A stretch of 64,000 bases of DNA from Caldilineaceae bacterium SB0662_bin_25 (lineage in GTDB: Bacteria; Chloroflexota; Anaerolineae; Caldilineales; Caldilineaceae). The notes beneath the pieces are model-generated. The model was not told where the DNA came from. It worked only from the letters and a program-made list of their open reading frames with translations, and made no database searches. The position numbers and the translations under genes are program-made. Position 1 is the first letter of the stretch; every line of letters begins with the position of its first letter. Shown piece by piece: positions 1 through 64,000 of the stretch. The stretch spans positions 6,606 to 70,605 of the forward strand of contig VXOE01000271.1 of assembly GCA_009840225.1 (NCBI GenBank), written 5' to 3'.

Positions 1-448
1 AATCCTCGTGGGACCGATTTTCGTTGGTGGAGGGTGTGGTTTATTGTCGGGAGTTCTTTACAATTCAGGGATCGGTAGCTGAGTTGCCTCCGCGAATTAG
101 GTGTCGTTAACATTTGGGGCGTCCTGTTCAAAATGAAACAGGAACCGGTCACCTGAGGGCAGAATCCGACCGTTTCTTGTGTGACTCTCGTGACCGGCGA
201 CCGCTGTCTGTGTCAACTTCAATGGGTTTTCTTCGCGGCCCTTCGTGGACAGAGAAGGGTGTTCTCTGTGGCACAGCGTGGTTCAAAAAGGGTGTTGCAG
301 TGCCCCTTTGCGACCCTTCGAGCGCAGAAGGGGTTTTACCTGGCGTGCCTCAATAAAGGAAAACGTAAACGAGCCCTAATAGGTGATAGGCCCTTATCAA
401 CTACTGCACGCAGATCTGCCACAGGGCCTGTCCTCAATCTGAGCTGGT

Positions 449-1348
449 GTGAACACGATGAACATTACAGTTGACGACCTGACCAAAGTCTACCGCTCGA
501 GGTTTTACCGCACGCACACGGTTGCCCTCGAGCATCTTTCCCTTACCATTGAGATGGGAATGTTCGGCCTGCTTGGACCGAACGGCGCCGGCAAGACAAC
601 CCTGATGCGGGTGCTGGCCACTTTGTTACAGCCCACCAGCGGCGCCGCTTATGTAGGCGACTGGAAAGTCGATGATCGCAACCAGAAATGGGAGATCCGC
701 GCACAGCTCGGCTATCTGCCGCAAGAGATCCAGATGTACGACAATCTCTCCGCACGCGAATTCCTGGCCTTTGTGGCTGCCTTGAAGTATGTTCCTGCGG
801 AAGAGCGCGGCCGGCAGATCGGGAAAATGCTGGAGGTGACCGGATTGAGCGACGCGGCGGGCCGCAAGATCAGGGCCTACTCGGGAGGTATGAAGCGGCG
901 GCTGGGCGTAGCGCAGGCGCTTATCGGCAACCCCAAGGTTCTCATCGTTGACGAACCGACCGCCGGCCTGGACCCCCAGGAACGGGTACGCTTCCGTAAT
1001 CTGCTCGTTGAGTTGGCGCGTGAGCGGCTGGTGCTGTTGTCCTCCCATATCACCGAGGATATCGCCCAGACCTGCTCGCGTCTTGCGGTCCTCGACCATG
1101 GGCAGCTGCGCTTTCACGGCGGTATCCAGACGTTGCTGCAAACGACGGCGGGGCGCGTCTGGGAGTTTACGGCGGTGGATCACGCAGTGCAGGAGCGAGA
1201 GGATTTGCGGGTGGTTGCCATCACCCACACGGAGCAGGGAACCCAATATCGAGTTCTGGCAGAAGAAAAACCCACTGCGGATGCGGTCCCAGCTTCCCCG
1301 ACTGTTGAGGACGCCTACCTCTGGCTGATCCAACCGCGCAATACGTGA
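449..1348 (+). CDS. ABC transporter ATP-binding protein
   Basis: Walker A GPNGAGKTT, ABC signature YSGGMKRRL, Walker B VLIVDEPTAGLD, H-loop LSSHI. Overlapping antisense and alternate-frame ORFs look like GC shadow ORFs. Confidence 0.9.
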   Translation: MNTMNITVDDLTKVYRSRFYRTHTVALEHLSLTIEMGMFGLLGPNGAGKTTLMRVLATLLQPTSGAAYVGDWKVDDRNQKWEIRAQLGYLPQEIQMYDNLSAREFLAFVAALKYVPAEERGRQIGKMLEVTGLSDAAGRKIRAYSGGMKRRLGVAQALIGNPKVLIVDEPTAGLDPQERVRFRNLLVELARERLVLLSSHITEDIAQTCSRLAVLDHGQLRFHGGIQTLLQTTAGRVWEFTAVDHAVQEREDLRVVAITHTEQGTQYRVLAEEKPTADAVPASPTVEDAYLWLIQPRNT

Positions 1349-1927
1349 TTCACGCCCGCTTGCCGCTCACACCTGTTTTTGTTCGATCAGCAGTCCCTCG
1401 CGTTGACTACACTATGTCCGGCAGTCGCTGCGCTAAGCGAGGAGGTGTTCGGCGACGTGACAGGGCCTGCGTCCTGCAAGCGCTGAACCAGGGATTGCGA
1501 GAAGATAGTGAAGAGGAGCGGGAAGGCTGTTGGGGCCAGCTATGGTCTTCAGTGCGTTTGCGATGCGTTCGTGTGTGTCCGTGTCGTCTCCCTGTGAGTG
1601 TGTGGGCCCCGTGAATCCCCTGTGAAAGATCGTTTTGCCCCGCTGAAGAAATTGGTTCGATCTTGACGGTATCCTTGATACCGATTCATGTGTCGGCGAA
1701 GATTCAAAATTTTTTGAAGGGCATTTTTTTCAGGCTGCGGAGTTCTCGGTGATGCGCGGCTAGCCGCGTCCTGCGCCCCAGGGCGTCCTCGCTTCGGACA
1801 CTGTCACGCCCTCTACTGTTCTGACTCGATACACACTCTGTTGCCGGCTGCGCAAGATGGAAGTTGGAGCGCTCTGTTGCGCTGGTCTGCGATGTCGCCC
1901 CGGCACTCGTCAACCAGGACGGGCGCC

Positions 1928-2220
1928 TTTTCGATAGCACGCAGATCCATGCAGATCTGTCCCTTCCCGCGCCTGCAAACGCCGCGGCCTCCAAAGCCCC
2001 GTTCCCCTGTTTGTCGGGCAACCCCCTCCGCATGGCACCGCCGGGTCGCCCCGAACTCCTAGCCGATCAACGTCAACGCCGCCATGCATGAGCGGTACAT
2101 CGGCCTGCCCGGCATCGACACCCAGATTAGGCGTCCGGATTCAGGACTTCTGAGCGAATTTGTCTCGATTTGAGATATTTTCGCGACATTTTGCCTTTAT
2201 TATTGACTGTGCAAGAAAGA
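1928..2220. repeat. Copy A of a ~300-bp duplicated leader/promoter module
   Basis: Aligns by eye with 3287-3590. A 39-nt core at 2151-2189 (tgagcgaatttgtctcgatttgagatattttcgcgacat) is near-identical to 3520-3558, followed by tattattgactgtgcaaga. Confidence 0.6.
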
Positions 2221-2529
2221 GTTGGCCGCGATGAACAGCTCTGCGGTTTCTGGTTTTCAGGGTAACTGCTAAGCCTATGTATCGAGAAAGAGCGAATTTT
2301 ATATGCTTTTGGATGATGCAGGGCAAGAGACTTGAGCAAACTGGACCGACCGGACCGAGAGCAACCAGAGCAATTAGACCGGGAGAGCCTGATCGGTGTA
2401 ATCCTTATCTTGCAGCAGCAATTTGGGGCGCAACAGGAGTTGGGCCAGCAATTATGATTTGAGCAACCGTGGGAGGCTGGATCTGAAGAGGACAGCCTCC
2501 CACTTCAGTCATTCCAGGAGGGTAAAACC

Positions 2530-3204
2530 ATGTTCAGGAAATTTCTCGTTGTCACACTGGCGCTTCTCACCGCCGCCTGTGTGCCTATCCCGCGTGAGGC
2601 GCCGGAGGCGTCCTCACAGATGTCCGAACGATCCGACAACTGTGCCCCTGACCACATGACCTTGCAGGTCGGACAGGGCAGCGGCGATCAAGCAACGGAC
2701 GAATTGCCAAGACACATCGATATTCTCAGGGTAGAATCCAGTCTGGAGGGCGAAACGCTGACGGCTGTTTTCCACCTGAGAGACATTCCACATGAATTGA
2801 CAGTGAATCGCGAAGGTGTTCATCACATGCACCAAGACTATGGCTGGAATGTTGACATCGACATACATGGCGTAGTCAGAAACATATCCGCTGACTACTC
2901 ACTCTTCGATTACACGCTTCGGGTCGAAAACAGCGCAGAAAAGTCTCCCTCGGATCCCCTGCCCACAACCGGCGCCTTCGAAGACGTAATGGGACCGCAA
3001 CTGTTGGAGTTCGTGCACGATACGGAGGACAATTACCTTACGCACAAGCATCTGAACGGGAACTCCCGTCTTCTCGTCTCCTACAAAGACAACACGCTCA
3101 CTCTCTCCGGTCAGATTCCCGGTATTACGCGTGAATCAACCCTCCTGTTTTGGGCTTATGATACCTTGGGTGGACAAGACGGCATCGCATGTCAATCCGG
3201 TTGA
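2530..3204 (+). CDS. Putative lipoprotein with one copy of an unassigned ~190-aa module
   Basis: Signal peptide with lipobox-like MFRKFLVVTLALLTAAC. Module motifs HIDILRVESSLEGETLTAVFHLRDIPHELTVNREGV and NTLTLSGQIPGITRESTLLFWAYDTLGGQDGIAC are shared with 5860-6621 and 6715-9051. Confidence 0.75.
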   Translation: MFRKFLVVTLALLTAACVPIPREAPEASSQMSERSDNCAPDHMTLQVGQGSGDQATDELPRHIDILRVESSLEGETLTAVFHLRDIPHELTVNREGVHHMHQDYGWNVDIDIHGVVRNISADYSLFDYTLRVENSAEKSPSDPLPTTGAFEDVMGPQLLEFVHDTEDNYLTHKHLNGNSRLLVSYKDNTLTLSGQIPGITRESTLLFWAYDTLGGQDGIACQSG

Positions 3205-3262
3205 TACCGCTCTGTTGCAGTTGCCTCCAGCTATCAATATAGTCGTAAGCGATAACCGAAAA

Positions 3263-3290
3263 GCCACCGGCGAGCAGGCCGGTGGTTTTT
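3263..3290 (+). terminator. Rho-independent terminator candidate
   Basis: gccaccggc-gagca-gccggtgg stem followed by ttttt, ~60 nt after the stop of 2530-3204. Confidence 0.55.
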
Positions 3291-3590
3291 CGATAGCAGG
3301 CGGATCCATGTACCTCTGTCTTTATCCGCGCCTGTAAACGCCGCGGTCTGCAGGCCCCTGTCGCCCGGGTTGTCGGGCAACATCCTCTGTCCGGCACCGC
3401 CGGGCCGCTCCGCACTGCTGCGAATTTCCACTTGATCAGCGAGAATGGCGCCGCGCTTGAGCGGTACATCGCCCTGCCCTGCATTGGCGCCCGGATCAGG
3501 CGCCCGGTTTTGGGGCTGCTGAGTGAATTTGTCTCGATTTGAGATATTTTCGCGACATCTCGCGTGTATTATTGATTGTACAAGAGTGAG
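3287..3590. repeat. Copy B of the ~300-bp duplicated leader/promoter module
   Basis: Aligns with 1928-2220. Core at 3520-3558, then tattattgattgtacaaga at 3568-3586. Lies ~140 bp upstream of the response-regulator start. Confidence 0.6.
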
Positions 3591-3722
3591 TTCCCCCCGA
3601 CATGACCTGAACGAATCGAGGCAAGCAGAGGCGGTCCTGCCAGATGGAGAGGTGGATAGAGAGTCAGACGCGGGACTTGGAATGGGGATCCTGGCTGCAT
3701 GGGTCCGTTGTGAGAGTGAGCT

Positions 3723-4400
3723 GTGAGTCACCTGATTTTGATCGTTGAAGATGACACAACCATCGCCAACTGGTTGAGGGTATTTCTGGAGGAAGAGGGA
3801 TTTACAGTCGAAGTTGCCAATGACGGCAGGACGGGTCTCAACCTTGCACGCAGTCTTGCTCCTGACCTGATTGTGCTTGATCTGATGCTCCCTCTCCTCG
3901 ACGGCATGGAACTCTGTCGCATTCTGCGCCGCGAATCGGATGTCCCGATCATCATGCTCACAGCCAGGGCAGGGCTGGCAGACCGTACCCGCGGCCTGGA
4001 TACCGGCGCCGACGACTATGTCGTCAAACCCTTCGATCCCGAGGAGGTTGTCGCACGCGCCAAAGCGGTCTTGCGCCGCGTCCACGACAAGGTTCAGCAG
4101 CGGTTGAGCCACGGCCGCATCACGATCGATGAAACAACGCGCCGCGTCACGGTTGACGAAAAGCCGGTCAATCTGAGCCGGACACTGTACCTCCTGCTCG
4201 CGACTTTCATGCGTCATCCGAACCAGGTACTCACACGGGACCAGCTGATCGCCCTCGCCTTCGATGACGATTTCGATGCCTATGATCGGTCCATTGACAA
4301 CTATATCTTTCGCCTCCGCAAACAGATTGCCGCAGATGGGTTCCAGCCAATACAGACCGTCTATGGGTCCGGCTACCGACTTGTAACCAAGGATGAGTGA
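3723..4400 (+). CDS. OmpR-family response regulator (receiver + winged-helix)
   Basis: GTG start. Receiver motifs LIVEDD, DLIVLDLMLPLLDG, MLTA, KPF. C-terminal winged-helix with YGSGYRL. Its stop overlaps the kinase start by 4 nt (GTGATG). Confidence 0.9.
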   Translation: MSHLILIVEDDTTIANWLRVFLEEEGFTVEVANDGRTGLNLARSLAPDLIVLDLMLPLLDGMELCRILRRESDVPIIMLTARAGLADRTRGLDTGADDYVVKPFDPEEVVARAKAVLRRVHDKVQQRLSHGRITIDETTRRVTVDEKPVNLSRTLYLLLATFMRHPNQVLTRDQLIALAFDDDFDAYDRSIDNYIFRLRKQIAADGFQPIQTVYGSGYRLVTKDE

Positions 4401-5848
4401 TGTCGTTATACTGGCGTTTCCTGGGGGCCTTTGTCCTGTTGATACTCTTTTCCGTTTCGCTTAGTGTCGGAATCGGATACTATGCGACGCTGGACCGATT
4501 GGACACCTATGGCGGCGAGCTCAGCAGCAAGGCGGCTAATCTTGTCGCCCGGAAACTGGGCCAATCCTATACTTACTCAGAAGGCTGGGAAACGTTGGTC
4601 GTCACAGTGTCCGATGCAAGCCTGGGGAGTCTCATCGGTTCAAGGCGGGAAAACGAGCAACGCAACGAAGACAATGTGCAAGAGGAGCACTATGTACTGT
4701 TCCATAAAAGGGTAAACGGAGATGAGATACTTGTATTCGTCGACGTTGGCGATGAATATGCCCTGTACGACGACCTCTCCGACTTGCTTCAAGACCGAGT
4801 CGCATCCGAACTGAATGAACAGATCGTTAATGAGCAAGTTGTCAATGTATCCGGCGACAGCGCTCGCCGGTCGGTGGGGTATGCCATCCTGGACTTCTAT
4901 CAGGAGTTCGGCGCAACCGAATCACGCAACTTTGTCCAGGACCTGCTCTACACCACCGTCATGGGCGGCCTGTTGACCGTCGCCATTGCCCTCCTGCTCG
5001 CGGCTTGGCTCTCCAAACGCATTTCCACCCCTGTTACCGCCCTGACCCAAGCCTTCCGCACCGTTGCGCAACGCGGCGACACCGCCTTGTTGCCGGTTAC
5101 CTCCTCTGACGAGCTGGGGCAGATGAGCAGCGCTTTCAACACGATGACGACCGCCCTGCAGACGCAACGCGACCTGCGCAACCGTCTGCTCAACGATGTT
5201 TCCCACGAGCTGAGCACGCCCCTGAGCATCATCCGTCTGGAAGCCCACGCGCTGCGCAAGGGCCTGCAGTCCCCGTCACAGGCCGCCGACCGGATTGTTC
5301 AGGAGGTCGATATGCTGGGCAACCTCGTGCAAGATCTGGGCTGGCTGGCCGAAACCGAGTCAGACGAGCTGCAGCTCACCGTTGAGCCCTGCTCCATCGA
5401 GCAGCTTCTCACCGCGGAACTGGCGCGCTGGCAGCAACAGGCGGAGATGGACCGTATCACGCTCTCGCTGCAGCTGCCCCCCGACCCGCCGGACTTCAAT
5501 CTGGACCCGATGCGCATGAGCCAGGCGCTCGGCAACGTGATAGACAACGCCCTCCGCCATACGCAGGCCGGTGGACAGGTTGAGGTTGCCGCAACTATCG
5601 AAGCGGGGCGGCAGTTCACGATTACGGTTACCGACGACGGCGCGGGGATTAGCTCCGCCGATCTGCCCCACGTTGTGGACCGTTTCTACCGCGCCGACCG
5701 GTCTCGCAGCCGCCGTACGGGGGGCGCAGGCCTGGGGCTGGCCATCACGCGCGCAGTCGTCGAAGCGCACGGGGGCACGGTTTCCGTTTCCAGCGACGGC
5801 CTTGGCCGCGGCACAACCGTGCGCATCGCTCTCCCACTGCAGGAGTAA
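4397..5848 (+). CDS. Sensor histidine kinase (TM-HAMP-HisKA-HATPase_c)
   Basis: Two hydrophobic segments, H-box SHELSTPLS, N-box DNALRH, G1 DDGAGI, G2 GGAGLGLAI. Confidence 0.9.
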   Translation: MMSLYWRFLGAFVLLILFSVSLSVGIGYYATLDRLDTYGGELSSKAANLVARKLGQSYTYSEGWETLVVTVSDASLGSLIGSRRENEQRNEDNVQEEHYVLFHKRVNGDEILVFVDVGDEYALYDDLSDLLQDRVASELNEQIVNEQVVNVSGDSARRSVGYAILDFYQEFGATESRNFVQDLLYTTVMGGLLTVAIALLLAAWLSKRISTPVTALTQAFRTVAQRGDTALLPVTSSDELGQMSSAFNTMTTALQTQRDLRNRLLNDVSHELSTPLSIIRLEAHALRKGLQSPSQAADRIVQEVDMLGNLVQDLGWLAETESDELQLTVEPCSIEQLLTAELARWQQQAEMDRITLSLQLPPDPPDFNLDPMRMSQALGNVIDNALRHTQAGGQVEVAATIEAGRQFTITVTDDGAGISSADLPHVVDRFYRADRSRSRRTGGAGLGLAITRAVVEAHGGTVSVSSDGLGRGTTVRIALPLQE

Positions 5849-5859
5849 GGAGACAAATC

Positions 5860-6621
5860 ATGTTCAAAGGAATTACGCTCGCCGGGCTCGTTCTTCTTGC
5901 CGCGGCCTGCACAGTTGCACCGGCTGCACCTTCCGTTGCGACAAGATCGATGCAGGAGTCAAGACTGCTGGCTGTGCTGGAACCGGAGCAAGGGTCAACA
6001 CCGCTGGCCGTGTCCGGAGCGGCGCAGGGGCAGGCAGCGCTGACCGTGTCCGCAGAGCCGGCTGACTGTCCCGGCGGCTATCTCAGGATGCTGCCCGGGC
6101 AGAGTGCATTCGACCCCACTGCAGAGGACATACCGGCTTATATCGACATTGTCGGCGCGGCGTCCAGCCTGGATGGTGAAACTCTGACGGCAGTCTTCTC
6201 TCTGCGGGAGATCCCCGAGGAGATGGCGTTCAACCGCGCAGGTGTCAAGGATCTTCACTCCGAGTATATGTGGACGGTTGAAATCTTCGTGGAGAACAGC
6301 GAGGCGTCGGAGTCTGAACAGATCGAATACATGCTGGGCGCGGTTTACTCCGCCAGAAGGGTTTTAGCGGACACGCCGGCGGCAACGCGGCCTTTCCAGG
6401 AGGCTGTGCGCAGCACCTTGTGGAAGGCCAAACATGATCACGAACAGGACGTGACTTTCCTGATAAACGTACCCGTCCATGTCCGCATGCTCGTCTCTCA
6501 CGAAGAGGACACGCTCACACTTATCAGCGAGGTTCCGGGCATCACAGCCGAGTCGACCCTCCTGTTTTCGACGTATGACATTCTGCTCGGTCAGGACGGC
6601 GTCTCCTGCCTTCCCGGTTGA
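5860..6621 (+). CDS. Putative lipoprotein, paralog with one copy of the ~190-aa module
   Basis: Signal/lipobox MFKGITLAGLVLLAAAC. Module motifs YIDIVGAASSLDGETLTAVFSLREIPEEMAFNRAGV and DTLTLISEVPGITAESTLLFSTYDILLGQDGVSC. Confidence 0.75.
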   Translation: MFKGITLAGLVLLAAACTVAPAAPSVATRSMQESRLLAVLEPEQGSTPLAVSGAAQGQAALTVSAEPADCPGGYLRMLPGQSAFDPTAEDIPAYIDIVGAASSLDGETLTAVFSLREIPEEMAFNRAGVKDLHSEYMWTVEIFVENSEASESEQIEYMLGAVYSARRVLADTPAATRPFQEAVRSTLWKAKHDHEQDVTFLINVPVHVRMLVSHEEDTLTLISEVPGITAESTLLFSTYDILLGQDGVSCLPG

Positions 6622-6714
6622 TTCGGCCCGCCCGGCCTGCGTCCATGCGTCGCAGAGGGCGGCCGGGTTCGACGAAGCCCGAATGCCGTTTTCATTTTCC
6701 AGGGGGAATTCACC

Positions 6715-9051
6715 ATGTTCAGAAATCTTGTGGGCGCCGGACTCGCACTTCTTACTGCCGCCTGTGTACCCATACCGGCAGAGCTGCCGGCTGCATCGGA
6801 ACTATCGCGTCCGGTGGACGGCTCCGCAGCTATTTCAGAGCAGGATGAAGTCAAAGATGTCTCTCACGACCTGGTTGCGCACATTGATATTCGCGGCGTC
6901 ACGACGGCGCTGGACGGGGATACCTTGACCGTCACCTTTCAACTCAGGGATCTGCCGGAGACGTTGACATTCAACAGAACGGGCGTGCCCAATCATGCCC
7001 TGGAGTACAACTGGGAGGTGTCGATCGACGTCGACAACGACCCGGTAACAGGCAGCGCCGGGTTCGATTACATGCTGTCCGCCGGCTATTTCGTGCCTCC
7101 CCTCGCGAAAGACAGCGATACGGTGGCAGAGATAACCCAACCGGGCTTCGTCAAAGCCAGCCTTTGGGGGCTGAACCGGCGGGGGTACAGGGTTCCGGCA
7201 GAGGCAGACATCGCGATCGCGGTGTCTGCCGAGGAGAACACGATAATGCTCTCCGGCGATATTCCCGGAATCACGGAAGCGTCGCGGCTTAAGCTTCGGG
7301 CGTATGATTTCTTCGCCGGCTCTGTGGAGATGAGCGGTCATGGCCCGTCGATCACGGGCCTGGCCGCCAGCCAGTGCATACCTGACCAGCCCATTATCAC
7401 CCCCAGTCAGACCGTGCTGGACGCCGCCGGCGACGTGCCGGCCGCGCATGTCGACGTTATCGAGATCAACAGCTCTCTTTCCGAAGAGCTCCTGACCGTC
7501 GTGTTCCGGCTCAGAGACGTTCCGGAGACGTTAATCTTCAACAGAACTAGAGTGCCGGAACATGCGATGGAGTACAACTGGGAGGTGTCGATCGACGTGG
7601 ACAACGACCGCGCAACAGGCTTTGAGGGATTCGACTACCTTCTGACTGCCTTTCATTCTGTTTACCCAAGGGCCGGCGGCACCAATACGACTGCATCCAT
7701 AACAACCTGGGGGATGGTACAAACCCATACCTGGGAACTGGATGGATGGGATGCAATGACAATCGAACAGGGCCGTCTCGAAGTATCTGCTGAAGAGAAC
7801 ACGATAACGCTTTCCGGGAATGTTCCGGGCATCACAGCGAAGTCACGGCTTGCGTTCGGGGCTTTCGATTTCCTGGGAGGTGCGGAGGAGGTTGGATGTT
7901 TTCTTCCGTATAGCATGGGTCAACCGCAGGTCATGCAATGTACGCCATATAACGCCCCAGTCAGGGCGGGGAATGCCGTAGCCGATGACGTGTCCGATGT
8001 ACCTGCCGCGCATATAGATATCACGGCGGTCGATACCTTCCTTTCAGGGGAGACGCTGACGGCTGTTTTCCATCTCAGAGACGTTCCGGAGGCCTTGACG
8101 TTCGACAGGGCAGGCGTACCGGATGATGAGCTTGAGTACAGCTGGAAGGTGTTTGTCGATGCGGACAATGACCCGGAGACCGGTTTTGGCGGGATTGACT
8201 ATACGCTTTCCGCCGTGCACAAAGTGTCCGCCTTATCCGGCGGAAGCGGCACAACCGCGCCTATAGCGGCAGGGAGAAATGTAGAGGTCAGCACACGAAA
8301 ATTGACGCCGAGAGAAGGCTTTGCCTTTTTCGAAGATGCCCGCATCGAAGTATCTGCCGAGGACAACACGCTCACGCTTTCCGGGGAGATTCCCGGCATC
8401 ACGACGGTGTCACCGCTCGCGTTCGAGGCTTACGACTATTCAGGAGGTACGGAGAAGGTGGGATGTCTGTCTCTCGTGCCTGTTGTCATACATGAAGGTG
8501 TGATGTGCGATTCTGACAATGCCATGATTGCACCTGGGCAGACAGTGCTCGATAGCATCACCGACATGCTGCCATCCTATATGGACATCACCAGAGTCAG
8601 CACAGTTCTGGACGGCGAGACGCTTGCCGTTGTCTTCCATCTCAGGGATCTTCCAGAAACGCTGGAGTTCAACAGAGAGGGTGTCCGGGCAGATATGTTG
8701 GAGTACGGTTGGTCTGTGTCAATCGACGTGGACAACGACCGCGAAACCGGTGATTTTCGGGGCGAGGACTACGCCATGTCCGCCGGTCGCTTTGCACATC
8801 CTTCGTCCAGTGACGCGGGTGTTCACCTGCCTGTTGAAGAAGCTGTGCAGGCCAACTCCTGGCAGATGGATGGAACAGGCAGCGCATATCTGAGTGAAAT
8901 CAGCTTGGAGGTATCGTCTGAAGAGAACACAATTACGCTTGTTGGAGATATACCCGGCATTACGTCACAGTCGCGGCTTGTCTTCGAGGCCTATGATTTT
9001 CTGAACGGTTCGGAGCAGGTGACTTGCCAGGTTTCTGTTGTTCTCAGGTGA
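6715..9051 (+). CDS. Putative lipoprotein with four tandem copies of the ~190-aa module
   Basis: Signal/lipobox MFRNLVGAGLALLTAAC. The block H(I/V)D(I/V)..(V/I)...L.(G/E)(D/E).LT(V/A)VF.LRD(L/V)PE.L.F(N/D)R.(G/R)V...(L/M)EY.W.V.(I/V)D.DND..TG ... EVS.E(E/D)NT(I/L)TL.G.(I/V)PGIT..S.L.F.A.D....(S/A/T)E.V.C recurs four times. Confidence 0.8.
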   Translation: MFRNLVGAGLALLTAACVPIPAELPAASELSRPVDGSAAISEQDEVKDVSHDLVAHIDIRGVTTALDGDTLTVTFQLRDLPETLTFNRTGVPNHALEYNWEVSIDVDNDPVTGSAGFDYMLSAGYFVPPLAKDSDTVAEITQPGFVKASLWGLNRRGYRVPAEADIAIAVSAEENTIMLSGDIPGITEASRLKLRAYDFFAGSVEMSGHGPSITGLAASQCIPDQPIITPSQTVLDAAGDVPAAHVDVIEINSSLSEELLTVVFRLRDVPETLIFNRTRVPEHAMEYNWEVSIDVDNDRATGFEGFDYLLTAFHSVYPRAGGTNTTASITTWGMVQTHTWELDGWDAMTIEQGRLEVSAEENTITLSGNVPGITAKSRLAFGAFDFLGGAEEVGCFLPYSMGQPQVMQCTPYNAPVRAGNAVADDVSDVPAAHIDITAVDTFLSGETLTAVFHLRDVPEALTFDRAGVPDDELEYSWKVFVDADNDPETGFGGIDYTLSAVHKVSALSGGSGTTAPIAAGRNVEVSTRKLTPREGFAFFEDARIEVSAEDNTLTLSGEIPGITTVSPLAFEAYDYSGGTEKVGCLSLVPVVIHEGVMCDSDNAMIAPGQTVLDSITDMLPSYMDITRVSTVLDGETLAVVFHLRDLPETLEFNREGVRADMLEYGWSVSIDVDNDRETGDFRGEDYAMSAGRFAHPSSSDAGVHLPVEEAVQANSWQMDGTGSAYLSEISLEVSSEENTITLVGDIPGITSQSRLVFEAYDFLNGSEQVTCQVSVVLR

Positions 9052-9241
9052 AGGCGAGTTCCGACATAGGAGCCATTATTACGACCGGATTGGAACCGTC
9101 AATCTTGGACTGACCGTTGATGCATAGGGGAAGAGAGGCATTTCAGAAGCGGATCGCGAACACGAAATCGACCCGGGCCGGCAGGCGTGTGTCCGGTGCT
9201 CTCTCATTGCTCCGAGCGCCTTTCGGCTTAAGAAGCCTCTG

Positions 9242-9481
9242 GTGCCGGGGTTGGGAACCCTACATATCCTGGGAGAACGAACAATGAAGATCAAGAACTA
9301 CGCCCGATTCCTTGTGGTACTCCTGTTGATGCCTTCCGGCGCCCACTTGGACGTCTCTCACGAGGAGAACACGCTTACGCTTATCGGCCGGGTTCCAGGC
9401 ATCACTGACGAATCGACCATCGCGTTCTCGACCTTCGATATCCTGCTCGGACAAGATGGCGTCTCATGCGAACCAAGTTGA
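9242..9481 (+). pseudogene. N-terminally deleted copy of the lipoprotein module (C-terminal ~45 aa only)
   Basis: HLDVSHEENTLTLIGRVPGITDESTIAFSTFDILLGQDGVSC matches the C-terminus of 5860-6621. The rest of the module is absent. A possible short ORF starts at 9284 (MKIKNY). Confidence 0.5.
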
Positions 9482-9611
9482 TGTCAGACATTGCGCCAAC
9501 CTTTCTTGCGATACGGAGTACCAGACCTCATCCAAACTGGCATGGAGACCTGTTTAAGTTCAAGAAAGTTCTGGTTGCAGATTTGAGGTGTCGGAAGATA
9601 CGGAGGCGGCG

Positions 9612-9750
9612 GTGCCGGTCTGGGATGACATCGCGCGGTGGGACGACGGCTCTGGCCGTCTCACGGCACAGCGCTCGAAAGCCGATACCACCCCGCGCGC
9701 GATCTATCTGACGCCGGTTGCGAGGGCGCACCTCGATGCGAACCGGTCGG
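9612..9750 (+). pseudogene. Tyrosine recombinase fragment
   Basis: VWDDIARWDDGSGRLTAQRSKADTTPRAIYLTPVARAHLDA parallels LTWDDIARWDNGSGRLTVRRSKTDAGPRTVYLTPIAMAHLEA of the intact integrase at 16638-17615. Confidence 0.55.
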
Positions 9751-9824
9751 ATGGTGCGGTCGGGCCGGCTTGGCTGTCAATATTCTTCTCTGATCGGGAC
9801 GGATGCTGACGCGTAGTGCGGTAG

Positions 9825-10088
9825 TCAGACCACTTCTTCCGGGTCAAACAGGCGGCGGTATTCGGCGATGGCGTAACGGTCGGTCATGCCGGCGATGTGA
9901 TCGCAGACGACGCGGTGGAGATCTCTGCCGGTCTCGGTAATGACTGCCAGCGTCTGCGGCGGCAGCAGCGCCGACTCGTCGATAAAGGAGGAGAAGAGGG
10001 AACGGACGATCAGATCGGCCTTGGCGGATGAACAATAGCCAGAATCATTGGCAAATGCCATAAAAGGTCGGCGCATAGCGCCCAACAC
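9825..10088 (-). pseudogene. C-terminal fragment of a dGTPase-family (HD) triphosphohydrolase
   Basis: Ends in VCDHIAGMTDRYAIAEYRRLF, the characteristic C-terminal motif of dGTP triphosphohydrolase-like proteins. Only 87 aa remain, whereas full-length members are several-fold longer. Confidence 0.55.
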
Positions 10089-10924
10089 ACCTCCAGACTC
10101 GCCAAGCGTCGGAATCAGGCATTTCGAACTGATCCGGCGCTTTTGTCTGTTTCACCCCAATTAGAGCAAGTTTTCCCGCACAGGAGGCCCGTAGAGCGCC
10201 TGAAATCGCTTGAGGGTACCTGAGATACCTTGCAATTCGTAGCGTACGGCCTGCCTTGTTGACAGGGACTAAACCCAGGTCTTAGCGGCCGTCATTGACG
10301 AGGGATATATGTCAACTCTGCGGACGCACCTCGAACAGCGTATCCCCCGCCCTGCAACCCTGCCCGGAAACCGATATGCTGCCGGCAGAGGTTGCACACC
10401 GGGATCCGTCGGAGCAGCTCTTCTGTCATGTGATACCAAATCAGCCACCTTTTGCTCAGAGGAAGAGGAAAGAACCCTACCCGGTCCATACCTGATCTCT
10501 GTCTGATCTGGTTTTCCTGTATCCCATTCTGTCCGTAACGGTGTGGTCACGGGCCGGAAGCGCCAGCGGGCGTGTCGGTATGACCCGCCGCATGGCAGCT
10601 ATCTGTGCGCCAACACATGAGATCATATCGACATATGAAGTGGGGCCTCAGGACCTCCCCATGCTCTCAACTAAACGAATCGAACGATGCGGACATACCA
10701 CAACCCTGTATATCATGCGCGGCATGGACCCGGAGCCATTCGACATGAACTGCCTCCACCCGAACTTCAACTCAAACCGGGGGCTGTTACGCTGCCGATG
10801 GTGGTTGCAAACCAGGGTCCGTCAGCACAGTTCTTCTGCCTTCCCGCCTTATCCTTTCAATCCATATACAGCTTAGTCCGGACGAAATCTTGCATTATGG
10901 TAACTATAACGTTACCATACCGAC

Positions 10925-11254
10925 ATGATCGAGATCAGAGAATACATAGACAACCGCGGCCGCAGTCCATTCGGTCGTTGGTTCGACGGTCTCGACGCCG
11001 GGGCAGCGGCCAGAGTGAGGACATCCCTCGCTCGCATGGAGGCTGGCAACCTGTCTAACGTCAGAGGCGTTGGCAGCGGGGTGTCAGAGTGCCGCATAAA
11101 CGTTGGTCCAGGCTACAGAGTCTATTTCGGCAGAGATGGGGACACATTGATAATCCTGCTCGGTGGTGGCACAAAAGCCCGCCAGCAGAGGGATATTGAA
11201 GGCGCTCGGGAACTCTGGCAGGAGTACAGGCGCCGCAAGCAGCAAGAGGAGTGA
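10925..11254 (+). CDS. Addiction-module killer protein (RelE/HigB-like toxin)
   Basis: 109 aa. The sequence IREYIDNRGRSPFGRWFDGLD...VRGVGSGVSECRINVGPGYRVYFGRDGDTLIILLGGGTKARQQRDI is typical of the addiction-module killer family. An antidote-type gene follows 4 nt downstream. Confidence 0.8.
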   Translation: MIEIREYIDNRGRSPFGRWFDGLDAGAAARVRTSLARMEAGNLSNVRGVGSGVSECRINVGPGYRVYFGRDGDTLIILLGGGTKARQQRDIEGARELWQEYRRRKQQEE

Positions 11255-11257
11255 AAG

Positions 11258-11575
11258 ATGCCGCTCACCCGTGACTTCAAGGAGACCGTGCAGGTCCGCG
11301 CCGCACGCGACCCGGCATTTCGAGAAGGGTTGCTGAAGGAAGGCGTCGAGTGCCTGCTTGCAGGAGACGTGGATACGGGCAAGATCGTGCTGCGTGATTA
11401 CATCAACGCCACCATCGGGTTCGAAGAACTGGGTTCCCTCACGAACAAGCCACCCAAGAGTCTGATGCGCATGTTCGGGCCGTCCGGCAATCCCCACGCC
11501 CGCAACCTGTTCGAGGTCATCAGCTGCATCCAGCAGCATGAGGGCGTGCAGCTCGAAGTGAAGGCTGTTCGTTAG
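11258..11575 (+). CDS. Addiction-module antidote / HTH antitoxin
   Basis: 105 aa directly after the toxin. The N-terminus RDFKETVQVRAARDPAFREGLLKEGVECLLAGDVDTGKIVLRDYINATIGF resembles the antidote partner family. Confidence 0.7.
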   Translation: MPLTRDFKETVQVRAARDPAFREGLLKEGVECLLAGDVDTGKIVLRDYINATIGFEELGSLTNKPPKSLMRMFGPSGNPHARNLFEVISCIQQHEGVQLEVKAVR

Positions 11576-11758
11576 TCGGCATGGCCCAGCTGAATTGAGG
11601 GTCCGGCAGAAGTGGGCGAGTTTGAGGGGCACGGCCGGAGGCTGGAGGCTCGTTGACAACAGGCCACGAATGCCCGAGTTTCAGGTCGGGTCTGGTTGCG
11701 CTGTCCCTATTGGCAATCAGGCCGCTTTCTACGGCCCAATGCTAACATATTACCCGGA

Positions 11759-13460
11759 GGCTGTCTCAGAAGTCGGACTGAGAGCGTGCGACAATTTCGT
11801 CTGAGGGTAAGGCGGGTTTAGGATGAGGCGAACCTAAGATGTAGGAGGAGCGCAGATGCCTTTTCGGGAGATGAGTAGAGAGCAGATGTGGATGCTGCCA
11901 CCGACGCTTGACGAGCTGTTGCCGCCGGATCATCGAGCAAGGTTTGTGGCCGAGTTCGTCGATGCCCTGGACAGGGAAGGCTGGGCCGAGCTTGGTGTGG
12001 AGATGGGAGGGGAGCCTCTAGGTGCGCCTGCCTACCATCCCAGAGCGCTCCTGTGCGTGTGGCTTTACGGATTCATGACGGGCGTGCGTTCATGCCGCAA
12101 GCTGGAGACGGCCTGTCGTGACCAGATACCGTACCTGTGGTTGACCGGATGGCAGTACCCCGACCACAACACGCTGTGGCGGTTCTATAGGAAGCACCGT
12201 TCAGATATGAGGAAGCTGTTCGAGCGCACGGTGCGCACGGCGGTGACGATGGGATTGTTGGACCTGGCCGTGCAGGCGGTCGATGGTACAAAGATGGTCG
12301 CCAACGCCTCCAAGGACAGGGTCTATGACGCCGAAGAGTTGCGTGCCTTGCTGAGTCGGTTGGACAAGACTATATCCGAGCTTGAGGCCCAGAACGAAGC
12401 GGGAGAAGATGAGCCTGCCGTCAATCTGCCAGAAGAGTTGGCCGACAAGAAAGTCCTCAAAGAGCAGGTCAGGCAGGCGATGGACGACCTTGCGGGTCGC
12501 GGCCGCCAGAAGTGCATCAACCTGACTGATAGAGACGCCCGATTGATGAAGAGCAGCCAGGGTATCGTGACTGGCTACAACGCTCAGGCCATGGTGTCGC
12601 CGTTGGAACCGAGTGTCGGTGCGAACGGGATGTTAGTCACGGCGGCTGATGTGGTGGATGAACCGAATGACTCTGCCCAGCTGGTCCCGATGCTGGAGCA
12701 GTCCGAGGAGACTACCGGGGCAAGGGCCCAGGTGACGTTGGCGGACGCCGGCTATCACTCCGGGTCTGCGCTGGACGAATGCGCCCGCAGGGACCGCAAG
12801 CTCGTGATGCCTGAGTCGTCGCGGCGACGTGCCCAGCATCACCCCTATCACAAGGACCGCTTCATCTACGACCAGTGCAACGACAGCTACCTCTGCCCAC
12901 ACGGTCAGACGCTGACTCCCGTCGGCAGCATACGCAGTCCCAACGGGACACCGAGGCGCGTGTACCGGGCCTCCGCTGCCACTTGCCAGGCCTGTCCAGC
13001 CTTCGGGGTATGCACCAACGACCTGTTGAATGGACGAGCGCTGACGATAGGACCTCACGACGCAGTGTTGCGCCGCCATCGCACCTGGATGTCCACCCGC
13101 GAGGCACAGGAGATATCCAAACGCAGGAAGCAGTTAATCGAACCGGTCTTCGGTATCATCAAGGAGCAACAGGGGGCGCGTCGATTCTTGCTGCGCGGCC
13201 TCGTCAATGTAGCAGCCGAGTGGATCCTGTTGGCGACCGCGTTCAACCTGAGGACCCTTTGGCGCATATGGCGCTCAGGCGCTGTTGGCTTCCTGCCCTG
13301 CAGCCCGGCATCTCAACCCATTCCCTGAGTGTAGCGCCTGGCAGCGTCAATACTGCCTCTTCAACAGTTGGCATGGCTCAGCTTATGCAACCAGCCCTCT
13401 TCGGAAGCTGGCGTGCCGGAACTTACCAACGCCTACCCAACTTGCTCTTCTGAGACAGCC
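11759..13460 (+). mobile_element. IS1182-family insertion sequence
   Basis: Perfect 14-bp terminal inverted repeats: ggctgtctcagaag at 11759-11772 and cttctgagacagcc at 13447-13460. Flanked by an 8-bp direct repeat tacccgga (11751-11758 and 13461-13468). Contains one transposase ORF. Confidence 0.8.
11856..13328 (+). CDS. IS1182/IS5-type DDE transposase
   Basis: N-terminal block YHPRALLCVWLYGFMTGVRSCRKLETACRDQIPYLWLTG and C-terminal RRKQLIEPVFGIIKEQQGARRFLLRGLVNVAAEWILLATAFNLR are typical of this transposase type. Confidence 0.85.
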   Translation: MPFREMSREQMWMLPPTLDELLPPDHRARFVAEFVDALDREGWAELGVEMGGEPLGAPAYHPRALLCVWLYGFMTGVRSCRKLETACRDQIPYLWLTGWQYPDHNTLWRFYRKHRSDMRKLFERTVRTAVTMGLLDLAVQAVDGTKMVANASKDRVYDAEELRALLSRLDKTISELEAQNEAGEDEPAVNLPEELADKKVLKEQVRQAMDDLAGRGRQKCINLTDRDARLMKSSQGIVTGYNAQAMVSPLEPSVGANGMLVTAADVVDEPNDSAQLVPMLEQSEETTGARAQVTLADAGYHSGSALDECARRDRKLVMPESSRRRAQHHPYHKDRFIYDQCNDSYLCPHGQTLTPVGSIRSPNGTPRRVYRASAATCQACPAFGVCTNDLLNGRALTIGPHDAVLRRHRTWMSTREAQEISKRRKQLIEPVFGIIKEQQGARRFLLRGLVNVAAEWILLATAFNLRTLWRIWRSGAVGFLPCSPASQPIP

Positions 13461-13546
13461 TACCCGGACCAGTTTTTGGGAGGCAGGTCAGGGAACCGTT
13501 TGCATCCAGAACTTATCGCAGACCTGAGAATTCAAGGCATTATCGA

Positions 13547-14602
13547 ATGGGAGAAGAAGAAATGAAGATCCCCAAAAAACTCAGATGGGTCTCAACAGGA
13601 GAGACATTAGGGGAAGGGGGGCAAGGACAAGTCTATCTTGTTACGAACAAGCACGAATCCTCCGGCAAAAAATACGCAATGAAGAGGCTGAAAAACGTTG
13701 ATTCTGAGAAAGCCAGGTCAAGATTCAGCCGGGAGGTTGAGGCAATAAAGGAGATCGAACATCGTGCCATTGTTCGCATAATTGACCATTCCCACACGGA
13801 TGATGATTTCCAGTTCTATGTGATGGAGTACTTTGAAGGCACACGAACTCTCAGCCAGATTATCTTTGCCCAGGCTAACCCTTATCATGGAGATGTCCAT
13901 CTGTGCCTTGAACTGTTTGAGGAGATCGTTTCGGCACTCTGGGCATGTGAACATTCTTCAATTCCCCTTGTGCATCGGGACATCAGCCCTAACAACATCC
14001 TTGTTCTAACCGACGGCAGTATCCGATTGATCGATTTTGGGATTTGTCAGATTGAAAACGGAAAGACTGTCACTCTCACCGGCGAGAGTTTTGGCACTCG
14101 CAAATATGCTGCGCCAGAGTGTGAATCTGGGAGCAATTCTACTATCAGCATTCGTTCCGATATCTATTCAGCCGCTAAAGTTCTCTGGTCAGCAATCACC
14201 TCAAGAGATGCGTTCGCACGCGAAGAACCTGTATTCCGAAATCTTTCGATGAAAAAGATGTTTCCCGCTAATCCAGAAACGTGGCCCTTGGCCCTCATAT
14301 TCGAAAAAACTATCCGCAAGAAACCCGAAGACAGGTTTTCAGGAACCGATGAGGCTCTCGACTTGGTGCAGGAACTAAGCGCTTTCTTCCAACGGGGACA
14401 CTCTTCTATTGAGGACATAATCCATCGTTGCCCTGCATGTGGGTGGAAGAACCATAGAGAAATCTCAGAAAGCGAAAGAAGGCTCCGACCTAACCACCTA
14501 CGTTACACCGACCATTTCATCTGTAACCTGTGCGGACTAGAGTACAACCGGAACCTCACAAGCGTTCAAGAACAAGACGAGCGGCGAGAACACTTTGGCT
14601 GA
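13547..14602 (+). CDS. Ser/Thr protein kinase with C-terminal Zn-ribbon
   Basis: LGEGGQGQV (Gly loop), YAMKRL (VAIK Lys), HRDISPNNIL, DFGI, YAAPE. C-terminal CPACGW...CNLCG four-Cys motif. Alternative start at 13562. Visibly more AT-rich than its flanks. Confidence 0.85.
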   Translation: MGEEEMKIPKKLRWVSTGETLGEGGQGQVYLVTNKHESSGKKYAMKRLKNVDSEKARSRFSREVEAIKEIEHRAIVRIIDHSHTDDDFQFYVMEYFEGTRTLSQIIFAQANPYHGDVHLCLELFEEIVSALWACEHSSIPLVHRDISPNNILVLTDGSIRLIDFGICQIENGKTVTLTGESFGTRKYAAPECESGSNSTISIRSDIYSAAKVLWSAITSRDAFAREEPVFRNLSMKKMFPANPETWPLALIFEKTIRKKPEDRFSGTDEALDLVQELSAFFQRGHSSIEDIIHRCPACGWKNHREISESERRLRPNHLRYTDHFICNLCGLEYNRNLTSVQEQDERREHFG

Positions 14603-14764
14603 GCAACCCGTCTCGAATCAAACGCCCAACCGCGTTTTGAGCGTCTGGCCAGGCGCACAGTCGAAGAGGCCTGGCTGGCGGGTGATGCGCTGCTCCGGAT
14701 CAAAGAGCAGCTGCCGCATGGGGCATGGATACCGGCGCTGAAAGAACGCGATATAGCTCCCGGG

Positions 14765-15358
14765 TTGCCTCCGATGACGGTTTTGGAGAACCTGCATTTG
14801 GTCAAAGATACGGGTATGACGCATGCGGGAGCCTGGCTGCTGGCCGACGACATCACACGCTTCACCCTCCAAGCCGGCGTGACTTGCGCCGTCTTCCGGG
14901 GCAGCACCAAAGCGCACATCCTCGATCGCAAGGCGTTTCACGGAAATCTCTACGCCATTTACCAGGAGGTCATGACCTACTTTCAGGCCAAACTGAACTC
15001 AGCCCTCATTCCCCACGCGCAAGGAAGATACGAGCGGCTGGAGCTGCCCGAGAGCGCATTGAGAGAGGCCGTGGTCAACGCCATCGCTCACCGTGACTAT
15101 CGCAGCACCGCCAACGTGCAGGTTTACATCTTCTAGGACCGGGTGGAGATCGTGACGCCTGGCGGACTTCCCGCCGGAATGCGAGAGGAGGACTTGGGCA
15201 GCAGGAGCGTCCCTCGGAACCCGTTGCTCTTCAATCTGCTCTACCGTATGAAGTTGGTCGAGCAGATCGGCAGCGGCGTCCGCCGAATTCACGACGCCTG
15301 TCTGGAGCACGGCGTTGCGGAGCCGGTCATTCAGGTCGGGTCTCCACAGATTGGGTGA
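14765..15358 (+). pseudogene. C-terminal part of a RecG-like/AlbA_2-HATPase_c_4 putative DNA-binding protein, with an in-frame TAG
   Basis: ALREAVVNAIAHRDYRSTANVQVYIF-TAG-DRVEIVTPGGLPAGM...SRSVPRNPLLFNLLYRMKLVEQIGSGVRRI. Stop at 15134-15136 in the same frame. The N-terminal AlbA_2 domain is missing and replaced by a DUF3102-like fragment (14641-14712). Confidence 0.6.
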
Positions 15359-15611
15359 CAGTGACCTTCCCGCGTCGCGAAGTGGCCGTTGCCCCACATG
15401 TAACCCCGCATGAAGCCCCACATGTGCCCCTCATCTGGCAGCAGCGGGTACTGCCCTGCTCGCCCAAAACATCCAAGAGAAAGACATCCAAACCAGTACT
15501 TACAGCATCTACGCCGAGCGCTATGGGCCGGAGGGCCGGCGGCGGGCTGCCCAGGCGCAAGCGCGGCCGGCGTTTCAAAATGCTATAGTGCAGGGGGAGC
15601 CATTGGATAAG

Positions 15612-15641
15612 AAAAGAGGCGCCGGATCCGGTGCCTCTTTT
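15612..15641. terminator. Bidirectional terminator-like palindrome
   Basis: aaaagaggcgccgga/tccggtgcctctttt, a 13-bp arm palindrome with one mismatch, flanked by an A-run and a T-run, between convergent genes. Confidence 0.5.
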
Positions 15642-15663
15642 GACAGGTTGTTTTGAAACTGAC

Positions 15664-16047
15664 CTATGCAGGTTTCTGTCTGACTACTTCTCCCAACCAG
15701 GTGCATAGATTCGAGAAATGAAAGGAATTTGTATTGAACATACCCATGATTTTTTCGTAGGCAGCGATACTGTCGCAATCAATGTAATAGCCATTAGATC
15801 TTAAGAAACCGTCGCAAACACCAAATGCAGTTCTCTTATTGCCATCGATGAATGGATGATTACCCCCCAGACTCTCCATTAGAGCTGCGGCTTCTTCTAT
15901 TATGCTGTTGTAGTACCCGGATTGAGGACGGAAGATTGCTGACTCTAACGCCCCCCTGTCACGGAGGCCGAAGCTGCCTCCGTATTCCGCTATGAGGAAA
16001 TCATGAGTTGCTATGGCATCCTCGACGGTTGGATATACACGACTCAC
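15664..16047 (-). CDS. doc: Fic/Doc family toxin (death-on-curing)
   Basis: 127 aa with the Fic/Doc motif HPFIDGNKRTAF and N-terminal DAIATHDFLIAEYGG. A 4-nt overlap joins it to a small upstream ORF. Confidence 0.85.
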   Translation of the reverse strand: MSRVYPTVEDAIATHDFLIAEYGGSFGLRDRGALESAIFRPQSGYYNSIIEEAAALMESLGGNHPFIDGNKRTAFGVCDGFLRSNGYYIDCDSIAAYEKIMGMFNTNSFHFSNLCTWLGEVVRQKPA

Positions 16048-16253
16048 TCAGCAAGCAGCTTATAGAGTTGGTGGTTTTGCTTGACACTTTCTCGGACATG
16101 GCGCATGAACGCACTGTCGTGATCGCGAGATGTTTCAGACTGCCCATCCGGGTCTTTCTGAACGTCCCTGGAAAGTGCGGCAGGCCCAGTGCTATTTTGC
16201 CTGACATGCGAATCTGTATGATTTTGCTTTTTCGACGATGGGGAAAGGGTCAT
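16044..16253 (-). CDS. Putative antitoxin partner of Doc
   Basis: Small ORF overlapping the doc start. AAGGAG lies ~9 nt upstream of the ATG at 16253. No family assigned; the call rests on position. Confidence 0.45.
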   Translation of the reverse strand: MTLSPSSKKQNHTDSHVRQNSTGPAALSRDVQKDPDGQSETSRDHDSAFMRHVRESVKQNHQLYKLLAE

Positions 16254-16637
16254 TGTCACTATCTCCTTTCTGAACCTGGCTTTCTTCATTTTGACCCTGC
16301 ATCGAATTGCACACGTACAAAATACTTTGTGCGGGCATGCTTGTCAAGGGTCGCAACATCAAACTCATTATGGGCGAGCAGATAATCGCGCTTTGGCAGG
16401 AAGCAGAGGAGCACCTGCGGACCTTCGGGGAGTTGACCAGACGCACAGTTGAGGCGGCATGGCTGGCAGGAGACGCGCTGCTCCGGATCAAAGAGCAGTT
16501 GCCACGTTGTGGTCGTCGCGTCTTGGTGCTGGAACTTGCGGGATGGTAAGCTGAGTAAGCGAGCGATAATCAACCTTATCACTCATTTGGATAAAGCCCA
16601 TTTTTGGCCCTCTTTCCCACTAATTTCGGAGGACACC

Positions 16638-17615
16638 ATGCAAGCAGCTGTCGATGATTCCGTAAGCGCGCTGGTGTCCCTGCAGCACGCGCCGGCTGGA
16701 GTGCTTATTGATGTCGAAGGCGACAGCGCGTCACAGGACCGCGTGCAGGCGGCCTTCGAGGCGATGGCGCCCAACACGCGCCGCGCCTACGGCAGCGCGC
16801 TCAGAACCTGGGGGCAATGGGCCGCGGCGCAGCAGGTCTCCGGACTGTGCCCCGCGCCGCCGGAGCTGCGCCGCTATCTCCTGGAAAGGGCGTCGGAAGG
16901 CGCCGGCGTCTCATCGCTGACCGTATTCGTTTCGGCCCTGCGCAAGCTGCAGGCCTTGGCGGTTGTGGAGCAGACCGCGCGCGACCAGCTGGTGGTGGAC
17001 ACCATGAGCGGCCTGGCGCGCCAGGCTGCAGCGCCGCGGCAGGTGAGCGCGCTCACGGTGGGCGCGCTGGCCGCCATTTATGAGACCGCCTGTTTCCCCC
17101 GCGTCGGCCGCGGCGGCGTTCTCGAGGGACCCGAAACTGCGCTGCGCCGGGGGCTGGTCGACATCGCGCTGTGCTGGGTGATGTCGGACGCAGGCCTGCG
17201 GCGCTCGGAGGCCGCGGCGCTTACCTGGGATGACATCGCACGCTGGGACAACGGCTCCGGCCGTCTCACGGTGCGGCGCTCGAAGACCGACGCCGGCCCG
17301 CGCACGGTCTATCTGACACCGATTGCGATGGCGCATCTGGAGGCGATACGGCCGGAGGATGCGGACGGGTCTGAGCCGGTCTTCGGCCTGTCGGTGGCCT
17401 CGATCTCGCGTCGCGTCAAGGCCGCGGCCAGGGCGGCCGGCCTGGGGGCCGGTTTTTCCGGGCATTCCGGGCGCGTCGGCATGGCGCGGCGCATGGCCAG
17501 GGCCGGCGCGCCCACGCATGAGATCATGGCGCAGGGCCGCTGGCGCAGCGCCGGCATGGTCGCCGACTACACACGTGCTGAAAACGCCGAGCGCGCCGCG
17601 AAGTGGTTAGGGTAA
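16638..17615 (+). CDS. Tyrosine recombinase / phage-type integrase (intact)
   Basis: GGAGGA RBS before the ATG at 16638. C-terminal catalytic region GLRRSEAAALTWDDI...HSGRVGMARRMARAGAPTHEIMAQGRWRSAGMVADYTR contains the R...HxxR...Y pattern. Confidence 0.85.
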   Translation: MQAAVDDSVSALVSLQHAPAGVLIDVEGDSASQDRVQAAFEAMAPNTRRAYGSALRTWGQWAAAQQVSGLCPAPPELRRYLLERASEGAGVSSLTVFVSALRKLQALAVVEQTARDQLVVDTMSGLARQAAAPRQVSALTVGALAAIYETACFPRVGRGGVLEGPETALRRGLVDIALCWVMSDAGLRRSEAAALTWDDIARWDNGSGRLTVRRSKTDAGPRTVYLTPIAMAHLEAIRPEDADGSEPVFGLSVASISRRVKAAARAAGLGAGFSGHSGRVGMARRMARAGAPTHEIMAQGRWRSAGMVADYTRAENAERAAKWLG

Positions 17616-17674
17616 GGGAATCCAAAAGAGTGGGAATTACCAACTTAACTTCACAGAATCGGGCCGGGGGATTC

Positions 17675-18118
17675 TTAATTTTCCCCTTTCAGTGCAGCAG
17701 CCACGCATATTGCGATCGCAACGTATATCGCGACATACAGTATGCCTAGCCAACCATTGGCTGATTCGTCGGGCAAGCTCAGGAGTTCAGGCATAAAGTA
17801 GTCTATGACAAGTGTCAAGACAACTATAGCGATTAAAGAGTAGATGGTAAGTCGTTTTATGATGCGTGTTTGGAAAGGCCAGATCGACTTCTTTCTACTG
17901 GAAACACTTGGGTCCAGGGCTTTTGTATAGTTCACTCTCCATCCCAAGCTGTTTCTCAATTGTGGGTCGGGTTCTCTGCAGTGGGGGCAATTTCGCAGCC
18001 TGATCGGAATCTTTTTCCCGCACGCTTTACAGTTGGAAAACCTGTCAGTACCGATTAGTAAACCGTCGCTGCCTTCCATCCTGGCCTCTCTTTCTGTCAG
18101 ACTGACCTTTGGAGGCAC
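17675..18118 (-). CDS. Zn-ribbon membrane protein (hypothetical)
   Basis: CKACGKK...CPHC motif followed by two hydrophobic segments. AT-richer than its flanks. Confidence 0.45.
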   Translation of the reverse strand: MPPKVSLTEREARMEGSDGLLIGTDRFSNCKACGKKIPIRLRNCPHCREPDPQLRNSLGWRVNYTKALDPSVSSRKKSIWPFQTRIIKRLTIYSLIAIVVLTLVIDYFMPELLSLPDESANGWLGILYVAIYVAIAICVAAALKGEN

Positions 18119-18402
18119 GCCCAGACGCGCCCGCGATTACGCATAGGCCCACTGGCTCAGGCTCCACGCACATTACGGTACAAAATCCGTATATTCCAGG
18201 GATAATCGTGAACCAATTATTGACATTTTCGCTGTGAACTCAAGTCAGTAGTTCCCAAAAACATTGAAGCGAAACTCGAAGCGGCCTATGCCGGCTCGAG
18301 CGATTCTCACACATAGGCAACAGCCGGTGGCATAACGCTGACCGCTCACGACAGGGGCCGGCACTGGCTGTTGTCCCGAAGCGAGAGAAAGGAGAAAACT
18401 GA

Positions 18403-18708
18403 ATGGGTATCTTCAAGAGAGGCCGGCCCAGCCGCCAGGAGCCGCCCGATAAGCCTGGGATCTATTTCTTTCGTAACAAACGTACCAAGAAAGTGGACTA
18501 CGTTGGCGAAACCAAGAATCTCAAGCGTCGGAAGAAACAGTATCTTGCTTCCCAAAAACTCGACCTGGAAGTTCACTGGTTTGAATTCAAAAAGGCGGAC
18601 GGCAGGAGTACCTCACGAACACGCCGACAGCACGAGAGAGCTAAGATCGAGCGTCACAAGCCCCATCTGAATCAGCGGCGTGGCGGCGGGGGACGAATGG
18701 CCCGATAA
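18403..18708 (+). CDS. GIY-YIG domain protein
   Basis: PGIYFFRNKRTKKVDYVGETKNLKRRKKQY carries the GIY and YVG motifs, then HERAKIERHKPHLN. Confidence 0.7.
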   Translation: MGIFKRGRPSRQEPPDKPGIYFFRNKRTKKVDYVGETKNLKRRKKQYLASQKLDLEVHWFEFKKADGRSTSRTRRQHERAKIERHKPHLNQRRGGGGRMAR

Positions 18709-18733
18709 TCCTTTTGTCATGGAACTATTCGAT

Positions 18734-19015
18734 CTCAGCCCTCCGCATCAACTCCGCAATTCCAGGCCGCCTCGTCAACGGTCTCGAACTCCTCGAACGC
18801 AGCTTTCATCCCGCCCGCATCAGCCTGGGTCCGGCTCCCTATCAGCTGGTCAAATGAATTGCCCAAGGTATCCGCCCGGCCTGAACCTTCTGCCAGACCG
18901 GATCCTTTACGCAGCAGCCTGCGCGCGGCCTGGCTCAGAGAGAGCCCCTCCCGATTTGTCAGGCGGCGCAGGCTGGCGCTCAGTTCGTCGTCAAATCGAC
19001 CGTGATCTGGTTCAA
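18734..19015 (-). CDS. Possible small RHH/antitoxin-like protein (not in the ORF track; TTG start)
   Basis: AGGAGG lies 8 nt upstream of the TTG at 19015. Open frame of 93 codons reading LEPDHGRFDDELSASLRRLTNREGLSLSQAARRLLRKG.... Confidence 0.3.
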
Positions 19016-19150
19016 GGGTGTCACCTCCTCTGATGCAAAGTTAAGTCTTTGCGCATCATTCTATGCTGCACCCTCAACTCGTCAAGCATGACACACGCCG
19101 GCTCCACCAGGTGACGGTCCTGGTGGCTGGCCACCAAAGGGGGCACTGTG

Positions 19151-20584
19151 CTACTGCCGATAATCCCCGTTTTGAAGCGCTTGCTGTCGCGCTTCTTCCA
19201 AGGTGGATTGGATTTCGGAAACGTCGATCTCGGTTTCGGGCGTCTCCAGTTTTGCGAACAACCAGTCAAAGACCGATCCGAAACCAGCCTGCATAGTTAT
19301 GGGCAGAGCAGAAAAGAGAGGCGGCAGTACCTCGTCGGCCCCACGCACTATTTCCTCCCCCTTACGCGCGGCCTCTGGCAGCAATGTCCGATCTACGTCG
19401 CGATGCAATGGAGCCCATCCCCCGTTTGTGGGGTCCTCGCCGATTCGGGCCATTTTCATCGCTTGCGCTTCGGCCGACGCCATGTAACCGACAAACGCGC
19501 TTGCCTGGGTATGATACGCCGCCCCCGCCGGGATTACGTAGCCGAATACTGAAGTGACCTCTCCTGCCGGTAGATTTGGGTTTATCTGTGGAAACTGGAA
19601 GAAATCGAGTTCAGAGGCGAATTCAGGAGGCAGCTCGCCCGCGATAAAATGGTGGGCAAGCGCCATCACAGCCTTCTTTTCCGTAAGCGGTTCATTCACA
19701 TCCCCGCGAATCAGTGCGTTCATACTCCCTATCGCAGAAGTCAGGCTCGGCGATTCAATAAAGTATCCCCGTCGAAAAAGAGAAATCCAGGTTTCCCAGA
19801 CGGCGGCTAACCGTTCATCTTTGTAGCTCTCCTTCCCCTGTATCAACTGCCTATGAAACGAAGGTCCATTCAAGCGTATATTGAGGTAGCTGAACCACAG
19901 ATAGTTGACTCGGCGGTCCTGCCCGGACACAGAGAGAGGCGTCTCTCCGTTCGCCAACAGCGTGTCGCAAATGTAGCCAAATTCCTCCCAAGTCGTGGGC
20001 AGAACCAGGCCATAGCGCTCGAAAACCTCTTTGTTGTAGTAGATGCCTGCCCAAGAAAATCCGACAGGAATGAATCGCGAAGTACCATCGACACGGCCGA
20101 CTTCCCTGAACTGCCTTCCATATGCTTCAGCAAGGTCGTGCTCCGCCCAAATGTCGGAGACATCGAACAACAGATTCTGCTGGGCAACGTCGTACAGTTC
20201 ATGGCTTTCCAGCCACATAACTACCTCGGGAGGCGGGGATTCCGACAAATAATGGCTTAAGCCGTGCTCCTGCGACTGACGGTCAACCTCTATCCCCGGC
20301 ACCTGCTCAAGAAATCGCTCGATCACCACTCTATCAGGCTCAGACCAATGCGGGTCCCCCGGCGCCACATATCTGATGGTCACGGGCTCGCCAGAGTCGT
20401 CATCACTATCCCCCTGAGCGCCGCAACCGATAAGCAAGAGCGCAGAGGTGAACAATAGAAAGAGCGACATAATCCCAAATTTTCGCGGCGAAGGCCGCTT
20501 CTCTGAAGTTGTGGTTGTCACTTTGTGTGCAGTGGCAGGAGACTGCATTAAGGACGCCTTTTCTGAGCAATCGATCGTTTTCAT
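19151..20584 (-). CDS. ABC transporter extracellular solute-binding lipoprotein
   Basis: Lipoprotein signal MSLFLLFTSALLLIGCG. The body (PTTWEEFGYICDTLLANGETPLSVSGQD) is typical of family-1 sugar-type SBPs. The start was chosen at MKTIDCS (20584) and is uncertain. Confidence 0.8.
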   Translation of the reverse strand: MKTIDCSEKASLMQSPATAHKVTTTTSEKRPSPRKFGIMSLFLLFTSALLLIGCGAQGDSDDDSGEPVTIRYVAPGDPHWSEPDRVVIERFLEQVPGIEVDRQSQEHGLSHYLSESPPPEVVMWLESHELYDVAQQNLLFDVSDIWAEHDLAEAYGRQFREVGRVDGTSRFIPVGFSWAGIYYNKEVFERYGLVLPTTWEEFGYICDTLLANGETPLSVSGQDRRVNYLWFSYLNIRLNGPSFHRQLIQGKESYKDERLAAVWETWISLFRRGYFIESPSLTSAIGSMNALIRGDVNEPLTEKKAVMALAHHFIAGELPPEFASELDFFQFPQINPNLPAGEVTSVFGYVIPAGAAYHTQASAFVGYMASAEAQAMKMARIGEDPTNGGWAPLHRDVDRTLLPEAARKGEEIVRGADEVLPPLFSALPITMQAGFGSVFDWLFAKLETPETEIDVSEIQSTLEEARQQALQNGDYRQ

Positions 20585-21039
20585 GGCTTTGCCTCCTCGA
20601 CCACTGAAACAATAGCGTCTCGTTTGCAGCCTTCGTATGAAACGCCCGGAGTTATGCTCCAATACGCACGCTCCCCTGGAGAGTTTCGCGCCAGAGCCGA
20701 ATTGCGTTTCGGGCCGACCGGGTGAGGGTATGGGGTTGGGGGGGAAGGCGCACGGAGCAAAGGCAATTTTACACATTGGGGAGAATAGGCTACCCAGTTG
20801 CCTGGAGAGGGCGCGCGTGAAATTGACCTTTGTGCTTCGACATCGTTGATCGAACCACCAGGCAGTCGTGCGTGTATCAGCTGGGGCTATCGGGTATCGA
20901 CGATGGGCTGAGCCATCTCAGCGCCGCTTCCGGCAGCTGTAACAGGACCCACAGCTACGGCGACCCCAACCGGCTGACCGCGTTCAACGGGCAGAGCCAC
21001 GGTTACGGCGATGGTGAGCCCTACCACGCGGTGGACAGC

Positions 21040-21320
21040 ATCGACAGCGCTGGCCGCGATTTACGATACCGCCTGTCTGCGTCGGGTTGGTCGATATTGC
21101 GCTCTTCTGGGTGATGTCGGACGCCGGCCTGCGGCGCTCGAAAACCGATGCCACCCCGCGCACAGTCTATCTGATACCGATTGCGATGGCGCGGCGTATG
21201 GCCAGGGCCGGCGTGCCATCGCATGAGATTATGGCCCAGGGACGCTGGCGCAGCGCAGGCATGGTCACCGCCTACACCTGGGCTGAAAACGCGGAGCGGG
21301 CCGCGAAGTGGTTGGGGTAG
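21040..21320 (+). pseudogene. Degenerate, internally deleted tyrosine recombinase remnant
   Basis: ALAAIYDTACLRRVG, then in another frame VDIALFWVMSDAGLRRSKTDATPRTVYLIPIAMARRMARAGVPSHEIMAQGRWRSAGMVTAYTWAENAERAAKWLG. This parallels 16638-17615, with segments missing. Confidence 0.6.
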
Positions 21321-21601
21321 GCCGATGCAGGCGTCTACGCCCGTGCTATAGTGGAGGTATGGATACTTTGGTACGACTCTGCTGCCCTGGCTGTTTCTGG
21401 TTTAGGCGGCATCCCTGAGGGCGGTGGTGGCGGTAGAGACCGTGATAATAACCCCGTGCCCAGATGGAGCCTTCGTCACTTTCTATTCCAAGAACAAAGC
21501 AGGTGCGCTCAAAGTGTTGGACGAAGCCAACGCCAGGGCCGAAGGATTGACGATGTTCTACGGCGTTCCATTTCGATTTATCAGAGACCAGGAGAGGCAA
21601 C

Positions 21602-22126
21602 ATGCTCAGATTGGCGCTCATCCTTCCGTTCCTCGCGCTCGCTCTGCCGGTCACCGTCTTTGCCCATCCGCATCCGCCGCGAACCTACGATTGCGAAACC
21701 GGTATCTATGATCCGCCGTCTCCTTCATCTGACTCGAAGCCAATTTATCTCCCGTCTGGCATTATTGTTCCGGCCTACCCGCCGCCAACAGAGGACTACT
21801 GCGATTGGAAGCCTGGAAAAAAGGGTTCACAGTGCCATGTCAGGCACGGGGCAACGCCTGCTCAAATCTGTTCAATCGAGGGCGGGATGCAGTTCTGGTT
21901 CATCGGGGCCGACGGCAACGCACAGCCTGGCCCGTTTCTGCCCGATGCGCCGAATCAGATCGAACGCTACGAAGGCGTCAACTCCCTGACCGGCAAACCG
22001 GTTGTGATCGACTATGTCGTCGAAGGGGAGAAAAAGCTGCTGCGGGTGAGCACGTACTATCCCGATAACAAGCCGTACATCTTCACTCTCGATCCAGGCC
22101 ACGCGGTCAACTTCATCAGCTGGTAA
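21602..22126 (+). CDS. Secreted hypothetical protein
   Basis: Signal peptide MLRLALILPFLALALPVTVFA. No recognisable domain. Confidence 0.55.
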   Translation: MLRLALILPFLALALPVTVFAHPHPPRTYDCETGIYDPPSPSSDSKPIYLPSGIIVPAYPPPTEDYCDWKPGKKGSQCHVRHGATPAQICSIEGGMQFWFIGADGNAQPGPFLPDAPNQIERYEGVNSLTGKPVVIDYVVEGEKKLLRVSTYYPDNKPYIFTLDPGHAVNFISW

Positions 22127-22132
22127 CCGAAA

Positions 22133-22330
22133 TGACTGGTCCAGGTAATATGTTAGTATAGGGCCGTAGAACGGGGAAAGACGGCCAAGAGGAGGACATA
22201 CGCCGGAGCAGGTAATCAAAAGCTCAGAGAGGCTGAGACGGCGATGGCCGAGGGCGGCACAGTCGCTGAGGCTGGCCGCCGGATAGGCGTGACCGAGCAG
22301 ACTTTCTACCGCCGGCGCCTGAGGCCCTCT
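22133..22330 (+). mobile_element. IS3-family left-end remnant with a frameshifted orfA fragment
   Basis: Starts tgactggtcc.... Downstream it encodes ...PEQVIK(frameshift)LREAETAMAEGGTVAEAGRRIGVTEQTFYRRR, an IS3 OrfA HTH-like sequence. No orfB follows. Confidence 0.4.
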
Positions 22331-22703
22331 TGCCTGCCGACACTGTCCCCGTGCTTGTCGGATTAACATAACAAGTGGTACAAACATCGGGGGCAGGCCT
22401 CCTTGGAACTGGCGAAGGAGACGAAGGGCAGTGACCTCACAGCCAACAATAAACAGAGGATTCAGGAATTCGATCAGAATTAAGAGTGGTCGAGAATCTG
22501 CGGCCCCAAGCAGAAGGCCTTATTGGCTGGACCGTCGAGCCAAAGGCCGTTCCCGCTATCGAGCGGAAATGAACGGCGGTGGTTCGTGATCAGTGAAGGC
22601 GCCGTCCACGAAGCGACGTAGCCAAGGTCCCAAATGAACGCCCAAAGGCATGCGGCTACAGGTGTAGGCAGGCCGACCATTGCCGAGCAGAACTCACTGG
22701 TCC

Positions 22704-23801
22704 ATGGGGAAAACAGCGATGACAACGACACACGCCTCCAAAAGATGGTTCTGGGAAGTAGCGATTGCCGTGGCAATTGTTGCGGGAATCGTCGCATCCG
22801 TCGCTTGGGGACGGAGCTATGACACTGGCACCCATAACAACCAGGGTCATGCCAATTTCGAGCGCGGTCGATACCGACAGGCGATTTCCGACTATGATCG
22901 GGCTCTGCGGCGGGAGCCCGACGCCGCGCACCTCTACGGCAACAGGGGTCTTGCCAAGGCAATTCTTGGTCAATATCGGGAAGCGATCGCCGACTATGAT
23001 CAAGCCTTGCGGCTGGAGCCCGACGCCGCTTACATCTATGCCAGCCGGGCCGGCGCCAAATCCGCCCTTGGCCAGTACCAGGAAGCGATTACCGACTATG
23101 ACCGGGCCCTGCGATTGGAGCCCGACGCCGCTTACATCTACGCCAACCGGGCCGGAACCAAGGTCATCCTTGGCCAGTACCAGGAAGCGATCGCCGACTA
23201 TGACCAATCCCTGCGACTGGAGCCCGACAACGTCCGCGCCTATGTTTCCCGGGGACGCGCCAAATCCAAACTTGGTGAATACGAAGAGGCCTTCGCTGAC
23301 TTCGAGCAGGCCGTCCGGCTGGAGCCAGACAACGCACACATCTACACCAGCCGAGGCGATGTCAAGTTCGACCTTGGTCAGATTCAGGAGGCCTTCGCCG
23401 ACTATAATCGGGCCGTCCGAATGGAGCCGGACAACGGTTATGCCTACTTTACACGGGCCGAGGCAAGGGCCGAACTTGGCCAGTACGCGGAGGCGATCTT
23501 CGATTATGATCAGGCGTTGCGTCTGCTGCCTTACTTTGTGGGCGCCTATGTCGATCGGGCCCAGGCCAGGATCGAACTCGGTCAATTCGAGAAGGCGATG
23601 GCCGACTATGATCAGGCTGTCCGTCTGCAACCGGAAAACGTCTACATCTACTTCAATCGAAGCATTGCCAAGGCCGATATGGGTCTATCCCAGGAAGCCC
23701 TTGCCGACCTGAAAGCCGCCCTGGAATATGCGCGGGAGGCTGGCGCCAGCGACTTCATCACCCGCATTGAAGCAAAGATTCAGGAACTTGAGCAAGAGTA
23801 A
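22704..23801 (+). CDS. Membrane-anchored TPR-repeat protein
   Basis: N-terminal TM segment WFWEVAIAVAIVAGIVASVAW, then about nine 34-aa repeats of the form A(I/F)ADYDQALRLEPD.AY.Y..R(A/G). Confidence 0.85.
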   Translation: MGKTAMTTTHASKRWFWEVAIAVAIVAGIVASVAWGRSYDTGTHNNQGHANFERGRYRQAISDYDRALRREPDAAHLYGNRGLAKAILGQYREAIADYDQALRLEPDAAYIYASRAGAKSALGQYQEAITDYDRALRLEPDAAYIYANRAGTKVILGQYQEAIADYDQSLRLEPDNVRAYVSRGRAKSKLGEYEEAFADFEQAVRLEPDNAHIYTSRGDVKFDLGQIQEAFADYNRAVRMEPDNGYAYFTRAEARAELGQYAEAIFDYDQALRLLPYFVGAYVDRAQARIELGQFEKAMADYDQAVRLQPENVYIYFNRSIAKADMGLSQEALADLKAALEYAREAGASDFITRIEAKIQELEQE

Positions 23802-23864
23802 AGGTGGACCATTAACTGCTGCGCACGACCGGGCTTGGATGGGACCACAGGAGACGTCAGAACG

Positions 23865-25226
23865 CTACTGGGGGAGTTCACCTTTCTGAATCGCGGCCTG
23901 ACGCGCTTCTTCCAGCATTGATTGGATTTCCGCGACCTGGATGCGTGCGCTGATCGTGGGGAAGAGCCGTCTCAAGACCTGAGCAAAGCCTTCCCGCATG
24001 CTGGCAGGCAGCTCGAACATCAAGGGCGGGCTTATGCTGTTCGCGTTTCTCACGGCCAGGTCGCCTTTGGCGGCGGTCGGCGACAGGGCGGTTCGGTCAA
24101 CATCGCGATGAGCAGGGATTAACCAGACATTGCCTTCGTCCTCGCTCACCTGGTTGCGTTGCAACTCCTGCGCCTCAGCTGACCCCATGAATCGGATGAA
24201 GGCGCCTGCCTGGGACCGGTTGGGCGCGCCGGCTGGGATAACGTAGCCGACAACGATCGAGACCTCATCCAGCGGTATGGTGGCGTCCATTTGGGGAAAC
24301 TGAAAGAAGTCCAACTCATCGACGAAGGCTGGCGGCAGCTGGTTGAGGCTGAAATGCGGGGCCAGCGTCATGACGGCCTTTTGGCGGGTCAGCGGGCTCT
24401 CGGTATCGCCGCGAATGAGCGCGGTCATGCTTTCCGTTTCAGACATCTCTCCCGGCGAGTTTACGAAGTAGTCACGATCCAGCAACGAAATCCAATACTG
24501 CCAGACACGGCCAACTCTTTCGTCGTGGAAGCTGACTCGACCGGCTATCAGGTCCTGGTGGAAATCGGACCCATTCAGCCTCAGATTCAGATAATCGAAC
24601 CAGAGGGCAGTGACGAAGGGGTTCTGACCTGGGAGAGATATGGGCGTTTCACCGTAGGTCAGCAACGTATCACAGATGTGTTCGAACTCTTCCCAGTTGG
24701 TGGGCGGGGTCAGCTCATAGCGTTCGAAGATTTCTCAATTATAGAAGAATCCCGTCCAGCCAAAGCCTGCCGGAACGAAGCGAAATGCGTCATCGATGCG
24801 GCTTATGTCCTGGAAAGGTTGACTGAACGCGTCGGAAAAGTTGCCCTCCTGCCAGACGTCTGAGAGGTCGGACAAAAGACCCGCGGCAGCAGCCTCACGC
24901 ATTTCAAGGTTGGCCGCCATCCAGATCACATCCGGGGGCGGTGTATCTTCAAGGTAGGCGGCCGCACTGCGCCGGAAGGTTTGGCGGTCGATCTCGAAGT
25001 TCGGCGCAAGCTTCGTGAACTGCTCAATCGCTACGCTTTCAGCTTCAGAGAAAATCGAATCGGCGGGGGCGATATAGGTAAGGGTGACGGGCGAACTGTC
25101 TTGTACGAAGGAGGGCTCGACCCCGCGGTATTGTCCACACCCACCCAAAAGAAAGCACAGGATCAGGAAGAGGGTTGCGAACACAGCTCGCACGGGGGCT
25201 TGGGATGAGGAATTTGCCGGCTGCAT
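23865..25226 (-). pseudogene. Solute-binding lipoprotein paralog interrupted by an in-frame TGA
   Basis: Lipoprotein signal FATLFLILCFLLGGCG. The frame reads ...FGWTGFFYN-TGA-EIFERYELTPPTNWEEFEHICDTLLTYGETPISLPGQN, where the paralog at 19151-20584 has YYNKEVFERYGL. The stop is at 24735-24737 and the same frame continues on both sides. Confidence 0.65.
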
Positions 25227-25486
25227 TAGCGCATCCTTGAGGGGGTCAGGGCAACATTGTTTGCGTGTGTGGTCCAGCAGAACGGGGGATGGCTTCGTCG
25301 CGGCGGAATTTGACGTGAGGTGGAGCGGGGCTGTCCCGGGCCCGGACCGTGGTCGCTGTTCCATTTGTCGAATGTCCTTAAAATACGCGTCCCATGCGAG
25401 CGCGTGATCTTTACCTGAGTCTAATAAGGAGCCTAGGTTAACACATCGTCGCGCACGGAAGGCTGGAAAGATCACTACCCTCCCCC

Positions 25487-25843
25487 TCAAACGTTCAGAA
25501 AGCGAAACGGAACGCCAAAAAAGCGATTCAACCCCTCTGCCCTCGCTCCCGCTTCGTCCAAAATCTCCAAAACCGGCGCCTTCTGCCACTCGCCACCATG
25601 AAGCAGCGTGATAAATGCGCCCTCTGGACACTTAGTCGCATCCGCAGACCAGATCAGCCCTTCCTCCTGCAACTCCTCGACAATAGCGCTCTTCTCCTCC
25701 AACACCCGCTCAACCTCCGCAAGAGAAGGAAAATCCGGGCAGTTGTGGTGCCAGCGAGCGTAATTACCCCAATGCCCATGAGGAGCGCACGAACTCAAGA
25801 TAAGCAACGCCAACAAAGGCAAGATCGATAGATCTCTTTCCAT
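25487..25843 (-). CDS. Small lipoprotein (hypothetical)
   Basis: MERDLSILPLLALLILSSC signal. The C-terminal CPEGAFITLLHGG...LDEAGARAEGLNRFFGVPFRF is shared with a fragment at 21424-21600. Confidence 0.5.
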   Translation of the reverse strand: MERDLSILPLLALLILSSCAPHGHWGNYARWHHNCPDFPSLAEVERVLEEKSAIVEELQEEGLIWSADATKCPEGAFITLLHGGEWQKAPVLEILDEAGARAEGLNRFFGVPFRFLNV

Positions 25844-26037
25844 CCTCACTTCCCAGATAAGACAACCTGCGGCAGGGACATACCCTGCCGTTCCACAGGT
25901 ATGCCTGTACGCTTTGGCCCGCTCGATAACCCGGAAACACGATTTCACGCACAACAGGTTGGCGACGAGAGGCGTCGTCTCGGCAGCGTCGGACAGGACC
26001 ACTACCGGCTCATAGGCAGCGTTCACCACGCCCTCTA

Positions 26038-26355
26038 TCACCCAGCGCTCCGAATGGGACGCCCCCCGAAGTGACGCAGGGCCCGGTATCCAACCCGGAG
26101 CAGCCAGACGTCAATCACGCCAGGGCGCTGTGTCCGCAGACGCTTAGCTGCCGTCCGCAGGTCGTCGGAGATGGCCCAACTCCCGCTGTCAACGTCGATG
26201 GCGACATATTCCCCGTGGTGGTCCGCCTCGACCTGCGGGCGGATGTCGCGCTCATATATCTCGTCGCCCAGACGGGCAGTCACTTCGCGAGATCGGCGCG
26301 GGGGCTTTGAGGTTTCCTTACCCTGGGCGGGCACCGCAGTCTCTGTATCGCTCAT
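26038..26355 (-). CDS. DUF5678-like small protein
   Basis: GEYVAIDVDSGSWAISDDLRTAAKRLRTQRPGVIDVWLLRVGYRALRHFGG parallels 39121-39456. The downstream ORF N-terminus (MIEGVVNAAYEPVVVL, 25950-26041) looks like a truncated aspartyl-protease partner. Confidence 0.5.
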   Translation of the reverse strand: MSDTETAVPAQGKETSKPPRRSREVTARLGDEIYERDIRPQVEADHHGEYVAIDVDSGSWAISDDLRTAAKRLRTQRPGVIDVWLLRVGYRALRHFGGRPIRSAG

Positions 26356-26485
26356 GCGTCCTGTGCACAGTTATTGTTGTTTCGGGACGTTGCCCTATCC
26401 ACAAGGATAAAGGGCAACCGTCCCTTTACCCTTTATGGGGTATGGGATCATGGGAACTGCCTTTGACCAGAGGGGAGAATGGTCA

Positions 26486-26579
26486 AAATCTTTCTTACTA
26501 ACGTGTTAAACCTTTCCTACTAACGCGCTAAACCTTTCTTACTAACGTGTTCGCGTCAAACCTTTCCTACTAACGTGTT
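26486..26579. repeat. Four 22-bp iteron-like direct repeats
   Basis: aaatctttcttactaacgtgtt (26486-26507), aaacctttcctactaacgcgct (26508-26529) and aaacctttcttactaacgtgtt (26530-26551) are contiguous. After a 6-bp spacer comes aaacctttcctactaacgtgtt (26558-26579). The array ends 15 bp from the stop of 26595-28256. Confidence 0.75.
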
Positions 26580-26594
26580 TTGTGTCTCCTGCTA

Positions 26595-28256
26595 TCAAGC
26601 TTTACGCGGTCCCCACCATTGTGGAGGCATGATCCGATAGCCTTTGTCTATATCCTCGATCACGCACAGGTTGGCCTTTGCCATTTCTTCAAGCTCGCTG
26701 CGGGCACGGGTCAGCTGAACGTAGCGGTTTTCACCTTCTGACACGGTGGGGTGGAACAGCTTGATCAGGTCATTGCCTTCTATAATCGGGTATCCGGCCT
26801 TTCCATTCAATCCCCATGCAGCTGGATTTTTCTCCAAAGACGCGTGTTCGAAGGGAACAAGATCGCACTTGTTGCGCTGGGCGTTTATCCATACAAGATC
26901 GGGGTGTGGCTTGCGGTTAGTTCCTGAGCCGATGAACAGCTTTTTGATAGGATTACCGTACTTGTCCCGGATTATCTCGCCTGCGCTGTTCAATGGGATT
27001 CCCTCTGAGTTGGTCAACAGACTCTTGCGATATGGTCGGATGTAGTTCCCCTTAACCGCTTGATCCCACCAATGATACGCCATGCCGAGGGCAGCGCGGT
27101 ACTGTGGCGCGCTCTGCACTCCAAGCTGGCGCAAGGTTGGCTTGTGGACAAGCGGTCCGTGTCCTGATCCCGGGGGTAAGTTGATCTGGGCGATGGCTTT
27201 GTCATCCAACTTTGCATTAGGGGGAAACATGCCGAGGAAACCGACCGCGCGCCATGCAGTTCGTCCGCCGCCAGGTAATTTAACAATTAAGCGCATCTGG
27301 TCAACCCTGAACATTGCTTGTCGCAAGCGGGGAAACTGGCGGGATCGATCCCATCCATTTGGCCAAAGCCAGTCTCTGATCTCTCGTAAGACAAACTCGA
27401 TCTTCTGTTCTCGGTATCGCATATCGACCGGCACTTGCGTCACGAATTCTACCCATAGCCGGAGTTCAGGCGCCGCGCCGCCGCCGCGCTGATAACTGCT
27501 TCCACCGGCGCCATCGTACAGATAGAGCGGAAGTGCAGAGATAAGGGCCCCCGGGGCGGGGGCAAGGTCGGGGAGAAATGCCTGGGTCTGTTCGTCTATT
27601 TGCGGGCCCAGCTCTGCCGGAGTTGGTATCCACGCCTCCAGGTCAAACAGGGTGCCATTTTCGTGCGGCATTACCTGTATTACGCTTTGGACTCGTGTTG
27701 CGTTCGGTATGATCGCTGTCTCGCGGTCATCGGGTTGTATAGGTGGATAAAGATACCCATCAATGAGAGGTGCAAGGGGGTGATCTATCTCTTCCCGTTG
27801 TGCGGGATCACAGGCTTCCCACAACGCATGCACCGCCTCGAGGCCGCTTACCAAGTGATGTATTGTCTCATTGTTTTTCAGGTAGTCGCGCATAAACTCG
27901 GGATCATGTTTGCACTGATCCATCGTTGCATGCAGGCTCAGAAGGTCGTCGGCCAGATCAACGCCGATCCGCTCTCCCAACTGCCCATGAGATCTGACTG
28001 TGGCCGCGTCCGGGCTGATGATCACTACAGGCAGACCCTGATCGGTCAGCAGCATGCCGGCCCGGCTTAACTTGGCCGCGTCCAACAGCACACCGAAGCG
28101 GTCGGCGTAGGTCGCTATGCTTTCGATCATCCAGTTTTCCGGCAGAGCGGCGGCTATTTCCTCCGGCGTCGGGAGCTGGCTATTTTCTGACAGGCCGATT
28201 TCGTCCGCGCAGGTAGTCACCGCCTGTATCCATCGGTTCTCTGTCGTTGTCATCAT
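26595..28256 (-). CDS. Hypothetical 553-aa protein; positional candidate replication initiator
   Basis: Long ORF overlapping the upstream ATPase gene by 4 nt and adjacent to the iterons. No motif recognised, so the functional call rests on context only. Confidence 0.4.
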   Translation of the reverse strand: MMTTTENRWIQAVTTCADEIGLSENSQLPTPEEIAAALPENWMIESIATYADRFGVLLDAAKLSRAGMLLTDQGLPVVIISPDAATVRSHGQLGERIGVDLADDLLSLHATMDQCKHDPEFMRDYLKNNETIHHLVSGLEAVHALWEACDPAQREEIDHPLAPLIDGYLYPPIQPDDRETAIIPNATRVQSVIQVMPHENGTLFDLEAWIPTPAELGPQIDEQTQAFLPDLAPAPGALISALPLYLYDGAGGSSYQRGGGAAPELRLWVEFVTQVPVDMRYREQKIEFVLREIRDWLWPNGWDRSRQFPRLRQAMFRVDQMRLIVKLPGGGRTAWRAVGFLGMFPPNAKLDDKAIAQINLPPGSGHGPLVHKPTLRQLGVQSAPQYRAALGMAYHWWDQAVKGNYIRPYRKSLLTNSEGIPLNSAGEIIRDKYGNPIKKLFIGSGTNRKPHPDLVWINAQRNKCDLVPFEHASLEKNPAAWGLNGKAGYPIIEGNDLIKLFHPTVSEGENRYVQLTRARSELEEMAKANLCVIEDIDKGYRIMPPQWWGPRKA

Positions 28257-29407
28257 TTGGCTCCCAGGTTCATCCTCTTCAACAGTTCTTCCTGCTGTTT
28301 CGTCCGGTCAACTTTGCCTTTGTTAGCGAGCTGTGATTTGCCTGTCCCGTTGCCGTTGTTGTGTGGTGTTATCTGGGTGTCGGCTTCTGCCCACAACCAG
28401 CCTGTATTTTCGTTGCGGACGAGCCGGATTTCGTCCGGCTTCTTGGCGTAGGATGTCTTTTCGCATTTGAGGTACTCGCCCTCGTCGTTGGTAGCAAGCT
28501 CCCAGCGCCACCGGCTGGCGCTGTGCCAGTCGGTTGACCCGCTGTAGCTGTTCGTTTTCTTAGGCGGGTGCGCGATCAGCATAACGGCGCAGTCGACCTG
28601 GCGCCCCCATGAATCGAAGGAAGCCATGAACTCGCGCACTGCGGAGCGGTCGTTTTCGTTAGCACCGTAGGCGCCGGCGAGGGAATCGATGATCAGCAGG
28701 TCGGCCTTGAGGCCCTCGGCGCTAGCGCGCAGCTCCTCTCCGGTGGCTAATAGTGCGGCGCGGGATCGGGTGGATCCGCCTTCCGGTACGCCCCATATCG
28801 GTCCCGTACCTGCGAGATCTAGCACATGGCATTTGTCCATGGCCGCGGCTTTTTCGGGGCCTATGCGCCGCACAAATTCGGTTGGTTCATCCTCCCATGT
28901 AGCGTACAGGACGGTGCCGCTGCCTTCAACGGCCGGCATTCGAGGCTTTGTGATGTGGCTTGGGGTTAGCCAACAGCCGCCTTCGGTAGTGATGGCTTCT
29001 GCCAGCTGCAGGGCAAGAAATGATTTGCCGCGGCCGCCTTCGCCGGTCAACATACCGACGCGTCCGCGCGGTAACCAGTTGGGAATGAGCCACTGACGCT
29101 TCTCCGGCGGGCCCAGCGTTGCCAGGGGGACGGGCTGGGGATGGAGCAGAATTTTCTTGAGTTTTCTGGCTATCTCGTCGGGCGGTAAAGCCGACAACTC
29201 GTCAAGGGTAGGCTGCCATACGGAGGCCTGGACAGGGGCGTTATTTTCGAGGCGTGCGATCAGGGCTTCGATTGCGCGCCTGGTGTCAGGTGTCGGGTCG
29301 GCATGGTGCGCGAGCACGGCGTCCATGACTTGTTTGTCCATGCGGCCGGCCTGGGCTGCCTGGTTGAATTGCTCGTGGGCGGTTAGTTGTCCGTTCTGGT
29401 TGTTCAC
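28253..29407 (-). CDS. RecA-fold AAA_25/RepA-like ATPase (replicative helicase-like)
   Basis: Walker A GMLTGEGGRGKSFLALQLA, Walker B DLLIIDSLAGAYG, then VMLIAHPPKK. It overlaps both neighbouring genes by 4 nt. Confidence 0.7.
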   Translation of the reverse strand: MNNQNGQLTAHEQFNQAAQAGRMDKQVMDAVLAHHADPTPDTRRAIEALIARLENNAPVQASVWQPTLDELSALPPDEIARKLKKILLHPQPVPLATLGPPEKRQWLIPNWLPRGRVGMLTGEGGRGKSFLALQLAEAITTEGGCWLTPSHITKPRMPAVEGSGTVLYATWEDEPTEFVRRIGPEKAAAMDKCHVLDLAGTGPIWGVPEGGSTRSRAALLATGEELRASAEGLKADLLIIDSLAGAYGANENDRSAVREFMASFDSWGRQVDCAVMLIAHPPKKTNSYSGSTDWHSASRWRWELATNDEGEYLKCEKTSYAKKPDEIRLVRNENTGWLWAEADTQITPHNNGNGTGKSQLANKGKVDRTKQQEELLKRMNLGAK

Positions 29408-30537
29408 TCGGCAATCTCCTTGGCGAATCGGATTCTGGCGTGGATGGTGCGGGGGTTGAGGTCGGCGGCGTCTCCTTTGTTGGGCAGGCTCATGGTGTCT
29501 ACCAGCAATAGGCGGCGCGCGAGCGGCGCCAGGCGCCGGGCTGCGTGAACAGCCGCTTCGATGCCGGCGACGTCGGCGTCAGGCCATAGGGTGATTTCCC
29601 TGCCGTCGAACTGAGTGAAGTCGCTGACGTGAAAGCCGGCGGTGTCCCCTACACTGTAGACGGCGTGACTGCCATCGATTCCGGCACTTACAGCAGCGGC
29701 GGCGGCCTTCTCGCCTTCCACGAGCAGGACGTGCGGGCCATCGCGCGGCTGGCCGCGGCGAGGGTGATTCCAGGATAGAGGCTGCCGTCCTCTGACGCTG
29801 GCACCCTTCTGGCCGTTCCAGAAAATGCGCTTGTCCGGGTCGATGCGTGTGCGCGGCCGGGCGCGGCCGTCTGCGAGGATATAGACGGCGTCCTGGCGCC
29901 ACTGCCGGCCCTTGGCGGAGACTTGGGCAGCGACGTGCTTGTGCAGCTGGTCGTAGCTGGCGGTGCACTGGCACCGCAGGGAAAGGCCTGCATAGGGGAA
30001 CGGGTGATCTGTCAGTGTCCACGCGATCAGCGCGTCGGGCTGCCGGCACAGCGGGCAAGGGCTTGCGTGGGAGCGTCCGCCAGCGTCGTCCTGGGGAAGC
30101 TGGTGTGCGCCCCATTGCGGGACGATGACCGCGTTCCGGGGGCACTGTGGCGCTGATCGTGTCGTGGCCGGTGTGGACCGCTTGGGGGCGGCAGATCGGG
30201 TCGTTGCTCCACCTGGAGGCTGGCCCGTGCGTCGTGCTTCCCAGCAGGCGCGACATCTGCACAGATGCAGACCGGTCGCCTTTTGCAGAGTGTGACGGAT
30301 GGCATCGTACTCTGCCGGCGTGCTGGGGCTGCATTTGAAGCAAAACACGTGCAGCGATGCGCCACTCTTCTCCGGGTCGCTGAAGAGCAGCGAACCTGAA
30401 TTGGGTTCGTCCCCGCTGCCGTGGCAGTAGCCGCGGGTGCGGTAGTGGTCGCCTTCGCGCCGTGTGCCTGGGAGACGGGCCGCGACTTCGGCGGCGGTGG
30501 CGAGTGATATGCGATTGTGTGTGCTGTGTGTTAGCAT
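29404..30537 (-). CDS. Zn-finger + Toprim primase-like protein
   Basis: N-terminal Cys/His clusters (CHGSGDE...CFKC). Toprim-like VLLVEGEKAAAAAVSAGI and ITLWPDADVAG. Confidence 0.6.
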   Translation of the reverse strand: MLTHSTHNRISLATAAEVAARLPGTRREGDHYRTRGYCHGSGDEPNSGSLLFSDPEKSGASLHVFCFKCSPSTPAEYDAIRHTLQKATGLHLCRCRACWEARRTGQPPGGATTRSAAPKRSTPATTRSAPQCPRNAVIVPQWGAHQLPQDDAGGRSHASPCPLCRQPDALIAWTLTDHPFPYAGLSLRCQCTASYDQLHKHVAAQVSAKGRQWRQDAVYILADGRARPRTRIDPDKRIFWNGQKGASVRGRQPLSWNHPRRGQPRDGPHVLLVEGEKAAAAAVSAGIDGSHAVYSVGDTAGFHVSDFTQFDGREITLWPDADVAGIEAAVHAARRLAPLARRLLLVDTMSLPNKGDAADLNPRTIHARIRFAKEIAE

Positions 30538-30758
30538 GTGGGCGAGGCTCCTTTGTTGCGAGGGTCTCAGTGGTAGTGGCCCCGATTGACGGATCGGGGC
30601 CGTCCTCTTTTATTGGATCCCTACTCTCTTTGCGATTTTGGACAGGGCTTGCCTACTGAACGCGGCGCCGCGGCGGGTGTGTACGCCGGCGTGAGCAAGG
30701 ATGTCGATGCCGGGCTGCTCGCTGACGCGGATGTATCCCGCGACCTGTCCCCGTTTTC

Positions 30759-30968
30759 TTATTGCCTGGTCTGCTCCTTCTCAACCTGCGCGACGGCCTG
30801 CAAAACAGACTCTCTTACGAATTCGGTGAATTTCTGCTGGCGGAACATTGCTGCCTCGATGATGCGCTGTTTATCGCTGGCTGTTACGCCAATGGAGACA
30901 TGGGCGGTCTTTTTGAGCCCCTGGGCTTTTCTGACTCTGGGGTTGGTTTTCGCTTTCGTGTCCGGCAT
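30759..30968 (-). CDS. Small RHH/DUF1778-like DNA-binding protein
   Basis: AAGGAG lies 7 nt before the ATG at 30968. HVSIGVTASDKQRIIEAAMFRQQKFTEFVRESVLQAV resembles ribbon-helix-helix antitoxin/repressor proteins. Confidence 0.5.
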   Translation of the reverse strand: MPDTKAKTNPRVRKAQGLKKTAHVSIGVTASDKQRIIEAAMFRQQKFTEFVRESVLQAVAQVEKEQTRQ

Positions 30969-31092
30969 GGGTCGCTCCTTTCGGGTGTTTCGTTGCCTGG
31001 GCGGCATTCTTATTGTACCATGAAACAGCGCATAAAAAAGTAGCTTTTTGCTAGTTTTATTGCAGAATTATGTGATGAGGTCGGAGGGAAGC

Positions 31093-31353
31093 ATGAGCAA
31101 CATTTGGCAAGTGCAGGAGGCGAGGGCGCGCTTCAGCGAGCTGCTGGAGGCCAGTCATGCAGAAGGCCCGCAGATTGTCACTAAGCACGGGAAAGAAACC
31201 GCTGTGCTGGTGCCGATTGAACAGTGGCGCAGACTGGAAAGACTGGCGAAACCGAGCCTGAAGGCGTTTCTGCTGGCCCCAGAGCCGCGTACAGAGGCGT
31301 TAACCCCGCCGAGAAGGAAGCTGCGACTGCGTCCGGCTCCAGATGCAGCGTAG
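31093..31353 (+). CDS. Phd/YefM-VapB-type antitoxin (apparently orphan)
   Basis: MSNIWQVQEARARFSELLEASHAEGPQIVTKHGKETAVLVPIEQWRRLE is a classic prevent-host-death antitoxin N-terminus. No intact toxin ORF follows. Confidence 0.7.
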   Translation: MSNIWQVQEARARFSELLEASHAEGPQIVTKHGKETAVLVPIEQWRRLERLAKPSLKAFLLAPEPRTEALTPPRRKLRLRPAPDAA

Positions 31354-31439
31354 AGGCGTTCTGTGTTGTTTCCGGACAGGAAGGTAGACCTCGGATTGCG
31401 ACGTTCGCAGGTGGAAATGGATAGTCTGCGGAGACCGGA

Positions 31440-31877
31440 ATGAAGATTAACACCGACCATCTGAATCGCTGTGTCAGTACGCTCAGAGTTGCCTGGGAAG
31501 GACTGCAGCAGTGTGAACCGGGCGATGTGTTGTATGAGATCTACCGTGCGGCCTGTGTGAAGGAGTTTGAACTCGTGCTGGAGCAGGGCGACCGATTGCT
31601 GAAGAGGCGGCTGCGTCCTTACTTTGCAAGCACCCGGCAGGCGGACCAGCTTTACTTCAACGATGTCTTCCGTTACGCCGCCAAACATTGCCTGATCGGC
31701 GACGAAGCGTGTGAACGCTGGCTGGAATACCGCGTCGCACGCAATGACACGGCGCATGAATACGGGGGGAATTTTGCTGAGAGGACGCTGGAACTGCTGC
31801 CCCAGTTCATTGTCGACGCGGAGGCGTTAGCCGGTGTGATCGAAGGGGGGGCGGGATGCGTGACAGGCTGCATCTGA
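31440..31877 (+). CDS. HEPN-type nucleotidyltransferase substrate-binding protein (HI0074 family)
   Basis: 145 aa with the R-x4-H motif (VARNDTAHEY) and the overall HI0074-like pattern. Overlaps the following MNT gene. Confidence 0.75.
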   Translation: MKINTDHLNRCVSTLRVAWEGLQQCEPGDVLYEIYRAACVKEFELVLEQGDRLLKRRLRPYFASTRQADQLYFNDVFRYAAKHCLIGDEACERWLEYRVARNDTAHEYGGNFAERTLELLPQFIVDAEALAGVIEGGAGCVTGCI

Positions 31878-32212
31878 AGGTGAGACATCGCCGCATGTTG
31901 GAAGTGATTCTGCGCGAACATGTGCCCGGTGTTGAGGTGTGGGCCTACGGCAGCCGGGTCAGCGGTCACAGCCATGGCGGCAGTGATCTGGACCTTGTCC
32001 TGCGAGCGTCCGGCTTGGAGGCGATTCCGATTGGTCAGCTTGTCGACCTGGAGGAAGCTCTGCGGCTGTCTACGATTCCGTTTCTGGTGGAGGCGCGGGA
32101 CTGGGCGCGCCTACCGGAGAGTTTTCAGCGCGAAATCGGGCGAGCTTACGTCGTGCTGGTGGAAGAGCGGTGTGGGCCGCCGCGGCAGGCGTTTGAATCA
32201 GGGGATGACTGA
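31856..32212 (+). CDS. Minimal nucleotidyltransferase (MNT) partner
   Basis: YGSRVSGHSHGGSDLDLVL carries the GS...DxD polymerase-beta-type NTase motif. 118 aa. Confidence 0.75.
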   Translation: MRDRLHLKVRHRRMLEVILREHVPGVEVWAYGSRVSGHSHGGSDLDLVLRASGLEAIPIGQLVDLEEALRLSTIPFLVEARDWARLPESFQREIGRAYVVLVEERCGPPRQAFESGDD

Positions 32213-32400
32213 TGATATACAGCGATGAAGAGATCTTGCGCCGTTTGCGGCTCGGCGAGGACAGCGCTTGGGAGTTCAAACAGATCGAATTCAGCGGCGA
32301 CCAGACGGTAAGCCCGCGTCGTCATTACCGTCCGCCATGCCGGCCAGCCCGGCGGGGGTTCAGTCATCTTCAACGAGGGGACCGGCCAGATTCCAGGGGT
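32212..32400 (+). pseudogene. N-terminal AlbA_2/Schlafen-like DNA-binding domain fragment (frameshifted, truncated)
   Basis: EEILRRLRLGEDSAWEFKQIEFSGDQTVSPRR, then a shift to a frame reading ...GGGSVIFNEGTGQIPGV. It is cut off by the next gene. Confidence 0.35.
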
Positions 32401-32449
32401 GTCGGGGCGGTTGAATCCGATCTATGATCCCGTTTCCGGAGGAGAGTGC

Positions 32450-34087
32450 ATGAAGATTCACTGGAACGACTTCGAACCTCAAGGATACGAGGAAATGGTT
32501 TCAGTCTTGCTCAGCCGGCTACATCCAAACGCCCAGCGAATCGATGGCAAGGGCGGTGACGGTGGTCGGGACGTGCAGATTGTTGACGGACAAGACGATT
32601 CGATCATCCACGTTTTTGAGTTGAAGTCCTTCACCGGCCGGATGGATCCGGGACGACGCAGTCAAGTGAAAGGATCTCTCAAACGGGCGGCGTCCCTTGG
32701 ACCAGCACGGTGGACACTCGTCGTTCCCATAGATCCCACTCCTGGCGAGGACAGGTGGTTTCGCAAGCTCAGCAAGGAATACTCCTTCCCGATAGAGTGG
32801 TGCGGAAAGACATGGCTTGACGAGAAGATGTCGGCGTTTCCGGACATTCGGCGATACTTCCTGGAAGGGGCAAGCGATGAGGTGGTTCGGTTGCTCCGAG
32901 AACTTCACAAAGAGCAGGCGATCATCACGGATGTCCCTGACGCAATGGAGCGATTACGGACGCTCCACGAGCGCCTGAATGAGATTGATCCCCACTACAG
33001 ATATGAGCTATCCACAGGAAAAGATGCGGCTGATGTCAGGCCAACGGACGTAGTCTTCTCAGTTGGATTTTGTGACATGAGGGTTGATGTCTATTCGAAG
33101 TACTTGGGTGCTACTGAGGATCGACCTGTCACAGTGACTGTCAAGATTCTCGTGGATTCCGACGACGAAGTGGTGCAGGACGCTCTCAACTATGGATTGG
33201 AGGCGACCATTCCACCCCACAAGGTCGCCGGTGTCACGGTTGATGCGCCGTTCGGACTCGGAGGTGACTTCACAGAAACGGAATTCATCCTGATTCCGAT
33301 CAATAACCTAGACGACCCTGTCACCTTCTTATTCGACATCATGGACGGAGACAAGATTCTGGCCAGTTTGCCGGTACATCTCACAGAACGGACAAGTGGC
33401 CTAAGAGGAGCCACCTTAACTGGAGCCGATAGCACTGGGTGGCTGCAAGCGCGCATCAAGGTGAACGTAGAAACCATGGGCCTTGATGCGAAGTTCTGGT
33501 TGACCCCCCAGTCCACCATGCCAGAGGCTCTGTTGCCACTCTGCCGATGGGTAGACGCATGTAAGCCGCCCCATCATCTTCGGTTCCGTTGGCAAGGCGG
33601 ATTAGAACCGCACACTGAGATACGAGAGTCCTTCTTGGCAGATGACAGCCTCAGCAGGATTGTTGAGGCACTCGCTCATTTGCAGGAGCGCTGCGGCATT
33701 CGCTGGGAGATGTCTCCTTCACTTACTCCCGAGGAAGACCAACAGATACTGGCAGCTGCGATCATGCTAAAGGAGGGGACCATTGACTTCACGTGGGAAT
33801 CCTGGAACCTTCGCTTGGACCCTTCGGAACCAGCGCTCAAGGAACTGATGGGTGGCTCTTCGCTCGCCTTTCTCACCAGACAAGACGTGCCGATCGAATT
33901 AGAGGGGATGACTGTTGCAATAGTACGGATCCAAACCCACCTTGAGTCCGCCCGTCTCGCTAATCTCGATGCCGTCGAGCTAGCCCTCAAGTCTGGATCA
34001 GTTCCACACCTGAATCTTGTACCGGGAGAAAGCGACAAGGGGCAACGCGCCGCGGCGTTATTGCCAGCACCTTCAGAGCACCCATGA
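32450..34087 (+). CDS. Mrr-cat/PD-(D/E)xK-like N-terminal nuclease domain fused to an unassigned ~390-aa region
   Basis: GGAGGAG RBS. N-terminus WNDFEPQGYEEMVSVLLSRL...RIDGKGGDGGRDVQIV...IHVFELKSF, with the D...ExK pattern of Mrr-type restriction endonuclease folds. No motif is recognisable in the remainder. Confidence 0.6.
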   Translation: MKIHWNDFEPQGYEEMVSVLLSRLHPNAQRIDGKGGDGGRDVQIVDGQDDSIIHVFELKSFTGRMDPGRRSQVKGSLKRAASLGPARWTLVVPIDPTPGEDRWFRKLSKEYSFPIEWCGKTWLDEKMSAFPDIRRYFLEGASDEVVRLLRELHKEQAIITDVPDAMERLRTLHERLNEIDPHYRYELSTGKDAADVRPTDVVFSVGFCDMRVDVYSKYLGATEDRPVTVTVKILVDSDDEVVQDALNYGLEATIPPHKVAGVTVDAPFGLGGDFTETEFILIPINNLDDPVTFLFDIMDGDKILASLPVHLTERTSGLRGATLTGADSTGWLQARIKVNVETMGLDAKFWLTPQSTMPEALLPLCRWVDACKPPHHLRFRWQGGLEPHTEIRESFLADDSLSRIVEALAHLQERCGIRWEMSPSLTPEEDQQILAAAIMLKEGTIDFTWESWNLRLDPSEPALKELMGGSSLAFLTRQDVPIELEGMTVAIVRIQTHLESARLANLDAVELALKSGSVPHLNLVPGESDKGQRAAALLPAPSEHP

Positions 34088-34269
34088 CGATGAATCTGGA
34101 TGGTGGGGATTACATACGACCAGGACTGATGCAGGACTACCTCCCCATAGCACCCAAGCCTTGCGTAGGGATGGGCCTTCGCGAGCCCTAAAGGCGCAAG
34201 AGCATGTATGAGTCGCCGTTTTGGTCGGCAGTAGCGGGCGCAAAGCTCGCGAGTCTCTACAGACAAGCT

Positions 34270-35016
34270 CTACCCTAGCGCCGGTACGATGTTCAGGGGT
34301 TTGTCTCCCGGTCCCCTCCCTTCGAAGAACGACTCAAGTGACCGCCGGCATACGGCCCGGGTGGCGGTTTCCTCTGCGCGTGGGTCCGAACCGCCCAGAT
34401 TTCTGAACCAGTCCGGGTTCCCTTCAAAGCAGATCTGACAGAGTTTTGCCTGTGCGACTTTGCCTTCCGGCGTCAGGTATTCTCCGGCCGGAATGGTGTA
34501 GACGCAGTGGTGTGCGCCGGTCTGTTGTTGGAAGAGAGTGCGTTCGAGATCCGGCGGTTCGTCCCAGTAGTATTTCATCCCGTCGTGCATCCGCGCCCAG
34601 TACTCTTCCATAGACCGGTAAACGGTAAACCGCCCTTCTGCGCTCAGCCTGGCTTTGCGGTCCAGCGCGTTTTGTTGCTGGGTGCCGGCGTAGAGATGGG
34701 CCGGTTGGATACAGCTGCGGCGGTGGCACAGGTGCAGGATGTGCTTGCCTTCCGGGATCTCTCCCCGGGTCATTTCATAGGCGACACGGTGGGCTCGATA
34801 GGGCTTGCCGTTCAGATGCAGAATGCCATAGCCATGCGTATCGAGAGCGTGCCGCCAGATCAGGCAAGGTCCATTGAAAGGCGTCGGACAGTTCGTCGGC
34901 GGTGTGTAAACGGCCGCGTAGTTGCTCCGGGTGATGGGGCCTGGAGACCTTCTTTTGGGGATTCCTGACCTTGCCAGGTACAGGAGGTAAGCCCGTTCGG
35001 CGTGGTGTTTGTTCAT
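34270..35016 (-). CDS. HNH endonuclease
   Basis: CLIWRHALDTHGYGILHLNGKPYRAHRVAYEM...ILHLCHRRSCIQPAHLYAGTQQQNALD is an HNH_3-type signature. Confidence 0.75.
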   Translation of the reverse strand: MNKHHAERAYLLYLARSGIPKRRSPGPITRSNYAAVYTPPTNCPTPFNGPCLIWRHALDTHGYGILHLNGKPYRAHRVAYEMTRGEIPEGKHILHLCHRRSCIQPAHLYAGTQQQNALDRKARLSAEGRFTVYRSMEEYWARMHDGMKYYWDEPPDLERTLFQQQTGAHHCVYTIPAGEYLTPEGKVAQAKLCQICFEGNPDWFRNLGGSDPRAEETATRAVCRRSLESFFEGRGPGDKPLNIVPALG

Positions 35017-35525
35017 GGAAAATTCTTATGCTGGCCGGGTTCAGGCACCCTGGAATCCAGGCCGGCCGCTCATTGACAACGCCTTCGGGACCGGTTTTGC
35101 CTTGCTTTGACCTGGATTGCCGGGCGGAAGTCAGTTCAAAGCACAGGATACAGTGTCGTTCGCAGCCCCCCCCAAACCGCTCACAGCCGCTTTGGGCGCC
35201 GTTTCCGACGCTGCAGGCACAAGAGACCTTGCGGATCTGCGACGCCCCTCCTGCCGCCACCGCGGCCATAACCGCTCAGGTATTTGCCAGCTGTCCGATC
35301 AAAGTCCTTTTGACGACGTTGCAGTATACGCTTGCGGACCATCCCCATTCTTCCCTTTTCCTCTTCAGCCTGACCTTTGCGCCGTCCCTTGCTTTGCGAA
35401 TATGCCACCTCCAAAATGTGGGACGTGTTCCCATCAACGCTTCCGTTTGGAGAAAACTATAACATGTGTTATATTAGACAGAATTAAGCACGCCATCATG
35501 GTTGAGCAGTTGAGGAAACATTCCG

Positions 35526-38500
35526 ATGTTGCATGATACCCGTACGGAGTTGCCCGGCGATTACTGGCAGCGAGTGAAGAGCGTTCGCGAGGTGAGCGGA
35601 TTGACACAGGCGCAGTTTGCCGAGCAGGTTGGCGTTTCGTTTGCCACCGTCAACCGCTGGGAAAACAGGCAGACGCGGCCCAGCACTTTGGCCTGGTCGC
35701 GTATTCTCGACCTTGAGCGGGCCCAGGCATCGCAGGTGATTCCTGAGCCCGCTTCTTTGCAGCAGCCGGCGCCTGTGACGGTTCCGGGCATGGATTTTGC
35801 GGCGGATCCGGAAGCTGTCGCGGCGGTTGTCGAGGCGCACCGTCTTACGTACGGGCATCTTTTCAATTCCGCGTTTGCGATTGAGACGTCGCTGATCGAT
35901 CCGCTGCCGCACCAGCGGATTGCGGTTTACGAGCGCATGCTGAACCAGGCGCCGCTGCGTTTCCTGCTGGCGGATGACGCCGGCGCGGGCAAGACGATTA
36001 TGACGGGGCTGTATGTGCGGGAGATGATCTCACGAAGGCTCATCCGCCGCATTCTGATCGTGCCGCCGGCAGGCCTGGTGGGGAACTGGGAGCGTGAGCT
36101 GCGGACGCTTTTCCGGCTGCAGTTTCGCATTGCCAGCGGGGCGGACGCGCGCGGGGGCAACCCTTTTGCCGGGCCCGAGAGCGACCGCCTGATCGTCAGC
36201 CTCGATACGCTGCGAGGTGAGCGCATGTTCGCGCGCCTCAAAGAGCCTGAGACGGCGCCCTATGATCTGGTGGTCTTCGACGAGGCCCACAAGCTGTCGG
36301 CGCACCGCGAGCAGGACCTGCGGGTGCGCAAGACGGGCCGCTACCGCCTCGCCGAAGCCATCGCCGGCGCAGAGACCGATAGCGAAAAGTGGGCGCTGCC
36401 GTGGTCGGCGCATCATCTGCTGCTGCTCACCGCCACGCCGCACATGGGTAAGGAATATCCCTTCTTTGCTCTGTGGCGCCTGCTGATGCCGGATACGCTC
36501 TCGACCCCGGAAGCGTTTGACGGCTTTTCCCGTGATTCGCGGCGCAGGCATTTCATGCGCCGCACGAAGGAGGAGATGGTCCGCTTTGACGGACAGCCGC
36601 TCTATCCACAGAGAAACTGCGGCACGTTGAGCTATGAACTGACGCAAGGGCCGGGCAGCGAGCAGGAGCTGTACGACGAGACGACGGAGTACATCGCGAC
36701 CTACTACAACAGGGCCAAGATGTTGAACAGGTCGGCGGCGCGCCTGGCGATGAGCGTGTTCCAGCGCCGGCTGGCCAGCTCCACCTATGCGCTGATGCGC
36801 TCGTTCGAGCGGCGGAAAGAGAAGCTGGAGGCCTTGATCGATGATATCAGGAACGACAGGCTGAGAGAAGAGCAGCTGGCGCCGCAACAAGGAGTCCTTG
36901 AAGATATTTTCGAGACGAGGACTTTCGACGAGCTGGATACGGCTGAAGAGGGGGGCGATGCGCAGGAGGATTTTGAGGAAGAGGCCCTGGCGGGGACGGT
37001 GGCGGTCAACCTGGCTGAGCTGGAGGTGGAGCGTCAGCGGGTCGACACGTTGCTTGGCAAGGCGCGCAGGCTCTACGAAGCCGGTGAGGAGTCCAAGTTT
37101 GAGAGGTTGCAGAGTGTACTACGGGACGAGGAAGATGCCGACGAAAAGCTGATACTCTTTACCGAGCATCGCGATACGGCTGAGTTTCTGATTCGCAGGC
37201 TGGAGGGTCTCGGCTTCACCGGCAGGATCGCGCTGATTCACGGCGGGATGCCCTACCAGGAGCGTGAGCGGCAGGTGGAGTTTTTCCGCCGTTCGGCAGC
37301 GGACAACGGGGCCAACTATCTCGTGGCCACCGACGCCGCGGGCGAGGGCATCAATCTCCAGTTCTGCTGGCGGATGGTCAACTACGACATTCCCTGGAAC
37401 CCTGCCCGCCTGGAGCAGCGCATGGGCCGCATCCACCGTTATGGGCAGGAGCGGGATCCGGTTGTCATCGTCAACCTGGTGGCGGGCGCGACACGGGAAG
37501 GCCGGGTGATGAAGAGGCTACTGGAGAAGCTGGAGCTGATCCGGGACCAGCTCGGGTCCGACAAGGTTTTCGATGTCATCGGCCGCCTGTTCGAGGGCGT
37601 TTCGTTCGGCGATTATCTGGCGCAAGCAGCGGCGGGGGAGGAGGGAGAGGTCCTCCGTCAGATAGAAGGAAGCCTGACCAGCGAGCAGGTGATGGCGCTG
37701 GAGGAGAGGGAACGTTCGCTTTACGGGGCGGGGGGCGAGGTGCGCCGCGCCTTGCCCGAACTGCGAAAGCAGACTGGAGAGGAGCATTACCGGCGCCTCA
37801 TACCGGGGTATGTTTATCGTTTTGTCGAAAGGGCGGCGCCGCTGCTCGGCCTGCGGGTAGAAGGGGACCCGGAGGAGGCGTTTGCGCTGGAGGCGACCCG
37901 GCCGCGTGCGCGCGACTTCCTGTTTTCGGCATTGGAAACCTATGCGGCCGGGGCCCGCAACCGTCTGACGGTAGTTAAACCGGATTTTCACGGGGCTGCG
38001 GTGTGGCTGCATCCGGGCGAACCGGTGTTTGACCGCCTGGCGCAGACGGTCATCGTGCGGCACGGCGAACAGGGGCTGCGGGGGGCGGTGTTCGTCGATC
38101 CTTACGCGGAGGAACCGTACCTGGTGCATGCGGCGCTGGTCACTGTAGAGCAGGAGGCGAGTTCAGGGGAGGCTGGCGCGGCCGCGGCCGGCGCAAGGAT
38201 CCTGGAATCGCGGCTGGTGGGGCTGCGTCAGAGTGCGGAGGGAGATATCGAAGAGTGGCCGGTGGAGCGGTTGCTTCTGCTGCGGGGCGCGCCCGGATTT
38301 GCACCGGGCGGGGAGCCGCTGGCCGCGCGGGCGCGCAAGCTGAATCCGGCGGCAGAAGAGTACGTGCGCGCTGATGTTCTTGAGCAGCATGTGCAGGCGC
38401 AGCGGCGGCGTATCCTGGCCGACTTGCCCGACCGCCAGGCGCACGTCAGGCGGGGCTATGGCTTTCAGGCGGCCGAACTGGCGGCGCGGCGTGCCAATCT

Positions 38501-39107
38501 GGTCGCGGACGTGCGGGCCGGGGACGCAGATGCCCAGCGGGAGCTGGCCAGGGTCAAAGCGCGGCAGCGGAGCCTGAATGCGTCGCGGCGGCGGCGTCTG
38601 GCTGAACTGGCGGCAGAGGCGGATCAGGTGCGCGGCGGCGAGGTTGAGTTTATCACGCACGCGCTGGTCGTGCCGGCAAGCGATCCGGAGATTGTCGAGC
38701 AGTTCGACGTGCAGGTGGAGAAGGTGGCGATGGAGGTTGCGACCTCCTTTGAGGAGAGCCGCGGCGCGCGCGTGCAGGATGTTTCGCGACCTTATCTGGC
38801 GCGCCGCGCCGGCCTGCCCGACTGGCCGGGGTTCGACATCCTGTCCGTGAGGCCTGGGGACGAGGCCCGCAGCATCGAGGTCAAGGGCCGGGCCCGGGCG
38901 GGCCCAGTTGAGATGACCGACAACGAATGGGCCAGGGCCTGCAACCTGCGCGACGACTACTGGTTGTACGTTGTTTTTGACTGCGCGACGTCGCACCCGC
39001 GGCTCATCCGCGTGCGTGACCCGTTCGACAAGCTGCTGGCCAACAGTCGCTCGTCGAATTCGGTTACCGTCAACGTTGAGGCGCTCTATGGCGCTGCGGA
39101 AGCGTAA
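35526..39107 (+). CDS. HTH(XRE)-SNF2 helicase-DUF3883 fusion protein
   Basis: N-terminal [30 protein letters not shown]2 motifs [56 protein letters not shown]. C-terminal GFDILSV...IEVKGR...[21 protein letters not shown] is a DUF3883-type nuclease-like fold. Confidence 0.9.
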   Translation: [1193 protein letters not shown]

Positions 39108-39120
39108 TGGGAGGGACAAC

Positions 39121-39456
39121 ATGGCCGCAAGACAGCCGCGTTACAGCAAAGAGGAGTTCGCCCAGCGCGGCCAGGCACTTTACGAGAAGTGCGTGAGGGC
39201 GCAGGTGGAAAGAGGCAACCGCGGGCGGATCGTAGCAGTTGACATCGAGACGGGTGAGTTCGAGGTGGGAGACGATGCGGTAGCCGCCTCCAGCCGGCTC
39301 CTGGCGCGCTGTCCGGATGCGCAGCCGTGGTGTGTGCGCATCGGGTACCGGGCGATGCACCGGTTTGGGCAGTTGCATGGCAGCGGCGCGCGAGGGTTGC
39401 GGGGCGGGTCAACGCCGAGCCACTCTATGCGGCTGCGGAATAGTAGAGGGAGATAA
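39121..39456 (+). CDS. DUF5678-like small protein
   Basis: GRIVAVDIETGEFEVGDDAVAASSRLLARCPDAQPWCVRIGYRAMHRFG parallels 26038-26355. A retropepsin-like gene follows 5 nt downstream. Confidence 0.5.
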   Translation: MAARQPRYSKEEFAQRGQALYEKCVRAQVERGNRGRIVAVDIETGEFEVGDDAVAASSRLLARCPDAQPWCVRIGYRAMHRFGQLHGSGARGLRGGSTPSHSMRLRNSRGR

Positions 39457-39460
39457 AGAA

Positions 39461-39844
39461 ATGGGGGTAACACAAGTAACAGTCCTTATCCGCAATCCGG
39501 CCGAGCCGGACAGAACATGGGAAGGACTATTCCTTGTCGATACCGGCGCGATCGATTCGCTGGTTCCCAGGCCGCAATTGGAGGCCATCGGTCTCAGGCC
39601 CAAGGGGCAGCGTGTATACGGGCTGGCAGACGGCAGCGAAATCCGGCTCGACATCACGACTGCAGACATAGAGTTTATGGGTGAAATCGTCGGTGGGACG
39701 ATTGTGTTTGGCGCGGAAGACGCGGAGCCGCTGCTGGGGGTGACCGCGCTGGAATCGGTGGGCATAGAGGTCGATCCGCGTAATCAGACACTCAAGAGGT
39801 TGCCGACGACGCGACTCAAATTCCTAGGAACTAGCCAGGGTTGA
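39461..39844 (+). CDS. Retropepsin-like (clan AA) aspartyl protease
   Basis: 127 aa with LFLVDTGAIDSLVP (DTGA active-site motif) and C-terminal LLGVTALESVGIEVDP. Confidence 0.6.
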   Translation: MGVTQVTVLIRNPAEPDRTWEGLFLVDTGAIDSLVPRPQLEAIGLRPKGQRVYGLADGSEIRLDITTADIEFMGEIVGGTIVFGAEDAEPLLGVTALESVGIEVDPRNQTLKRLPTTRLKFLGTSQG

Positions 39845-39866
39845 TTGACCTTGTGGAGGTATCGTG

Positions 39867-41222
39867 ATGGAGAACAAACGAGATCACATTTTTTTGAGTT
39901 ACGCTACTGAGGATTGGCCATTTTGTGAGTGGCTCGGCCGCCGGCTCGCTGCGGAAGGGTACGCCATATGGTGCGACCGACTGAAGATGCTGGGGGGAGA
40001 GAATTGGCCTAATGATATTGAGATCGCGATAGCCGAACGAACATTTCGGATGCTTGCACTAATGTCGCGGGCGTCGATGCGCAAGCCCAATCCACAGGGG
40101 GAATGGCAAAAGGCTAGAGCCATGGGGGCTAAGTTAGGAGTTGAAGATTTCCTTATTCCATTAAATGTTGAAGGTCTTCGATCTGATGAGATTATATGGA
40201 ATTTTCAAACAATCAATTACATCAGTTTTTCACATAGTTGGTCCGATGGTCTCGCCGCCGTACTGAAAAAACTCCACTCGGTCTCGGCACCCAGAGTTTT
40301 GAAGGAAGGACGACGGCTCGCAATAGAATCAACTTTCATGAAGACAGCCATCCGCGAAGAATCTGAAATATTGGTGAGCAACTGCTTTGAGATTATTCAG
40401 ATACCTCGCTACTTGCGCATATATAGCGTTAATGCCAGTCCTATCTCCAAGAGTGAGGGACACGAATTGCGAAAGGAGTGGGCATGCAGTGATGTTACGC
40501 CGTCTACAGTATTGGCATTCCATGATCCGCCGACTGACGTTGCTGCGAGGCATAATTTCCAATACGTCAAGCAGGTTGCTTGGCGCGATGCCATTAAAGT
40601 GGATGGCATTGACTCTCGCGACCTTGTGGTCAGGCTTATTCGAAGATGCCTTGATAGACTCATGACAGAATTCGGATTGAAATATTCCGAAGCCAGCGGA
40701 AATTTCTTTCTTCCCCGTGGTCTTCTACATAACGACCGTGTCCCGGTTACCCTTCCGAATGGGAGGAAAAGCTGGTTCTCTGGAGTCGGTGAACGCAAGT
40801 ATTCAACCGCGAAAGGTGGAGAGGTTTACAGATACCATCTGAGCCCTTCGTTTGACATTGTGCGTGAAGATAATGAACCCACTGCGCTGTTTTTGCGAAA
40901 TCGAGTCCATCTGACCGACAGTAACGGTAAGGAACTGGAAAGACGTAAGATTCCATCGCGACGTAAGCATTTGTGCAGAAGCTGGTTCAATCGAGAGTGG
41001 TGTGTTCGAACTCTCGGCATTGCACAAATGCTCGCCAATGATGATATGCATATCCGATTTGGACCAGAGGGAGAGCAGCAGCTTGTCATCGGTGCTGAGC
41101 CAGTTGCAATGGAGGTTTCTCACAGGATCTGTGACGAACTTGTGGGTGAAATCGATGAAAGCTACACGACATGGTATTCGGGAGAAGAAGCAGGATCTGA
41201 TGATTTCAACGAGGAAGAGTGA
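39867..41222 (+). CDS. TIR-APAZ protein (SPARTA-type partner of short pAgo)
   Basis: N-terminal TIR motif IFLSYATEDWPFCEWLGRRLAAEGYAIWCDR. ~450 aa, immediately upstream of a short pAgo. Size, order and N-terminus match the SPARTA architecture. Confidence 0.8.
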   Translation: MENKRDHIFLSYATEDWPFCEWLGRRLAAEGYAIWCDRLKMLGGENWPNDIEIAIAERTFRMLALMSRASMRKPNPQGEWQKARAMGAKLGVEDFLIPLNVEGLRSDEIIWNFQTINYISFSHSWSDGLAAVLKKLHSVSAPRVLKEGRRLAIESTFMKTAIREESEILVSNCFEIIQIPRYLRIYSVNASPISKSEGHELRKEWACSDVTPSTVLAFHDPPTDVAARHNFQYVKQVAWRDAIKVDGIDSRDLVVRLIRRCLDRLMTEFGLKYSEASGNFFLPRGLLHNDRVPVTLPNGRKSWFSGVGERKYSTAKGGEVYRYHLSPSFDIVREDNEPTALFLRNRVHLTDSNGKELERRKIPSRRKHLCRSWFNREWCVRTLGIAQMLANDDMHIRFGPEGEQQLVIGAEPVAMEVSHRICDELVGEIDESYTTWYSGEEAGSDDFNEEE

Positions 41223-41229
41223 AGACGGT

Positions 41230-42735
41230 ATGCAGAGAGAATTAACGCTCCTATCTGAACCGACTCTAGAATTTCGGTACGGCCAGCAATTGTCCGACCC
41301 ACGAGACGGACTCTCACTTTTTGGCCCGTACGATGCAGACTTGCCTAGTCATCCCGGGGCACTGACCTATGGTGTTGTTGGTACATCGGAGGGGTTAGAT
41401 CAATTCGCGGCATGGTCGCGCGCGATGCTCCGATCATGGACGCATGCCCCAAAGGGACGTCACCGCTTGTGGCCCCCATATCCGGGATTCCAAGCGGCGT
41501 TTGCCTGTAACTGGCATAGTGAACCTGCTTGGCGTCGAGTGCTGGACAGTCACACATTGAGCGACTTAGCGCGACGGCATGACCCGTATGAAAGAGTCTA
41601 TTCTGTTGTTGAAGAATATCTTGAGGCCTTCAAAGAACTGGAGAAGCTCGATCAGCGCATCAATGTCATGGTTTGCATAGTGCCTGACGAGATCTATAAG
41701 ACTTGTCGGATCAAGTCGCGTGTGTCGAATCCAACTGGCGAAAACGTTTCAAGCAAGCGAATCAGGGAGCGCAAGAGCGGCCAACTTGATATGTTCTCGA
41801 CGTATGCGCCGGAGCAGTACGAACTCTCACTTGATTTTCGGCGTCAGATCAAGGCGCGGGCGATGGCGTATGGCGTTCCGATTCAGATAATTCGCGAATC
41901 TACTCTGCGGCTAAGTGACGAAACTCCGTTCGGCCAAAGACAGCTAACTCCACTATCCCATCGCATGTGGAACCTAACCAGTGCACTTTACTACAAGGGA
42001 GGGGGTAAACCGTGGCGGCTTGCCACAGCACGGGAAGGTGTGTGCTATATAGGGCTCGCATTTCGACGACGCGATGCCGAAGGCGGACCTCAAACTGCGG
42101 CATGTGCAGCGCAGATGTTCCTTGATGATGGCGATGGCATAGTATTTTTGGGGAATTATGGGCCATGGTACTCGCCCAAGACCAGGCAGTTTAGACTTAC
42201 GGCTGAGGCAGCGCATGATTTGCTGGAAGGAGCCTTGGAGACCTATGCGCAGTTGCACGGAAAGGCATTAACAGAAGTCTTTCTACATTCTCGGTCCGAA
42301 ATCAGCGCCGAAGAATTTGAAGGATACCGCTCTGCCGCACCTGCCAGTATCAAAATTGTCGGTGTTCGAGTGCGGCCTTGGCGTGACGGTCCCAGGCTCT
42401 ACCGGCCAGACAAGTCCTGGCCGGTGATCCGAGGCACATTTTGGCAGCACTCACCTACGAGAGGATATCTCTTCGGTACGGGGTTCAAGCCAAGGCTCGG
42501 CACCTACGACGGATGGGAAACGCCGGTACCTCTTCAAATGGACGTTCAACATGGTGATGCGAATGTGACTGAGGTAGCGCGCGACATCCTCGGATTAACA
42601 AAACTTAATTACAACGGATGTAATGCTGGCGACTCTCAGCCGGTTACAGTCAAGTTTTCTGATGCAGTGGGCGAGATTCTGGTTAGTAACCCGACGGTGA
42701 CTGACCGGCAACCTACGTTCAGGTATTACATCTGA
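41230..42735 (+). CDS. Short prokaryotic Argonaute (MID-PIWI)
   Basis: 501 aa. The N-terminus LSEPTLEFRYGQQLSDPRDGLSLFGPYD...YGVVGTSEGL...WPPYPGFQAAFACNW...VMVCIVPDEIYKTCR and PIWI-type ALYYKGGGKPWRL resemble characterised short pAgos, from memory of MapAgo-like sequences. Confidence 0.8.
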   Translation: MQRELTLLSEPTLEFRYGQQLSDPRDGLSLFGPYDADLPSHPGALTYGVVGTSEGLDQFAAWSRAMLRSWTHAPKGRHRLWPPYPGFQAAFACNWHSEPAWRRVLDSHTLSDLARRHDPYERVYSVVEEYLEAFKELEKLDQRINVMVCIVPDEIYKTCRIKSRVSNPTGENVSSKRIRERKSGQLDMFSTYAPEQYELSLDFRRQIKARAMAYGVPIQIIRESTLRLSDETPFGQRQLTPLSHRMWNLTSALYYKGGGKPWRLATAREGVCYIGLAFRRRDAEGGPQTAACAAQMFLDDGDGIVFLGNYGPWYSPKTRQFRLTAEAAHDLLEGALETYAQLHGKALTEVFLHSRSEISAEEFEGYRSAAPASIKIVGVRVRPWRDGPRLYRPDKSWPVIRGTFWQHSPTRGYLFGTGFKPRLGTYDGWETPVPLQMDVQHGDANVTEVARDILGLTKLNYNGCNAGDSQPVTVKFSDAVGEILVSNPTVTDRQPTFRYYI

Positions 42736-42969
42736 CCAGCTATTCCAGGGACTCACGTTGTCCACGTATCCACCATAGCACATGTGGTCCAGTTTTTGGG
42801 GCCAAGCTCGCAGCGCCTAAGAGAGTTCGCACAAGCCCCATTCCCTGATGGGTATTTCGGTAGCGATCAGACTTCTCTGTGTGGTTACTCTAGATTGGTA
42901 GGAGGATAGTAGCATGGACCCTGTGACATTCTTACAGCACACAGATGGAGGTCGATTGGAAGAGACAAC

Positions 42970-43335
42970 ATGAGCCAACTCGGTTTGCTGACCGGCATTT
43001 ACGCTGATGTCGAGACGTACGGGGCGCTGATAGACAGGGTAATTGACCGCCTGGGGCGGGGGCAGGTTGACCCGACCGAGCCGGACCAGAAGAGGCTGGC
43101 GCAACTTTTTGTTGATGCAAGCGATCAAGGTCTGGCGTCGCAGTCCCTGAAAGCGTTGATGTTGGACAGCCTGCTCAGGACAAGCACTGCTGAACCTATG
43201 GCAGACTTGAAGCTGCTAGGTGAACGTCTTCAGAGCGGTGATGTGGATCATGCGTTTCTGAAGCAGATCGAGGAACTCGCAAGACAGCTGGAACAGAAGC
43301 GGGTGGACATTGCGCGTCAGATACGGGGCTGTTGA
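42970..43335 (+). CDS. Hypothetical 121-aa protein
   Basis: ORF only; predicted helical; no motif recognised. Its stop overlaps an ATG (ATGA at 43333-43337). Confidence 0.4.
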   Translation: MSQLGLLTGIYADVETYGALIDRVIDRLGRGQVDPTEPDQKRLAQLFVDASDQGLASQSLKALMLDSLLRTSTAEPMADLKLLGERLQSGDVDHAFLKQIEELARQLEQKRVDIARQIRGC

Positions 43336-43457
43336 TGACCATGAGACTCTTGATAGGGCTATTGGGGAATCTACTGGAATGGGCGCCGAAAGGTTATGAG
43401 GCTTGGAAGGTAAAGCAGCTTGAGACTTTACGTGCGATCATTGACGTGGCGTTTTGA
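43335..43457 (+). CDS. Possible 40-aa peptide
   Basis: ATG overlaps the preceding stop. Reads MTMRLLIGLLGNLLEWAPKGYEAWKVKQLETLRAIIDVAF. Below the ORF-track size threshold, with no further support. Confidence 0.2.
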   Translation: MTMRLLIGLLGNLLEWAPKGYEAWKVKQLETLRAIIDVAF

Positions 43458-43571
43458 ACGGCGCGCGCCCAAGGCAGCGGCACTCGAGTCCGTGGTGACT
43501 GAAGCTAGTCGGCGTAGTCAGATGCGTAAGAGATTGTCGGCAACTAGACATAAGGGGTATAGAGAGAGGGT

Positions 43572-45299
43572 ATGAATTCGCCTGCTGTCACTTTTCAGAC
43601 CGTCACCTTTTCAGACGGGACTGTAGTTGAACTTGAAGAATCTGACGTTATGGTTCTCGTCGGCCCGCACAATGCGGGCAAAAGTCTTGCGTTAACTGAA
43701 CTCGAAGGGCACTTTAGCGGCTTGGTAGGATCCAAGGTTGTTTCGACGGCCTCAATTCGTAAGACTGGATCAAAGGAAGCGTTCACTAAATGGGTTGAAA
43801 GACATGTGCGAATTGAACCCCAGGGCTCCCATTGGACATACTCTGCGTTTGGGAACAGTCTTTATACCCCTAATCCACCAGATCAATTGTGGCCTCAACA
43901 CATTCAGTCTTTCAATCGATTGTTCTGTAAAAGGATTGCGACTGAAACCCGTATAACGGATAGCAATCCTGTTGAAGCAATTGATATCTTGGCTGGCATG
44001 CCCATACATCCTATTCAAATGATGTTCAAGAATGTCGAACTTGAACTAAAGATAAGCGAATACTTTCGGCGAGCCTTTGGCAAGGACATCATTCTTGATC
44101 GAGCGTCCGGAGCGAACTGGCATTTGCTGGTGGGCGACCGCTTGACACCTCTAGAGGGAGAAGATCGAATATCAGATGCCTACCTAAGTCGAGTTCGCCT
44201 CTCCACCGTACAGTTGAATCAGCAGGGAGACGGGATGAGAAGTTTCGCTAGTGTGATCATGCACCTCCTTGCTCCGACAACTTTCACTCTCCTTATGCTC
44301 GATGAGCCGGAGGCATTTCTACATCCCCCTCAAGCTCGTCTTCTCGGAGAAATCATTGCTACTCAAAAGTCTCCCCGCGCGCAACTTTTCTTGGCTACAC
44401 ATAGCCCCGATGTGCTCCAAGGCCTAATCAATGTTGCTACTGAGCATCTGCGTCTCTTGAGAATGCAACGTGACGGCAACGTAAATCGAATCAAGGAACT
44501 GGATAAGGAATTCGTAAAGGAAATCAGTCGTGATCCTTTGATGAAGCACTCCTCGGTTCTGTCTGGGCTTTTTCACAAAAGAGTGATTGTCTGCGAAGGA
44601 GATGCAGATTGTATGTTTTATGGCTCAATTCTCGACCTGACAGAGATTCACGGAGAGACGCATCCCGACGTTTTGTTTGTTCACGGCGGCGGCAAAGACC
44701 GGTTGGCCAAACTTGCAAAAACGCTGATTGCCCTTGACGTGCCGGTCGATATTGTCGCTGATATGGACCTCCTGAATGACGAGAATATTTTTAGGGCCAT
44801 CGTTGAGGCGCTCGATGGTGATTGGGATGTCGTGAAGCCGATGGCTAGAGCCATAAAAAAAGCGATCGAAGAGCACAAACCTTGGTTGAACGCTAACGAG
44901 ATTAAGAAAGGTATTGTGGAAATTCTGGACCGGCTGCCGTCTACAGGAGAGTTTCCGGAACGACAGCAGTCTGAGATAAGGAAGCTTTTCCGCAAAGCAT
45001 CTCCGTGGGATGCTATCAAATCAGGGGGACAGGCCGCCCTTCCCCCGGGCGAAACAACTCGAAAGTTTCAAGAATTGCGAGAGTTTTGCAGCCAAATGGG
45101 CTTATGGATTGTACCAGTCGGCGAGCTGGAGGGTTTCTGCAAGTCCATTGGAGGGCACGGACCCCGTTGGGTGCGGCAAGTGATCGAGGAGCGGGATCTC
45201 GCGACCGATCAAGAACTTGAAAGCGCCCGCAAGTTTGTTAAGCAAGTATGGGAAAGTAGGCGTTCCTATGCTATGGGGGACACGGCGCAAGGGATTTAG
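43572..45299 (+). CDS. ABC-type ATPase fused to a Toprim/DUF4435-like domain (OLD/PARIS-like)
   Basis: Walker A LVGPHNAGKSLAL, Q-loop/signature region LNQQGDGMRSF, Walker B LLMLDEPEAFLHPPQ, H-loop LATHSPDVL. C-terminal VIVCEGDADCMFY ... VDIVADMDLL carries the Toprim Glu and DxD. Confidence 0.8.
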   Translation: MNSPAVTFQTVTFSDGTVVELEESDVMVLVGPHNAGKSLALTELEGHFSGLVGSKVVSTASIRKTGSKEAFTKWVERHVRIEPQGSHWTYSAFGNSLYTPNPPDQLWPQHIQSFNRLFCKRIATETRITDSNPVEAIDILAGMPIHPIQMMFKNVELELKISEYFRRAFGKDIILDRASGANWHLLVGDRLTPLEGEDRISDAYLSRVRLSTVQLNQQGDGMRSFASVIMHLLAPTTFTLLMLDEPEAFLHPPQARLLGEIIATQKSPRAQLFLATHSPDVLQGLINVATEHLRLLRMQRDGNVNRIKELDKEFVKEISRDPLMKHSSVLSGLFHKRVIVCEGDADCMFYGSILDLTEIHGETHPDVLFVHGGGKDRLAKLAKTLIALDVPVDIVADMDLLNDENIFRAIVEALDGDWDVVKPMARAIKKAIEEHKPWLNANEIKKGIVEILDRLPSTGEFPERQQSEIRKLFRKASPWDAIKSGGQAALPPGETTRKFQELREFCSQMGLWIVPVGELEGFCKSIGGHGPRWVRQVIEERDLATDQELESARKFVKQVWESRRSYAMGDTAQGI

Positions 45300-45334
45300 C
45301 GCAAGGGTGAGCAAACTTAGAGAGGCAATCAAGA

Positions 45335-46333
45335 ATGCTCGAGCATATTTCAAAGATACTTGCTACTGAAAAACTATTGGACTATCTCGCCAGCGGCATT
45401 GGGGCGACTGCCGGCCCTATCTTTCGTCCTTGGCAGGCATACATGGAGGGTCATGCGAAACGCATTTCCGCCCGGGCTGATGCCGATGCTTTGGCGATCA
45501 TTGCGGAGGCTCAAGCCGATGCACGTCAGTATTTGATCGCGCCGGGTGCAGATGTACAAGGGGCGGTAGAAATCACCCACGAAAACATCATGCAGCGAAT
45601 CGAATTCCAGGAGAGGAAGCGTCTCGCCAATATCAGGTCGGTCGTGGAGAGTGCTGCGGAAGAACTGGGCGAAAAGGAAGTAGTCGATCACGAACCGGAT
45701 CATGATTGGACCGCGCGCTTCTTCGACTGTGTGCAGGACGTATCGTCTGAGCATATGCAGAAGCTATGGGCTAAAGTCCTATCCGGGGAAGTCGAAAGCC
45801 CTGGGCGGACCTCGCTCCGAACTCTGGATACCCTCCGAAACATGACGAAAAGAGATGCCGAGCTTTTCGATGAATTCGCCGGCTACGTTATTGGAGGCAA
45901 GTTTGTGTTCAACGACGATCATTTTGTGCAACGCCTCGGCGCTATGAAACCCAAATACCTACTGCACCTTCAGGATTGCGGTTTGGTAATCATTGCACCG
46001 TTTTTGAGGTGGACTGGAACATTCGGGGATGGGGAGAGATCGTTTTTTCTCTATCAGGGTGGCGCTCTGCTGATCGAGAAAGAGAAAGGCGCTTCAGATA
46101 AGTTGGAGATTCCCATAGTCTCGCTCACAGCCGCTGGCAAAGAACTTTTCCAGATTGTCCAAGGGTCAGTACAAAAGGCTTACTTACAAGACTTCGCTAC
46201 CTTTCTTCAAAATAGGGGCTGCCAATTGTATCTCGTCGATGAAGTAGTAAATTTGCCTGAAGGCGGGTTTAACTACACCAGTTGCGAGTTAATTGAGCCA
46301 AGACCCATACAATCAGGAATGCCGACCTTATGA
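45335..46333 (+). CDS. DUF2806-like protein
   Basis: DWTARFFDCVQDVSSEHMQKLWAKVLSGEVESPGRTSLRTLDTLRNMTKRDAELFDEF matches my recollection of the DUF2806 core. Its stop overlaps the methylase ATG (ATGA at 46330-46333). Confidence 0.55.
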   Translation: MLEHISKILATEKLLDYLASGIGATAGPIFRPWQAYMEGHAKRISARADADALAIIAEAQADARQYLIAPGADVQGAVEITHENIMQRIEFQERKRLANIRSVVESAAEELGEKEVVDHEPDHDWTARFFDCVQDVSSEHMQKLWAKVLSGEVESPGRTSLRTLDTLRNMTKRDAELFDEFAGYVIGGKFVFNDDHFVQRLGAMKPKYLLHLQDCGLVIIAPFLRWTGTFGDGERSFFLYQGGALLIEKEKGASDKLEIPIVSLTAAGKELFQIVQGSVQKAYLQDFATFLQNRGCQLYLVDEVVNLPEGGFNYTSCELIEPRPIQSGMPTL

Positions 46334-49300
46334 CAGACAAACGCCTGATTGAAGTTGAATTTCCGCTTAAGCAGACCTCGCTCGACTCTGTGCACGAGAA
46401 AAACGTGCGGCATGGGCACATTTCCACGCTGCATATCTGGCCGGCGCGTAGGCCGCTGGCCGCTTCGCGGGCGGCGCTGATTGCGACGCTGCTGCCGGAC
46501 TCTGGCAACGCGGAGAAGCGCAAGGAGATTCTGGAGCGGATGGCCGGCCGTGTCGTGGAAAAGATCGAGCGGCGGCGGGTCAACGGGCGTCAAGTTGAGA
46601 AGGTGAAGGAGGAGACGGTCGGCGGCATTCTTCACTGGGGGCGGGAGAACGGGCCGGACCTGCAGTGGTTCCGCGATGAGATTCGTAAGGCCTACGGGGG
46701 CCGTGCACCCAAGGTTCTGGACCCGTTTGCAGGGGGCGGCGCGATCCCGCTTGAGGCGATGCGTTTGGGCTGCGAAGTTACGGCCATGGACATCAACCCG
46801 GTCGCCTGGTTCATCCTCAAGTGCACGCTTGAATATCCGCAAAAGCTGGCCGGGCAGACGCGGCCGCTGCCGGAGTTTGCGCTGCACGACGGCGAGTTCA
46901 TGGAGGCGTTTCTCAAGAGTAAGGAGTTCAAAGGCGCGTCACTGCGAACGATGCTGGAGCGGCTCGGGCATGGGAAGGGTGAGACGCAGTTAAATTACCT
47001 GAGCCAGGAGGATCCGATCCTCGAGGCCGATCTGGCGTGGCAGGTGCGGGCCTGGGGGCGATGGGTGCTGGCCAGGGCGCGCAAGGAGCTAGCATCCTAC
47101 TACCCGACCTACGCCGAATTCGTGCCGCTGGGGTCCGATAGCGAAGATGATGACCCGCCTCCTATACAGCTGTTGGAGGTCGATGCAGATGGTGTAGCGC
47201 AAATCGATCCGCTCAACGCCGAATATGACGATGACTACCTGCGCGACCCGCGAAACCCGCGCTGGATCGCCAAGCCGACGGTTGCCTACCTGTGGGCGCG
47301 TACTGTGATTTGCAAGCAGTGCCGCGCTACGTTGCCCCTGCTCAAGACACGCTGGCTGTGCAAGAAGGAGCGCAAGCGGGTGCTGCTGACGATGGAGCCG
47401 GACGCCGACGGAACCGGTGTCGTCTTTGGGGTGGAGCCGGATGTGCCGCGCGTCGGCGGCAACGCGGCGCAGCGCCGGGAGCATGACAGGCGCGCCGGCG
47501 CGGGCACAATGTCGCGTGCCGGCGCTACCTGTCCCTGCTGTGGCGTCATCATGACGATGGAGGATATCCGCCTGGAGGGGCGAGCGGGGCGGCTGGACGC
47601 GGTGATGACAGCGGTTGTGGTCAACGGACCAAAAGGAAAAGAGTACCGACTTCCGACCGAGAACGAGCGCACGGTGGCAGAGGTGTCAGAGCGCGAACTG
47701 CAAACGCTTTACGCTGACATTCCCTTCGGGCTGCCGGAAGAACCCACTCCCAAAGCCGGAAGCGGGGCGTCGCGAGCATTTTCTGTGGACGGCTATGGTT
47801 TTGACACGTGGCGCAAGCTGTTTACAAACCGGCAACTCCTGGCACTTGGCGAGTTCGTTAGTGCCTTGCGTGACATGCCGAAGGAACTCGACGGCTATCC
47901 CACCGATTGGGCAGAGTCTATTGTGGCCATGTGCGCCCCCATAATCAGCCGTATGGCAGACCGAGGAAGTACGCTGGCTACATGGACAAATAACCCCGAA
48001 AAAATAAGAAGCACCTTTGCGCGGTTTGCATTGCCGATTACATGGGACTTTTCGGAGTTTGCCCCGCTATCCGATACCACAGGAGGGTTTGTTCAATCGA
48101 TAGATTGGGTTTTTAAGGTCTGTGAACATCTGCAACAGAGCGTTGAAACGGCTAGCTGCGGGAATAGTATCTGCGAGTCAGCAGTGTCCTGCCCGGTCAA
48201 CGCCGTTGACCTGATTCTAACTGACCCTCCATACTACGATGCGATTCCATATTCCGACTTGATGGATTTTTTCTATGTCTGGCTGAAGCGTTCTCTTCAG
48301 GGGCTGTCTCCCGAAATTGAGCATACCTTTTCCAGAAGTCTCGGACCAAAGTGGGATCACAACTCTAATGATGGCGAGCTGATAGACGACGCCAGCCGGT
48401 TTGGTGGTGACAGAGAACGGTCGAAACAAAACTACGAAGATGGCATGGCACGCACTTTCCGTTCTTGTCATTCTGCGTTGAAGGGCGACGGTCTGCTTGT
48501 AATCGTTTTCGCAAACAAACAGCCGGATGCCTGGGAAACTTTGGTTGCTGCCCTGATTCGAGCCGGTTTTGTCGTTGACGGGTCGTGGCCAATACAAACA
48601 GAGATGGGGAACCGGAATCGAGCCATTGCTTCCGCCGCCCTGTCGTCGTCAGTATGGATAGTCTGCAGGAAGCGACCTCCCTCCCGCCCCGGCTGGGACA
48701 GCAGCGTGCTGCAGGAGATGCGGGAGAACATAACCCAGCAGTTGCGCGACTTTTGGGACGCCGGCATACGCGGGCCGGACTTCGTGTGGGCGGCGACGGG
48801 GCCGGCGCTGGAGGCGTTCAGCAAGTACCCGGCGGTCAAGAAGGCAAACGACCCTGACAAACTGATGAGCGTATCCGAGTTTCTGCGCGAGGTGCGGCGC
48901 ATGGTCGTCGACTTCGTGGTCGGCCGCGTGCTGTCCCAGGACGGCGAGGAGGTGGTGACGGGGCTGGACGACGTCACCACCTACTACCTGCTGCATCGCA
49001 ACGACTTCGGCATGGACGACGCGCCGGTCGGCGGCTGCATCCTCTACGCGCTCTCCTGCAACCTTTCCGACGCGGCGCTGGTGAACCAGCATGACTTGCT
49101 GGCGAAAGGCAAAAAGCGCGGCGCCGGCGAAGCGGTTGAGCAGGAGGGCAGCGAGGAGGAAGGCGGCGGGGGCGGCGCCAAGGTCAAGCTGAAGCCATGG
49201 AACCGGCGCACGGGACGCAATCTGGGAGTTGAAGGCCCGGGCGGGCGGCCTGTACCTCTGATAGACCAGGTGCACAAGCTGATGCAGCTCTGGCGCGGCG

Positions 49301-49500
49301 GCGACCAGGGCAAGGTGAACAGTTACATTGATGAACGCGGGCTGCAGCGCAACGCGCTGTTTGTGCAGATCCTGCAGGCCTTGATCGAGCTGGCTGATGC
49401 CGGCTCCGGGGAACGCTCGATCCTGGAGGCGCTCAGCAATCATGTTAAGAATCGAGAGCGTGTGAGGCCGACGCGCCAGGGCCAGTTTGTTTTAGAATAG
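46330..49500 (+). CDS. DUF1156-family DNA methyltransferase (amino-MTase with Zn-ribbon)
   Basis: DUF1156 N-terminus LIEVEFPLKQTSLDSVHEKNVRHGHISTLHIWPARRPLAASRAALIATLL. SAM motif I LDPFAGGGAIPLEAMRLG, Cys4 (CKQC...CPCC), motif IV LTDPPYYD. Confidence 0.9.
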   Translation: MTDKRLIEVEFPLKQTSLDSVHEKNVRHGHISTLHIWPARRPLAASRAALIATLLPDSGNAEKRKEILERMAGRVVEKIERRRVNGRQVEKVKEETVGGILHWGRENGPDLQWFRDEIRKAYGGRAPKVLDPFAGGGAIPLEAMRLGCEVTAMDINPVAWFILKCTLEYPQKLAGQTRPLPEFALHDGEFMEAFLKSKEFKGASLRTMLERLGHGKGETQLNYLSQEDPILEADLAWQVRAWGRWVLARARKELASYYPTYAEFVPLGSDSEDDDPPPIQLLEVDADGVAQIDPLNAEYDDDYLRDPRNPRWIAKPTVAYLWARTVICKQCRATLPLLKTRWLCKKERKRVLLTMEPDADGTGVVFGVEPDVPRVGGNAAQRREHDRRAGAGTMSRAGATCPCCGVIMTMEDIRLEGRAGRLDAVMTAVVVNGPKGKEYRLPTENERTVAEVSERELQTLYADIPFGLPEEPTPKAGSGASRAFSVDGYGFDTWRKLFTNRQLLALGEFVSALRDMPKELDGYPTDWAESIVAMCAPIISRMADRGSTLATWTNNPEKIRSTFARFALPITWDFSEFAPLSDTTGGFVQSIDWVFKVCEHLQQSVETASCGNSICESAVSCPVNAVDLILTDPPYYDAIPYSDLMDFFYVWLKRSLQGLSPEIEHTFSRSLGPKWDHNSNDGELIDDASRFGGDRERSKQNYEDGMARTFRSCHSALKGDGLLVIVFANKQPDAWETLVAALIRAGFVVDGSWPIQTEMGNRNRAIASAALSSSVWIVCRKRPPSRPGWDSSVLQEMRENITQQLRDFWDAGIRGPDFVWAATGPALEAFSKYPAVKKANDPDKLMSVSEFLREVRRMVVDFVVGRVLSQDGEEVVTGLDDVTTYYLLHRNDFGMDDAPVGGCILYALSCNLSDAALVNQHDLLAKGKKRGAGEAVEQEGSEEEGGGGGAKVKLKPWNRRTGRNLGVEGPGGRPVPLIDQVHKLMQLWRGGDQGKVNSYIDERGLQRNALFVQILQALIELADAGSGERSILEALSNHVKNRERVRPTRQGQFVLE

Positions 49501-49578
49501 ATCCGCCATTACTTCTGGGCGTTCACAGCAGACGGGATGTGGGCCCTGTCCTACCATGTAGCAAATAAGGACTGCAAG

Positions 49579-50859
49579 ATGGCCAAGATTCAGGGGTTCA
49601 GAGTAAGGAATTTCAAGGTGCTCAAGGATGTGACCCTGGGCCGCCTGTGGGATCAACGCGAAGGCCAGCCGCTCACTGATTTGACGGCGGTCATCGGCAA
49701 GAACGGGGTCGGCAAGAGTGCCCTGTTCGATGCGTTCGGTTTCCTGGCCGATGCTCTGAACTCCGGCGTGGAAGTGGCCTGCGATGCGCGCGGGCGCGGC
49801 GGCTTCGAGAGGATAAGGTCTCAAGGAGAAACCGGGCCAATCGAATTTGATGTCTATTACAAAGAGAATCGGAACGCCCGGCCGATTACCTACGAAGTTG
49901 CTATCGATGCGGACGGCTCCGGACGCCCCTACGTGGTGCGGGAACGGCTCAGGCAGAGACGAAAGGGGCAGAAATACGGTCGGCCGTTTTCGTTTCTGAT
50001 GATCAATGACGGCAAGGGATGGGCATGGAAAGGAGAAGAGGACGGGTATGAGATTGACGAAAGCAAGGAGTGGAGAGACATAAATGCATTGATCCTGTTT
50101 TTCGCGAGAGAGGAATCGAGCGAGACCGAGATCATTGAATTGGAGGACCGTCGCAGGCTCGGCATTGCCACGCTGGGCGCCTTGAAACAGCACCCGCGCA
50201 TTTCCGCTTTCCGCCGCTTCATAGAGGGATGGTATCTCAGCTACTTCACGCCGGACGCGGCGCGCAGCCTGCCGCTGGCCGGGCCCCAGCCGCATCTCAA
50301 CATCCACGGGGACAACCTCGGCAACGTCGTCCAGTTCATGGAGCGCGAGCATCCACAGCGCTTTGAGACGATTCTTGAGGGTATTGCCGGGAAGATACCC
50401 GGCATTGACCGGATCGATACCGAAAAGACAAGCGACGGGCGCCTGCTGCTCCGTTTCAACGACAGAGGCTTTGAAGACCCTTTCTATGCCCAGCAGATGT
50501 CGGACGGGACGCTGAAGGTCTTTGCTTATCTGTTACTGCTCGAGGACCCGACGCCGCCTCCGTTCCTTTGTATTGAAGAGCCTGAGAACGGTCTGTATCA
50601 CAAGCTGCTGGAGACGCTGGTCGACGAGTTTCGCGCGCACGCCAGCGGGCCCGGAGGTGGTTCGCAGATCTTCGTCACGACACATCAGCCTTATCTTGTG
50701 GACGCGCTCAACCCGGAGGAGGTCTGGATTCTGGAGAAGGGGACGGACGGTTTTTCGACGATCCGCCGGGCCAGCGACGATCCTCTCGTCAAGAACCTGG
50801 TTGCGGAGGGGTTGCCGCTGGGTGGCCTCTGGTACAGCGACTATCTTGACGCGAGGTGA
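49579..50859 (+). CDS. AAA_15/AAA_21-type ABC ATPase
   Basis: Walker A AVIGKNGVGKSALFDAF, QMSDGT, Walker B FLCIEEPENGLYH, H-loop FVTTHQPYL. Start chosen at MAKIQGF. Confidence 0.85.
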   Translation: MAKIQGFRVRNFKVLKDVTLGRLWDQREGQPLTDLTAVIGKNGVGKSALFDAFGFLADALNSGVEVACDARGRGGFERIRSQGETGPIEFDVYYKENRNARPITYEVAIDADGSGRPYVVRERLRQRRKGQKYGRPFSFLMINDGKGWAWKGEEDGYEIDESKEWRDINALILFFAREESSETEIIELEDRRRLGIATLGALKQHPRISAFRRFIEGWYLSYFTPDAARSLPLAGPQPHLNIHGDNLGNVVQFMEREHPQRFETILEGIAGKIPGIDRIDTEKTSDGRLLLRFNDRGFEDPFYAQQMSDGTLKVFAYLLLLEDPTPPPFLCIEEPENGLYHKLLETLVDEFRAHASGPGGGSQIFVTTHQPYLVDALNPEEVWILEKGTDGFSTIRRASDDPLVKNLVAEGLPLGGLWYSDYLDAR

Positions 50860-50863
50860 GCTG

Positions 50864-51514
50864 ATGCATTTTGAGATCCTCGTTGAAGACCAGTCCGGCA
50901 AGAGGGCGCTTGACGTTCTGATCCCGAAGATCATCGGCGCGCAGGATACATTCAAGGTGAGGGGCTACAAAGGAATTGGCCGCATTCCCAAAGACCTTAG
51001 ACCCAGGACCCAGGCCAATAGACGCATTTTGCTCGACCAGCTTCCCAAGTTGCTCAGGGGGTTTGGGCAGACATTCGTCAATTATCCCGCCAACTATCCG
51101 GCAGTGTTGTTTGTGGTCTGTGACCTGGATGACAAATGTCTGAAGAGATTTCGGCAGGAGCTTTTCTCAGTCCTCCATGCGTGCAATCCTAGACCGGACA
51201 CCCGCTTCTGTATTGCCATCGAAGAGGGCGAGGCCTGGCTGCTCGGTGACATACCCGCGATCAAGGCAGCGTATCCGCAGGCCAAGGATTCTGTTTTGAA
51301 CGGTTACGTCAATGATTCGATATGCGGTACATGGGAGGTCCTGGCGGACGCCGTGTTCCCGGGCGGCTCCAAGGCGCTGGCGGGAGGGGGATGGCAAGCG
51401 GTGGGCAGGGAGAAGTCGATATGGGCGACGAAAATCGCCCCGCTAATGGACGTGGAGAACAACGCATCCCCCAGTTTCCAGTACTTTCGGGGGAAGATGC
51501 GGGCGTTGATTTGA
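50864..51514 (+). CDS. DUF4276-like Toprim-type protein
   Basis: MHFEILVEDQSGKRALDVLIPKI (Toprim-like Glu) and VLFVVCDLDDKC (DxD). Starts 5 nt after the ATPase stop. Confidence 0.65.
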   Translation: MHFEILVEDQSGKRALDVLIPKIIGAQDTFKVRGYKGIGRIPKDLRPRTQANRRILLDQLPKLLRGFGQTFVNYPANYPAVLFVVCDLDDKCLKRFRQELFSVLHACNPRPDTRFCIAIEEGEAWLLGDIPAIKAAYPQAKDSVLNGYVNDSICGTWEVLADAVFPGGSKALAGGGWQAVGREKSIWATKIAPLMDVENNASPSFQYFRGKMRALI

Positions 51515-51557
51515 GAGTCGATGCTGAAACCATATTCCGGATAGCGACCGGCGAGAC

Positions 51558-51643
51558 AACTGCTTTTTTCCACGGAGGACACGGAGGGACACGGAGAACT
51601 GCTTTTTTGTCCGCGGAGGGACGCGGAGAGGCGCGGAGAACAC
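51558..51643. repeat. Tandem ACGGAG-rich intergenic repeat (2 units)
   Basis: aactgcttttttccacggaggacacggagggacacggagaactgcttttttgtccgcggagggacgcggagaggcgcggagaac. Related copies lie at 55183-55278. Confidence 0.6.
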
Positions 51644-51812
51644 CAAGGGCGTATCGATTTTTTTGTGCGCAGCCGTTCGCAGAGTAAGCGCACTTTGCCC
51701 GCGTAATTCGCTGTTCGGACAAAGGTCAATGAGGTCCGGACAAATCCCAGATGACGATGGGCCTGCCCCCCAGGCCGTTACAGAAGACTCAATTGCGTGC
51801 AAAGAGGACAAA

Positions 51813-54800
51813 ATGAGCAAGAAACGTACCTGGACACCCTGGCACGAGGTCGTAAGCCTGCGCGATGATCTGAAGAGCGGCGAGCTGTCGCTGGCCGTCT
51901 TCGCCGCCGACCTGTATGACGTGTTGCTGCAAAAAGGGCAGCGGAAAGTTTACGAGGACCCGGCCGAGTTCTTCGCCCTGACCTACCCGACGTTGAACCT
52001 GCGCGAGCTGGCGCGGGACGTGGCGATGCGCCTGGCGGGCCGCAGCGACAAGGCCTATCGCAAACTGTCGGTCACCTACGGCGGCGGCAAGACGCACACG
52101 TTGATCACCCTTCGCCACCTTGTCCACGCCCCTTCCGCGCTGCCGGACCTGCCGGCCGTGCGTGACTTCAAGGCGCATATCGACTTTCGGTTGCCGCACG
52201 CGCGGGTGGCCGCGCTCTGTTTCGACAAGATCGACTTGGAACTGGGCGTGGAGACGCCCGCGCCGGACGGGTCCACCAGGATGCTCAGGCATCCCTGGAG
52301 CGTTCTCGCTTACCAGCTGGCCGGAGCCGACGGGTTGCGCATGATCAGTGCCAGTGGAGAGGATGAGGAGCGAGACACGCCGCCGGCGGAACCCCTGCTC
52401 GTTGGGCTGTTATCGAAGCCGCAGGAGGAAGGACTTTCCACGCTTGTGCTCCTGGACGAAGCGTTGATGTATCTGCGGGTGCAGGTCGAGACCGATCAGT
52501 CGGCGCGCGGGCGCATGGTCGCCTTCTTTCAGTACCTGACGCAGGCGGTCGTCAAGGTGGGCCGCTGCGCGATGGTGGCCTCGTTGCTCGCTTCCGACCC
52601 GGGCAAGCATGATGAATTGGGGAATGAGATCCTGCGCCAGGTGTCTGAGGTCTTCGGGCGCCAGGAGGAGGAGGACGCCAGCCCGGTGAGCAGGGAGGAT
52701 GTGTCCGAGGTATTGCGGCGGCGCTTCTTCAAACCGGAGTCGATCAGTGACCCGGGTCGATTCAGTCCGCACGTTACATCGGTCGTGAACAGCCTGGCTG
52801 CGCTCGATCCACAGACGAAGAAGGAGCGTAAGGCGACCGAGGACAGATATCTCAGAAGCTATCCCTTTCACCCTGATCTCACCGAGATCTTCTACAGCCG
52901 CTGGACCCAGATGGATGGATTCCAGCGGACGCGCGGCATCCTGCGCACCTTTGCGATCGCGCTGCGGGACGCGGAGAAGTGGGATACCAACCCCCTGGTA
53001 GGGCCAAACGTTTTTCTGAGCAGACCGGGAGATGGGGAACTGGCCGAAGCGACCAGCGACCTGGCCGCCATCGCAACCTCCGAAGCAAGCGCCGGCGGCC
53101 ACCAGGCGTGGCGGCCGATCCTCGAAGGCGAACTGGACAAAGCGCGCACAGTTCAAGCCGACGCGAGCGGCCTGAACGGTCGAGAGTTAGAACAGGCGGT
53201 CATTTCGGTCTTTCTCAGCTCTCAACCGGTCGGACAGAAGGCGCAAACGCGGGCGTTGCTGCTGCTGCTGGGCACGGCGAGGCCTGACAAGATCGAGTTG
53301 GAGAAGGCGCTGGTGGGCTGGACCTATCTATCCTGGTTTCTGGATGAGGTGGAGATGGGCCCAACTCGAGGGGACGGCGTGGATGATTTGCCCAAGGCCT
53401 GGCGGCTGGGGAACCGTCCCAATTTGCGCCAGATGCACGACGACGCGTGCCGGAACCGGGTTCCGCCCCAGCTGGTCGAATCCCAGCTCGTCGAGGCGAT
53501 ACGCAAAGAGAGATCTCTGACGGGCGGCGCGGCCGCGGCGGGCGCGCGGGTGCATACACTGCCGCAGGCGCCCAGGGACGTGCAGGACGACGGCGAGTTT
53601 CATTTTGCCGTCCTCGGCCCTGGATCCGCTTCGGAATCCGGCAAGCCGAGCGCGGAGGCGATACGCTTCATCGAGGAGACGACTGCGGCGGACCGCCCGC
53701 GCGTCAATCGCAATGCAATTGTCCTTGCCGTTCCCTCCAAAGATGGACTTGAGAGCGCCCGAGATCGCATTCGGCACCACCTTGGCTGGCAGGAGGTCGG
53801 GACGCAGCTCAAGGACCAGCCAATTGATCCGATCCGTGAGCAGATGCTTGTCGCGGAGACGCGTGCGGCCGGCGAGCGCATTTCTGAGGGCATCAGGCAG
53901 GCCTATTCGATCGTTGTCACCGTCAACGAGGCCAATGAGGTGCACGCTTTCCGGATCGCGGCGACCGGCGACCCGCTCTTCACGACCATCAAAGCCGACC
54001 GGCGCGCCCGCATCCAGGAGACCGAGATCAGTGCGGAGGCGATGATGCCGAACGGCCCCTATGACCTGTGGCGCGAGGGCGAGCAGGAACGCCGGGTGAA
54101 GGACCTGGTCGGCGCATTCGCCCAGTTCGCCAAACTGCCGAAGATGCTGCGCCACAGAGAGATTCTGGGTACGATTGTCCAGGGAATCGAGAGCGGAATC
54201 TGGGTAGGGCGCACGATGCGGCCGGACCGGACGTACAAGAGCCACTGGCGTACACGGGTCGATGACAGCGTGTTGAAGGATACGAGTCTGGAGGTCTGTC
54301 TGCCGGAGTCGGCTACGCTCAGCGACCTTAATCCGAAGCTGCTTGCGTACGGTGTGCTCCCGGAGCTCTGGCAGGGCGATGAGATCAGCGTGCAGTCCGT
54401 GTATGACTATTTCGCGGGCGAACGTGCGGTGCAGGTGCCGAAGGATGGGTACGAGGATACGTTTTTCATTCCGGCGTGCGGGCCGGACCAGGTCAGTGAG
54501 GCAGTTTCGCAGGCGGTCGCACAGGGGTCGATCTGGATGACCAACGGGCCCGCTTCGATCCTGGGCGAGCCGATCCCCGCCGGGGTACTTACGCCGGCGG
54601 CCGTGCTGAGATCGCCGCCGGACCAGATTGGGGTGGGCGAGTTGATGGCTGAAGAGATTGCGGATGCATGGCAGGACGGAAAGAGCAATGCGCTGGCCAT
54701 CATGACCGCCATCTCGGCCAAGCGGGGAGTGAATCTGCCGTGGAGCGCGGTGCGATCCGCGATCGGGGAAGGGATTCGCGCGCAGTGGCTGGAGCTGTCT

Positions 54801-55136
54801 GAAGGGAGCGCCCCCCTGGATACGGATCTGTCGGGTGCTCAGGGTGTTCTGCTGCAGACGCCGGCGGCCAAGCCTGGCGGGGTCCGGGACGGCAGGGATG
54901 ATTACCGGGAGGGGGTGGTGACGGCCGAGGCGACGTTGGAGGGGTATGGGATACAGGACCTGGGAGAGTTGATTCCGGAGATTCTTGAAGCTGCGGCCGG
55001 GGATCCGATCGTGTTCAAGGTTCGGATTGAGTTTGGCGGTGAAAAGGAGCCTGACGGGGAGAAGGTGGAGAGGATAAACGGTTTGCTTTCTGAGGCGCTG
55101 GAGGAGTTGCGGTTGGGTGGGGGCGGGTTGCGGTGA
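51813..55136 (+). CDS. DUF499-family P-loop ATPase
   Basis: Characteristic N-terminus TPWHEVVSLRDDLKSGELSLAVFAADLYDV...YEDPAEFFALTYPT, P-loop YGGGKTHTLITLRHL, Walker B LVLLDEALMY. The 667-aa antisense ORF over it is a GC shadow. Confidence 0.85.
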   Translation: MSKKRTWTPWHEVVSLRDDLKSGELSLAVFAADLYDVLLQKGQRKVYEDPAEFFALTYPTLNLRELARDVAMRLAGRSDKAYRKLSVTYGGGKTHTLITLRHLVHAPSALPDLPAVRDFKAHIDFRLPHARVAALCFDKIDLELGVETPAPDGSTRMLRHPWSVLAYQLAGADGLRMISASGEDEERDTPPAEPLLVGLLSKPQEEGLSTLVLLDEALMYLRVQVETDQSARGRMVAFFQYLTQAVVKVGRCAMVASLLASDPGKHDELGNEILRQVSEVFGRQEEEDASPVSREDVSEVLRRRFFKPESISDPGRFSPHVTSVVNSLAALDPQTKKERKATEDRYLRSYPFHPDLTEIFYSRWTQMDGFQRTRGILRTFAIALRDAEKWDTNPLVGPNVFLSRPGDGELAEATSDLAAIATSEASAGGHQAWRPILEGELDKARTVQADASGLNGRELEQAVISVFLSSQPVGQKAQTRALLLLLGTARPDKIELEKALVGWTYLSWFLDEVEMGPTRGDGVDDLPKAWRLGNRPNLRQMHDDACRNRVPPQLVESQLVEAIRKERSLTGGAAAAGARVHTLPQAPRDVQDDGEFHFAVLGPGSASESGKPSAEAIRFIEETTAADRPRVNRNAIVLAVPSKDGLESARDRIRHHLGWQEVGTQLKDQPIDPIREQMLVAETRAAGERISEGIRQAYSIVVTVNEANEVHAFRIAATGDPLFTTIKADRRARIQETEISAEAMMPNGPYDLWREGEQERRVKDLVGAFAQFAKLPKMLRHREILGTIVQGIESGIWVGRTMRPDRTYKSHWRTRVDDSVLKDTSLEVCLPESATLSDLNPKLLAYGVLPELWQGDEISVQSVYDYFAGERAVQVPKDGYEDTFFIPACGPDQVSEAVSQAVAQGSIWMTNGPASILGEPIPAGVLTPAAVLRSPPDQIGVGELMAEEIADAWQDGKSNALAIMTAISAKRGVNLPWSAVRSAIGEGIRAQWLELSEGSAPLDTDLSGAQGVLLQTPAAKPGGVRDGRDDYREGVVTAEATLEGYGIQDLGELIPEILEAAAGDPIVFKVRIEFGGEKEPDGEKVERINGLLSEALEELRLGGGGLR

Positions 55137-55182
55137 GGGATGCTTGGAGGGTTGGTTATGCCGATGACGGGCAAGACCGATC

Positions 55183-55278
55183 GATCCACGAAGGGGCGCG
55201 GAGAACTGCTTTTGATCCACGGAGGGACACGGAGAACGGCTTAACTGCTTTTGATCCGCGAAGAGGCGCGAAGGAACG
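55183..55278. repeat. Tandem ACGGAG-rich intergenic repeat (2 units)
   Basis: gatccacgaaggggcgcggagaactgcttttgatccacggagggacacggagaacggcttaactgcttttgatccgcgaagaggcgcgaaggaac. Same orientation as 51558-51643. Confidence 0.6.
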
Positions 55279-55483
55279 GGGAAAGCGTCTTTTCTGTTTT
55301 GGCAGGGTCGATTAGAGTCCGTATTTGTCACATTTTGAATGGCTTTCGCCCAATGTCAACGAACCTTAATATGTCAACCAGACAGTCGATGGATCGAAGG
55401 AATCCGGCCGGTGCTGGCCAGCCTGCTCTTGCACGCTACGCACACCGATACCCAGCCGCGGCCCGACTAGGTCGGCGAATCAT

Positions 55484-55645
55484 GGCTTTTCCTTTTTTGA
55501 CGCATTGGAGACCAGCGACAAAGCGGCGAAGTTTCTGTGGGAGATCGCTCGTGAGCTTGTTGATGCCGTTCGGCGGAGTGTCACGATTGATTGGGCGCAC
55601 CAAGAGAGCGTGCGAGTCTTCCTTCGGTCTGGATTTGTAGACGAC
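55484..55645 (+). pseudogene. C-terminal remnant of a type I restriction R subunit (HsdR, DUF3387-like)
   Basis: [48 protein letters not shown] matches the conserved HsdR C-terminal pattern (LAFYDAL...iA.eLv..vr....iDW..re.vrA.lR), from memory. No upstream helicase part is present. Confidence 0.45.
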
Positions 55646-55855
55646 GTTGACCGCACGATCGGGCGTGAAAATGGAATGAACTCAAACGAAGTGAGGCGGT
55701 TGATGTGGTCGAATCTCCGTCTGTTGGTTACGACTACCGAATGTTCTGAAGTGTTTCCGCATGCAGCAAGAGTTATCCTTGCCGCCACCTCTTGATATAC
55801 AACACCTTGTGGTGTCTATGGTGGGTCCCTGTAACCAGACCAACGGCAGGGAGGG

Positions 55856-58800
55856 CTAAGAGTTTTCAGCCAATATCCTCTTTAATGGCCAGAATGCATT
55901 CCCACCTACATCAACCAATTTATTGATTAAGGTAGCCGTTTCTTCCTTCGTCGTATGATTGGCGTATAGAATTTCGAATGCTTCAATCCAGCCATCACTA
56001 GAATCCCAAAGGAACAACGTCTGTGGATTCTTGACCCGTGCTCCCCCTTCAAACAGATACAGATCGGCAATCTCAAGCGTATCTTCGGGCGCTGCTTGCG
56101 CAAGCAGGGGACTGACTTTGTCAAGTTCATGTTGCCAATTCAAGACCCCGTTGGTCTTTTCAAGGGTTTGTTTTACACGCTGTACAAGCCAGGCAGGTTC
56201 GAAAATACCGCTGTCAAGATTGATCCAAAGACCTAACTCCATGAGTATTTCCGGCTCTGTGACTCTCTCGATCAGCCAATCCCAGAGTTCCCTCAGTTTT
56301 CTCTTGCTTTCCGGATTGTTTGTAAAAAACTTCTCCGCTTTATTCCAAGAGATGAAATAACGCCCAAGAAAACTGACAAAGTGCGTGTGTTGTTTGAGAT
56401 TGTTGGTTTCCCAAAACGCCTTTAACAGTTGATGATCTAACTCGAACTCTTTGTAGCGCATAAACGCAAACGCTAGGTGCTCCGCAATGCCTTCATTGGG
56501 TTCCTTGGAATGCCTTTGCCCACGAGGATAGTCACTATTTCCGATCTCCAGTGCTCGTTGGTAGAGGTTTTGGATTTCGGGATCAGAAATAATATCACCG
56601 TCTAGATTATTGGTAAGATACCCCTCCCATGCTGCGGTATAGAGCCATTTCTTCACTGCATCCTGGGGAAAGATTTGCGGCAAAAGCGTTCGAATCCAAC
56701 CCTTGTCTCGAAAGTAAAATTGGGGAAGGAAACGTCCGTACATCGACATGAGGGCGCGTGTGTTCTCTCTCTCCAATACTTTTTCGTACAGTTCCTTGGC
56801 ATCTCTTCTGATCATTTTGCCATCTTGCTCGACAAACAAAGTAAACACTTCGAAGGCTCTACCACGCACAGTGTCGACAGCCATGCGGAGCGGATCTGTC
56901 GCCCACTTACCGTCAGCGTCATCGTGCATCGCTCTGAGGTCTAGGGCGTTACTAGGTGTCTCGAATTGTTCATCTTCGGGTAATGGTTCAGGATATGAAA
57001 GGAGGTAGCTAATAATCCTGAAAATCCGGTCACGACATTTGCCCAATTCAAGCAACGCCTTCCCATCCTGTTCTGTCAACAGAGCCCGCAGAACGTCCGT
57101 TGCAACCAAGTGAACAGCATCCCAGTTAGCAAGCCAAGAATCAAACCAATTAGGCTCTCTTCTTCCGCGTTCAAATGGGACTTGCTCTCCAGATTTCTTG
57201 ATCGCAATAAGAAGGTCAATTACTCCATCCCAATTTTCCTCAAGGGCCGTACTGCGGTGCTTTTGAATCGTCTCCTCGATTCCGATGAGATATAAGTAAG
57301 TGTAATAATGATCAAGAACATCTCTCTCGAAGAATAGTTCGGCGTTCTCGATGTACTCTGGCAACCGCCTTGGCATGTCGTCTCTCATCTGTTCGCCAAT
57401 ACCCCTCGCATTGACAGGATTGTACCTGTCTCTCTCTGTATTGTGTGCGTATAGTTCTTCAAGAGTCCATTCATTGCGAAGTTTTCCTGCTATCTCTGCG
57501 ACAGGTCGACTCCCGAAATCTTCCAGTGGATCTAAACCACGAGATTGTATTTCCCTGAACTCGTCATCTACGCGTATGACTGGTCTTGGTTCATGGTTTG
57601 GATCAAGCTCAAAACCTGTTGCTTCTGCTTGCTCTTTCAGCTGGGGATTCCCATTGAGAAATGGAAGAATCGTGGAAAGTATATGTGAGCCATCACATCT
57701 CCTATCTTCAGGCAACTGGCTGAATTCTTGGATGGTTTTCTGCACGAAATCTTGCTTTTCGTCTTCGGATAACACGGAAAATCCCTTTTGCAAGGCTTTT
57801 TCGTATTCAGACCCAGAGGTAATATCGTAATATCGTTCAACCTCAAATAGTCGAAAAAAGGCTGCCTTGAGTTCCTTCGTGAAAATTTCGGGTAGCAAAC
57901 TCCATGTGTAAAGCTTTAGCCGCCAGATGACTCGGCTGTCGGGAAGAGGTACAATATGGTTTTCGTAAACCCTTCTAGCCTGTTTTGATTCAACACATTC
58001 TCCACCAAAAATCCGATCAAGTAACGTTTTTAAGACAGCCACCAATTTCCGCACGTCACTTTGAAACGAATTGGGATCCATCTGGCCCAATTCAAAGTCA
58101 AAGAAATCCACGTCTGAAAATGAGTACCTATCGGTAGCCGCAAACACTGACGCGTTAATCTGCTTAGATCGCATTGACTGCATTAGAGCATCCCATTCAG
58201 ATTCAGGCAGGCCTCTTCGTCTCGAGTCCTGTTCACCCAAGGCAACGACTTCAGCCATTACCCCTGTTACTAGGGCAAGCGCCTCTTCCGCGTATGTACC
58301 CTCTATAGCAGCTAGATGCTCGAAGATTTCAGTATGTGAGAGGTAATCAAAGAAGAAAGGGGTGTCGCTGTAACGAGACGATTTTCCTATTTCTTCCTCT
58401 GTGCGTACGATCAACACGGTCTTAGCGAGTACCAGAAAGTTCTTGTAGTCCTTGGCAGTGACGAGTGTTTTGCACATTTTAGAGTATTCGAAACCCGTCT
58501 GTTCAGCTGGACCATCCATCAACGCTGGCCACTTCTCTTTGTGAATTTTCTTCACTACTCGCGCCAATTGGTGTGCCGGCAGGGACTGGCAAATTCTCAA
58601 GAAGTAGTAGAGGAGCGTCTGATTTGACACATTCGGGAAAACCGGGATCTTAAGCAATATGTTTACCACATTTGCCGGACATTTCCCTCCCATGCGCACA
58701 AGATAATGCAGTTCCGGAATTCTGATGCTGTCGGGTCTTGAGTCTTCCTCAGATTCACTTGTGATACTCAAAAATCCATTCTTCCAGAGCCAACCTAGCC

Positions 58801-59464
58801 ACCATTCGTCTGCTTTTGCGAAGAAGTACTGGCGAGCATCTAGATTGACGCCCAGAATCAATTTTAAGTCCTCTTTCATTCCCTTACTGCGCCCTTTCTT
58901 TTTCTGAACAATGCTATCAATAATCGTGTGTACATAGATCTGTTGTAATTTCAACGCGCTCCCCAATACACGGACGTAATTTTCCATCAGTTTTTCAAAG
59001 TCAGAGTCCCCGAAAGCTGCGAACTCTTTAGGTGTGAACGCTTTTAGATTTGCTCCAAGGTGGGTCAAGTCCGAAAGTTTCTTGTAGATCTCATCCAGAG
59101 TTCCGAAAGTATCCATAAATCTAGGATCACTTATCTTGCCTCCAGCATGTGATCCTGTAGCGTACTTCCTAAACAACCTCATCAGATTTGCCTCGCTTAT
59201 CTCTTTGCTAAAGAGAGGGTAAAGAATGTCTCGGGCTGATCCCGCAGCTTGGCTCATCCATACCGGGTTGGCTCTGCCCTCTGGCCTCATCACATGGAAG
59301 ACACCCATCAGCAAATCTGATGTGTCACGCCCCTGATGCTTTTTGGGATATTCACGAAAAAACTGGTCAATCCTTTTGCATAAGTCTTGTACTTCAGGAC
59401 TTAGCAAGAGTGGAGACAGAGAGCCTGGATGATTCGCGGAACTTCTGGATTGGTTGTCCGTCAT
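55856..59464 (-). CDS. Orphan 1202-aa protein, no recognisable domain
   Basis: Uninterrupted 3.6-kb ORF, visibly more AT-rich than its flanks, apparently monocistronic. Composition suggests a mostly alpha-helical protein. No P-loop, nuclease, HEPN or TIR motifs found by eye. Confidence 0.75.
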   Translation of the reverse strand: MTDNQSRSSANHPGSLSPLLLSPEVQDLCKRIDQFFREYPKKHQGRDTSDLLMGVFHVMRPEGRANPVWMSQAAGSARDILYPLFSKEISEANLMRLFRKYATGSHAGGKISDPRFMDTFGTLDEIYKKLSDLTHLGANLKAFTPKEFAAFGDSDFEKLMENYVRVLGSALKLQQIYVHTIIDSIVQKKKGRSKGMKEDLKLILGVNLDARQYFFAKADEWWLGWLWKNGFLSITSESEEDSRPDSIRIPELHYLVRMGGKCPANVVNILLKIPVFPNVSNQTLLYYFLRICQSLPAHQLARVVKKIHKEKWPALMDGPAEQTGFEYSKMCKTLVTAKDYKNFLVLAKTVLIVRTEEEIGKSSRYSDTPFFFDYLSHTEIFEHLAAIEGTYAEEALALVTGVMAEVVALGEQDSRRRGLPESEWDALMQSMRSKQINASVFAATDRYSFSDVDFFDFELGQMDPNSFQSDVRKLVAVLKTLLDRIFGGECVESKQARRVYENHIVPLPDSRVIWRLKLYTWSLLPEIFTKELKAAFFRLFEVERYYDITSGSEYEKALQKGFSVLSEDEKQDFVQKTIQEFSQLPEDRRCDGSHILSTILPFLNGNPQLKEQAEATGFELDPNHEPRPVIRVDDEFREIQSRGLDPLEDFGSRPVAEIAGKLRNEWTLEELYAHNTERDRYNPVNARGIGEQMRDDMPRRLPEYIENAELFFERDVLDHYYTYLYLIGIEETIQKHRSTALEENWDGVIDLLIAIKKSGEQVPFERGRREPNWFDSWLANWDAVHLVATDVLRALLTEQDGKALLELGKCRDRIFRIISYLLSYPEPLPEDEQFETPSNALDLRAMHDDADGKWATDPLRMAVDTVRGRAFEVFTLFVEQDGKMIRRDAKELYEKVLERENTRALMSMYGRFLPQFYFRDKGWIRTLLPQIFPQDAVKKWLYTAAWEGYLTNNLDGDIISDPEIQNLYQRALEIGNSDYPRGQRHSKEPNEGIAEHLAFAFMRYKEFELDHQLLKAFWETNNLKQHTHFVSFLGRYFISWNKAEKFFTNNPESKRKLRELWDWLIERVTEPEILMELGLWINLDSGIFEPAWLVQRVKQTLEKTNGVLNWQHELDKVSPLLAQAAPEDTLEIADLYLFEGGARVKNPQTLFLWDSSDGWIEAFEILYANHTTKEETATLINKLVDVGGNAFWPLKRILAENS

Positions 59465-60613
59465 AATTAACTCCTATTGACAATTTCAGGATGTTTCTAC
59501 CGGGAAGTTATCACGATAGTGACTTCTGTGCCGGTTAGACCGCATAGATTATACACGACTGTTCAATCCCTACGGCAGATTCATTGGCGTGTACATACAC
59601 TAGACGCTGCATACTGCTCCGACTCCGGCGTTTAGGATGAGACCGACAAACGCGTGAGCAAATCCCCAAACACCAGGAATTTTGGATATCTCCAAGGATT
59701 GCGTCAGAGATTGGCCGATAGACAGGATGCGTCAAAGGCAGACGGCAACACAGCCACCGGCGTTCGTGCAGAGCCCCTGAGGAAGCAGGATTCTACTGTC
59801 GGGCCGAAGGGTGCCACCATGCTTACAGCTAACAGTTCAAACAAAGAAAGGAAGAGAACATAACGGCCGCTTGCCTGAGAAGGATCTGACAGATTTCGCG
59901 GAGGGCGGTGCTGGGCAGGAAGACTGCCCGATGGTTCACAATGGCGGAAGTGAGAGGTTAGAAGTAGAAGTAGCAAGTAAGAATGGGAAGAGAGATTCGC
60001 GATCCGCGGCGGCTGGCGCCGCTGTGGCGAGATTGTCCACGGATGCTGTTGGGTCAGGGAACGAAGGAGCAGCGCCGGCGCGTAAGAGAGAGCCGGTTCC
60101 GGAACGGAAGTGCTGCGAATGCGGCGGAGAGATACCGCCGGAGAAGGCGGATACGCGTGACGAGTGCCGCGATTGCTATTATGCGCGGGTGCGGCTAGAG
60201 GAGAAGGAGCGCAGGGCGGGAGAGGATGGGCAGAGACGGCGCGGCTTCCTGGAAGGGCGGAACCGGGGCAGGCCGCAACGCGGTCTGTTCAACAGAGACA
60301 AGCCGACTGGCCCGCTGCCGGCCGGGGGCGCAGGTAGTGGGCCGTTATCAGGTGGCGAGGGAGATGCATCAGGAGACGGCTGAGAATGCGTGGGTTCGAG
60401 CAGGGGAGCACCCTTACAGAGCAGGCAGCCTGATCGCGCACGTGGTTACCGGTGAGCTGGAAGTGCGGGCGGCGGCCGAGCGGCCCGGCACGGAATCATC
60501 TTGACAGCAAGGATATACTGAATCACTCATTTACAGGGTGAGACAAGACGTTGATGGGGCGTACTATCACCTTGTGACGCTTTGGCGAGAGACGAAAGAG
60601 GAACGGAGATTAG

Positions 60614-60873
60614 ATGAAGAGTTCAGTTGACAGGTTGGCAGCAGATGAAATCGCGGAGATGGCGGACAGCGGTCGGGACATTTCGCGGTTTTTACCAATC
60701 AGGGAACCATGAGGCAGCCGCCTACAAACATCAGTGTCGAAATCACGCAGGAGATGTTGCAAGAACTCGATCAATTGGCGGCTGCGTTGCGTATCAGCCG
60801 CCAGGCAGCAATCAACGCCTGTCTGCGAAAGGCCCTGGATCAGCATCTGTTGGCCGAACGCGGCGAAACATGA
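60614..60873 (+). pseudogene. BrnA/CopG-like RHH antitoxin with an apparent -1 frameshift in a T5 run
   Basis: MKSSVDRLAADEIAEMADSGRDISRF stops shortly afterwards. The next frame reads FTNQGTMRQPPTNISVEITQEMLQELDQLAAALRISRQAAINACLRKALDQH. The junction is at ttttt 60689-60693. The 54-aa ORF at 60709-60873 could be expressed alone. Confidence 0.4.
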
Positions 60874-60952
60874 CCACCAACACTTCTGAGAGCGGGCTCG
60901 AAAGCCTTACTGCACGGCGTTGACAGGTCAGCTGCGGTGAAGGCCAAATCGT

Positions 60953-61798
60953 CTACTGATTTGCTGTGAGTTTTGGGTACAGCAGCGAGGCGCAAAACAG
61001 ACACAGGAGGCCTCGTCCCAGCTCTGTTTTTGGATCGACAAGGCCAACCGGGTGTACATTGACGTTACGCTGTTTCCTGATGATGTGCGCGAGGTCTACC
61101 GACTCTTCATCAAGCATTTCGGCATCGTCACACTCCGTGATCAGCTCATAGAATGTTCCGGAGGAACGTAGAGTTTGCGTCAGGAGGTTTTCTACTTTTC
61201 TACCTACCTGTAATGGTAAAGTTGCGTCAATCTTCAGGTCACCGATGGCTTCGCCGAATGTCTGGTCATGGCCAGTAACTTCCAAGGCAAGCTTTCTGAT
61301 CATTTCTTCCCTCCCGCCATCTGAATATGTTTTTGCTGCAGCAGAGAGGCGTTTGTTTTCTGAGAGCAGCTTTCCACGTTCGGTTTTCAGAATGGCGATT
61401 TCCTCGTCCTTCGTTTGGGATTCGGCACGGAGTGACTCAATATTGCTCTGCTGTCTCAACAGAATCTCTGCGCGCTCGTTGTCAGCCTGATCCAGAAATT
61501 TCAGAAGCTCCGACAAAGTCTGGTCGATTCTCTCGATATTCTGTTGGAGTTCCGCGGCGTCTTGAGCATTCGATCTGTCCTGGCCGAGTATTGTCTGGGG
61601 AGGTGTGAAAGAGGACTCAGAGGTCAGATCATCGCCGAATTCTGCGATAAGAGCATGGTACATCCTGGTGTTGCGTGGATAGACCCAGCAAACACGCTGT
61701 GGGTCCCATCTCCGGCCCTGAATCCCTCTCGCCCTTTCCTTTTGGGCGGCTGGAATGGAAAGAAGATATTCGGTTTTTGTCTCCTGAATTCGAATCAC
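60953..61798 (-). CDS. DUF5710-like N-terminus / coiled coil / DUF4145-like (Rx4H) C-terminus protein
   Basis: N-terminal AAQKERARGIQGRRWDPQRVCWVYP, like the KxxAKxLGARWDxxxKxWYVP module. Central heptad-rich region. C-terminal VDLAHIIRKQRNVNVHP. Confidence 0.55.
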   Translation of the reverse strand: MIRIQETKTEYLLSIPAAQKERARGIQGRRWDPQRVCWVYPRNTRMYHALIAEFGDDLTSESSFTPPQTILGQDRSNAQDAAELQQNIERIDQTLSELLKFLDQADNERAEILLRQQSNIESLRAESQTKDEEIAILKTERGKLLSENKRLSAAAKTYSDGGREEMIRKLALEVTGHDQTFGEAIGDLKIDATLPLQVGRKVENLLTQTLRSSGTFYELITECDDAEMLDEESVDLAHIIRKQRNVNVHPVGLVDPKTELGRGLLCLFCASLLYPKLTANQ

Positions 61799-61978
61799 TG
61801 TAGTTCCTCCTGGTTCGTTTATTCATTCGTTGACCAAGCGCAAAGCCGCTCAGAACGGGTCTAGGCGATTCTTTGACGGTTCAGGTATTAGACAGACCTA
61901 TTGAGCTGTTGCGGCCGTCCAGCCGACACAATCCTTGCGAGCAGGGATGATGTGGGTGCAGGGGCGGCGTTCTGTGAG

Positions 61979-62362
61979 CTAGAATGGCACGTCTTCGCTT
62001 TGCCTTGGATCTGGTGTCAGGCCTTGGGCCTCTTCACGTGCGCTGAGAAACCTCACGGTCCGGGCCCGCACTTCCAGCGAAGCGCGGGCGTTCCCGTCCC
62101 GGTCGGTCCACGTGCTCGGTTTTCTCATTTCACCGACAACCAGCACACGCTGCCCCTTTGTCAGGTACTGGTTGCATGTCTCAGCCTGCCGGTCCCATAC
62201 TGCCACACTGAACCAAATTGTCTCCTCCTGTGCCGTCCCGTCCTGGGTCCTCCAGCGGCGATTTGTCGCTACGCTGAAAGAGGTCACCGGCGTCCCATCC
62301 TGCATAATCTGCATCGTCGGATCTCCGCCCAAATTGCCCACTAACGTGATCTGCTGGTACAT
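61979..62362 (-). CDS. ssb: Single-stranded DNA-binding protein
   Basis: OB-fold N-terminus MYQQITLVGNLGGDP...FSVA...W..V.VW...AE....YL.KGQRVLVVGE and C-terminal acidic tip EDVPF. Confidence 0.9.
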   Translation of the reverse strand: MYQQITLVGNLGGDPTMQIMQDGTPVTSFSVATNRRWRTQDGTAQEETIWFSVAVWDRQAETCNQYLTKGQRVLVVGEMRKPSTWTDRDGNARASLEVRARTVRFLSAREEAQGLTPDPRQSEDVPF

Positions 62363-62512
62363 CGCAATCTCCTATGTGTGAAGCTGTGAAGATTCAGGCA
62401 ACAAACCGTGCGTGGCGGCTTGCGCTCGGGGACTGCCTGCAACGCCGGCTTGGGCCCGGTATGAAAGACCCCGTTGAAAGAACAGCGCGGAATGCAAGCG
62501 TTGCGTAGAGTA

Positions 62513-64000
62513 TTATCCTGGCCGTCTCCTCTGTTGCCGTAAGAGGGCCCCTACTATCGTAATCTCATAGTAGGAGTAGTCGTCGCCGAGCAGCTCCTTG
62601 ACCTGAGACAGGGGGCTACCGCCTGCGGCTCTGAAGGCCCTCCTGATCTCTTCAATCCTCTCAGCCGGCGGCAGCATTGGCCTCAGGTCAATGTCCATTC
62701 CGCCCTCTATGAGGCGTTCCAGATGACCGGCTATGGTGCTCATCTCGAGGTTCCGTTCTTTCGCTATCTGTTCAACAGACAGGCCTTGTTCCAGCATCTG
62801 TCTGGTCGTTTCGTAGGTCGCTCCCCTTCGCTCCCTTCTTTGTCTTCTGCTTCTTCGTGCAACGGGGATGCTGCGCTCCGTCAAGCCGTGCCGGCGCGCG
62901 TAGCTGCCGATCACGGTAATGAATGCATCGCCCATCTCCTTCAGTTTCTTTCCTTTCATACCGGAAATGCGGGAAAGACTCCTGCGATTCTGGGGAAGGT
63001 AGTGCGCCATCTGCTGGAGCGCGGCATCATCAATTATCACGTTGGGCGGGATGTCTCTCTCCGCGGCCAACCGGCGGCGCAAGCCGCGCAACTCCTCAAA
63101 CAGTCCTTGATCGAAGTCGAGGACCGTGCGGCCGGCGGCCGGCACTTTCCTCCCCTCAGGTACGGATCGTGTGAGAACCAGCCTTGTGCGGCTCTTTAGA
63201 AAGCGCCTGCCTGTATGCGTGACAGACAGAGTCGAGGATTCTCCTTCGTCCCTGTCAAGCAATCCCTTTGCAACCAACTGACCGGCAATCTCCTTTATCT
63301 CATCTACGGAGTAGCTGTTGACAGCGCCATAGACGCTGAGTTCATCGTGCCCCAGCCTTTTCACTATCGGATTCCCGGAACCCCGCAGCACGGCAGCGAC
63401 GTGGGTGATGCCGAAGCGCTCTCCCGTGTGAATGACGACCGAGAGGATCCGGTGCGCGATCGCGGTGGCGTCGAACTCCTCTTTGGCCGGCCGGCATACG
63501 TCGCAGCCGCCGCAGTTCCCCTCCGGCCACTCTTCGCCGAAGTAGCGCAGCAGGTATCTTCGCCGGCAGGCCTGCATCTGGCAGTACTCGATGACCTGGC
63601 CCAGCTTCTTATATGCGTCGCGGCGTATCACTTTATCCTCGATCTCATTTATGAAGCGTTCCAGTATCGGCACGTCGTCGTAGGAGAAGAAGAGGACACA
63701 GTCGCTGGGCAGCCCGTCGCGGCCGGCGCGGCCTGTCTCCTGGTAGTAGCCCTCAAGCGTCTTGGTCAGGTCATAGTGGACGATCAGCCGGACGTTCGAC
63801 TTGTCGATGCCCATTCCGAACGCGATCGTGGCAACGATGATCGGGGTCCGGTTTTGCATGAAGTGCTCCTGGGTCTGATTCCGCTCGTCATCTTCCATCC
63901 CGGCGTGGTAGTGCAGTGCGTCGAAACCGTTGTTACGCAACTGAGAGGCCAGATCCTCGGTATCCTTGCGGGTGGTGCGGTAGATGATGACGGGTTCGGC
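62513..64000 (-). CDS. recQ: ATP-dependent DNA helicase RecQ (partial; N-terminus beyond the window end)
   Basis: Helicase C motifs IVATIAFGMGIDKSNVRLIVHYD and YYQETGRAGRDG, Zn/RQC region CRRRYLLRYFGE...CGGCDVC, HRDC-like LRGLRRRLAAERDIPPNVIIDDAALQQMA. The frame stays open to 64000. Confidence 0.9.
   Translation of the reverse strand, partial: AEPVIIYRTTRKDTEDLASQLRNNGFDALHYHAGMEDDERNQTQEHFMQNRTPIIVATIAFGMGIDKSNVRLIVHYDLTKTLEGYYQETGRAGRDGLPSDCVLFFSYDDVPILERFINEIEDKVIRRDAYKKLGQVIEYCQMQACRRRYLLRYFGEEWPEGNCGGCDVCRPAKEEFDATAIAHRILSVVIHTGERFGITHVAAVLRGSGNPIVKRLGHDELSVYGAVNSYSVDEIKEIAGQLVAKGLLDRDEGESSTLSVTHTGRRFLKSRTRLVLTRSVPEGRKVPAAGRTVLDFDQGLFEELRGLRRRLAAERDIPPNVIIDDAALQQMAHYLPQNRRSLSRISGMKGKKLKEMGDAFITVIGSYARRHGLTERSIPVARRSRRQRRERRGATYETTRQMLEQGLSVEQIAKERNLEMSTIAGHLERLIEGGMDIDLRPMLPPAERIEEIRRAFRAAGGSPLSQVKELLGDDYSYYEITIVGALLRQQRRRPG

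What the first reader, a model, noticed from the sequence alone, without database searches (positions are those of the whole stretch)
32450..34087. Mrr-cat-like nuclease head fused to a ~390-aa domain of unknown type
The N-terminal ~150 aa have the restriction-endonuclease-fold signature (..RIDGKGGDGGRDVQIV..IHVFELKSF..). The remaining two-thirds show no motif I can recognise: no P-loop, no helicase, methylase or repeat signatures. The gene has its own strong RBS and lies at the entrance of the defence island, with a convergent HNH endonuclease downstream. The unknown region could be a sensor or specificity domain of a single-protein defence nuclease.
Basis: partly seen in the sequence, partly recalled or inferred. 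Interest (0 to 1): 0.65.

Follow-up and report, generated by a model that had tools for sequence, protein, structure and literature searches.

The report
Solitary Mrr-type nuclease with unknown tail
This is an intact gene for a DNA-cutting enzyme of the Mrr restriction type joined to a large, well-conserved 365-residue region that matches no known family or solved structure; it belongs to a big uncharacterised family that sits alone among mobile and anti-phage genes, so it is a reasonable but untested candidate for a one-protein defence system.

Summary
Window 32450-34087 (+) is an intact 545-aa gene with a GGAGGAG ribosome-binding site.

- **Nuclease head (residues 1-~140):** It has an Mrr-type PD-(D/E)xK fold. 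Best structural matches are the Avs4 nuclease domain, YaeQ and viral restriction endonucleases. D37, D41, (E/Q)57 and K59 are kept in 52 homologues of 28-45% identity. The motif aligns with the E. coli Mrr GDGGID (D203) motif.
- **C-terminal region (residues 180-545):** It folds confidently (pLDDT 87.6) into three acidic α/β lobes. It hits nothing in Pfam, NCBIfam, PADLOC, PHROGs, PDB sequences or PDB folds.
- **Family:** It is large, with 2018 representatives at 50% identity, and the two-part architecture is fixed. It occurs in Chloroflexota and Actinomycetota and on actinobacterial plasmids, but was not found in phages.
- **Context:** No neighbour is conserved across 51 loci. Neighbours are transposases, toxin-antitoxin pairs and defence genes. 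In the window the gene lies 1.4 kb upstream of an Hma system with an embedded short-pAgo system, an OLD nuclease and HEC-01.

Best reading: a stand-alone, horizontally moving conflict nuclease whose C-terminal region senses or regulates. The defence role is inferred, not shown. It is a new variant of a known kind, of moderate interest.

The parts
32438..32444 (+). Ribosome-binding site GGAGGAG, 5 nt upstream of the ATG
   Evidence: Sequence read. The AGGAGAGTGC-ATG stretch is conserved in close homologues while the sequence further upstream differs.
32450..34087 (+). Complete coding sequence, 545 aa plus stop codon
   Evidence: ORF. The identical protein is called on 6 public contigs. Full-length homologues appear.
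32450..32869 (+). N-terminal Mrr-type PD-(D/E)xK nuclease domain (residues 1 to ~140), with an α-β-β-β-α-β core
   Evidence: Secondary structure of the model. Foldseek matches: Avs4 8dgf_B prob 1.0, YaeQ 7tcb prob 0.99, viral 'restriction endonuclease' and RPB5 N-domains prob 0.99-1.0. PADLOC PDC-M58A at E=7e-7 over residues 3-141. hhalign to EcoKMrr residues 165-208.
32543..32572 (+). First catalytic motif D32-G-x-G-G-D37-G-G-R-D41. D41 aligns with Mrr D203.
   Evidence: Column counts in 52 homologues: D32 49/52, G33 52/52, G36 52/52, D37 52/52, G39 52/52, D41 51/52. Alignment to Mrr.
32618..32626 (+). Second catalytic motif E57-L-K59, of the (E/Q)xK type
   Evidence: E57 is E in 37 and Q in 15 of 52 homologues; K59 is kept in 52/52.
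32870..32986 (+). Two-helix linker (residues 141-179). It is acidic and has low model confidence.
   Evidence: Helices 141-155 and 162-179, pLDDT 52-63. Charge.
32987..34084 (+). C-terminal region of unknown type (residues 180-545). It forms three α/β lobes: about 180-290, 291-398 and 399-540.
   Evidence: The cropped model has pLDDT 87.6 and pTM 0.68. No PDB fold match: best E=0.019, prob 0.16, TM<=0.13. No family or PDB-sequence hit. No internal repeat. Lobes 1 and 3 are acidic.
32212..32427 (+). Remnant of an upstream AlbA_2/HATPase_c_4 gene. Only the first 37 codons (32212-32322) are homologous; the rest was deleted, taking the native 5' region of the nuclease gene with it.
   Evidence: 32 of 37 residues identical to L010:6016-7770, which carries SLFN_AlbA_2 and HATPase_c_4.
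34088..34215 (+). 3' flank that travels with the gene in close homologues. Function unknown.
   Evidence: blastn homology to L010 and L012 runs to 34206-34215, and to L004 and L011 only to 34113-34124.

Best explanation
The gene encodes a stand-alone, horizontally transferred conflict (defence-type) DNA endonuclease.

The N-terminal 140 residues form a metal-dependent Mrr-type PD-(D/E)xK active site. D41 is the catalytic aspartate and E57-x-K59 is the second motif. The 365-residue C-terminal region, made of three mostly acidic α/β lobes joined to the head by a two-helix linker, is a sensing or regulatory module rather than a second enzyme.

The proposed mechanism is that the C-terminal region keeps the nuclease inactive or monomeric. 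A cue from an invading element then lets two or more heads come together and cut DNA. That cue is most likely a foreign protein or small ligand, and less likely a DNA modification.

Shown here: the fold, the conserved catalytic residues, the fixed two-part architecture, the solitary and mobile genomic habit, and the lack of any known relative for the C-terminal region. Inferred: nuclease activity, autoinhibition, the trigger, and the defence role.
For: - **Fold and motif:**
- **PADLOC candidate-defence model** PDC-M58A hits the head.
- **PGAP annotation:** PGAP names a plasmid homologue 'restriction endonuclease'.
- **Known use of the head:** the same kind of head is the effector domain of Avs4 (top fold hit) and of STAND defence proteins (PMC9122126).
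- **Fixed architecture:** nearly all of the top 150 representatives at 50% identity share the two-part layout.
- **Conservation pattern:** the head is more conserved than the tail, with mean top-residue frequency 0.60 against 0.36-0.40. The invariant tail residues are mostly G, P and W, with no catalytic-looking constellation.
- **No conserved neighbour** in 51 loci.
- **Neighbour content:** DDE transposases, ApeA-HEPN, NYN, AlbA_2, pAgo-SIR2, Avs2, type IIG R-M, BrxH and DpdF, and hicBA.
- **Window context:** the gene sits between a HEPN/MNT pair and an Hma island with an embedded TIR-APAZ/short-pAgo system, an OLD nuclease and HEC-01.
- **Horizontal transfer:** copies about 90% identical in DNA occur in Caldilineaceae and Dehalococcoidia, with homology limited to the gene and short flanks.
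- **Replicons:** found on 22 actinobacterial plasmids and in no phage record.
- **Decay:** decayed or interrupted copies exist, for example L048.
Against: - There is no experimental evidence of any kind.
- Defence-island association was seen but not tested against a background rate. Some homologues sit among housekeeping genes.
- The window protein itself does not score against Pfam Mrr_cat.
- The fold matches of the head have weak E-values (3.6e-3 at best), although probabilities are high.
- The window copy has lost its native upstream region, so its expression is uncertain.
- On actinobacterial plasmids the gene recurs next to conjugation genes. This could point to a transfer-related role instead.
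Confidence: 0.55

Rival explanations
1. It is a Type IV (modification-dependent) restriction enzyme. The C-terminal region would read a modified base or backbone in foreign DNA and position the Mrr-type head to cut. No methyltransferase partner would be needed.
For: - The catalytic domain is of the EcoKMrr type.
- The gene is solitary, with no cognate methylase and no conserved partner.
- It transfers horizontally and is plasmid-borne, like many Type IV enzymes.
- One homologue lies next to an Ssp-like phosphorothioation cluster (L007).
- PGAP labels one homologue a restriction endonuclease.
Against: - The C-terminal region shows no similarity to Mrr_N, SRA, PUA/EVE, winged-helix or any other known DNA-modification reader, in sequence or in fold.
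- Two of its three lobes are strongly acidic: net -13 and -9 in the window protein, family medians -7 and -9, pI about 4.6. That is unusual for a DNA-recognition module.
Confidence: 0.22
2. It is a plasmid or mobile-element function rather than host defence. It could be a nuclease acting in conjugative DNA processing or establishment, in exclusion of competing plasmids, or as an addiction module expressed from the transfer region.
For: - In 5 of 10 actinobacterial plasmids inspected, the homologue lies between or beside the relaxase and the DUF4913/type IV coupling protein genes. These are Rhodococcus rhodochrous, Hoyosella, R. fascians, Pseudarthrobacter and Brevibacterium.
- In the window it lies 1.4 kb from a NikA-like relaxosome gene and a primase/AAA_25 module.
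- Transposases and toxin-antitoxin pairs are its commonest neighbours.
Against: - Most chromosomal copies in Chloroflexota have no conjugation genes nearby.
- The other five plasmids show unrelated contexts.
- No known relaxosome or T4SS component has this architecture.
- The region between relaxase and coupling protein may simply be a cargo hotspot.
Confidence: 0.13
3. It is a degenerate or non-catalytic relic, or a housekeeping repair nuclease with no role in conflict.
For: - The window copy has lost its own 5' region.
- Some family members are truncated or interrupted.
Against: - The ORF is intact and strongly conserved over its full length across hundreds of clusters, including the catalytic residues.
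- The distribution is patchy and mobile, not that of a housekeeping gene.
Confidence: 0.05

Closest known systems
EcoKMrr (Type IV restriction enzyme; Pfam Mrr_cat PF04471)
   Same: Same kind of catalytic domain. The helix followed by the G-D-G-G-x-D strand aligns with Mrr 165-208, with D41 opposite Mrr D203. It is followed by an (E/Q)xK motif, as in Mrr's Q-A-K. The gene is also solitary, with no methylase partner.
   Different: The domain order is reversed: the nuclease comes first. There is no Mrr_N winged-helix domain. A 365-residue unrelated C-terminal region is present. The Pfam Mrr_cat HMM does not score the window protein, and only 1 of 52 family members reaches even E<0.01.
Avs4 (antiviral STAND NTPase with an N-terminal Mrr-like nuclease; PDB 8dgf)
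   Same: It is the best structural match of the head plus linker: 183 aligned columns, probability 1.0. In both proteins an N-terminal Mrr-like effector precedes a large C-terminal non-catalytic region.
   Different: The window protein has no P-loop/STAND ATPase and no TPR sensor. It is 545 aa against about 1500 aa. The sequence identity is only 14%.
PADLOC candidate PDC-M58A
   Same: It is the only defence-library model that hits, at E=7e-7. It covers residues 3-141 against nearly the whole 154-position profile.
   Different: PDC-M58A is a small protein belonging to a multi-gene candidate that is itself unvalidated. Nothing in PADLOC matches the C-terminal region.
Shedu (SduA) single-protein nucleases
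   Same: The logic is the same: one polypeptide, a PD-(D/E)xK nuclease core, and a variable non-catalytic sensor region that controls activation by oligomerisation (10.1101/2023.08.10.552793).
   Different: The nuclease family differs (DUF4263 at the C-terminus). There is no Pfam or PADLOC hit to Shedu models.
Cap4 (CBASS nuclease-SAVED effector; PDB 6wan)
   Same: An N-terminal PD-(D/E)xK nuclease is followed by a ligand-sensing α/β domain. A weak Foldseek hit was found at rank 50, prob 0.51.
   Different: The cropped C-terminal model gives no SAVED or CARF match. No cyclase gene occurs in any neighbourhood.

Membership tests
PD-(D/E)xK superfamily, Mrr_cat type (PF04471) | Score above the Pfam gathering threshold for PF04471 | tested here: not met
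   No Pfam hit at E<=10 for the window protein. Only 1 of 52 family members hits Mrr_cat at E<0.01, and 2 other distant members hit below threshold.
PD-(D/E)xK superfamily, Mrr_cat type (PF04471) | α-β-β-β-α-β restriction-endonuclease core fold | tested here: met
   The model has H10-24, E28-31, E42-46, E52-58, H67-83 and E88-91. Foldseek matches Avs4, YaeQ, viral restriction endonucleases and RPB5 N-domains at prob 0.94-1.0, though E-values are only 4e-3 to 4e-2.
PD-(D/E)xK superfamily, Mrr_cat type (PF04471) | Conserved catalytic D ... (D/E/Q)-x-K | tested here: met
   D37 52/52, D41 51/52, position 57 E37/Q15, K59 52/52 in homologues of 28-45% identity. D41 aligns with Mrr D203.
Type IV modification-dependent restriction enzymes | A recognisable modified-DNA reader domain (Mrr_N, SRA, PUA/EVE, sulfur-binding domain and the like) | tested here: not met
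   No sequence or fold match of residues 180-545 to any such domain. Lobes 1 and 3 are acidic.
Type IV modification-dependent restriction enzymes | Acts alone, without a cognate methyltransferase | tested here: met
   No gene family is shared by more than 6 of 51 neighbourhoods, and none is a methylase.
Type IV modification-dependent restriction enzymes | Cleavage depends on DNA modification | not testable with these tools
   This needs biochemistry.
Avs / STAND antiviral NTPases | Central STAND P-loop NTPase and a C-terminal repeat sensor | tested here: not met
   No AAA, NACHT or TPR hit in Pfam or PADLOC. The protein is only 545 aa.
PADLOC PDC-M58 candidate system | Presence of the partner gene(s) of PDC-M58A | not testable with these tools
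   Only the M58A model hits, on residues 3-141. The composition of PDC-M58 is not available here, and no paper in the library mentions it.
CBASS Cap4-type effectors | SAVED/CARF ligand-binding domain and a neighbouring CD-NTase | tested here: not met
   No SAVED or CARF structure appears among the top matches of the cropped model. No cyclase gene occurs in the neighbourhoods.
Shedu | DUF4263 nuclease domain | tested here: not met
   No Pfam or PADLOC Shedu hit.

The most novel reading that the evidence does not exclude
The 365-residue C-terminal region is a previously undescribed three-lobed sensor fold. The whole protein founds a new, widespread single-gene immune system of Chloroflexota and Actinomycetota. 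An Mrr-type nuclease is switched on directly, without any NTPase or second messenger, when the acidic sensor binds a phage or plasmid product.
Probability: 0.35. Interest if true: 0.65.

Novelty: new variant of a known kind. Interest (0 to 1): 0.5.

Why it matters
If the reading is right, it adds a large, unannotated family to the catalogue of one-protein nuclease defences. The family has at least 505 clusters at 50% identity with E<1e-30. It occurs in sponge-associated and environmental Chloroflexota, in Streptomyces and Rhodococcus, and on their plasmids.

It would supply a new sensor module whose confident predicted structure has no solved relative. Such modules are what determine which invader is recognised. 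A sensor with no ATPase and no signalling partner would also be a simple system to dissect and possibly to re-engineer.

The recurrent position beside conjugation genes on actinobacterial plasmids raises a testable question. These nucleases may serve plasmids, through exclusion or establishment, as much as they serve hosts.

Tried and rejected
- **Known family for the C-terminal region:** Pfam, NCBIfam, PADLOC and PHROGs on the window protein. Pfam on 62 further family members. PDB sequence searches with the single sequence and with two profiles. Foldseek against PDB and BFVD with the full model, and against PDB with a cropped pLDDT-87.6 model. Nothing above noise. The recurrent sliding-clamp, LolA and DnaK-SBD hits have TM<=0.13 and rmsd >17 Å, so I rejected them.
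- **Internal duplication of the three lobes:** hhalign of lobe against lobe gave probabilities <1%. Rejected.
- **Conserved partner gene or operon:** all-against-all clustering of 828 neighbouring ORFs from 51 loci. None found.
- **Integron-cassette idea:** this was prompted by the sharp homology boundary 11 bp before the ATG. The boundary has no GTTRRRY core site. The sharp edge in the window is instead explained by a deletion that removed an AlbA_2 gene. Other close copies share up to 500 bp upstream, which encodes a hicBA pair. Rejected.
- **Phage origin:** no hit in 50,697 phage records or in IMG/VR contigs.
- **Informative fusions:** a few longer relatives carry Crp-like, MNT or second Mrr_cat segments. 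They are isolated cases, possibly gene-calling fusions, and I did not use them.
- **Literature:** no paper mentions PDC-M58. Searches for Mrr-like single-gene systems gave only general context.
- **Promoter and terminator scan around the gene:** nothing above shuffled expectation.

Full report
**The gene**

The ORF listing shows one long ORF at 32399-34087 on the + strand. GGAGGAG lies at 32438-32444, 5 nt before it. All homologues start M-x-I-x-W at this codon. DNA similarity to the closest copies elsewhere begins at 32439/32440. The product is 545 aa. The identical protein is called on six public contigs, including NCBI GCA_009835815.1 contig VXWQ01000492.1. No source gives it a name, and one 69%-identical relative is labelled 'hypothetical protein, Chloroflexi bacterium'.

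**The head**

The full-length AlphaFold model came from a 41-sequence alignment and has mean pLDDT 77. It gives H10-24, E28-31, E42-46, E52-58, H67-83 and E88-91, which is the α-β-β-β-α-β restriction-endonuclease core.

- Foldseek against the PDB puts the Mrr-like nuclease domain of Avs4 first (8dgf_B, 183 columns, probability 1.0, E=3.6e-3). The PD-(D/E)xK protein YaeQ follows.
- Against viral models it finds 'restriction endonuclease' proteins and RPB5 N-terminal domains at probabilities of 0.94-1.0.
- The E-values are weak, so fold evidence alone is modest. It agrees, however, with three independent lines.
  - PADLOC model PDC-M58A covers residues 3-141 at E=7e-7.
  - hhalign places residues 7-46 on EcoKMrr 165-208, so that G-D37-G-G-R-D41 matches Mrr G-D199-G-G-I-D203. 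The pairwise E is 0.009 and the probability is low because the template is a single sequence.
  - NCBI's pipeline names a plasmid homologue 'restriction endonuclease'.
- In 52 homologues only 28-45% identical to the window protein, D37 is kept in 52, D41 in 51 and K59 in 52. Position 57 is E in 37 and Q in 15. The E/Q alternation is what the Mrr family shows, as in Mrr's Q-A-K (my knowledge of the family).
- The Pfam Mrr_cat HMM itself does not score the window protein and barely touches the family.

I therefore file the head as an Mrr-type member of the PD-(D/E)xK superfamily by fold and motif, but not as a Pfam PF04471 member.

**The tail**

Residues 141-179 are two low-confidence helices. 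I re-modelled residues 180-545 alone from a 29-sequence alignment reaching 20% identity (A4). The result has mean pLDDT 87.6 and pTM 0.68.

- It has three α/β lobes, at roughly 180-290, 291-398 and 399-540. The lobes are not repeats of one another.
- This confident model has no meaningful PDB neighbour. The best hit has E=0.019, probability 0.16, TM<=0.13 and rmsd above 20 Å.
- Sequence and profile searches of Pfam, NCBIfam, PADLOC, PHROGs and PDB chains are empty.
- Invariant positions are mostly G, P and W, with one aspartate (D327) in a glycine-rich hairpin. This looks structural or ligand-binding rather than catalytic.
- Lobes 1 and 3 are strongly acidic. Their net charges are -13 and -9 here, and the family medians are -7 and -9.
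- The head is more conserved than the tail, at 0.60 against 0.36-0.40.

**The family and where it lives**

The word-indexed search found 560 proteins, all about 540 aa long with no Pfam domain. The exhaustive search found 2018 representatives at 50% identity with E<=1e-3, of which 505 have E<1e-30. Nearly all of the top 150 cover both head and tail.

- In species genomes the family occurs in Chloroflexota (Dehalococcoidia, Caldilineaceae, Limnocylindrales). At 26-38% identity it also occurs in Actinomycetota, including Streptomyces, Hamadaea, Luedemannella, Trebonia and Acidimicrobiia.
- tblastn finds it on 22 actinobacterial plasmids.
- It finds it on none of 50,697 phage records. A scan of IMG/VR found no relative.
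- Clustering 828 neighbouring ORFs from 51 loci shows no conserved partner. The commonest neighbour family occurs in only 6 loci.
- ORFs within about 1.2 kb are most often DDE transposases. Next come ApeA-type HEPN proteins, NYN, AlbA_2/HATPase_c_4, pAgo with SIR2, Avs2, type IIG R-M, BrxH and DpdF. Ordinary metabolic genes are also present.
- Copies about 90% identical in DNA occur in Caldilineaceae and Dehalococcoidia. Homology is limited to the gene, at most 500 bp upstream and 26-130 bp downstream.
- Where it is present, the 500 bp upstream encodes a hicB-hicA pair.
- One copy (L048) is broken into three pieces by insertions.

**The window context**

Upstream on the minus strand lie an unknown 553-aa gene, an AAA_25 ATPase, a primase-like gene and a NikA-like gene. 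On the plus strand come a Phd antitoxin, a HEPN/MNT pair and a 71-codon ORF. The first 37 codons of that ORF are 86% identical to a full AlbA_2/HATPase_c_4 gene, which in L010 sits just upstream of the L010 homologue. The window therefore carries a deletion. It removed most of the AlbA_2 gene and the native 5' region of the nuclease gene, so expression now probably depends on read-through. No promoter-like site was found.

Downstream are the convergent HNH_3 gene and then a well-marked defence island. It holds HmaA at 35526-39107, a TIR-APAZ gene with a short pAgo, an OLD-family nuclease, DUF2806, HmaB, HEC-01A/B and HmaC.

**Interpretation**

The anatomy is a conserved effector head joined to a less conserved, non-catalytic, partner-less tail, carried singly by mobile DNA among toxin-antitoxin and defence genes. 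This anatomy matches the logic of single-protein nuclease defences such as Shedu (10.1101/2023.08.10.552793). It also matches the use of Mrr_cat as the N-terminal effector of STAND defence proteins (PMC9122126; Avs4).

- **Best reading.** I rate a stand-alone conflict nuclease with a sensing or regulatory tail at 0.55.
- **Type IV restriction enzyme.** This is the main rival (0.22). The solitary habit and the Mrr chemistry favour it. The acidic tail and the lack of any known modification reader count against it.
- **Plasmid-function role.** This rival (0.13) rests on an observation I did not expect. On 5 of 10 actinobacterial plasmids examined, the gene lies between or beside the relaxase and the DUF4913/coupling-protein genes. 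The other five plasmids show other contexts.

None of these readings can be settled without experiments.

**Verdict**

The feature is a new variant of a known kind: an Mrr-type nuclease with an undescribed sensor-sized domain, belonging to a large uncharacterised family. I score interest as moderate (0.5). The nuclease head is ordinary. The value lies in the confident, matchless C-terminal structure and in the size of the family.

Noticed in passing
window 35526-55136: An Hma system: HmaA 35526-39107, HmaB 46330-49500, HmaC 51663-55136. Other systems are embedded between its genes. They are a TIR-APAZ gene (39864-41222) with a short pAgo (about 41240-42735), an OLD-family ATPase-Toprim nuclease (43572-45299), DUF2806 (45335-46333), and HEC-01A/B (49537-50859 and 50522-51514).
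   Followed up: partly
window 32212-32427: A 71-codon ORF whose first 37 codons are 86% identical to the start of a 585-aa AlbA_2/HATPase_c_4 gene, which lies just upstream of the nuclease homologue in L010. The rest has been deleted in the window. The deletion also removed the native 5' region of the nuclease gene.
   Followed up: yes
L004, L011 and L012, about 7500-8000: The 500 bp upstream of the homologue in three Dehalococcoidia loci encodes a hicB-hicA toxin-antitoxin pair, about 73 and 77 aa. In L004 the pair is disrupted. It travels with the nuclease gene in these copies.
   Followed up: partly
L056, L057, L058, L060, L064 (actinobacterial plasmids): On 5 of 10 plasmids inspected, the homologue lies between or next to the MobF/MOBP relaxase and the DUF4913 plus type IV coupling protein genes. 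This recurrent position may mark a cargo hotspot or leading region, or it may mark a transfer-related role.
   Followed up: partly
L048 1480-1614, 5510-5847, 8020-9159: A Dehalococcoidia copy of the gene is split into three pieces by two insertions of about 3.9 kb and 2.2 kb. It is a pseudogene.
   Followed up: no
window 26595-31353: A mobile-element module on the minus strand: an unknown 553-aa gene, an AAA_25 ATPase (28253-29407), a primase-like 377-aa gene (29404-30537) and a NikA-like relaxosome protein (30759-31007). A Phd/YefM antitoxin follows at 31048-31353 with no obvious toxin, and then a HEPN/MNT pair at 31440-32212. No tRNA gene occurs anywhere in the window.
   Followed up: partly
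window 55856-59464 (-): A 1202-aa ORF with no Pfam hit lies in a segment of markedly lower G+C, 45-49% against about 58% elsewhere. It sits at the far end of the Hma island.
   Followed up: no
L004/L005 6993-7493 and 9984-10484: Two 166-aa DDE_Tnp_1 ORFs in the same orientation flank the homologue, with its hicBA remnant, in one Dehalococcoidia genome. This may be a composite transposon.
   Followed up: no
L007 10934-17410: An Ssp-like phosphorothioation cluster lies 1.3 kb from a homologue, separated from it by an IS element. The cluster comprises a cysteine desulfurase, DUF4007, a 1133-aa protein and a PAPS-reductase-like gene.
   Followed up: no

Follow-up and report, generated by a model that had tools for sequence, protein, structure and literature searches.

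The three core genes of this locus, hmaA, hmaB and hmaC, lie on one strand and are separated by genes of other defence systems. This raises the question of whether the core operon is a landing pad for other cassettes or whether some of the cargo works together with it. To address this, we analysed the window, i.e. the whole 64,000-nucleotide stretch of DNA, and compared its core locus with related loci. We consider it probable that the locus is one restriction–modification (RM)-like Hma operon in which the hmaA–hmaB (A|B) and hmaB–hmaC (B|C) junctions are hypervariable slots that accumulate defence cassettes, exchanged by recombination at the ends of the core genes. This reading builds on the gene identities, slot variability, breakpoints and decayed duplicates ('ghosts') of core-gene ends described below. 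The core genes are as follows:

35526..39107, + strand: hmaA, with an N-terminal HTH_3, an SNF2/DEAH helicase and a C-terminal NOV_C (PD-(D/E)xK) nuclease
46330..49500, + strand: hmaB, DUF1156, predicted N6-adenine-type DNA methyltransferase
51813..55136, + strand: hmaC, DUF499 ATPase

The original prediction had proposed the name Hma for three co-oriented genes 7.2 and 2.3 kb apart. The name is correct, as all three proteins match the PADLOC HmaA/B/C models, and coordinates and gene content hold as well, with 7,222 bp between hmaA and hmaB, 2,312 bp between hmaB and hmaC, and all cargo genes on the + strand. HmaA matched its PADLOC profile at 5e-169 (hmmscan; profile positions 69-1165 of 1176) and carries the Pfam domains HTH_3, SNF2-rel_dom, Helicase_C and NOV_C, with a DEAH motif at residue 252 and a D...EVK nuclease motif. 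HmaB (PADLOC 3e-117; Pfam DUF1156 1e-16) has a DPPY motif at residue 632. HmaC matched PADLOC at 4e-74, Pfam DUF499 at 2e-15 and NCBIfam DUF499_antiphage at 6e-22, the last being below the curated cutoff. A simple pattern search found no Walker A match in HmaC, and a TTG at 51663, upstream of the annotated start, is an alternative start. The PADLOC run proposed earlier also matched the models of both SPARTA subunits, Old and HEC-01A/B. Hma has been described as a Type-1 DUF499-centred BREX-related (BR) system (PMC12839542, NAR 2026). In Halomonas, HmaA alone was protective against T4 and HmaB was without effect, with no demonstration of HmaB methylation (Liu et al. 2024, PMC11232893).

The A|B gap contains seven called genes and a 40-aa ORF, and the B|C gap holds a gene pair. 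Their features, including one ghost, are listed below:

39121..39456, + strand: p111, small ORF, no family assigned
39387..39449, + strand: hmaA 3'-end ghost (decayed duplicate), directly upstream of p127
39461..39844, + strand: p127, clan AA (retropepsin-like) aspartic protease, TIGR03698
39867..41222, + strand: SPARTA TIR-APAZ subunit (PADLOC Aga_TIR-PNTD1-PNTD2 1e-65; Pfam TIR_2 2e-20)
41200..42735, + strand: SPARTA short pAgo (MID-PIWI only), 511 aa (PADLOC pAgo_I 2e-166)
42970..43335, + strand: p121, small ORF, no family, with spacers of 234 and 236 bp on either side
43572..45299, + strand: OLD-family nuclease, single gene (ABC ATPase and TOPRIM; PADLOC Old 2e-21, partial coverage)
45335..46333, + strand: DUF2806 protein (Pfam DUF2806 2e-38), stop overlapping the hmaB start (ATGA)
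49579..50859, + strand: HEC-01A, ABC (AAA_21) ATPase (PADLOC HEC-01A 2e-192; Pfam AAA_21 3e-47)
50864..51514, + strand: HEC-01B, DUF4276, predicted TOPRIM-like effector (PADLOC HEC-01B 2e-91)

The cargo consists mostly of systems that are predicted to be able to act alone, namely SPARTA, the OLD ATPase-nuclease and HEC-01. The TIR-APAZ protein gave a near-full-length match (residues 5-431) to chain A of PDB 8fex, deposited as TIR-APAZ, and has a Glu at the position of residue 77 in that chain, taken to be the catalytic Glu. The downstream short pAgo, whose start overlaps TIR-APAZ by 23 nt, matched the SPARTA pAgo chains of PDB 8j8h, 8ifk and 8fex at 1e-96 to 9e-93. The pair thus has an N-terminal TIR with the aligned Glu and an adjacent short pAgo, as in SPARTA, and would act through RNA-guided detection of invader DNA followed by NAD+ depletion by the TIR domain. 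A literature search combining SPARTA or pAgo with Hma or DUF1156 found no paper linking them among those searched. In the other slot, HEC-01A (Walker A at residue 40) and HEC-01B are 4 bp apart, and the pair sits between hmaB and hmaC. HEC-01B matches Pfam DUF4276 at 4.6e-06, under the curated cutoff; its TOPRIM assignment is taken from Payne et al. 2024 (bioRxiv 10.1101/2024.01.29.577857), where HEC stands for 'Hma-embedded candidate' and HEC-01 gave no protection against the phages tried. The ABC-ATPase may serve as the sensor and the TOPRIM as the effector.

A DUF5678/protease pair had been proposed downstream of hmaA. The protease stands, with p127 scoring 84 bits against TIGR03698 (cutoff 57), and DUF5678 has to be dropped, as p111 has no Pfam match at E<=0.05; nor did it match any NCBIfam model at E<=0.01. 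Homologues of p111 of 85-91 aa are present in loci L084, L085 and L162, and p127 directly follows hmaA in 12 of 70 loci. No family match was found for p121 in Pfam, PADLOC or NCBIfam; it recurs in nine Hma loci with differing downstream partners. The OLD protein has a Walker A motif, GPHNAGKS, at residue 31 and matches Pfam OLD-like_TOPRIM (27.8 bits, cutoff 23.2), with an AAA_21 match that covers only residues 212-281. Gabija was considered and rejected, as GajA models match the OLD protein weakly (1e-14) and the next gene encodes DUF2806, not a GajB UvrD-like helicase. An AlphaFold2 model of DUF2806 (31 sequences) reached a mean pLDDT of 62.8, confident in the C-terminal half alone, and no PDB structure matched it at E<=0.001 in a Foldseek search.

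All inserted genes share the strand of the core genes with mostly short spacers, as was claimed from the outset. The spacers range from -23 to +35 bp except for 78 bp between hmaB and HEC-01A and three of 234, 236 and 298 bp, and there are start–stop overlaps between TIR-APAZ and pAgo and between DUF2806 and hmaB. The embedded cassettes are probably transcribed as part of the operon, and the three spacers of 234-298 bp could be sites for internal promoters. No enrichment of promoters or terminators between cassettes was detected, the counts equalling the shuffle expectation; the search used a sigma-70 consensus on a Chloroflexi-type genome and is uninformative for operon structure. The segment at 39.9-46.3 kb is indeed AT-richer than the core, with GC contents of 0.47-0.54 at 40-46 kb and 0.58-0.69 at 35-40 kb, the part that contains hmaA. 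In every locus, the cargo is poorer in GC than the core; the difference amounts to 5.6-10 points for SPARTA, OLD, DUF2806 and HEC-01 and averages 2.9 points for p127. No tRNA genes that could mark island borders were found in the window. The flanks carry a 1202-aa ORF with a weak Dsr1 match, an HNH gene, an AAA_25 gene, an integrase and a transposase. The 31-nt repeats that flank hmaC were considered as general cassette borders and rejected: apart from the window, they occur only in L003 and L086, both among its closest relatives, and are therefore not a general feature.

We compared 80 independent hmaB-anchored genome loci. On the same strand as hmaB, hmaA lies upstream in 73 of the 80 loci and hmaC downstream in 71, the order and strand being kept across at least seven bacterial lineages; in six of the loci without hmaA, the sequence upstream of hmaB is shorter than 3 kb. 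The arrangement is therefore no chance juxtaposition, and the helicase belongs with the methylase/ATPase pair. The A|B gap exceeds 1 kb in 66/74 loci and is at most 300 bp in 4/74; the corresponding numbers for the B|C gap are 56/72 and 12/72. The gaps contain 454 ORFs in 202 clusters, 83% of them on the operon strand, and other genes found there include Ppl, Schlafen/AlbA, GmrSD-like/NsnA, PDC-S32, zeta-toxin and a MORC-like ATPase-nuclease. Almost gapless loci exist as well, e.g. L076, L077, L036 and L047.

Cargo differs even between the window and relatives whose HmaB is 90-98% identical. In the 10 kb that were read upstream of hmaB, L083 (HmaB 98%) has neither OLD nor SPARTA. In L084 (93%), both gaps differ except for a p111-like region and a p127 copy beside hmaA; p127 is 95-96% identical at the DNA level to its copies in L083 and L084. 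L085 (90%) has hmaA-p111-p127-SPARTA in common with the window and a different OLD gene, and its homology ends 74 bp past the pAgo stop and restarts at hmaB codon 3. The idea of the core as a landing pad is borne out by these data, both junctions being variable slots over the 80 loci and near relatives swapping cargo. The proposed unit of ATPase-Toprim and DUF2806 did not survive the comparison. In a comparison with L083, OLD forms a clean indel (43338-45333) between p121 and DUF2806, and in the HmaB-anchored set DUF2806 occurs in 13 loci and OLD in five, together only in the window and L038; the two are therefore not a unit. Likewise, p121 and DUF2806 occur without OLD in L083 and L005, and an OLD gene occurs without DUF2806 in L085. 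OLD may have been gained in the window or lost from the relatives. The 'three to four nested cassettes' first described are real as cassettes; their number was set too low, with at least seven separately gained or lost units, and they are mostly serial, not nested. True insertions into older cargo number two, p111 and OLD.

Ghosts of core-gene ends lie at cassette borders in 17 related loci, derived from the hmaA 3' end in five, the hmaB 5' end in eight and the hmaB 3' end in six. In L009 and L163, an hmaB 5' ghost directly follows pAgo, with new cargo and an intact hmaB further downstream. The ghost in the window matches the hmaA tail at 42 of 63 positions without gaps, a value that none of 200 shuffles reached (maximum 35), and the similarity extends just downstream into a stop codon and an RBS-like GGGAG. 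It can be aligned with the ghosts of L006, L084 and L085 and has the same position as that of L006 (E=1e-20), and the last ~25 codons of p111 run out of frame through it. No other significant core-end ghost was found by hmmsearch --max with the hmaA/B/C ends against six-frame translations of the window gaps, and the HmaA C-terminus shows no similarity to the p111, p127, p121 or OLD proteins. As the window holds one short ghost only, most of its cassette borders carry no direct evidence of their origin.

The ghosts at cassette borders suggest a stepwise build-up by recombination at core-gene ends. Cassettes would enter and leave through the conserved core-gene ends, and incoming cargo would bring along a second copy of part of the neighbouring core-gene end. 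Single-crossover (Campbell-type) or unequal recombination between Hma loci with different loads would produce such a copy, which would then, being redundant, decay into a ghost. In the window, p111 was probably inserted between hmaA and p127 by this duplicative route. The ghosts could also stem from local tandem duplication instead of exchange between loci.

An ordinary defence island, in which the hma genes and the other systems are mere neighbours with no slots and no single operon, would agree with the general clustering of defence genes and with the defence-like and mobile genes in the flanks. We consider it highly improbable, given that the core order and strand are conserved in most loci and across lineages, that cargo lies between the core genes and mostly on their strand, and that breakpoints coincide with core-gene starts and stops. 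Moreover, Hma is not typically near other defence systems (Payne et al. 2024). A stronger rival is a composite system, in which DUF2806, the B|C AAA_21 ATPase pair and the SPARTA lineage are working parts or dedicated backups of Hma, expressed and regulated with the core; possibly, such backups fire once Hma has been disabled by an anti-restriction protein, in the manner of PrrC inside EcoprrI. In 12 loci, DUF2806 immediately precedes hmaB at a spacing of -4 to +5 bp, so that stop and start always overlap or nearly so. Two DUF2806-anchored samples (51% and 55% identity) also fall within Hma loci, and L170, found with DUF2806 as anchor, is a compact six-gene operon of overlapping genes. An AAA_21 ATPase occurs in 46/81 loci, for the most part between hmaB and hmaC, and every Halomonas hma locus has one (PMC11232893). 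A backup-effector model has also been put forward (PMC12839542; Payne et al. 2024).

The SPARTA lineage bears on the same question. A pAgo of at least 75% identity lies inside Hma at all five places checked (three look-ups anchored on pAgo, L087 from a scan with the same anchor, and L085, reached via HmaB), and pAgos at 60-70% do not. The pAgo distances correlate with those of HmaA, HmaC and HmaB (Mantel r = 0.92, 0.86 and 0.63), and this co-divergence points to long residence, against repeated fresh insertion. However, physical linkage by itself can give co-divergence, and there are few unbiased samples (pAgo, five; DUF2806, two). Each cargo type is also absent from many close relatives, loci almost without gaps exist, and the foreign, lower GC of the cargo is retained in all hosts. 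SPARTA, moreover, works alone in heterologous hosts. On balance, we regard the composite system as rather unlikely, and prefer slots filled by exchangeable cargo. A further idea, to which we give slightly less credence still, is that the SPARTA lineage and DUF2806 are long-term Hma-restricted modules co-diverging with the core as the operon moves between phyla, with DUF2806 translationally coupled to the methylase, and that Hma is a scaffold building multi-layer 'super-operons' by duplicative recombination at core-gene ends. Such build-up and its recombination scars are not known to have been described for embedded defence systems.

The landing-pad idea itself is already published (Payne et al. 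2024; Liu et al. 2024; PMC12839542), and the arrangement is typical of Hma: embedded genes were reported in 62.7% of 1,485 Hma systems (Payne et al. 2024) and insertions in 66.5% of hma loci (PMC11232893), and embedded OLD-ABC 'backup effectors' have been described (PMC12839542). It is also established that RM-like operons such as Hma gather other defence systems, which has been used to discover new ones. The window agrees with Hma with embedded systems (PADLOC; Payne et al. 2021; Payne et al. 2024) in core families, order and strand, and in cargo co-oriented between the hma genes; HEC-01 (ATPase and TOPRIM) is among the named candidates of Payne et al. 2024, and ABC-ATPase cargo is the commonest in both. 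However, that survey allowed up to three embedded genes per gap (Figure 1B legend) and would therefore probably miss this locus, and pAgo/SPARTA, DUF2806 and duplicated core-gene ends at cassette borders are absent from its main text. The hmaABC 'defence hotspot' of Halomonas meridiana (PMC11232893) likewise has SNF2 and NOV_C domains in its HmaA, an AAA_21 two-gene pair that is always present at the B|C junction, and hmaA–hmaB insertions, there Septu, PARIS and Ppl; here, the cargo is SPARTA, OLD, DUF2806 and an aspartic protease, in a Caldilineaceae MAG known from sequence alone. The Type-1 BR system (PMC12839542) shares the DUF499 ATPase, N6-MTase and helicase with REase-type nuclease, and it too has OLD-ABC/TOPRIM modules within its core locus. 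That paper makes no mention of Argonaute and sees embedded nucleases as recruited backup layers, whereas rapid turnover and recombination scars here favour mobile cargo for most of them. An independent defence gene on the same strand of an RM-like operon is also found with PrrC in EcoprrI (type I R-M) and BrxU or PARIS in BREX, the model for functional backup in Payne et al. 2024. Those cases involve one embedded unit with experimentally shown cross-talk, compared with the at least seven units read from sequence here.

The window is thus an unusually loaded example, with ten called embedded genes and the 40-aa ORF, including SPARTA, that would probably escape current detection rules. It offers sequence-level clues to embedding, i.e. 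breakpoints at core-gene starts and stops and decayed core-end duplicates at borders, and two candidates for functional coupling to Hma, DUF2806 with its overlap of the hmaB start and the apparently Hma-restricted SPARTA lineage, both apparently found only inside Hma loci in the small sample of five pAgo and two DUF2806 places. DUF2806 and PDC-S32/AbiJ_NTD4 were compared as remote homologues, and hhalign gave no real match between them. PDC-S32/AbiJ_NTD4, like DUF2806, is apparently translationally coupled to hmaB. The record names of the MAGs that carry these loci suggest an association with sponges.

The window carries a real example of an Hma defence locus (helicase hmaA, methylase hmaB, ATPase hmaC) split by embedded cassettes. 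Between 35526 and 55136, the ORF listing and gene calls, the latter taken from an identical ENA metagenome scaffold, give 13 same-strand genes and one 40-aa ORF. Three long genes matched the PADLOC models for HmaA (5e-169, full length), HmaB (3e-117) and HmaC (4e-74). Pfam placed HTH_3, SNF2-related, Helicase_C and NOV_C domains in HmaA, DUF1156 in HmaB and DUF499 in HmaC, and simple motif checks found DEAH and the D...EVK nuclease motif in HmaA and DPPY in HmaB. The name Hma, given in the original prediction, is therefore correct. As that prediction also stated, the core genes are co-oriented yet separated, by 7,222 bp between hmaA and hmaB (A–B gap) and 2,312 bp between hmaB and hmaC (B–C gap), and the segment described as AT-richer has a GC content of 0.47-0.54 over 40-46 kb versus 0.58-0.69 over 35-40 kb, the hmaA region. 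An XRE-type HTH_3 domain at the HmaA N-terminus (residues 16-64, window 35526-35720) is also found in the comparison loci L084, L085, L163, L164, L169 and L170, and suggests that the operon, and hence possibly all the embedded cargo, may be under the control of the helicase itself.

PADLOC models for SPARTA (TIR-APAZ plus short pAgo) and HEC-01 were also matched, and the gene content read earlier was confirmed except for DUF5678, named as the partner of the protease, which was not detected in the window.

Cargo embedded in the window's Hma locus, all on the operon strand
p111: A–B gap; no Pfam or NCBIfam family found
p127: A–B gap; clan AA aspartic protease, TIGR03698 above cutoff
TIR-APAZ: A–B gap; PADLOC 1e-65
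Short pAgo: A–B gap; PADLOC 2e-166
p121: A–B gap; no family found
OLD-family ATPase-TOPRIM, single gene: A–B gap
DUF2806 protein: last gene before hmaB, its stop codon overlapping the hmaB start
HEC-01, AAA_21 ATPase (HEC-01A) plus DUF4276 (HEC-01B): B–C gap; 2e-192 and 2e-91

TIR-APAZ and pAgo, which together are a predicted SPARTA system, each align near full length with chains of solved SPARTA structures. In the alignment to the 8fex TIR-APAZ chain, a Glu of the window TIR-APAZ falls on residue 77, taken to be the catalytic Glu. For the DUF2806 protein, an NCBI entry from 'Caldilineaceae bacterium SB0668_bin_21' is a 100% identical match, homologues number 822 at E≤1e-5, and the predicted structure gave no fold match.

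A split core operon is not unusual among Hma loci. The window's proteins were mapped onto 80 genome loci anchored on HmaB and read with 10-kb flanks. The helicase co-occurs with the methylase/ATPase pair, hmaA lying upstream of hmaB in 73/80 loci and hmaC downstream in 71/80, on the same strand; in six of the loci without hmaA, the sequence available ahead of hmaB is shorter than 3 kb. With the window included, the A–B gap (74 loci) has a median of 3.7 kb (23 bp to 9.0 kb), being at most 300 bp in 4 loci and above 1 kb in 66, and the B–C gap (72 loci) has a median of 2.1 kb (19 bp to 6.8 kb), with 12 and 56 loci in the same classes. Orthologue comparison for the empty configuration found near-empty junctions, for example A–B in L076 and B–C in L036, L047, L062 and L077; L076 alone is compact at both junctions. 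Within the gaps, 454 ORFs were counted; 83% are on the operon strand, and all together they form 202 clusters, 145 of them singletons.

Recurrent cargo in the gaps, by number of loci
AAA_21 ATPase, mostly in the B–C gap: 46
191-aa gene, usually last before hmaC, possible ATPase partner: 19
pAgo: 14
DUF2806: 13
p127: 13
DUF4276: 11
TIR-APAZ: 10
Zeta-toxin-like cargo: 10
p121: 9
PDC-S32/AbiJ-like cargo: 6
AAA_35 STAND-like ATPase: 6
OLD: 5
Ppl: 4
Schlafen/AlbA: 4
GmrSD-like/NsnA: 4
MORC-like ATPase-nuclease: 3

The HmaB relatives (L003-L082) are 59-89% identical at the protein level and occur in MAGs of at least seven distant lineages (Caldilineaceae, Dehalococcoidia, Latescibacterota, Poribacteria, Binatia, Spirochaetia and Alphaproteobacteria), which implies that whole Hma loci would have been transferred recently between phyla. 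Record names suggest that these MAGs come from sponge microbiomes.

The cargo is tightly packed against the core. Various last-cargo genes (DUF2806 in 12 loci, PDC-S32 in 6, OLD in 3) end -5 to +8 bp from the hmaB start, often in ATGA/TTGA overlaps, and pAgo ends 20-66 bp upstream of hmaB. Three spacers in the window are wider, at 234, 236 and 298 bp. In every locus, cargo GC is below core GC, by 10 percentage points for TIR-APAZ, OLD and DUF2806, 7.6 for pAgo, 7.5 for HEC-01B, 5.6 for HEC-01A and 2.9 for p127. A promoter/terminator scan, run with a sigma-70 consensus on this Chloroflexi-type genome, gave counts at chance level.

Close relatives of the window carry different cargo. L083 (HmaB 98% identical) has the order p121-DUF2806-hmaB, with neither OLD nor SPARTA in the 10-kb stretch covered on that side of hmaB. 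L084 (93%) holds nSTAND, metallophosphatase and HATPase_c_3 genes in the A–B gap and an FRG pair in the B–C gap, and retains a p111-like region after hmaA and, deeper in, a copy of p127. L085 (90%) has hmaA-p111-p127-SPARTA in common with the window, followed by a different OLD gene of 638 aa that overlaps the hmaB start; in blastn, homology ends 74 bp past the pAgo stop (42809) and restarts at hmaB codon 3 (46336). The ATPase-Toprim gene and DUF2806, previously read as a pair, are not one, because the p121-DUF2806 interval differs from that of L083 by a clean indel holding OLD (43338-45333) and, in the HmaB-anchored set, the two co-occur only in the window and L038. On the 127-kb ENA contig ptg000986l (L085/L086), the same hmaB lies near both ends, reflecting either a circular contig with overlapping ends or a duplicated locus. 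In L070 (13334-13447 and 15389-15653; HmaB 80% identical), what is left of the HEC-01A start is joined to the HEC-01B start, and a second copy of the HEC-01B start lies nearby; a HEC-01 cassette seems to have been deleted here, leaving decayed traces.

Using core-gene ends as queries inside the gaps, we searched for ghosts, i.e. decayed second copies of these ends. Ghosts of the hmaA 3' end were found in L006, L084, L030, L083 and L026, of the hmaB 5' end in eight loci and of the hmaB 3' end in six; none of hmaC ends were found in the gaps, and one secondary hmaC-5' match, at the end of L029, is probably the real hmaC cut by the locus end. In L009 and L163, pAgo is followed directly by an hmaB-5' ghost, then new cargo, then intact hmaB. 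The window's single scar of this kind is at 39387-39449, which matches the 63-nt hmaA tail at 42/63 positions, a score reached by 0/200 shuffles (maximum 35). It aligns with the clearer ghosts of L006, L084 and L085, its similarity extends downstream into a stop codon and an RBS-like GGGAG, and the last ~25 codons of p111 run out of frame across it. Since the scar sits just upstream of p127, p111 would have been inserted between hmaA and p127, bringing a duplicated hmaA tail. Recombination between Hma loci with different cargo loads, whether by a single crossover or unequal, would fit the scar pattern. In L006 (13163-14640), a 345-bp segment runs from the hmaB 3' end across the spacer to nucleotide 24 of HEC-01A and stands in two copies flanking ~1.1 kb of inserted DNA; no other locus shows a duplicative insertion at the end of a core gene so clearly.

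Whether cargo is passenger or partner was approached through a pAgo-anchored metagenome scan and protein search. At ≥75% identity, pAgo occupies the A–B slot of an Hma locus in 5/5 places checked (L087, L162, L163, L164 and L085, the last reached via HmaB), while relatives at 70%, 68% and 60% (L165-L167), and likewise the bulk at 45-61%, lie outside Hma loci. Among 14 SPARTA-bearing loci, pAgo distances correlate with those of HmaA (r=0.92), HmaC (0.86) and HmaB (0.63), each with permutation p≤0.0005, and these loci are scattered over the HmaB tree beside sisters without SPARTA. The pattern would fit an early capture of SPARTA that was later lost or replaced again and again; it would also fit exchange confined to related loci. 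The DUF2806-anchored samples (55% and 51% identity) are in the A–B slot in 2/2 cases, and in L170 the genes overlap in a compact operon, hmaA-DUF2806-hmaB-AAA_21-p202-hmaC. A functional tie to Hma is possible for DUF2806, the AAA_21 pair and perhaps SPARTA, the samples being small (5 pAgo places, 2 DUF2806).

The landing-pad reading is largely right, but already published. Hma was discovered via its association with Septu (Payne et al. 2021), and was renamed a 'Type-1 DUF499-centred BREX-related (BR) system' in a 2026 NAR paper (PMC12839542), which reads embedded OLD-ABC modules as backup effectors. Embedded genes were reported in 62.7% of 1,485 Hma systems (Payne et al. 2024, bioRxiv 10.1101/2024.01.29.577857), in work that gave the HEC systems their name; seven of the nine were validated, and HEC-01 was one of the two inactive against the phages tested. 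Liu et al. 2024 (PMC11232893) found insertions in 66.5% of hma loci, with the AAA_21 pair constant between hmaB and hmaC, and T4 protection by HmaA alone through its NOV_C nickase. The main texts of these Hma papers do not mention SPARTA/pAgo, DUF2806 or duplicated core-gene ends. The Payne et al. 2024 search was limited to three embedded genes or fewer in each gap; the window's A–B gap holds seven called genes and the 40-aa ORF. The window locus adds a cargo-rich case to a known kind of arrangement. What it newly offers is modest: leads on mechanism, from the ghosts and from breakpoints that fall at gene borders, and cargo lineages that may be restricted to Hma.

Tandem ~31-nt units (AACTGCTTTTGATCCACGGAGGGACACGGAG-like) lie on both sides of hmaC (51560-51640 and 55173-55273). 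The motif CACGGAGAACTGCTTTT has 3 matches versus 0.12 expected and occurs nowhere else in the 64-kb window; among 86 loci it is found only in L001 (the window's own scaffold), L003 and L086. A regulatory site and a module border are both possibilities for these repeats. Further genes flank the operon:

55856-59464, minus strand: 1202-aa ORF, convergent with hmaC, GC 0.45-0.47
34270-35016, minus strand: HNH_3 endonuclease
28253-29407, minus strand: AAA_25 ATPase
23865-25631, minus strand: SBP_bac_1 solute-binding protein gene
16449-17615: tyrosine integrase
11856-13328: DDE transposase

The 1202-aa ORF has no Pfam or NCBIfam family, a weak PADLOC match to the Dsr1 C-terminus (1e-14) and no counterpart in the other Hma loci examined, and is possibly a further defence gene of an uncharacterised kind. 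To the left of hmaA, the region 26595-35016, with the AAA_25 and HNH_3 genes and several long ORFs without a family, may be a mobile-element backbone; the integrase and transposase lie farther left. The SBP_bac_1 gene, whose N- and C-terminal family halves fall in two adjacent ORFs, is probably a frameshifted pseudogene.

Follow-up and report, generated by a model that had tools for sequence, protein, structure and literature searches.

Within a 64,000-nucleotide stretch of the Caldilineaceae bacterium SB0662_bin_25 genome (GCA_009840225.1 VXOE01000271.1:6606-70605; hereafter the window), four ORFs between positions 42970 and 46333 run directly into a DNA methyltransferase gene, raising the question of whether they constitute one defence cassette or a set of genes with separate histories. 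The original prediction treated them as a single new four-gene cassette, built around an ATPase-Toprim fusion and a DUF2806 protein and coupled to the methylase. The explanation favoured by the evidence below, with a probability of about 0.6, is instead that three separately inherited modules are stacked in the embedding slot between the hmaA and hmaB genes of an Hma defence operon: a p121/p40 remnant, a class-1-like OLD nuclease and a Belisama-like DUF2806 protein.

The Hma operon and its embedded genes

Translation of the window recovered all four ORFs on the + strand as predicted (121 aa, 40 codons, 575 aa and 332 aa), and the large numbers of homolog clusters of the 575-aa (more than 2,700), 332-aa (822) and 121-aa (119) proteins argue against these being chance ORFs. 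PADLOC HMMs place the interval between hmaA and hmaB, in the following arrangement.

35526-39107, + strand: hmaA, HTH-SNF2 helicase whose C-terminus is nuclease-like (NOV_C), first core Hma gene (PADLOC HmaA, 5.3e-169)
39864-42735, + strand: SPARTA-like embedded module, with TIR-APAZ (39864-41222) and short pAgo (~41230-42735) genes
42970-43335, + strand: p121, conserved 121-aa protein without a Pfam family
43335-43457, + strand: p40, 40 codons from ATG, probable decayed remnant of a ~380-aa p121 partner
43572-45299, + strand: predicted stand-alone, class-1-like OLD-family ABC-ATPase/Toprim nuclease, 575 aa
45335-46333, + strand: DUF2806 protein, 332 aa (Pfam DUF2806, PF10987, 2.1e-38)
46330-49500, + strand: hmaB, DUF1156 DNA methyltransferase (PADLOC HmaB, 3.3e-117; Pfam DUF1156, 1.3e-16)
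49537-51514, + strand: HEC-01 embedded pair, with ABC ATPase (49537-50859) and DUF4276 Toprim-like protein (50864-51514) genes
51813-55136, + strand: hmaC, DUF499 ATPase, last core Hma gene (PADLOC HmaC, 3.6e-74; Pfam DUF499, 2e-15)

The three core Hma genes are co-located on the + strand within 35526-55136 (PADLOC), and the hmaA product matches Pfam SNF2-rel_dom, Helicase_C, NOV_C and HTH_3. The SPARTA-like module is recognised by the PADLOC models Aga_TIR-PNTD1-PNTD2 (1.2e-65) and pAgo_I (1.7e-166) and by Pfam TIR_2 (1.9e-20), and the HEC-01 pair by HEC-01A (2.1e-192) and HEC-01B (5.2e-92). An Rfam search of 39000-52000 returned no match, and the operon structure described here is deduced from gene spacing alone.

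Hma systems and Hma-embedded candidates (HEC) were described by Payne et al. (2021, 2024; bioRxiv 10.1101/2024.01.29.577857), who found embedded genes in 62.7% of Hma systems and validated several embedded candidates. The enclosing Hma system, of a type for which gene embedding had already been reported, was overlooked in the original prediction. The window, in which HEC-01, the SPARTA-like pAgo module and the gene for an ATPase-Toprim fusion lie among those for HmaA, HmaB and HmaC, conforms to the 'guilt-by-embedding' architecture of that study (bioRxiv 10.1101/2024.01.29.577857). Unlike ordinary embedded cargo, however, the DUF2806 gene is tied to hmaB by an ATGA overlap across many genomes, and it was not found in the examined part of the supplement of Payne et al. 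(2024; bioRxiv 10.1101/2024.01.29.577857).

DUF2806 genes and their methylase neighbours

The assignment of the 332-aa protein to DUF2806 is sound: it scores 132.8 bits in Pfam (cut-off 24.5), with the match spanning only model positions 3-101 of 221, TIGR03899 matches at 3.8e-32, which is under the family cut-off, and an annotated DUF2806 protein of IncX4 plasmids is matched at 1e-13 in tblastn. The junction sequence likewise bears out the proposed coupling, as the DUF2806 stop and the methylase start overlap as ATGA at 46330-46333 and a 4-nt overlap is conserved in 19 genome loci. Such a stop/start overlap implies that the DUF2806 gene and hmaB are co-transcribed and probably co-translated.

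A census of 80 species-level genome loci, retrieved by alignment to DUF2806, places the family beside several types of methylase. Approximately 24 of the 80 are Hma loci, and in 19 of these the DUF2806 gene overlaps hmaB by 4 nt (ATGA in 18, TTGA in one), followed in each case by a conserved methylase N-terminus (...KRLIEV/AFPL). The 19 species-representative genomes span the Chloroflexota, Alpha- and Gammaproteobacteria and Binatia, and the identical overlap recurs in loci L003 and L102-L105; in the coupled Hma loci the DUF2806 gene is always directly adjacent to the methylase gene and on its strand. A further 16 loci are Type I restriction-modification loci, nine of them ordered HsdS-DUF2806-...-HsdR, with the DUF2806 start 3-23 nt 3' of hsdS where the gap was measured. 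At least five adjoin Eco57I/MmeI-type methylases, and some 35 of the 80, whose contexts were sampled, lack a recognised methylase in their vicinity. On the favoured explanation, the DUF2806 gene belongs with the methylase, not with the OLD gene, and is fixed directly upstream of hmaB in one Hma clade.

The DUF2806 protein itself divides into a helical, poorly modelled N-terminal region (residues 1-84; 47% mean pairwise identity), a conserved helical core (85-186; 70%) and a hypervariable alpha/beta C-terminal region (187-332; 36%). Invariant core residues comprise P121, D122, D124, W125, T126, QDVS (134-137), G151, E152, P156, G157 and TSLRTL (159-164). At ten or more loci the match is confined to residues 1-186 (48-57% identity), yet the ORFs are full length. 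AlphaFold models of the protein (pLDDT 67 at full length, 76 for residues 112-332) have no significant neighbour in the PDB, the best E-value being 0.17.

The ATGA coupling conserved over several phyla and the partial co-divergence with Hma core genes are just as compatible with DUF2806 being a genuine subunit in this clade. According to this alternative, a distinct Hma subtype would have the protein as its integral fourth subunit or as a regulator, and the family would more generally be methyltransferase accessories rather than autonomous abortive-infection genes; the protein might, for example, govern how active restriction or methylation is, or which targets are chosen. Coupling to hmaB at the 19 loci spread over the Chloroflexota, Alpha- and Gammaproteobacteria and Binatia, the invariable strand and adjacency, and a variable C-terminal domain that could be a specificity element all point in this direction, as does co-divergence with HmaA, HmaB and HmaC (r = 0.57-0.65, versus 0.78-0.89 among the core genes). 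The canonical Hma systems of Thermus and Rhodococcus plasmids, however, lack DUF2806, the overlapping slot in Thermus being occupied by a Fic gene, and DUF2806 proteins evolve faster than the core genes (mean identity 49% versus 64-68%). Members of the family are also found in HsdS-containing Type I operons, beside Type IIG enzymes, alone on IncX4 plasmid backbones, and as the Belisama defence gene. A role as Hma subunit or regulator is considered unlikely.

The OLD-family protein and the small ORFs

The 575-aa translation contains the quoted motifs VIVCEGDADCMFY and IVADMDLL, and the prediction of an OLD-design fusion of an ABC ATPase and a Toprim module was upheld; its description of the Toprim module as DUF4435-like was not, as this part matches the OLD-like family. 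Pfam matches are to AAA_21 (9.8e-15), AAA_15 (1.3e-9) and OLD-like_TOPRIM (PF20469; 3.9e-6), Old is the best-scoring PADLOC model (1.8e-21), and the best match in the PDB is the Thermus OLD-family endonuclease 6P74 (8.3e-7). Among the OLD classes, class 2 is defined by a UvrD-like helicase partner, class 3 by a retron RT/ncRNA and class 4 by split AriA/AriB proteins. Several features point to class 1. Walker A, Walker B, the signature motif and the H-loop are all intact, with G31, P32, N34, G36, K37, S38, QGDGMRS (218-224), LDEPE (243-247) and H277 invariant across 23 homologs. In the Toprim module E342, D344, D346, D393, D397 and D399 are invariant in the same 23 homologs, and in the alignment with 6P74 CEGDAD lies opposite VEGYGD, and VADMD opposite VHDED. 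No helicase or RT gene lies between 42735 and 46333, and OLD homologs with 57-62% identity are solitary in three genomes (L084-L086), with neither a helicase, a retron RT/ncRNA nor a split AriA/AriB partner.

The protein resembles the class 1 nucleases of phage P2 (Old), Thermus scotoductus (6P74) and Burkholderia (6NK8) in combining an N-terminal ABC ATPase with a C-terminal Toprim in a single chain, in the catalytic Glu and acidic cluster of the Toprim and in lacking a helicase partner. It differs in a long conserved C-terminal extension (~400-575), and its similarity to 6P74 is low (E 8e-7) and restricted to residues 241-400. By analogy with P2 Old and the Thermus and Burkholderia OLD structures, an ABC-ATPase dimer may use ATP to license a two-metal Toprim nuclease, which would cut DNA after infection has been sensed.

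Three known ATPase-Toprim systems were considered as relatives. HEC-04, an E. coli ATPase-TOPRIM fusion, is a validated Hma-embedded defence that is lost in Walker A and Toprim mutants (bioRxiv 10.1101/2024.01.29.577857), and the window protein has an equal domain design and occupies a similar genomic slot. BLASTP against the 399 residues given in Table S2 of that study nevertheless yielded a best E-value of 0.05, confined to Walker A, and HEC-04 is absent from the 25 best PADLOC matches; by sequence comparison, the two are different ATPase-Toprim lineages. PARIS (AriA/AriB) and Gabija (GajA/GajB) share the ABC ATPase and Toprim chemistry, and the PADLOC AriA, AriAB and GajA models match partially (1e-9 to 1e-16). 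PARIS was rejected, there being no Pfam DUF4435 match at E <= 0.01 and an AriAB score of 4.6e-9 over residues 240-385 versus 1.8e-21 for Old. Gabija was rejected as the downstream gene encodes DUF2806 and no UvrD-like GajB gene adjoins either the window gene or the L084-L086 homologs.

The window is collinear with L104 over 42970-43390 (88% nucleotide identity) and again from 45353 onward (77%), and the 1.96-kb OLD segment is missing from L104 as a clean indel in an otherwise collinear locus. The OLD gene is, on this evidence, an independently mobile single-gene module for a predicted class-1-type nuclease.

The small ORFs have a different origin again. Their junction, predicted to be an ATGA overlap, is a 1-nt TGATG overlap (stop 43333-43335, ATG 43335-43337) identical to that between p121 and its partner x380 in L087 and L089. 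Homologs of p121 have a fixed length of 121-123 aa, and elsewhere p121 is the third gene of PDDEXK/pAgo/p121/x380 operons, with p121 in pAgo operons at nine loci (L087, L089 and L092-L098); it also lies upstream of DUF2806-hmaB in L001 and L102-L105. The p40 product aligns to positions 360-379 of the 384-position x380 HMM and, of the window's 1,747 six-frame segments, gives the best match, yet at an E-value of 0.63; in a two-sequence search p40 scores 3e-4 and a 51-aa version in L102 4.6e-6. A shorter p40-type remnant of 23 codons occurs in L104. It appears that p40 is probably the start codon and C-terminal tail of x380 rather than a bona fide small gene. The pair would then be the leftovers of a two-gene unit, p121 and a ~380-aa partner, normally located 3' of the pAgo gene, from which the partner has been almost wholly deleted. 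The small ORFs had been grouped with the OLD and DUF2806 genes, and this derivation from a pAgo-associated pair dissolves that grouping.

A single cooperating defence system of the OLD-like protein and DUF2806, with or without the small ORFs, coupled to the methylase, is improbable. The two genes are separated in the window by the predicted 35-nt spacer (45300-45334), and are adjacent, with gaps of 14-130 nt, in the window, L006 and the metagenomic loci L003 and L102/L103. Of the OLD homolog clusters, roughly 11 of the nearest 22 and 14 of the best 120 have a longest contig equal in length to that of a DUF2806 match; with the two genes neighbours in several related loci, some functional synergy between them is possible. 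In keeping with the expectation that the pair is unnamed, none was described in the searched literature, and in PADLOC-DB v2.0.0 neither the DUF2806 protein nor p40 matches any family, p121 having only a chance-level match to DpdH (0.0014). Against these points, the OLD and DUF2806 genes are for the most part found apart: an OLD homolog adjoins DUF2806 in only one of the 80 species-level loci (L006), and DUF2806-hmaB occurs without it in L001, L002, L104/L105 and about 17 genome loci. Together with the solitary OLD homologs, the indel relative to L104 and the nine pAgo loci of p121, this led to rejection of the interval as a co-occurring unit.

A putative role for the DUF2806 protein

On the preferred reading of separately inherited modules, the DUF2806 protein is the one fixed to the methylase. 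What the sequences show directly is how the genes are arranged and distributed, their coupling, how they are conserved and that their motifs are intact; all biochemical activities, the trigger and a physical association with the methylase are putative. Belisama, a DUF2806 single-gene abortive-infection system of the Vibrio cholerae chromosomal integron, protects through a lysis at high MOI from which the culture does not recover, and its over-expression is toxic (bioRxiv 10.1101/2024.07.02.601686). The window protein shares the DUF2806 domain, and members of the family can be lone genes. Compared by domain rather than by sequence, it covers half of the Pfam model and has an extra N-terminal helical region; moreover, Belisama is an integron cassette, whereas the window gene is coupled to a methylase.

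A positional precedent is offered by PrrC of EcoprrI, an anticodon nuclease whose gene is nested between hsdS and hsdR and which the Type I enzyme keeps silent. The equivalent hsdS-hsdR position is taken by distant relatives of the DUF2806 protein, suggesting a guard that fires on restriction inhibition. The analogy is positional only, the DUF2806 protein containing no ABC ATPase or anticodon-nuclease domain. The DUF2806 protein may be a Belisama-type abortive-infection protein that rides methylase operons as PrrC does, with the conserved N-terminal half acting as effector or assembly part and the C-terminal alpha/beta domain, which evolves fast and is sometimes swapped, as sensor. It would provide a second line of defence, killing or arresting the cell once the methylase-based system has been bypassed or inhibited.

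That DUF2806 and p121 are instead non-defence passengers, such as genes for addiction or maintenance or else neutral hitch-hikers, accumulating in defence operons is highly improbable: DUF2806 does occur in the IncX4 backbone near partition and replication genes, many loci have housekeeping or transposase neighbours and neither a catalytic motif nor a fold match was found, but its core motif is strongly conserved, its placement in R-M-like operons recurs across phyla and phage resistance has been shown for Belisama (bioRxiv 10.1101/2024.07.02.601686).

The most interesting module of the interval is the DUF2806 protein, whose gene shows translational coupling to that of the methylase in no fewer than 19 species-representative genomes of several lineages. 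We tentatively raise the possibility, itself rather doubtful, that DUF2806 proteins constitute a widespread, unrecognised class of methyltransferase-tethered 'tripwire' proteins. Produced in constant proportion to HmaB or to a Type I or Type IIG methylase, they would bind these enzymes, the hypervariable C-terminal domain sensing either anti-restriction factors of phages or the disappearance of the methylase complex and the conserved N-terminal region and DUF2806 core triggering cell death by a mechanism without solved structural precedent. If true, DUF2806 would be a functional counterpart of PrrC that is neither nuclease nor ATPase, and would define a four-component Hma subtype spread among several phyla, including many genomes of sponge symbionts.

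Hma operon and embedded genes

The interval between positions 42970 and 46333 lies within an Hma (helicase-methylase-ATPase) defence system, since it is flanked by matches to the PADLOC models of HmaA (SNF2 helicase), HmaB (DUF1156 methylase) and HmaC (DUF499 ATPase).

Genes of the Hma operon, in window coordinates
35526-39107, + strand, hmaA (PADLOC HmaA 5.3e-169)
39864-42735, between hmaA and hmaB, SPARTA-like pair: TIR-APAZ protein of 452 aa (PADLOC 1.2e-65) and short pAgo of ~500 aa (1.7e-166)
42970-43335, + strand, p121, ORF of 121 aa
43335-43457, + strand, p40, ORF of 40 codons from its ATG
43572-45299, + strand, OLD gene, 575 aa (Pfam AAA_21 9.8e-15, AAA_15 1.3e-9, OLD-like_TOPRIM 3.9e-6)
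45335-46333, + strand, DUF2806 gene, 332 aa (Pfam DUF2806 2.1e-38)
46330-49500, + strand, hmaB, 1056 aa (Pfam DUF1156; PADLOC HmaB 3.3e-117)
49537-51514, between hmaB and hmaC, HEC-01A and HEC-01B (PADLOC 2.1e-192 and 5.2e-92), ABC ATPase and DUF4276
51813-55136, + strand, hmaC (PADLOC HmaC 3.6e-74)

Embedded genes are found in 62.7% of 1,485 Hma systems, and several have been validated, including the ATPase-Toprim fusion HEC-04 (Payne et al., bioRxiv 10.1101/2024.01.29.577857). The window exemplifies this architecture with a heavy load of embedded genes. The original prediction, which joined p121, p40, the OLD gene and the DUF2806 gene in one new cassette coupled to the methylase, was correct as to the OLD and DUF2806 ORFs and their ABC-type ATPase, Toprim-like and DUF2806 domains, the 35-nt spacer 5' of the DUF2806 gene and the ATGA overlap of the latter with the methylase start at 46330-46333. 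The Toprim region had been likened to DUF4435, for which Pfam returns zero matches. Promoter and terminator predictions in 39000-52000 do not exceed the counts expected from shuffling and none falls inside an intergenic gap, while an Rfam search of the same region yielded zero families.

Several further genes accompany the operon. Of the ~24 related Hma genome loci, 12 contain both HEC-01 (Hma-embedded candidate) genes in the interval from hmaB to hmaC (L006-L008, L011, L012, L016, L018, L023, L027, L031, L037 and L002, the same record as L024), with one further case in the L001/L004 genome by gene call and tblastn. HEC-01 is almost a fixture of this Hma clade; defence by it was not detected (Payne et al., bioRxiv 10.1101/2024.01.29.577857). 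The position of the SPARTA-like pair is taken in the comparison loci L001 and L102-L105 by a Pkinase (361 aa) and TPR (~506 aa) pair. A 175-aa ORF (39317-39844) shows weak matches to retropepsin-like aspartyl proteases (gag-asp_proteas 1.8e-4), and its homologs lie directly 3' of hmaA in three loci (L003, L008 and L037) and directly 5' of the DUF2806 gene in L014. Directly downstream of hmaC and convergent with it, a 1202-aa ORF (55856-59464, - strand) without Pfam domain occupies a segment with a GC content of 45-47%, against ~58% for the window, and was probably acquired horizontally. Upstream of hmaA are an NTase_sub_bind (HEPN-type)/nucleotidyltransferase pair (31440-32212), a 562-aa protein (32399-34087) whose sole PADLOC match is weak (PDC-M58A, 7.7e-7) and an HNH endonuclease (34270-35016, - strand), and the region around the Hma operon looks like a defence island.

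DUF2806 and its association with methylase genes

A scan of the genome collection with a DUF2806 alignment identified 80 loci, one per species representative, in Chloroflexota, Alpha- and Gammaproteobacteria, Binatia, Latescibacterota, Gemmatimonadota, Acidobacteriota, Poribacteria and others; HMMs of the window proteins and of related proteins were used to profile them. Many of the 80 loci derive from sponge-symbiont metagenome-assembled genomes (MAGs). The record titles (L004-L083) show that most DUF2806/Hma loci are from MAGs of at least eight phyla, with bin names of the SB06xx, APA, COS and RHO types; the many sponge-symbiont-style names suggest that this Hma subtype has spread horizontally inside a single habitat. 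An identical DUF2806 protein is recorded in the MAG 'Caldilineaceae bacterium SB0668_bin_21'.

The translational link between DUF2806 and hmaB is conserved. The DUF2806 stop overlaps the hmaB start in 19 genome loci (18 ATGA, one TTGA), in all of which the frame that begins at the overlap encodes the conserved N-terminus of HmaB, ...KRLIEV/AFPL, and the same overlap is present in the related loci L003 and L102-L105. DUF2806 relatives also recur in other methylase operons. While Hma systems account for ~24 of the 80 loci, a further 16 are Type I restriction-modification (R-M) loci, nine of them ordered HsdM-HsdS-DUF2806-...-HsdR, with DUF2806 beginning 3-23 nt downstream of hsdS in those loci for which the spacing was determined. 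The other ~40 have mixed contexts; among 19 large neighbouring ORFs scanned, Eco57I/MmeI-type methylases adjoin DUF2806 in five loci, the rest being transposases or housekeeping genes. DUF2806 genes also occur alone, as in the backbone of IncX4 plasmids, where the gene codes for 283 aa. The window protein matches 312 plasmid records, 308 of them conjugative, and in the inspected IncX4 plasmid pYJ3-b of E. coli (L101, 3812-4663) the 283-aa gene lies beside a DUF2726 gene and the replication initiator.

The main rival explanation, that in this Hma clade DUF2806 is a genuine subunit, is considered unlikely; bearing on it are both the conserved overlap and the manner in which the protein evolves and is distributed. 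When pairwise identities are compared, DUF2806 tracks HmaA, HmaB and HmaC with r = 0.57-0.65, against 0.78-0.89 among the core genes, and DUF2806 evolves faster, with a mean identity of 49% versus 64-68% for the core genes. DUF2806 is absent from the canonical Hma systems of Thermus and Rhodococcus plasmids. In one of these, on Thermus thermophilus plasmid pTHTHE1601 (L099, 5764-9748), a Fic-family gene in the same slot overlaps the DUF1156 start by 8 nt. Embedded genes thus have a general slot just 5' of hmaB, with overlapping stop and start.

The DUF2806 protein consists of three differently conserved parts, and the Pfam match covers only positions 3-101 of the 221 in the model.

Conservation along the DUF2806 protein
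Residues 1-84, 47% mean identity, invariant D-Y-x-A-S-G-x-G-A-x-A-G motif followed by poorly modelled helices
Residues 85-186, 70% mean identity, invariant residues including P121, D122, D124, W125, T126, QDVS (134-137), G151, E152, P156, G157 and TSLRTL (159-164)
Residues 187-332, 36% mean identity

In at least 10 loci the match is limited to residues 1-186 (48-57% identity) in ORFs that are nonetheless full length, and the C-terminal domain is thus replaceable. The AlphaFold model of the whole protein has a pLDDT of 67 and that of residues 112-332 one of 76, with ~85-95 in the C-terminal alpha/beta domain. Fold searches of the PDB with both models gave zero significant neighbours; the best hits (E 0.17-0.5) were rejected as untrustworthy, the full-length model having matched GTP cyclohydrolase I and that of residues 112-332 PAS/Cache-like sensor domains. 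The sole strong fold match is a 229-aa phage protein in BFVD (A0A291AUV8, E 2e-12), which carries no functional annotation. A profile search of PDB sequences returned coiled-coil noise only, Pfam gave no Abi_alpha match at E <= 5 and PHROGs zero matches. As judged from these models, the fold appears so far to have no solved relative in the PDB.

Belisama, a DUF2806 cassette of a Vibrio cholerae integron, leads to culture lysis without recovery at high MOI and is toxic on over-expression (bioRxiv 10.1101/2024.07.02.601686). The DUF2806 protein of the window may act in the same way, as a guard which would fire once the methylase-based system is inhibited. Such a guard role is favoured because relatives share with PrrC, an anticodon nuclease, the slot between hsdS and hsdR of Type I operons, and because the gene would be co-translated with hmaB. 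The full reading of DUF2806 as a methylase-tethered tripwire with a new fold is tentative, with a probability of roughly 0.25.

Independent distributions of three modules

The 575-aa protein is best matched by the PADLOC 'Old' model (1.8e-21), the AriA, GajA and AriAB matches being weaker and partial, and its closest solved relative is the OLD-family endonuclease of Thermus scotoductus (6P74, 8.3e-7), followed by GajA chains (2e-4). Across 23 homologs, Walker A residues G31, P32, N34, G36, K37 and S38, the signature-like motif QGDGMRS, Walker B LDEPE, H277 and the Toprim acidic residues E342, D344, D346, D393, D397 and D399 are invariant, so that the predicted catalytic motifs are intact. Orthology to HEC-04 was ruled out by sequence comparison. 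By architecture the protein fits class 1 OLD, as it is accompanied by neither a helicase, a reverse transcriptase nor an AriB-type partner, and its activity and trigger are predicted by analogy with P2 Old and with OLD enzymes of solved structure; it may work alone as an ATP-gated Toprim nuclease.

A single OLD and DUF2806 cassette, as first proposed, is highly improbable: although the two genes adjoin in the related metagenomic loci L003 and L102/L103 and ~11 of the 22 nearest clusters of OLD homologs have a DUF2806 match on contigs of equal size, HMM profiling placed an OLD homolog beside DUF2806 in only one of the 80 genome loci (L006), homologs with 57-62% identity stand alone in three large genomes, amid metabolic genes or toxin-antitoxin pairs and with neither DUF2806 nor Hma found nearby, and the closely related locus L104 lacks the gene. 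L104 and the window are collinear over 42970-43390 (88% nucleotide identity) and from 45353 onwards (77%), and the 1.96 kb missing between these blocks comprises the rest of p40 and the entire OLD gene. A search for insertion-scar repeats around the OLD gene gave just short matches at chance level. The adjacency is read as one OLD lineage which settled in the slot and was inherited with it, rather than as mutual dependence, and cautions that adjacency and short spacers are poor evidence of a single system.

The small ORFs likewise fall outside the proposed cassette. The p121 family (119 clusters, fixed length of 121-123 aa) and its partner x380 (~380-411 aa, with an HExxH-like YHELCHPFH motif) have zero matches in Pfam, PHROGs and NCBIfam. 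In nine independent loci (L087, L089, L092-L098), p121 is the third gene of an operon coding for a PDDEXK_1 nuclease, a ~790-aa Piwi pAgo, p121 and x380; a metagenome scan with the p121 alignment gave only 9 loci, so the p121 statistics are small. It also occurs without OLD, and in the Caldilineaceae-type Hma loci it is constant while the module upstream of it varies. Together, p121 and x380 look like accessory genes, so far undescribed, of a pAgo system with an associated nuclease.

Representative PDDEXK-pAgo-p121-x380 operons
L087, 3698-8607
L089, 3695-8505

In both operons p121 overlaps the pAgo gene by 4 nt and x380 by 1 nt (TGATG). The p121/p40 junction in the window, originally described as ATGA, is the same 1-nt TGATG overlap. 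The last ~20 positions of the x380 HMM match p40, which ranks top of 1,747 six-frame window segments, yet with an E of 0.63; a two-sequence search gave 3e-4. The 51-aa equivalent of p40 in L102 matches x380 more strongly (4.6e-6), and in L104 the equivalent is reduced to a 23-codon stub. On these matches and remnants, the interpretation of p40 as a genuine coupled small gene was abandoned, and with moderate confidence it may be considered a residue of x380 that is decaying after loss of an internal segment. The three modules, p121 with its remnant partner, OLD and DUF2806, have independent distributions.

Implications for Hma systems

Embedding in Hma, OLD-type nucleases and an anti-phage DUF2806 protein (Belisama) have already been described; DUF2806/PF10987 was not found in the parts of the supplements of Payne 2024 that were searched (bioRxiv 10.1101/2024.01.29.577857). 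What is new is that this DUF2806 lineage is not random cargo and is tied through a conserved ATGA overlap to the gene of the Hma methylase, that its relatives extend across R-M systems, where they adjoin Type IIG methylases or take the position of PrrC in Type I operons, and that the protein is modular, with a conserved core and a fast-changing, sometimes swapped C-terminal domain. The p121/x380 accessory pair of the pAgo operon is a by-product of the analysis. With a SPARTA-like pair, a pAgo-accessory remnant, OLD, DUF2806 and HEC-01 enclosed in one Hma operon, the locus illustrates the growth of defence operons by stacking of independent modules. Within it, DUF2806 is a marker for a distinct Hma subtype and a candidate second-line guard of methylation-based immunity.

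Follow-up and report, generated by a model that had tools for sequence, protein, structure and literature searches.

The window (the whole stretch of Caldilineaceae DNA that was analyzed, 64,000 nucleotides) carries on its minus strand a complete 3.6-kb open reading frame for a protein of 1202 amino acids, in convergent orientation to the DUF499/HmaC gene, whose end lies at position 55136 (Table 1). Its coordinates, ATG start and length are exactly as given in the preliminary description, which was made from the letters of the sequence. The gene had also been called monocistronic, in agreement with its single-gene organization and its own upstream region, where a ribosome-binding site and a candidate promoter element (TGTATAAT) precede the start codon. 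The latter falls within a segment conserved with an unrelated contig (L005), and a consensus scan for promoters and terminators scored no better than shuffled sequence. A protein 100% identical to the product is found in Caldilineaceae bacterium SB0668_bin_21 (MXX27762.1/MYC22897.1).

Table 1. Features of the 1202-aa gene and its immediate flanks (positions in the window).
Feature	Position	Strand	Details
Complete ORF, 1202 aa + stop codon	55856..59464	minus	ATG start; read from sequence
N-terminal helical module, putative effector	58895..59464	minus	residues 1 to ~190
Alpha-solenoid core, putative sensor	55859..58882	minus	residues ~195-1202; AlphaFold2, Foldseek, profile A3
Part of core homologous to Dsr1 sensor region (profile-based)	55877..57883	minus	residues ~528-1196; hhalign
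Direct match to PADLOC Dsr1 HMM	56147..56821	minus	residues 882-1106; profile positions 928-1147 of 1227; E=1.1e-14
AGGAG ribosome-binding site	59471..59475	minus	6 nt 5′ of ATG; read from sequence
TGTATAAT extended -10-like element, candidate own promoter	59548..59555	minus	~90 nt 5′ of ATG; consensus only
Segment common to contig L005	55625..59603		85.2% nucleotide identity; blastn, 3,989 nt
Chimeric gene remnant in 3′ flank	55448..55795	+	HsdR C-terminal fragment + last 56 codons of TatD-like gene

The base composition does deviate, as had been claimed. The GC content of the gene is 0.460 vs. 0.571 for the window, and no other 3.6-kb stretch of the window is as low in GC (~3 SD under the mean), and its GC3 is 0.479 vs. 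0.72–0.78 in native-looking neighbors. The segment shared with L005 consists of the gene with 139 nt upstream and 231 nt downstream; blastn found no similarity past these limits, and the genomic context on L005 differs from that in the window. The gene thus travels by itself on a segment of ~4 kb. Its dN/dS of 0.21 relative to the L005 ortholog shows purifying selection. The chimeric HsdR/TatD-like remnant in the 3′ flank is a recombination scar. Searches around the shared segment for terminal repeats gave nothing convincing, and there is no tRNA gene nearby. Because of the GC deviation, the 85%-identical segment in another context and the patchy distribution of the family across phyla, the suggested horizontal acquisition is supported.

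The gene sits among SPARTA-like, OLD/Gabija-like, Hma, HEC-01 and GmrSD defense genes of the window, in line with the earlier proposal that it encodes an immune sensor or effector. It had been placed at the distal edge of this defense island. That placement has to be given up since on the source contig the gene is followed by RHH, SSB and a GmrSD-RecQ-type fusion of 1498 aa, and only then by the housekeeping gene ZnuA; the gene lies inside the island.

The whole protein has no match among Pfam, NCBIfam or PDB sequences. Walker A, DEAD/H and GxGxxG motifs are absent from it, a P-loop or STAND domain was detected neither by motif scan nor by Pfam, and SIR2 gave no Pfam match even at E up to 1. 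The reported lack of classical NTPase and nuclease motifs is supported; Rx4-6H and HxH have ten matches and one match, respectively, none of them conserved across the family. The AlphaFold2 model, which covers residues 4–1202, is confident and all-alpha (mean pLDDT 83.8), and a Foldseek search with the full model returned only generic HEAT/ARM solenoids (CAND1, importins, SF3B1; E=5e-5 to 1e-3), at low TM-scores (0.13–0.25). Because of these two results, the term alpha-solenoid is right for the core, which is modeled as an all-alpha repeat superhelix of the HEAT/ARM type; the protein is not one solenoid throughout, since its first ~190 residues can be set apart as a module in which one Arg and one His are invariant, a feature overlooked in the preliminary description.

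Profile comparisons show homology between the C-terminal two-thirds of the protein and the sensor region of Dsr1, reportedly the defense-associated sirtuin 1 described by the groups of Gao in 2020 and Garb in 2022. Besides its direct match to the protein, the PADLOC Dsr1 profile recognizes 15 out of 32 family members, with E=9.6e-23 for the best of them. Alignment of the core profile with a Legionella Dsr1-like protein by hhalign reached a probability of 99.4% (E=4.7e-21, 574 aligned columns), and this bridge protein in turn matches positions 469–1214 of PADLOC Dsr1 (E=8e-34). In sequence, the core and the Dsr1 sensor region are only ~22% identical, and the Dsr1 ligand is therefore not confidently transferable to the 1202-aa protein. 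Residues ~195–527, the N-terminal third of the core, lie outside the alignment.

With these homologs, the protein can no longer be regarded as the orphan it was taken for, because its family is large: the core-only profile (A3) retrieves 2,690 cluster representatives at 50% identity. The distribution is patchy and includes Patescibacteria, Chloroflexota, Nitrospirota, Proteobacteria and one archaeon; the best 80 genome loci all come from uncultured organisms, mostly Patescibacteria and Caldilineaceae. Some genomes hold two copies, and the GC content of the family gene is consistently below that of its flanks. Examination of the neighborhoods, which had been proposed as a check, placed the relatives mostly next to restriction-modification systems, integrases, recombinases and prophage genes, and no unrelated function was assigned, so that neither outcome named in the preliminary description as refuting it was observed. 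The commonest non-syntenic neighbors are methylases, Eco57I/MmeI enzymes, recombinases, SNF2-PLD and ResIII helicases, and at ~11 Caldilineaceae loci there are syntenic housekeeping neighbors (NTP-transferase/PGM, SpoIID, DUF3090, ABC transporter). A tblastn search against 50,697 phage records gave no match, and PDB sequences yielded none to profiles built from the whole family (A1), the core (A3), the N-terminal module (A4) or the Dsr1-like bridge protein.

Family members fall into a long class, in which the N-terminal module is fused to the core, and a short class that lacks residues 1–190 and in which an abutting upstream gene encodes the module instead (blastp matches to the module at E=1e-18 and 2.5e-23). 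The fused and split forms are equivalent. Among the 80 genome loci, 18 are fused and 44 split; five further split loci have an extra FRG domain, 4–5 have a partner with a TM helix and two a CHAT-type partner (one, L055, over the Pfam cutoff and the other, L082, under the cutoff but homologous to L055). At the few loci of the last two kinds, a CHAT-protease or TM gene stands in place of the module gene. In the five loci of the FRG kind, which are from Caldilineaceae, the upstream partner protein is ~200 aa longer; for L014, the one of the five that was tested, the extra part is a Pfam-confirmed FRG domain, which lies N-terminal to the module and matches the PADLOC candidate PDC-S15. At these loci with longer partners, the effector proper could be the FRG domain. 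A 185-aa gene upstream of one relative (P0009) was considered as a further partner and rejected as unrelated and part of a neighboring system. Metagenomic modules found by their own motif are all fused to the core or followed by it, where the contig allows. Word-indexed homology searches with module alignments yielded nothing but fragments and split-form proteins belonging to this family, and in both kinds of search the module was found exclusively with this core.

The N-terminal module was modeled separately by AlphaFold2 (pLDDT 80.9, pTM 0.78), and Foldseek found no significant neighbor for it in the PDB and BFVD (best E about 0.4–0.8). R78 and H135 are the only residues invariant among 62 diverse modules; an Asn, a Ser and a Glu are nearly so. 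In two relatives the module is duplicated in tandem, and both copies keep the Arg and the His, which suggests that the active form is dimeric. Nineteen of the 62 modules match PF18165 (pP_pnuc_1) at E<=0.1 (best E=1.4e-5), while any other family is matched by two at most; a single relative (P0209) reaches the gathering threshold of 26.3 bits, with 26.6 bits over profile positions 10–40 of 133. The segment matched is always the same (positions ~10–44 of 133) and includes the invariant Arg, and the query's own module has no match to this family. A weak but recurrent sequence similarity links the module to PF18165. The latter is a predicted pPIWI-associating nuclease, whose nuclease activity is itself only a prediction, and it differs from the present case in that no Argonaute association is seen here. 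A literature search on PF18165/pP_pnuc_1 found nothing, and the domain is absent from the description in the 2013 pPIWI paper. Like HEPN RNase effectors, the module is small and entirely helical and has one invariant Arg and one invariant His; the suggested dimeric form is a further likeness, and a few HEPN structures are among its non-significant Foldseek matches (E above about 1, TM-scores ~0.3). Their scores are no better than those of generic helical bundles, and we rejected an assignment to HEPN for want of a conserved Rx4-6H motif, which is absent because the Arg and the His are on different helices.

The 1202-aa protein resembles Dsr1 in several respects. Both are single polypeptides of ~1200 aa in which a small module at the N-terminus precedes a long alpha-helical repeat region; they are homologous over the C-terminal ~670 residues, and location in defense islands and horizontal mobility are common to both. 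The N-terminal parts are unrelated: Dsr1 has a SIR2 NADase where the 1202-aa protein has a helical bundle of ~190 aa. The match to the PADLOC profile is confined to the positions given in Table 1, and the SIR2 domain by which Dsr1 is recognized was not found, so that NAD+ depletion is not expected. Unlike Dsr1, the present family also occurs as a two-gene operon of a module gene and a core gene and is almost confined to uncultured Patescibacteria, Caldilineaceae, Nitrospirales and similar lineages. E. coli Dsr1 and Avs7 have homologous sensors, both shown by experiment to be triggered by the phage major capsid protein, and the N-terminal effectors of Dsr1 and Avs7 are diverse, their disruption abolishing defense (PMC13581612, PMC12803255). 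The Avs7/Dsr1 sensor domain is present in 9,097 proteins, whose effectors are of the NADase, nuclease, kinase, HEPN-like, MBL, TM or unknown type (PMC13581612). One repeat sensor with exchangeable N-terminal effectors is also the arrangement seen here, and the variants with the helical module, FRG plus module, CHAT or TM protein mirror the exchange of effectors in that group. The 1202-aa protein differs from Avs7 in having no STAND NTPase, with neither a Walker A motif nor a Pfam match, and its relation to Avs7 would run through Dsr1. In its architecture the protein may further be compared to DSR2, in which SIR2 is joined to a HEAT-like domain at the C-terminus, the sensor of the phage tail tube protein; the arrangement of an N-terminal effector and an alpha-solenoid binding a phage structural protein would be analogous. 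A relationship to DSR2 was rejected, since there is no PADLOC Dsr2 match and no SIR2, and the top 50 Foldseek matches include no chain of DSR2.

It is probable that the family represents a large set of anti-phage proteins that combine a Dsr1-related sensor with a small helical module. For the 1202-aa protein we favor, at a probability of roughly 55%, a self-contained two-module pattern-recognition protein directed against phages, with a Dsr1-like solenoid sensor and an N-terminal effector. The solenoid core of ~1000 residues would serve as the sensor, and the module, which occupies the position of the SIR2 NADase in Dsr1, would most likely be the effector. The latter would be a toxic enzyme built around R78 and H135. 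It would probably work as a dimer and may be a nuclease or RNase with a distant relationship to pP_pnuc_1. Binding of a conserved phage protein, most likely a structural protein of the capsid type, to the solenoid would cause a conformational change or oligomerization that brings the modules together and switches them on, and the infection would be aborted or blocked. A more specific form of this reading can be put forward only tentatively, namely that the module is a new immune effector enzyme with an Arg/His active site and a fold that has no solved or predicted neighbor, activated by dimerization when the solenoid binds a phage protein. The module would then be the main output of a defense family that is common among CPR bacteria and in Caldilineaceae but missing from the cultured model organisms where defense systems usually come to light.

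The identity of the trigger is the point at which this reading has its strongest competitor. Instead of capsid protein, the solenoid may sense, for example, a different phage protein, a nucleic-acid structure or the perturbation of a host factor, in which case the analogy to Dsr1 and Avs7 would be architectural only. Little is known, to our knowledge, about the phages of the hosts, which are CPR bacteria and Chloroflexota. The low identity to the Dsr1 sensor region and the unaligned third of the core speak for such a trigger, and alternative activators exist for other sensors (Nature 2026;657:735, PMC13581612). However, the only two members tested, Avs7 and Dsr1, are very different systems that respond to the same trigger class, and we consider a non-capsid trigger possible but not the better guess.

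Rather unlikely in our view is that the protein is a Dsr1-type phage sensor whose module acts as a solenoid-docking adaptor, a lid or an oligomerization subunit, with the output provided by a recruited host factor, an FRG-type extra domain or sequestration of the phage protein. Defense effectors are usually common to many systems. The exclusive association of the module with this core is unusual in this regard, and an adaptor or regulatory subunit would therefore also fit. The module has neither a recognizable catalytic motif nor a fold neighbor, the longer Caldilineaceae partners would offer another source of output in their FRG domain, and Avs7 provides a precedent for the use of a host factor in that it recruits EF-Tu as a scaffold (PMC13581612). 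On the other hand, the module is the sole non-sensor part in most loci, and no third gene is conserved beside the core and the module. It stands at the effector position of Dsr1, and CHAT or TM partners replace it at a few loci; its invariant and near-invariant residues would be expected of an active site rather than of a surface for docking. The recurrent similarity to a predicted nuclease family also argues for an effector. That the protein is a non-immune HEAT/ARM-type scaffold with a role in the maintenance of the cell or of a mobile element, in a defense neighborhood that is incidental, as its purely eukaryotic solenoid matches and the syntenic housekeeping neighbors might suggest, is very improbable given the Dsr1 homology of the core, the patchy and mobile low-GC genes, their defense-type neighbors, the CHAT and TM partners and the double copies in some genomes.

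The reading as a two-module anti-phage protein, if confirmed, would extend the capsid-sensor principle of Dsr1 and Avs7 to a family with thousands of representatives and would add an effector module of no known structure or activity. For Patescibacteria with their tiny genomes, a defense gene of 3–3.6 kb is a heavy investment. Fused, split and tandem-duplicated forms occur in nature, and with the loci that have CHAT or membrane partners they constitute a comparison set for the coupling of one sensor to different outputs.

The 1202-aa reading frame is present exactly as the preliminary description gave it, opening with ATG and convergent with the DUF499/HmaC gene, which ends at 55136 in the opposite orientation. 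Its composition is indeed AT-richer, with a GC content of 0.460 vs. 0.571 for the window and a GC3 of 0.479 vs. 0.72–0.78 in native-looking neighbors; the gene is the lowest-GC 3.6-kb stretch of the 64 kb, ~3 SD below the mean. Walker A, DEAD and GxGxxG motifs are all absent and none of the few matches to Rx4-6H and HxH is conserved across the family, in keeping with the claim that the protein carries no catalytic or nucleotide-binding motif. Pfam, NCBIfam and PDB sequence searches with the whole protein gave no match. An AlphaFold2 model built on a 68-sequence alignment is confident and all-helical (mean pLDDT 83.8, pTM 0.64) and matched only generic HEAT/ARM solenoids in Foldseek (CAND1, importins, SF3B1; TM 0.13–0.25), which bears out the guess of an alpha-solenoid. 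The description of the reading frame was right because coordinates, GC, motif absence, empty searches and helical model agree. The label of orphan does not stand, since a profile of the core (residues ~195–1202) matched 2,690 representatives of 50%-identity clusters at E ≤ 1e-3 in an exhaustive HMMER search, 630 of them at E ≤ 1e-30. The initial search had returned 68 relatives at 31%–82% identity, and an identical protein (MXX27762.1/MYC22897.1) occurs in the MAG Caldilineaceae bacterium SB0668_bin_21.

We consider this protein a Dsr1-type defense sensor, with a probability of about 80%. The PADLOC model of Dsr1 (defense-associated sirtuin 1) matches residues 882–1106 (profile positions 928–1147 of 1227, E = 1.1e-14) and 15 of 32 diverse relatives (best E = 9.6e-23). 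By tblastn, residues 811–1191 are matched by a 789-aa hypothetical protein of Legionella pneumophila conjugative plasmids, which itself covers Dsr1 profile positions 469–1214 (E = 8e-34). When the core alignment was compared profile to profile with the Legionella protein, the probability was 99.4% (E = 4.7e-21, 574 aligned columns) over residues ~528–1196, up to the C-terminal end, with the N-terminal third of the core outside the alignment. Judged from these alignments, the core is homologous to the Dsr1 sensor region. Sequence searches detected no solved structure for the core, the N-terminal module or the Legionella bridge protein. The product of the Legionella gene (L008:6708-9077, plasmid NZ_CP016871.1) lacks the first ~468 Dsr1 profile positions, which make up the SIR2 part; with an IS3 transposase immediately upstream, the gene is probably a Dsr1 truncated through IS insertion.

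Dsr1 is a one-gene SIR2 defense protein whose NAD+ depletion is transient. Dsr1 and the STAND protein Avs7 have homologous sensors, EcDsr1 and SeAvs7 are alike triggered by the major capsid protein of phages, and the shared sensor occurs in ~9,100 proteins with varied N-terminal effectors (NADases, nucleases, kinases, HEPN-like RNase, MBL, TM and "unknown"), whose disruption abolishes defense (2026 Nature, PMC13581612; preprint PMC12803255).

The family is likewise modular. Its members fall into a long class (~1150–1205 aa) and a short class (~980–1020 aa) that begins just past residue ~190; at short-class loci a ~170–190-aa gene upstream, abutting the core gene or overlapping it by a few bases, encodes a homolog of residues 1–186 (blastp E = 1e-18 and 2.5e-23). 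Partner classes were assigned with purpose-built HMMs at the best 80 loci from a scan with a single genome for each species (see table). In the only one of the five extended split modules that was checked (L014), the added part is an FRG domain (PF08867, E = 2e-16) equal to the PADLOC candidate PDC-S15. In a few Patescibacteria the helical module is replaced by a CHAT-type or transmembrane-helix protein whose gene abuts the core, a natural exchange of partners at the effector position of a single sensor. The CHAT score is 31.4 bits in L055 (cutoff 24); that in L082, 18.3 bits, is under the cutoff but the protein is 37% identical to that of L055. No third gene is conserved across the 80 loci, the most frequent neighbor families being found in just 11–14. 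A reverse search with the module motif NPDWMSQAA alone retrieved 80 metagenome loci, with the core fused in 52, directly downstream in 18, and always present where the contig goes on. Further homology searches that started from module alignments stayed within the family, yielding fragments or split-form members only. Because the genome loci and the reverse searches concur, the conserved unit is module plus core, fused or split.

Features of the window and partner classes at the best 80 genome loci (L-names are loci or contigs compared)
Feature	Position or loci	Strand	Remark
TIR-APAZ, then short pAgo (SPARTA-like)	39864-42735	+	PADLOC E = 1e-65 and 2e-166
OLD/Gabija-like ATPase	43572-45299
DUF2806	just upstream of HmaB-like gene
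HmaB-like DUF1156 methylase and HmaC-like DUF499 ATPase	46330-55136	+
HEC-01A/HEC-01B pair	49537-51514		embedded between HmaB-like and HmaC-like genes
Chimeric gene remnant	55448-55795	+	contains 3′ limit of L005-shared segment
1202-aa gene	55856-59464	-
Ribosome-binding site AGGAG	6 nt 5′ of ATG	-	read in sequence
TGTATAAT element	~90 nt upstream of gene	-	candidate promoter
475-aa ORF at window end	62513-63940	-	C-terminal part of 1,498-aa fusion (extends past window end; L172:2456-6952)
Module fused to core			18/80
Module as separate abutting upstream gene			44/80
Split module protein ~200 aa longer	L014:6810-7934, L015, L016, L019, L028		5/80, Caldilineaceae
Divergent module			1/80, seen by BLAST only
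Unrelated ~205-240-aa partner, N-terminal transmembrane helix	L034:7303-7920, L036, L050, L058		4-5/80
~350-aa CHAT-type protease partner	L055:470-1537, L082:6866-7915		2/80
Other small upstream protein			1/80
No upstream partner			1/80
Upstream side lost at contig end			3/80

A model of the N-terminal module on its own shows a helical bundle with confidence (pLDDT 80.9, pTM 0.78), and Foldseek gave no significant match for it in the PDB (best E ~0.8) or BFVD (best E ~0.4). HEPN entries number only a few in the Foldseek list, and their scores do not exceed those of generic bundles. The only residues invariant over 62 diverse modules, which include canonical, divergent, split and fused forms, are R78 and H135; G54, A55, N66, A74, S76, E79 and H136 are at least 90% conserved. 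Scanned singly against Pfam, 19 of the 62 match PF18165 (pP_pnuc_1; best E = 1.4e-5), always within profile positions ~10–44 of 133, the segment with the invariant Arg, and every other family matches at most two. In one relative, P0209, the match attains 26.6 bits against a gathering score of 26.3; the module of the 1202-aa protein has no match, and therefore membership in PF18165 is not established. The Pfam label, "predicted pPIWI-associating nuclease," is itself a functional prediction, and our literature search found no paper on PF18165/pP_pnuc_1. That the module is an enzymatic effector is at best an even bet. From residue conservation and weak homology, it could be a toxic enzyme, perhaps a nuclease or RNase, that acts through R78 and H135 and is possibly dimeric; the main rival is that it serves as an adaptor or regulatory subunit. 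Two relatives, P0093 (1313 aa) and P0209 (1293 aa), carry two tandem modules ahead of the core and keep Arg and His in both copies, which suggests that the module works as a dimer.

The gene lies inside the defense island and not, as had been thought, at its distal edge, because a small RHH protein, an SSB, a 281-aa protein and a 1,498-aa GmrSD/HTH/RecQ-type fusion follow on the source contig before the housekeeping ZnuA is reached. The 1,498-aa protein combines GmrSD_N/GmrSD_C, HTH_40 and a helicase of DEAD/RecQ type, an unusual fusion of type IV restriction and helicase parts. Between the HmaB-like and HmaC-like genes we saw no HmaA-type helicase. The TIR-APAZ/short-pAgo genes have a GC of 0.48–0.53, under the window average, and therefore have the look of a second acquisition. 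AACTGCTTTTGATCCACGGAGGGACACGGAG, a direct repeat of 31 nt, occurs twice at 55204-55273 in the intergenic region past the DUF499 gene (81% identical, 39-nt spacing). Elsewhere, relatives adjoin SNF2-PLD helicases with MmeI/Eco57I enzymes, type I R-M systems, integrases, D5-type primase, KAP NTPase and GmrSD with Vsr/Dcm; recurrent neighbors over the loci are DNA methylases, Eco57I/MmeI enzymes, serine recombinases, SNF2-PLD and ResIII helicases and the SocA/Panacea antitoxin. About 11 Caldilineaceae loci differ in having common syntenic housekeeping neighbors.

Horizontal acquisition, already proposed from composition, is supported by the GC of family genes, under that of the flanks in nearly all loci examined, and by the locus of the 82%-identical relative (L005), which shares 85.2% nucleotide identity over 3,989 nt (55625-59603), i.e., the gene with 139 nt upstream and 231 nt downstream, and no similarity further out. 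Residues 15–60 of the chimeric remnant resemble the HsdR C-terminus and residues 60–115 match the end of an intact TatD-like gene (its last 56 residues, 80% identity), which in L005 lies convergent to the ortholog; the remnant looks like a recombination scar where the shared segment ends on its 3′ side. Between the 1202-aa gene and its L005 ortholog dN/dS is 0.21 (0.19 in the module, no 100-codon block >0.41), and therefore the gene is maintained by selection. The best 80 loci come from uncultured sources only (79 MAGs and one single-cell genome): ~41 Patescibacteria/CPR, 23 Caldilineaceae, and others including Nitrospirales, Poribacteria, Omnitrophota, Gammaproteobacteria, Verrucomicrobia, Aminicenantia and one Methanosarcinales archaeon, with two copies in some genomes. 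A tblastn search of 50,697 phage records did not find the gene. Some members are borne by phage or prophage-like contigs: two IMG/VR viral contigs (L169, L170) and an 82-kb contig (L006, JGI 3300009538), where the gene lies directly downstream of a type I R-M system and SU10-type capsid, adaptor and amidase genes are also present.

The family is a two-module unit with a Dsr1-like core, partners interchangeable in the effector position at a few loci, a context of defense genes and mobile elements, horizontal mobility and purifying selection. By analogy with the Dsr1 and Avs7 experiments, the solenoid would bind a conserved phage protein, most likely of capsid type, and binding would switch on the N-terminal module; a capsid protein as the trigger is a tentative assignment. 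A Dsr1/Avs7 sensor joined to exchangeable N-terminal effectors is a published architecture class (PMC13581612), and the family fits it; the catalog of ~9,100 proteins may already include it. New here are the fused, split and tandem forms, the family size, the uncultured-only hosts of the best 80 loci and the N-terminal module itself, uncharacterized, without a structural neighbor and exclusive to this type of core.
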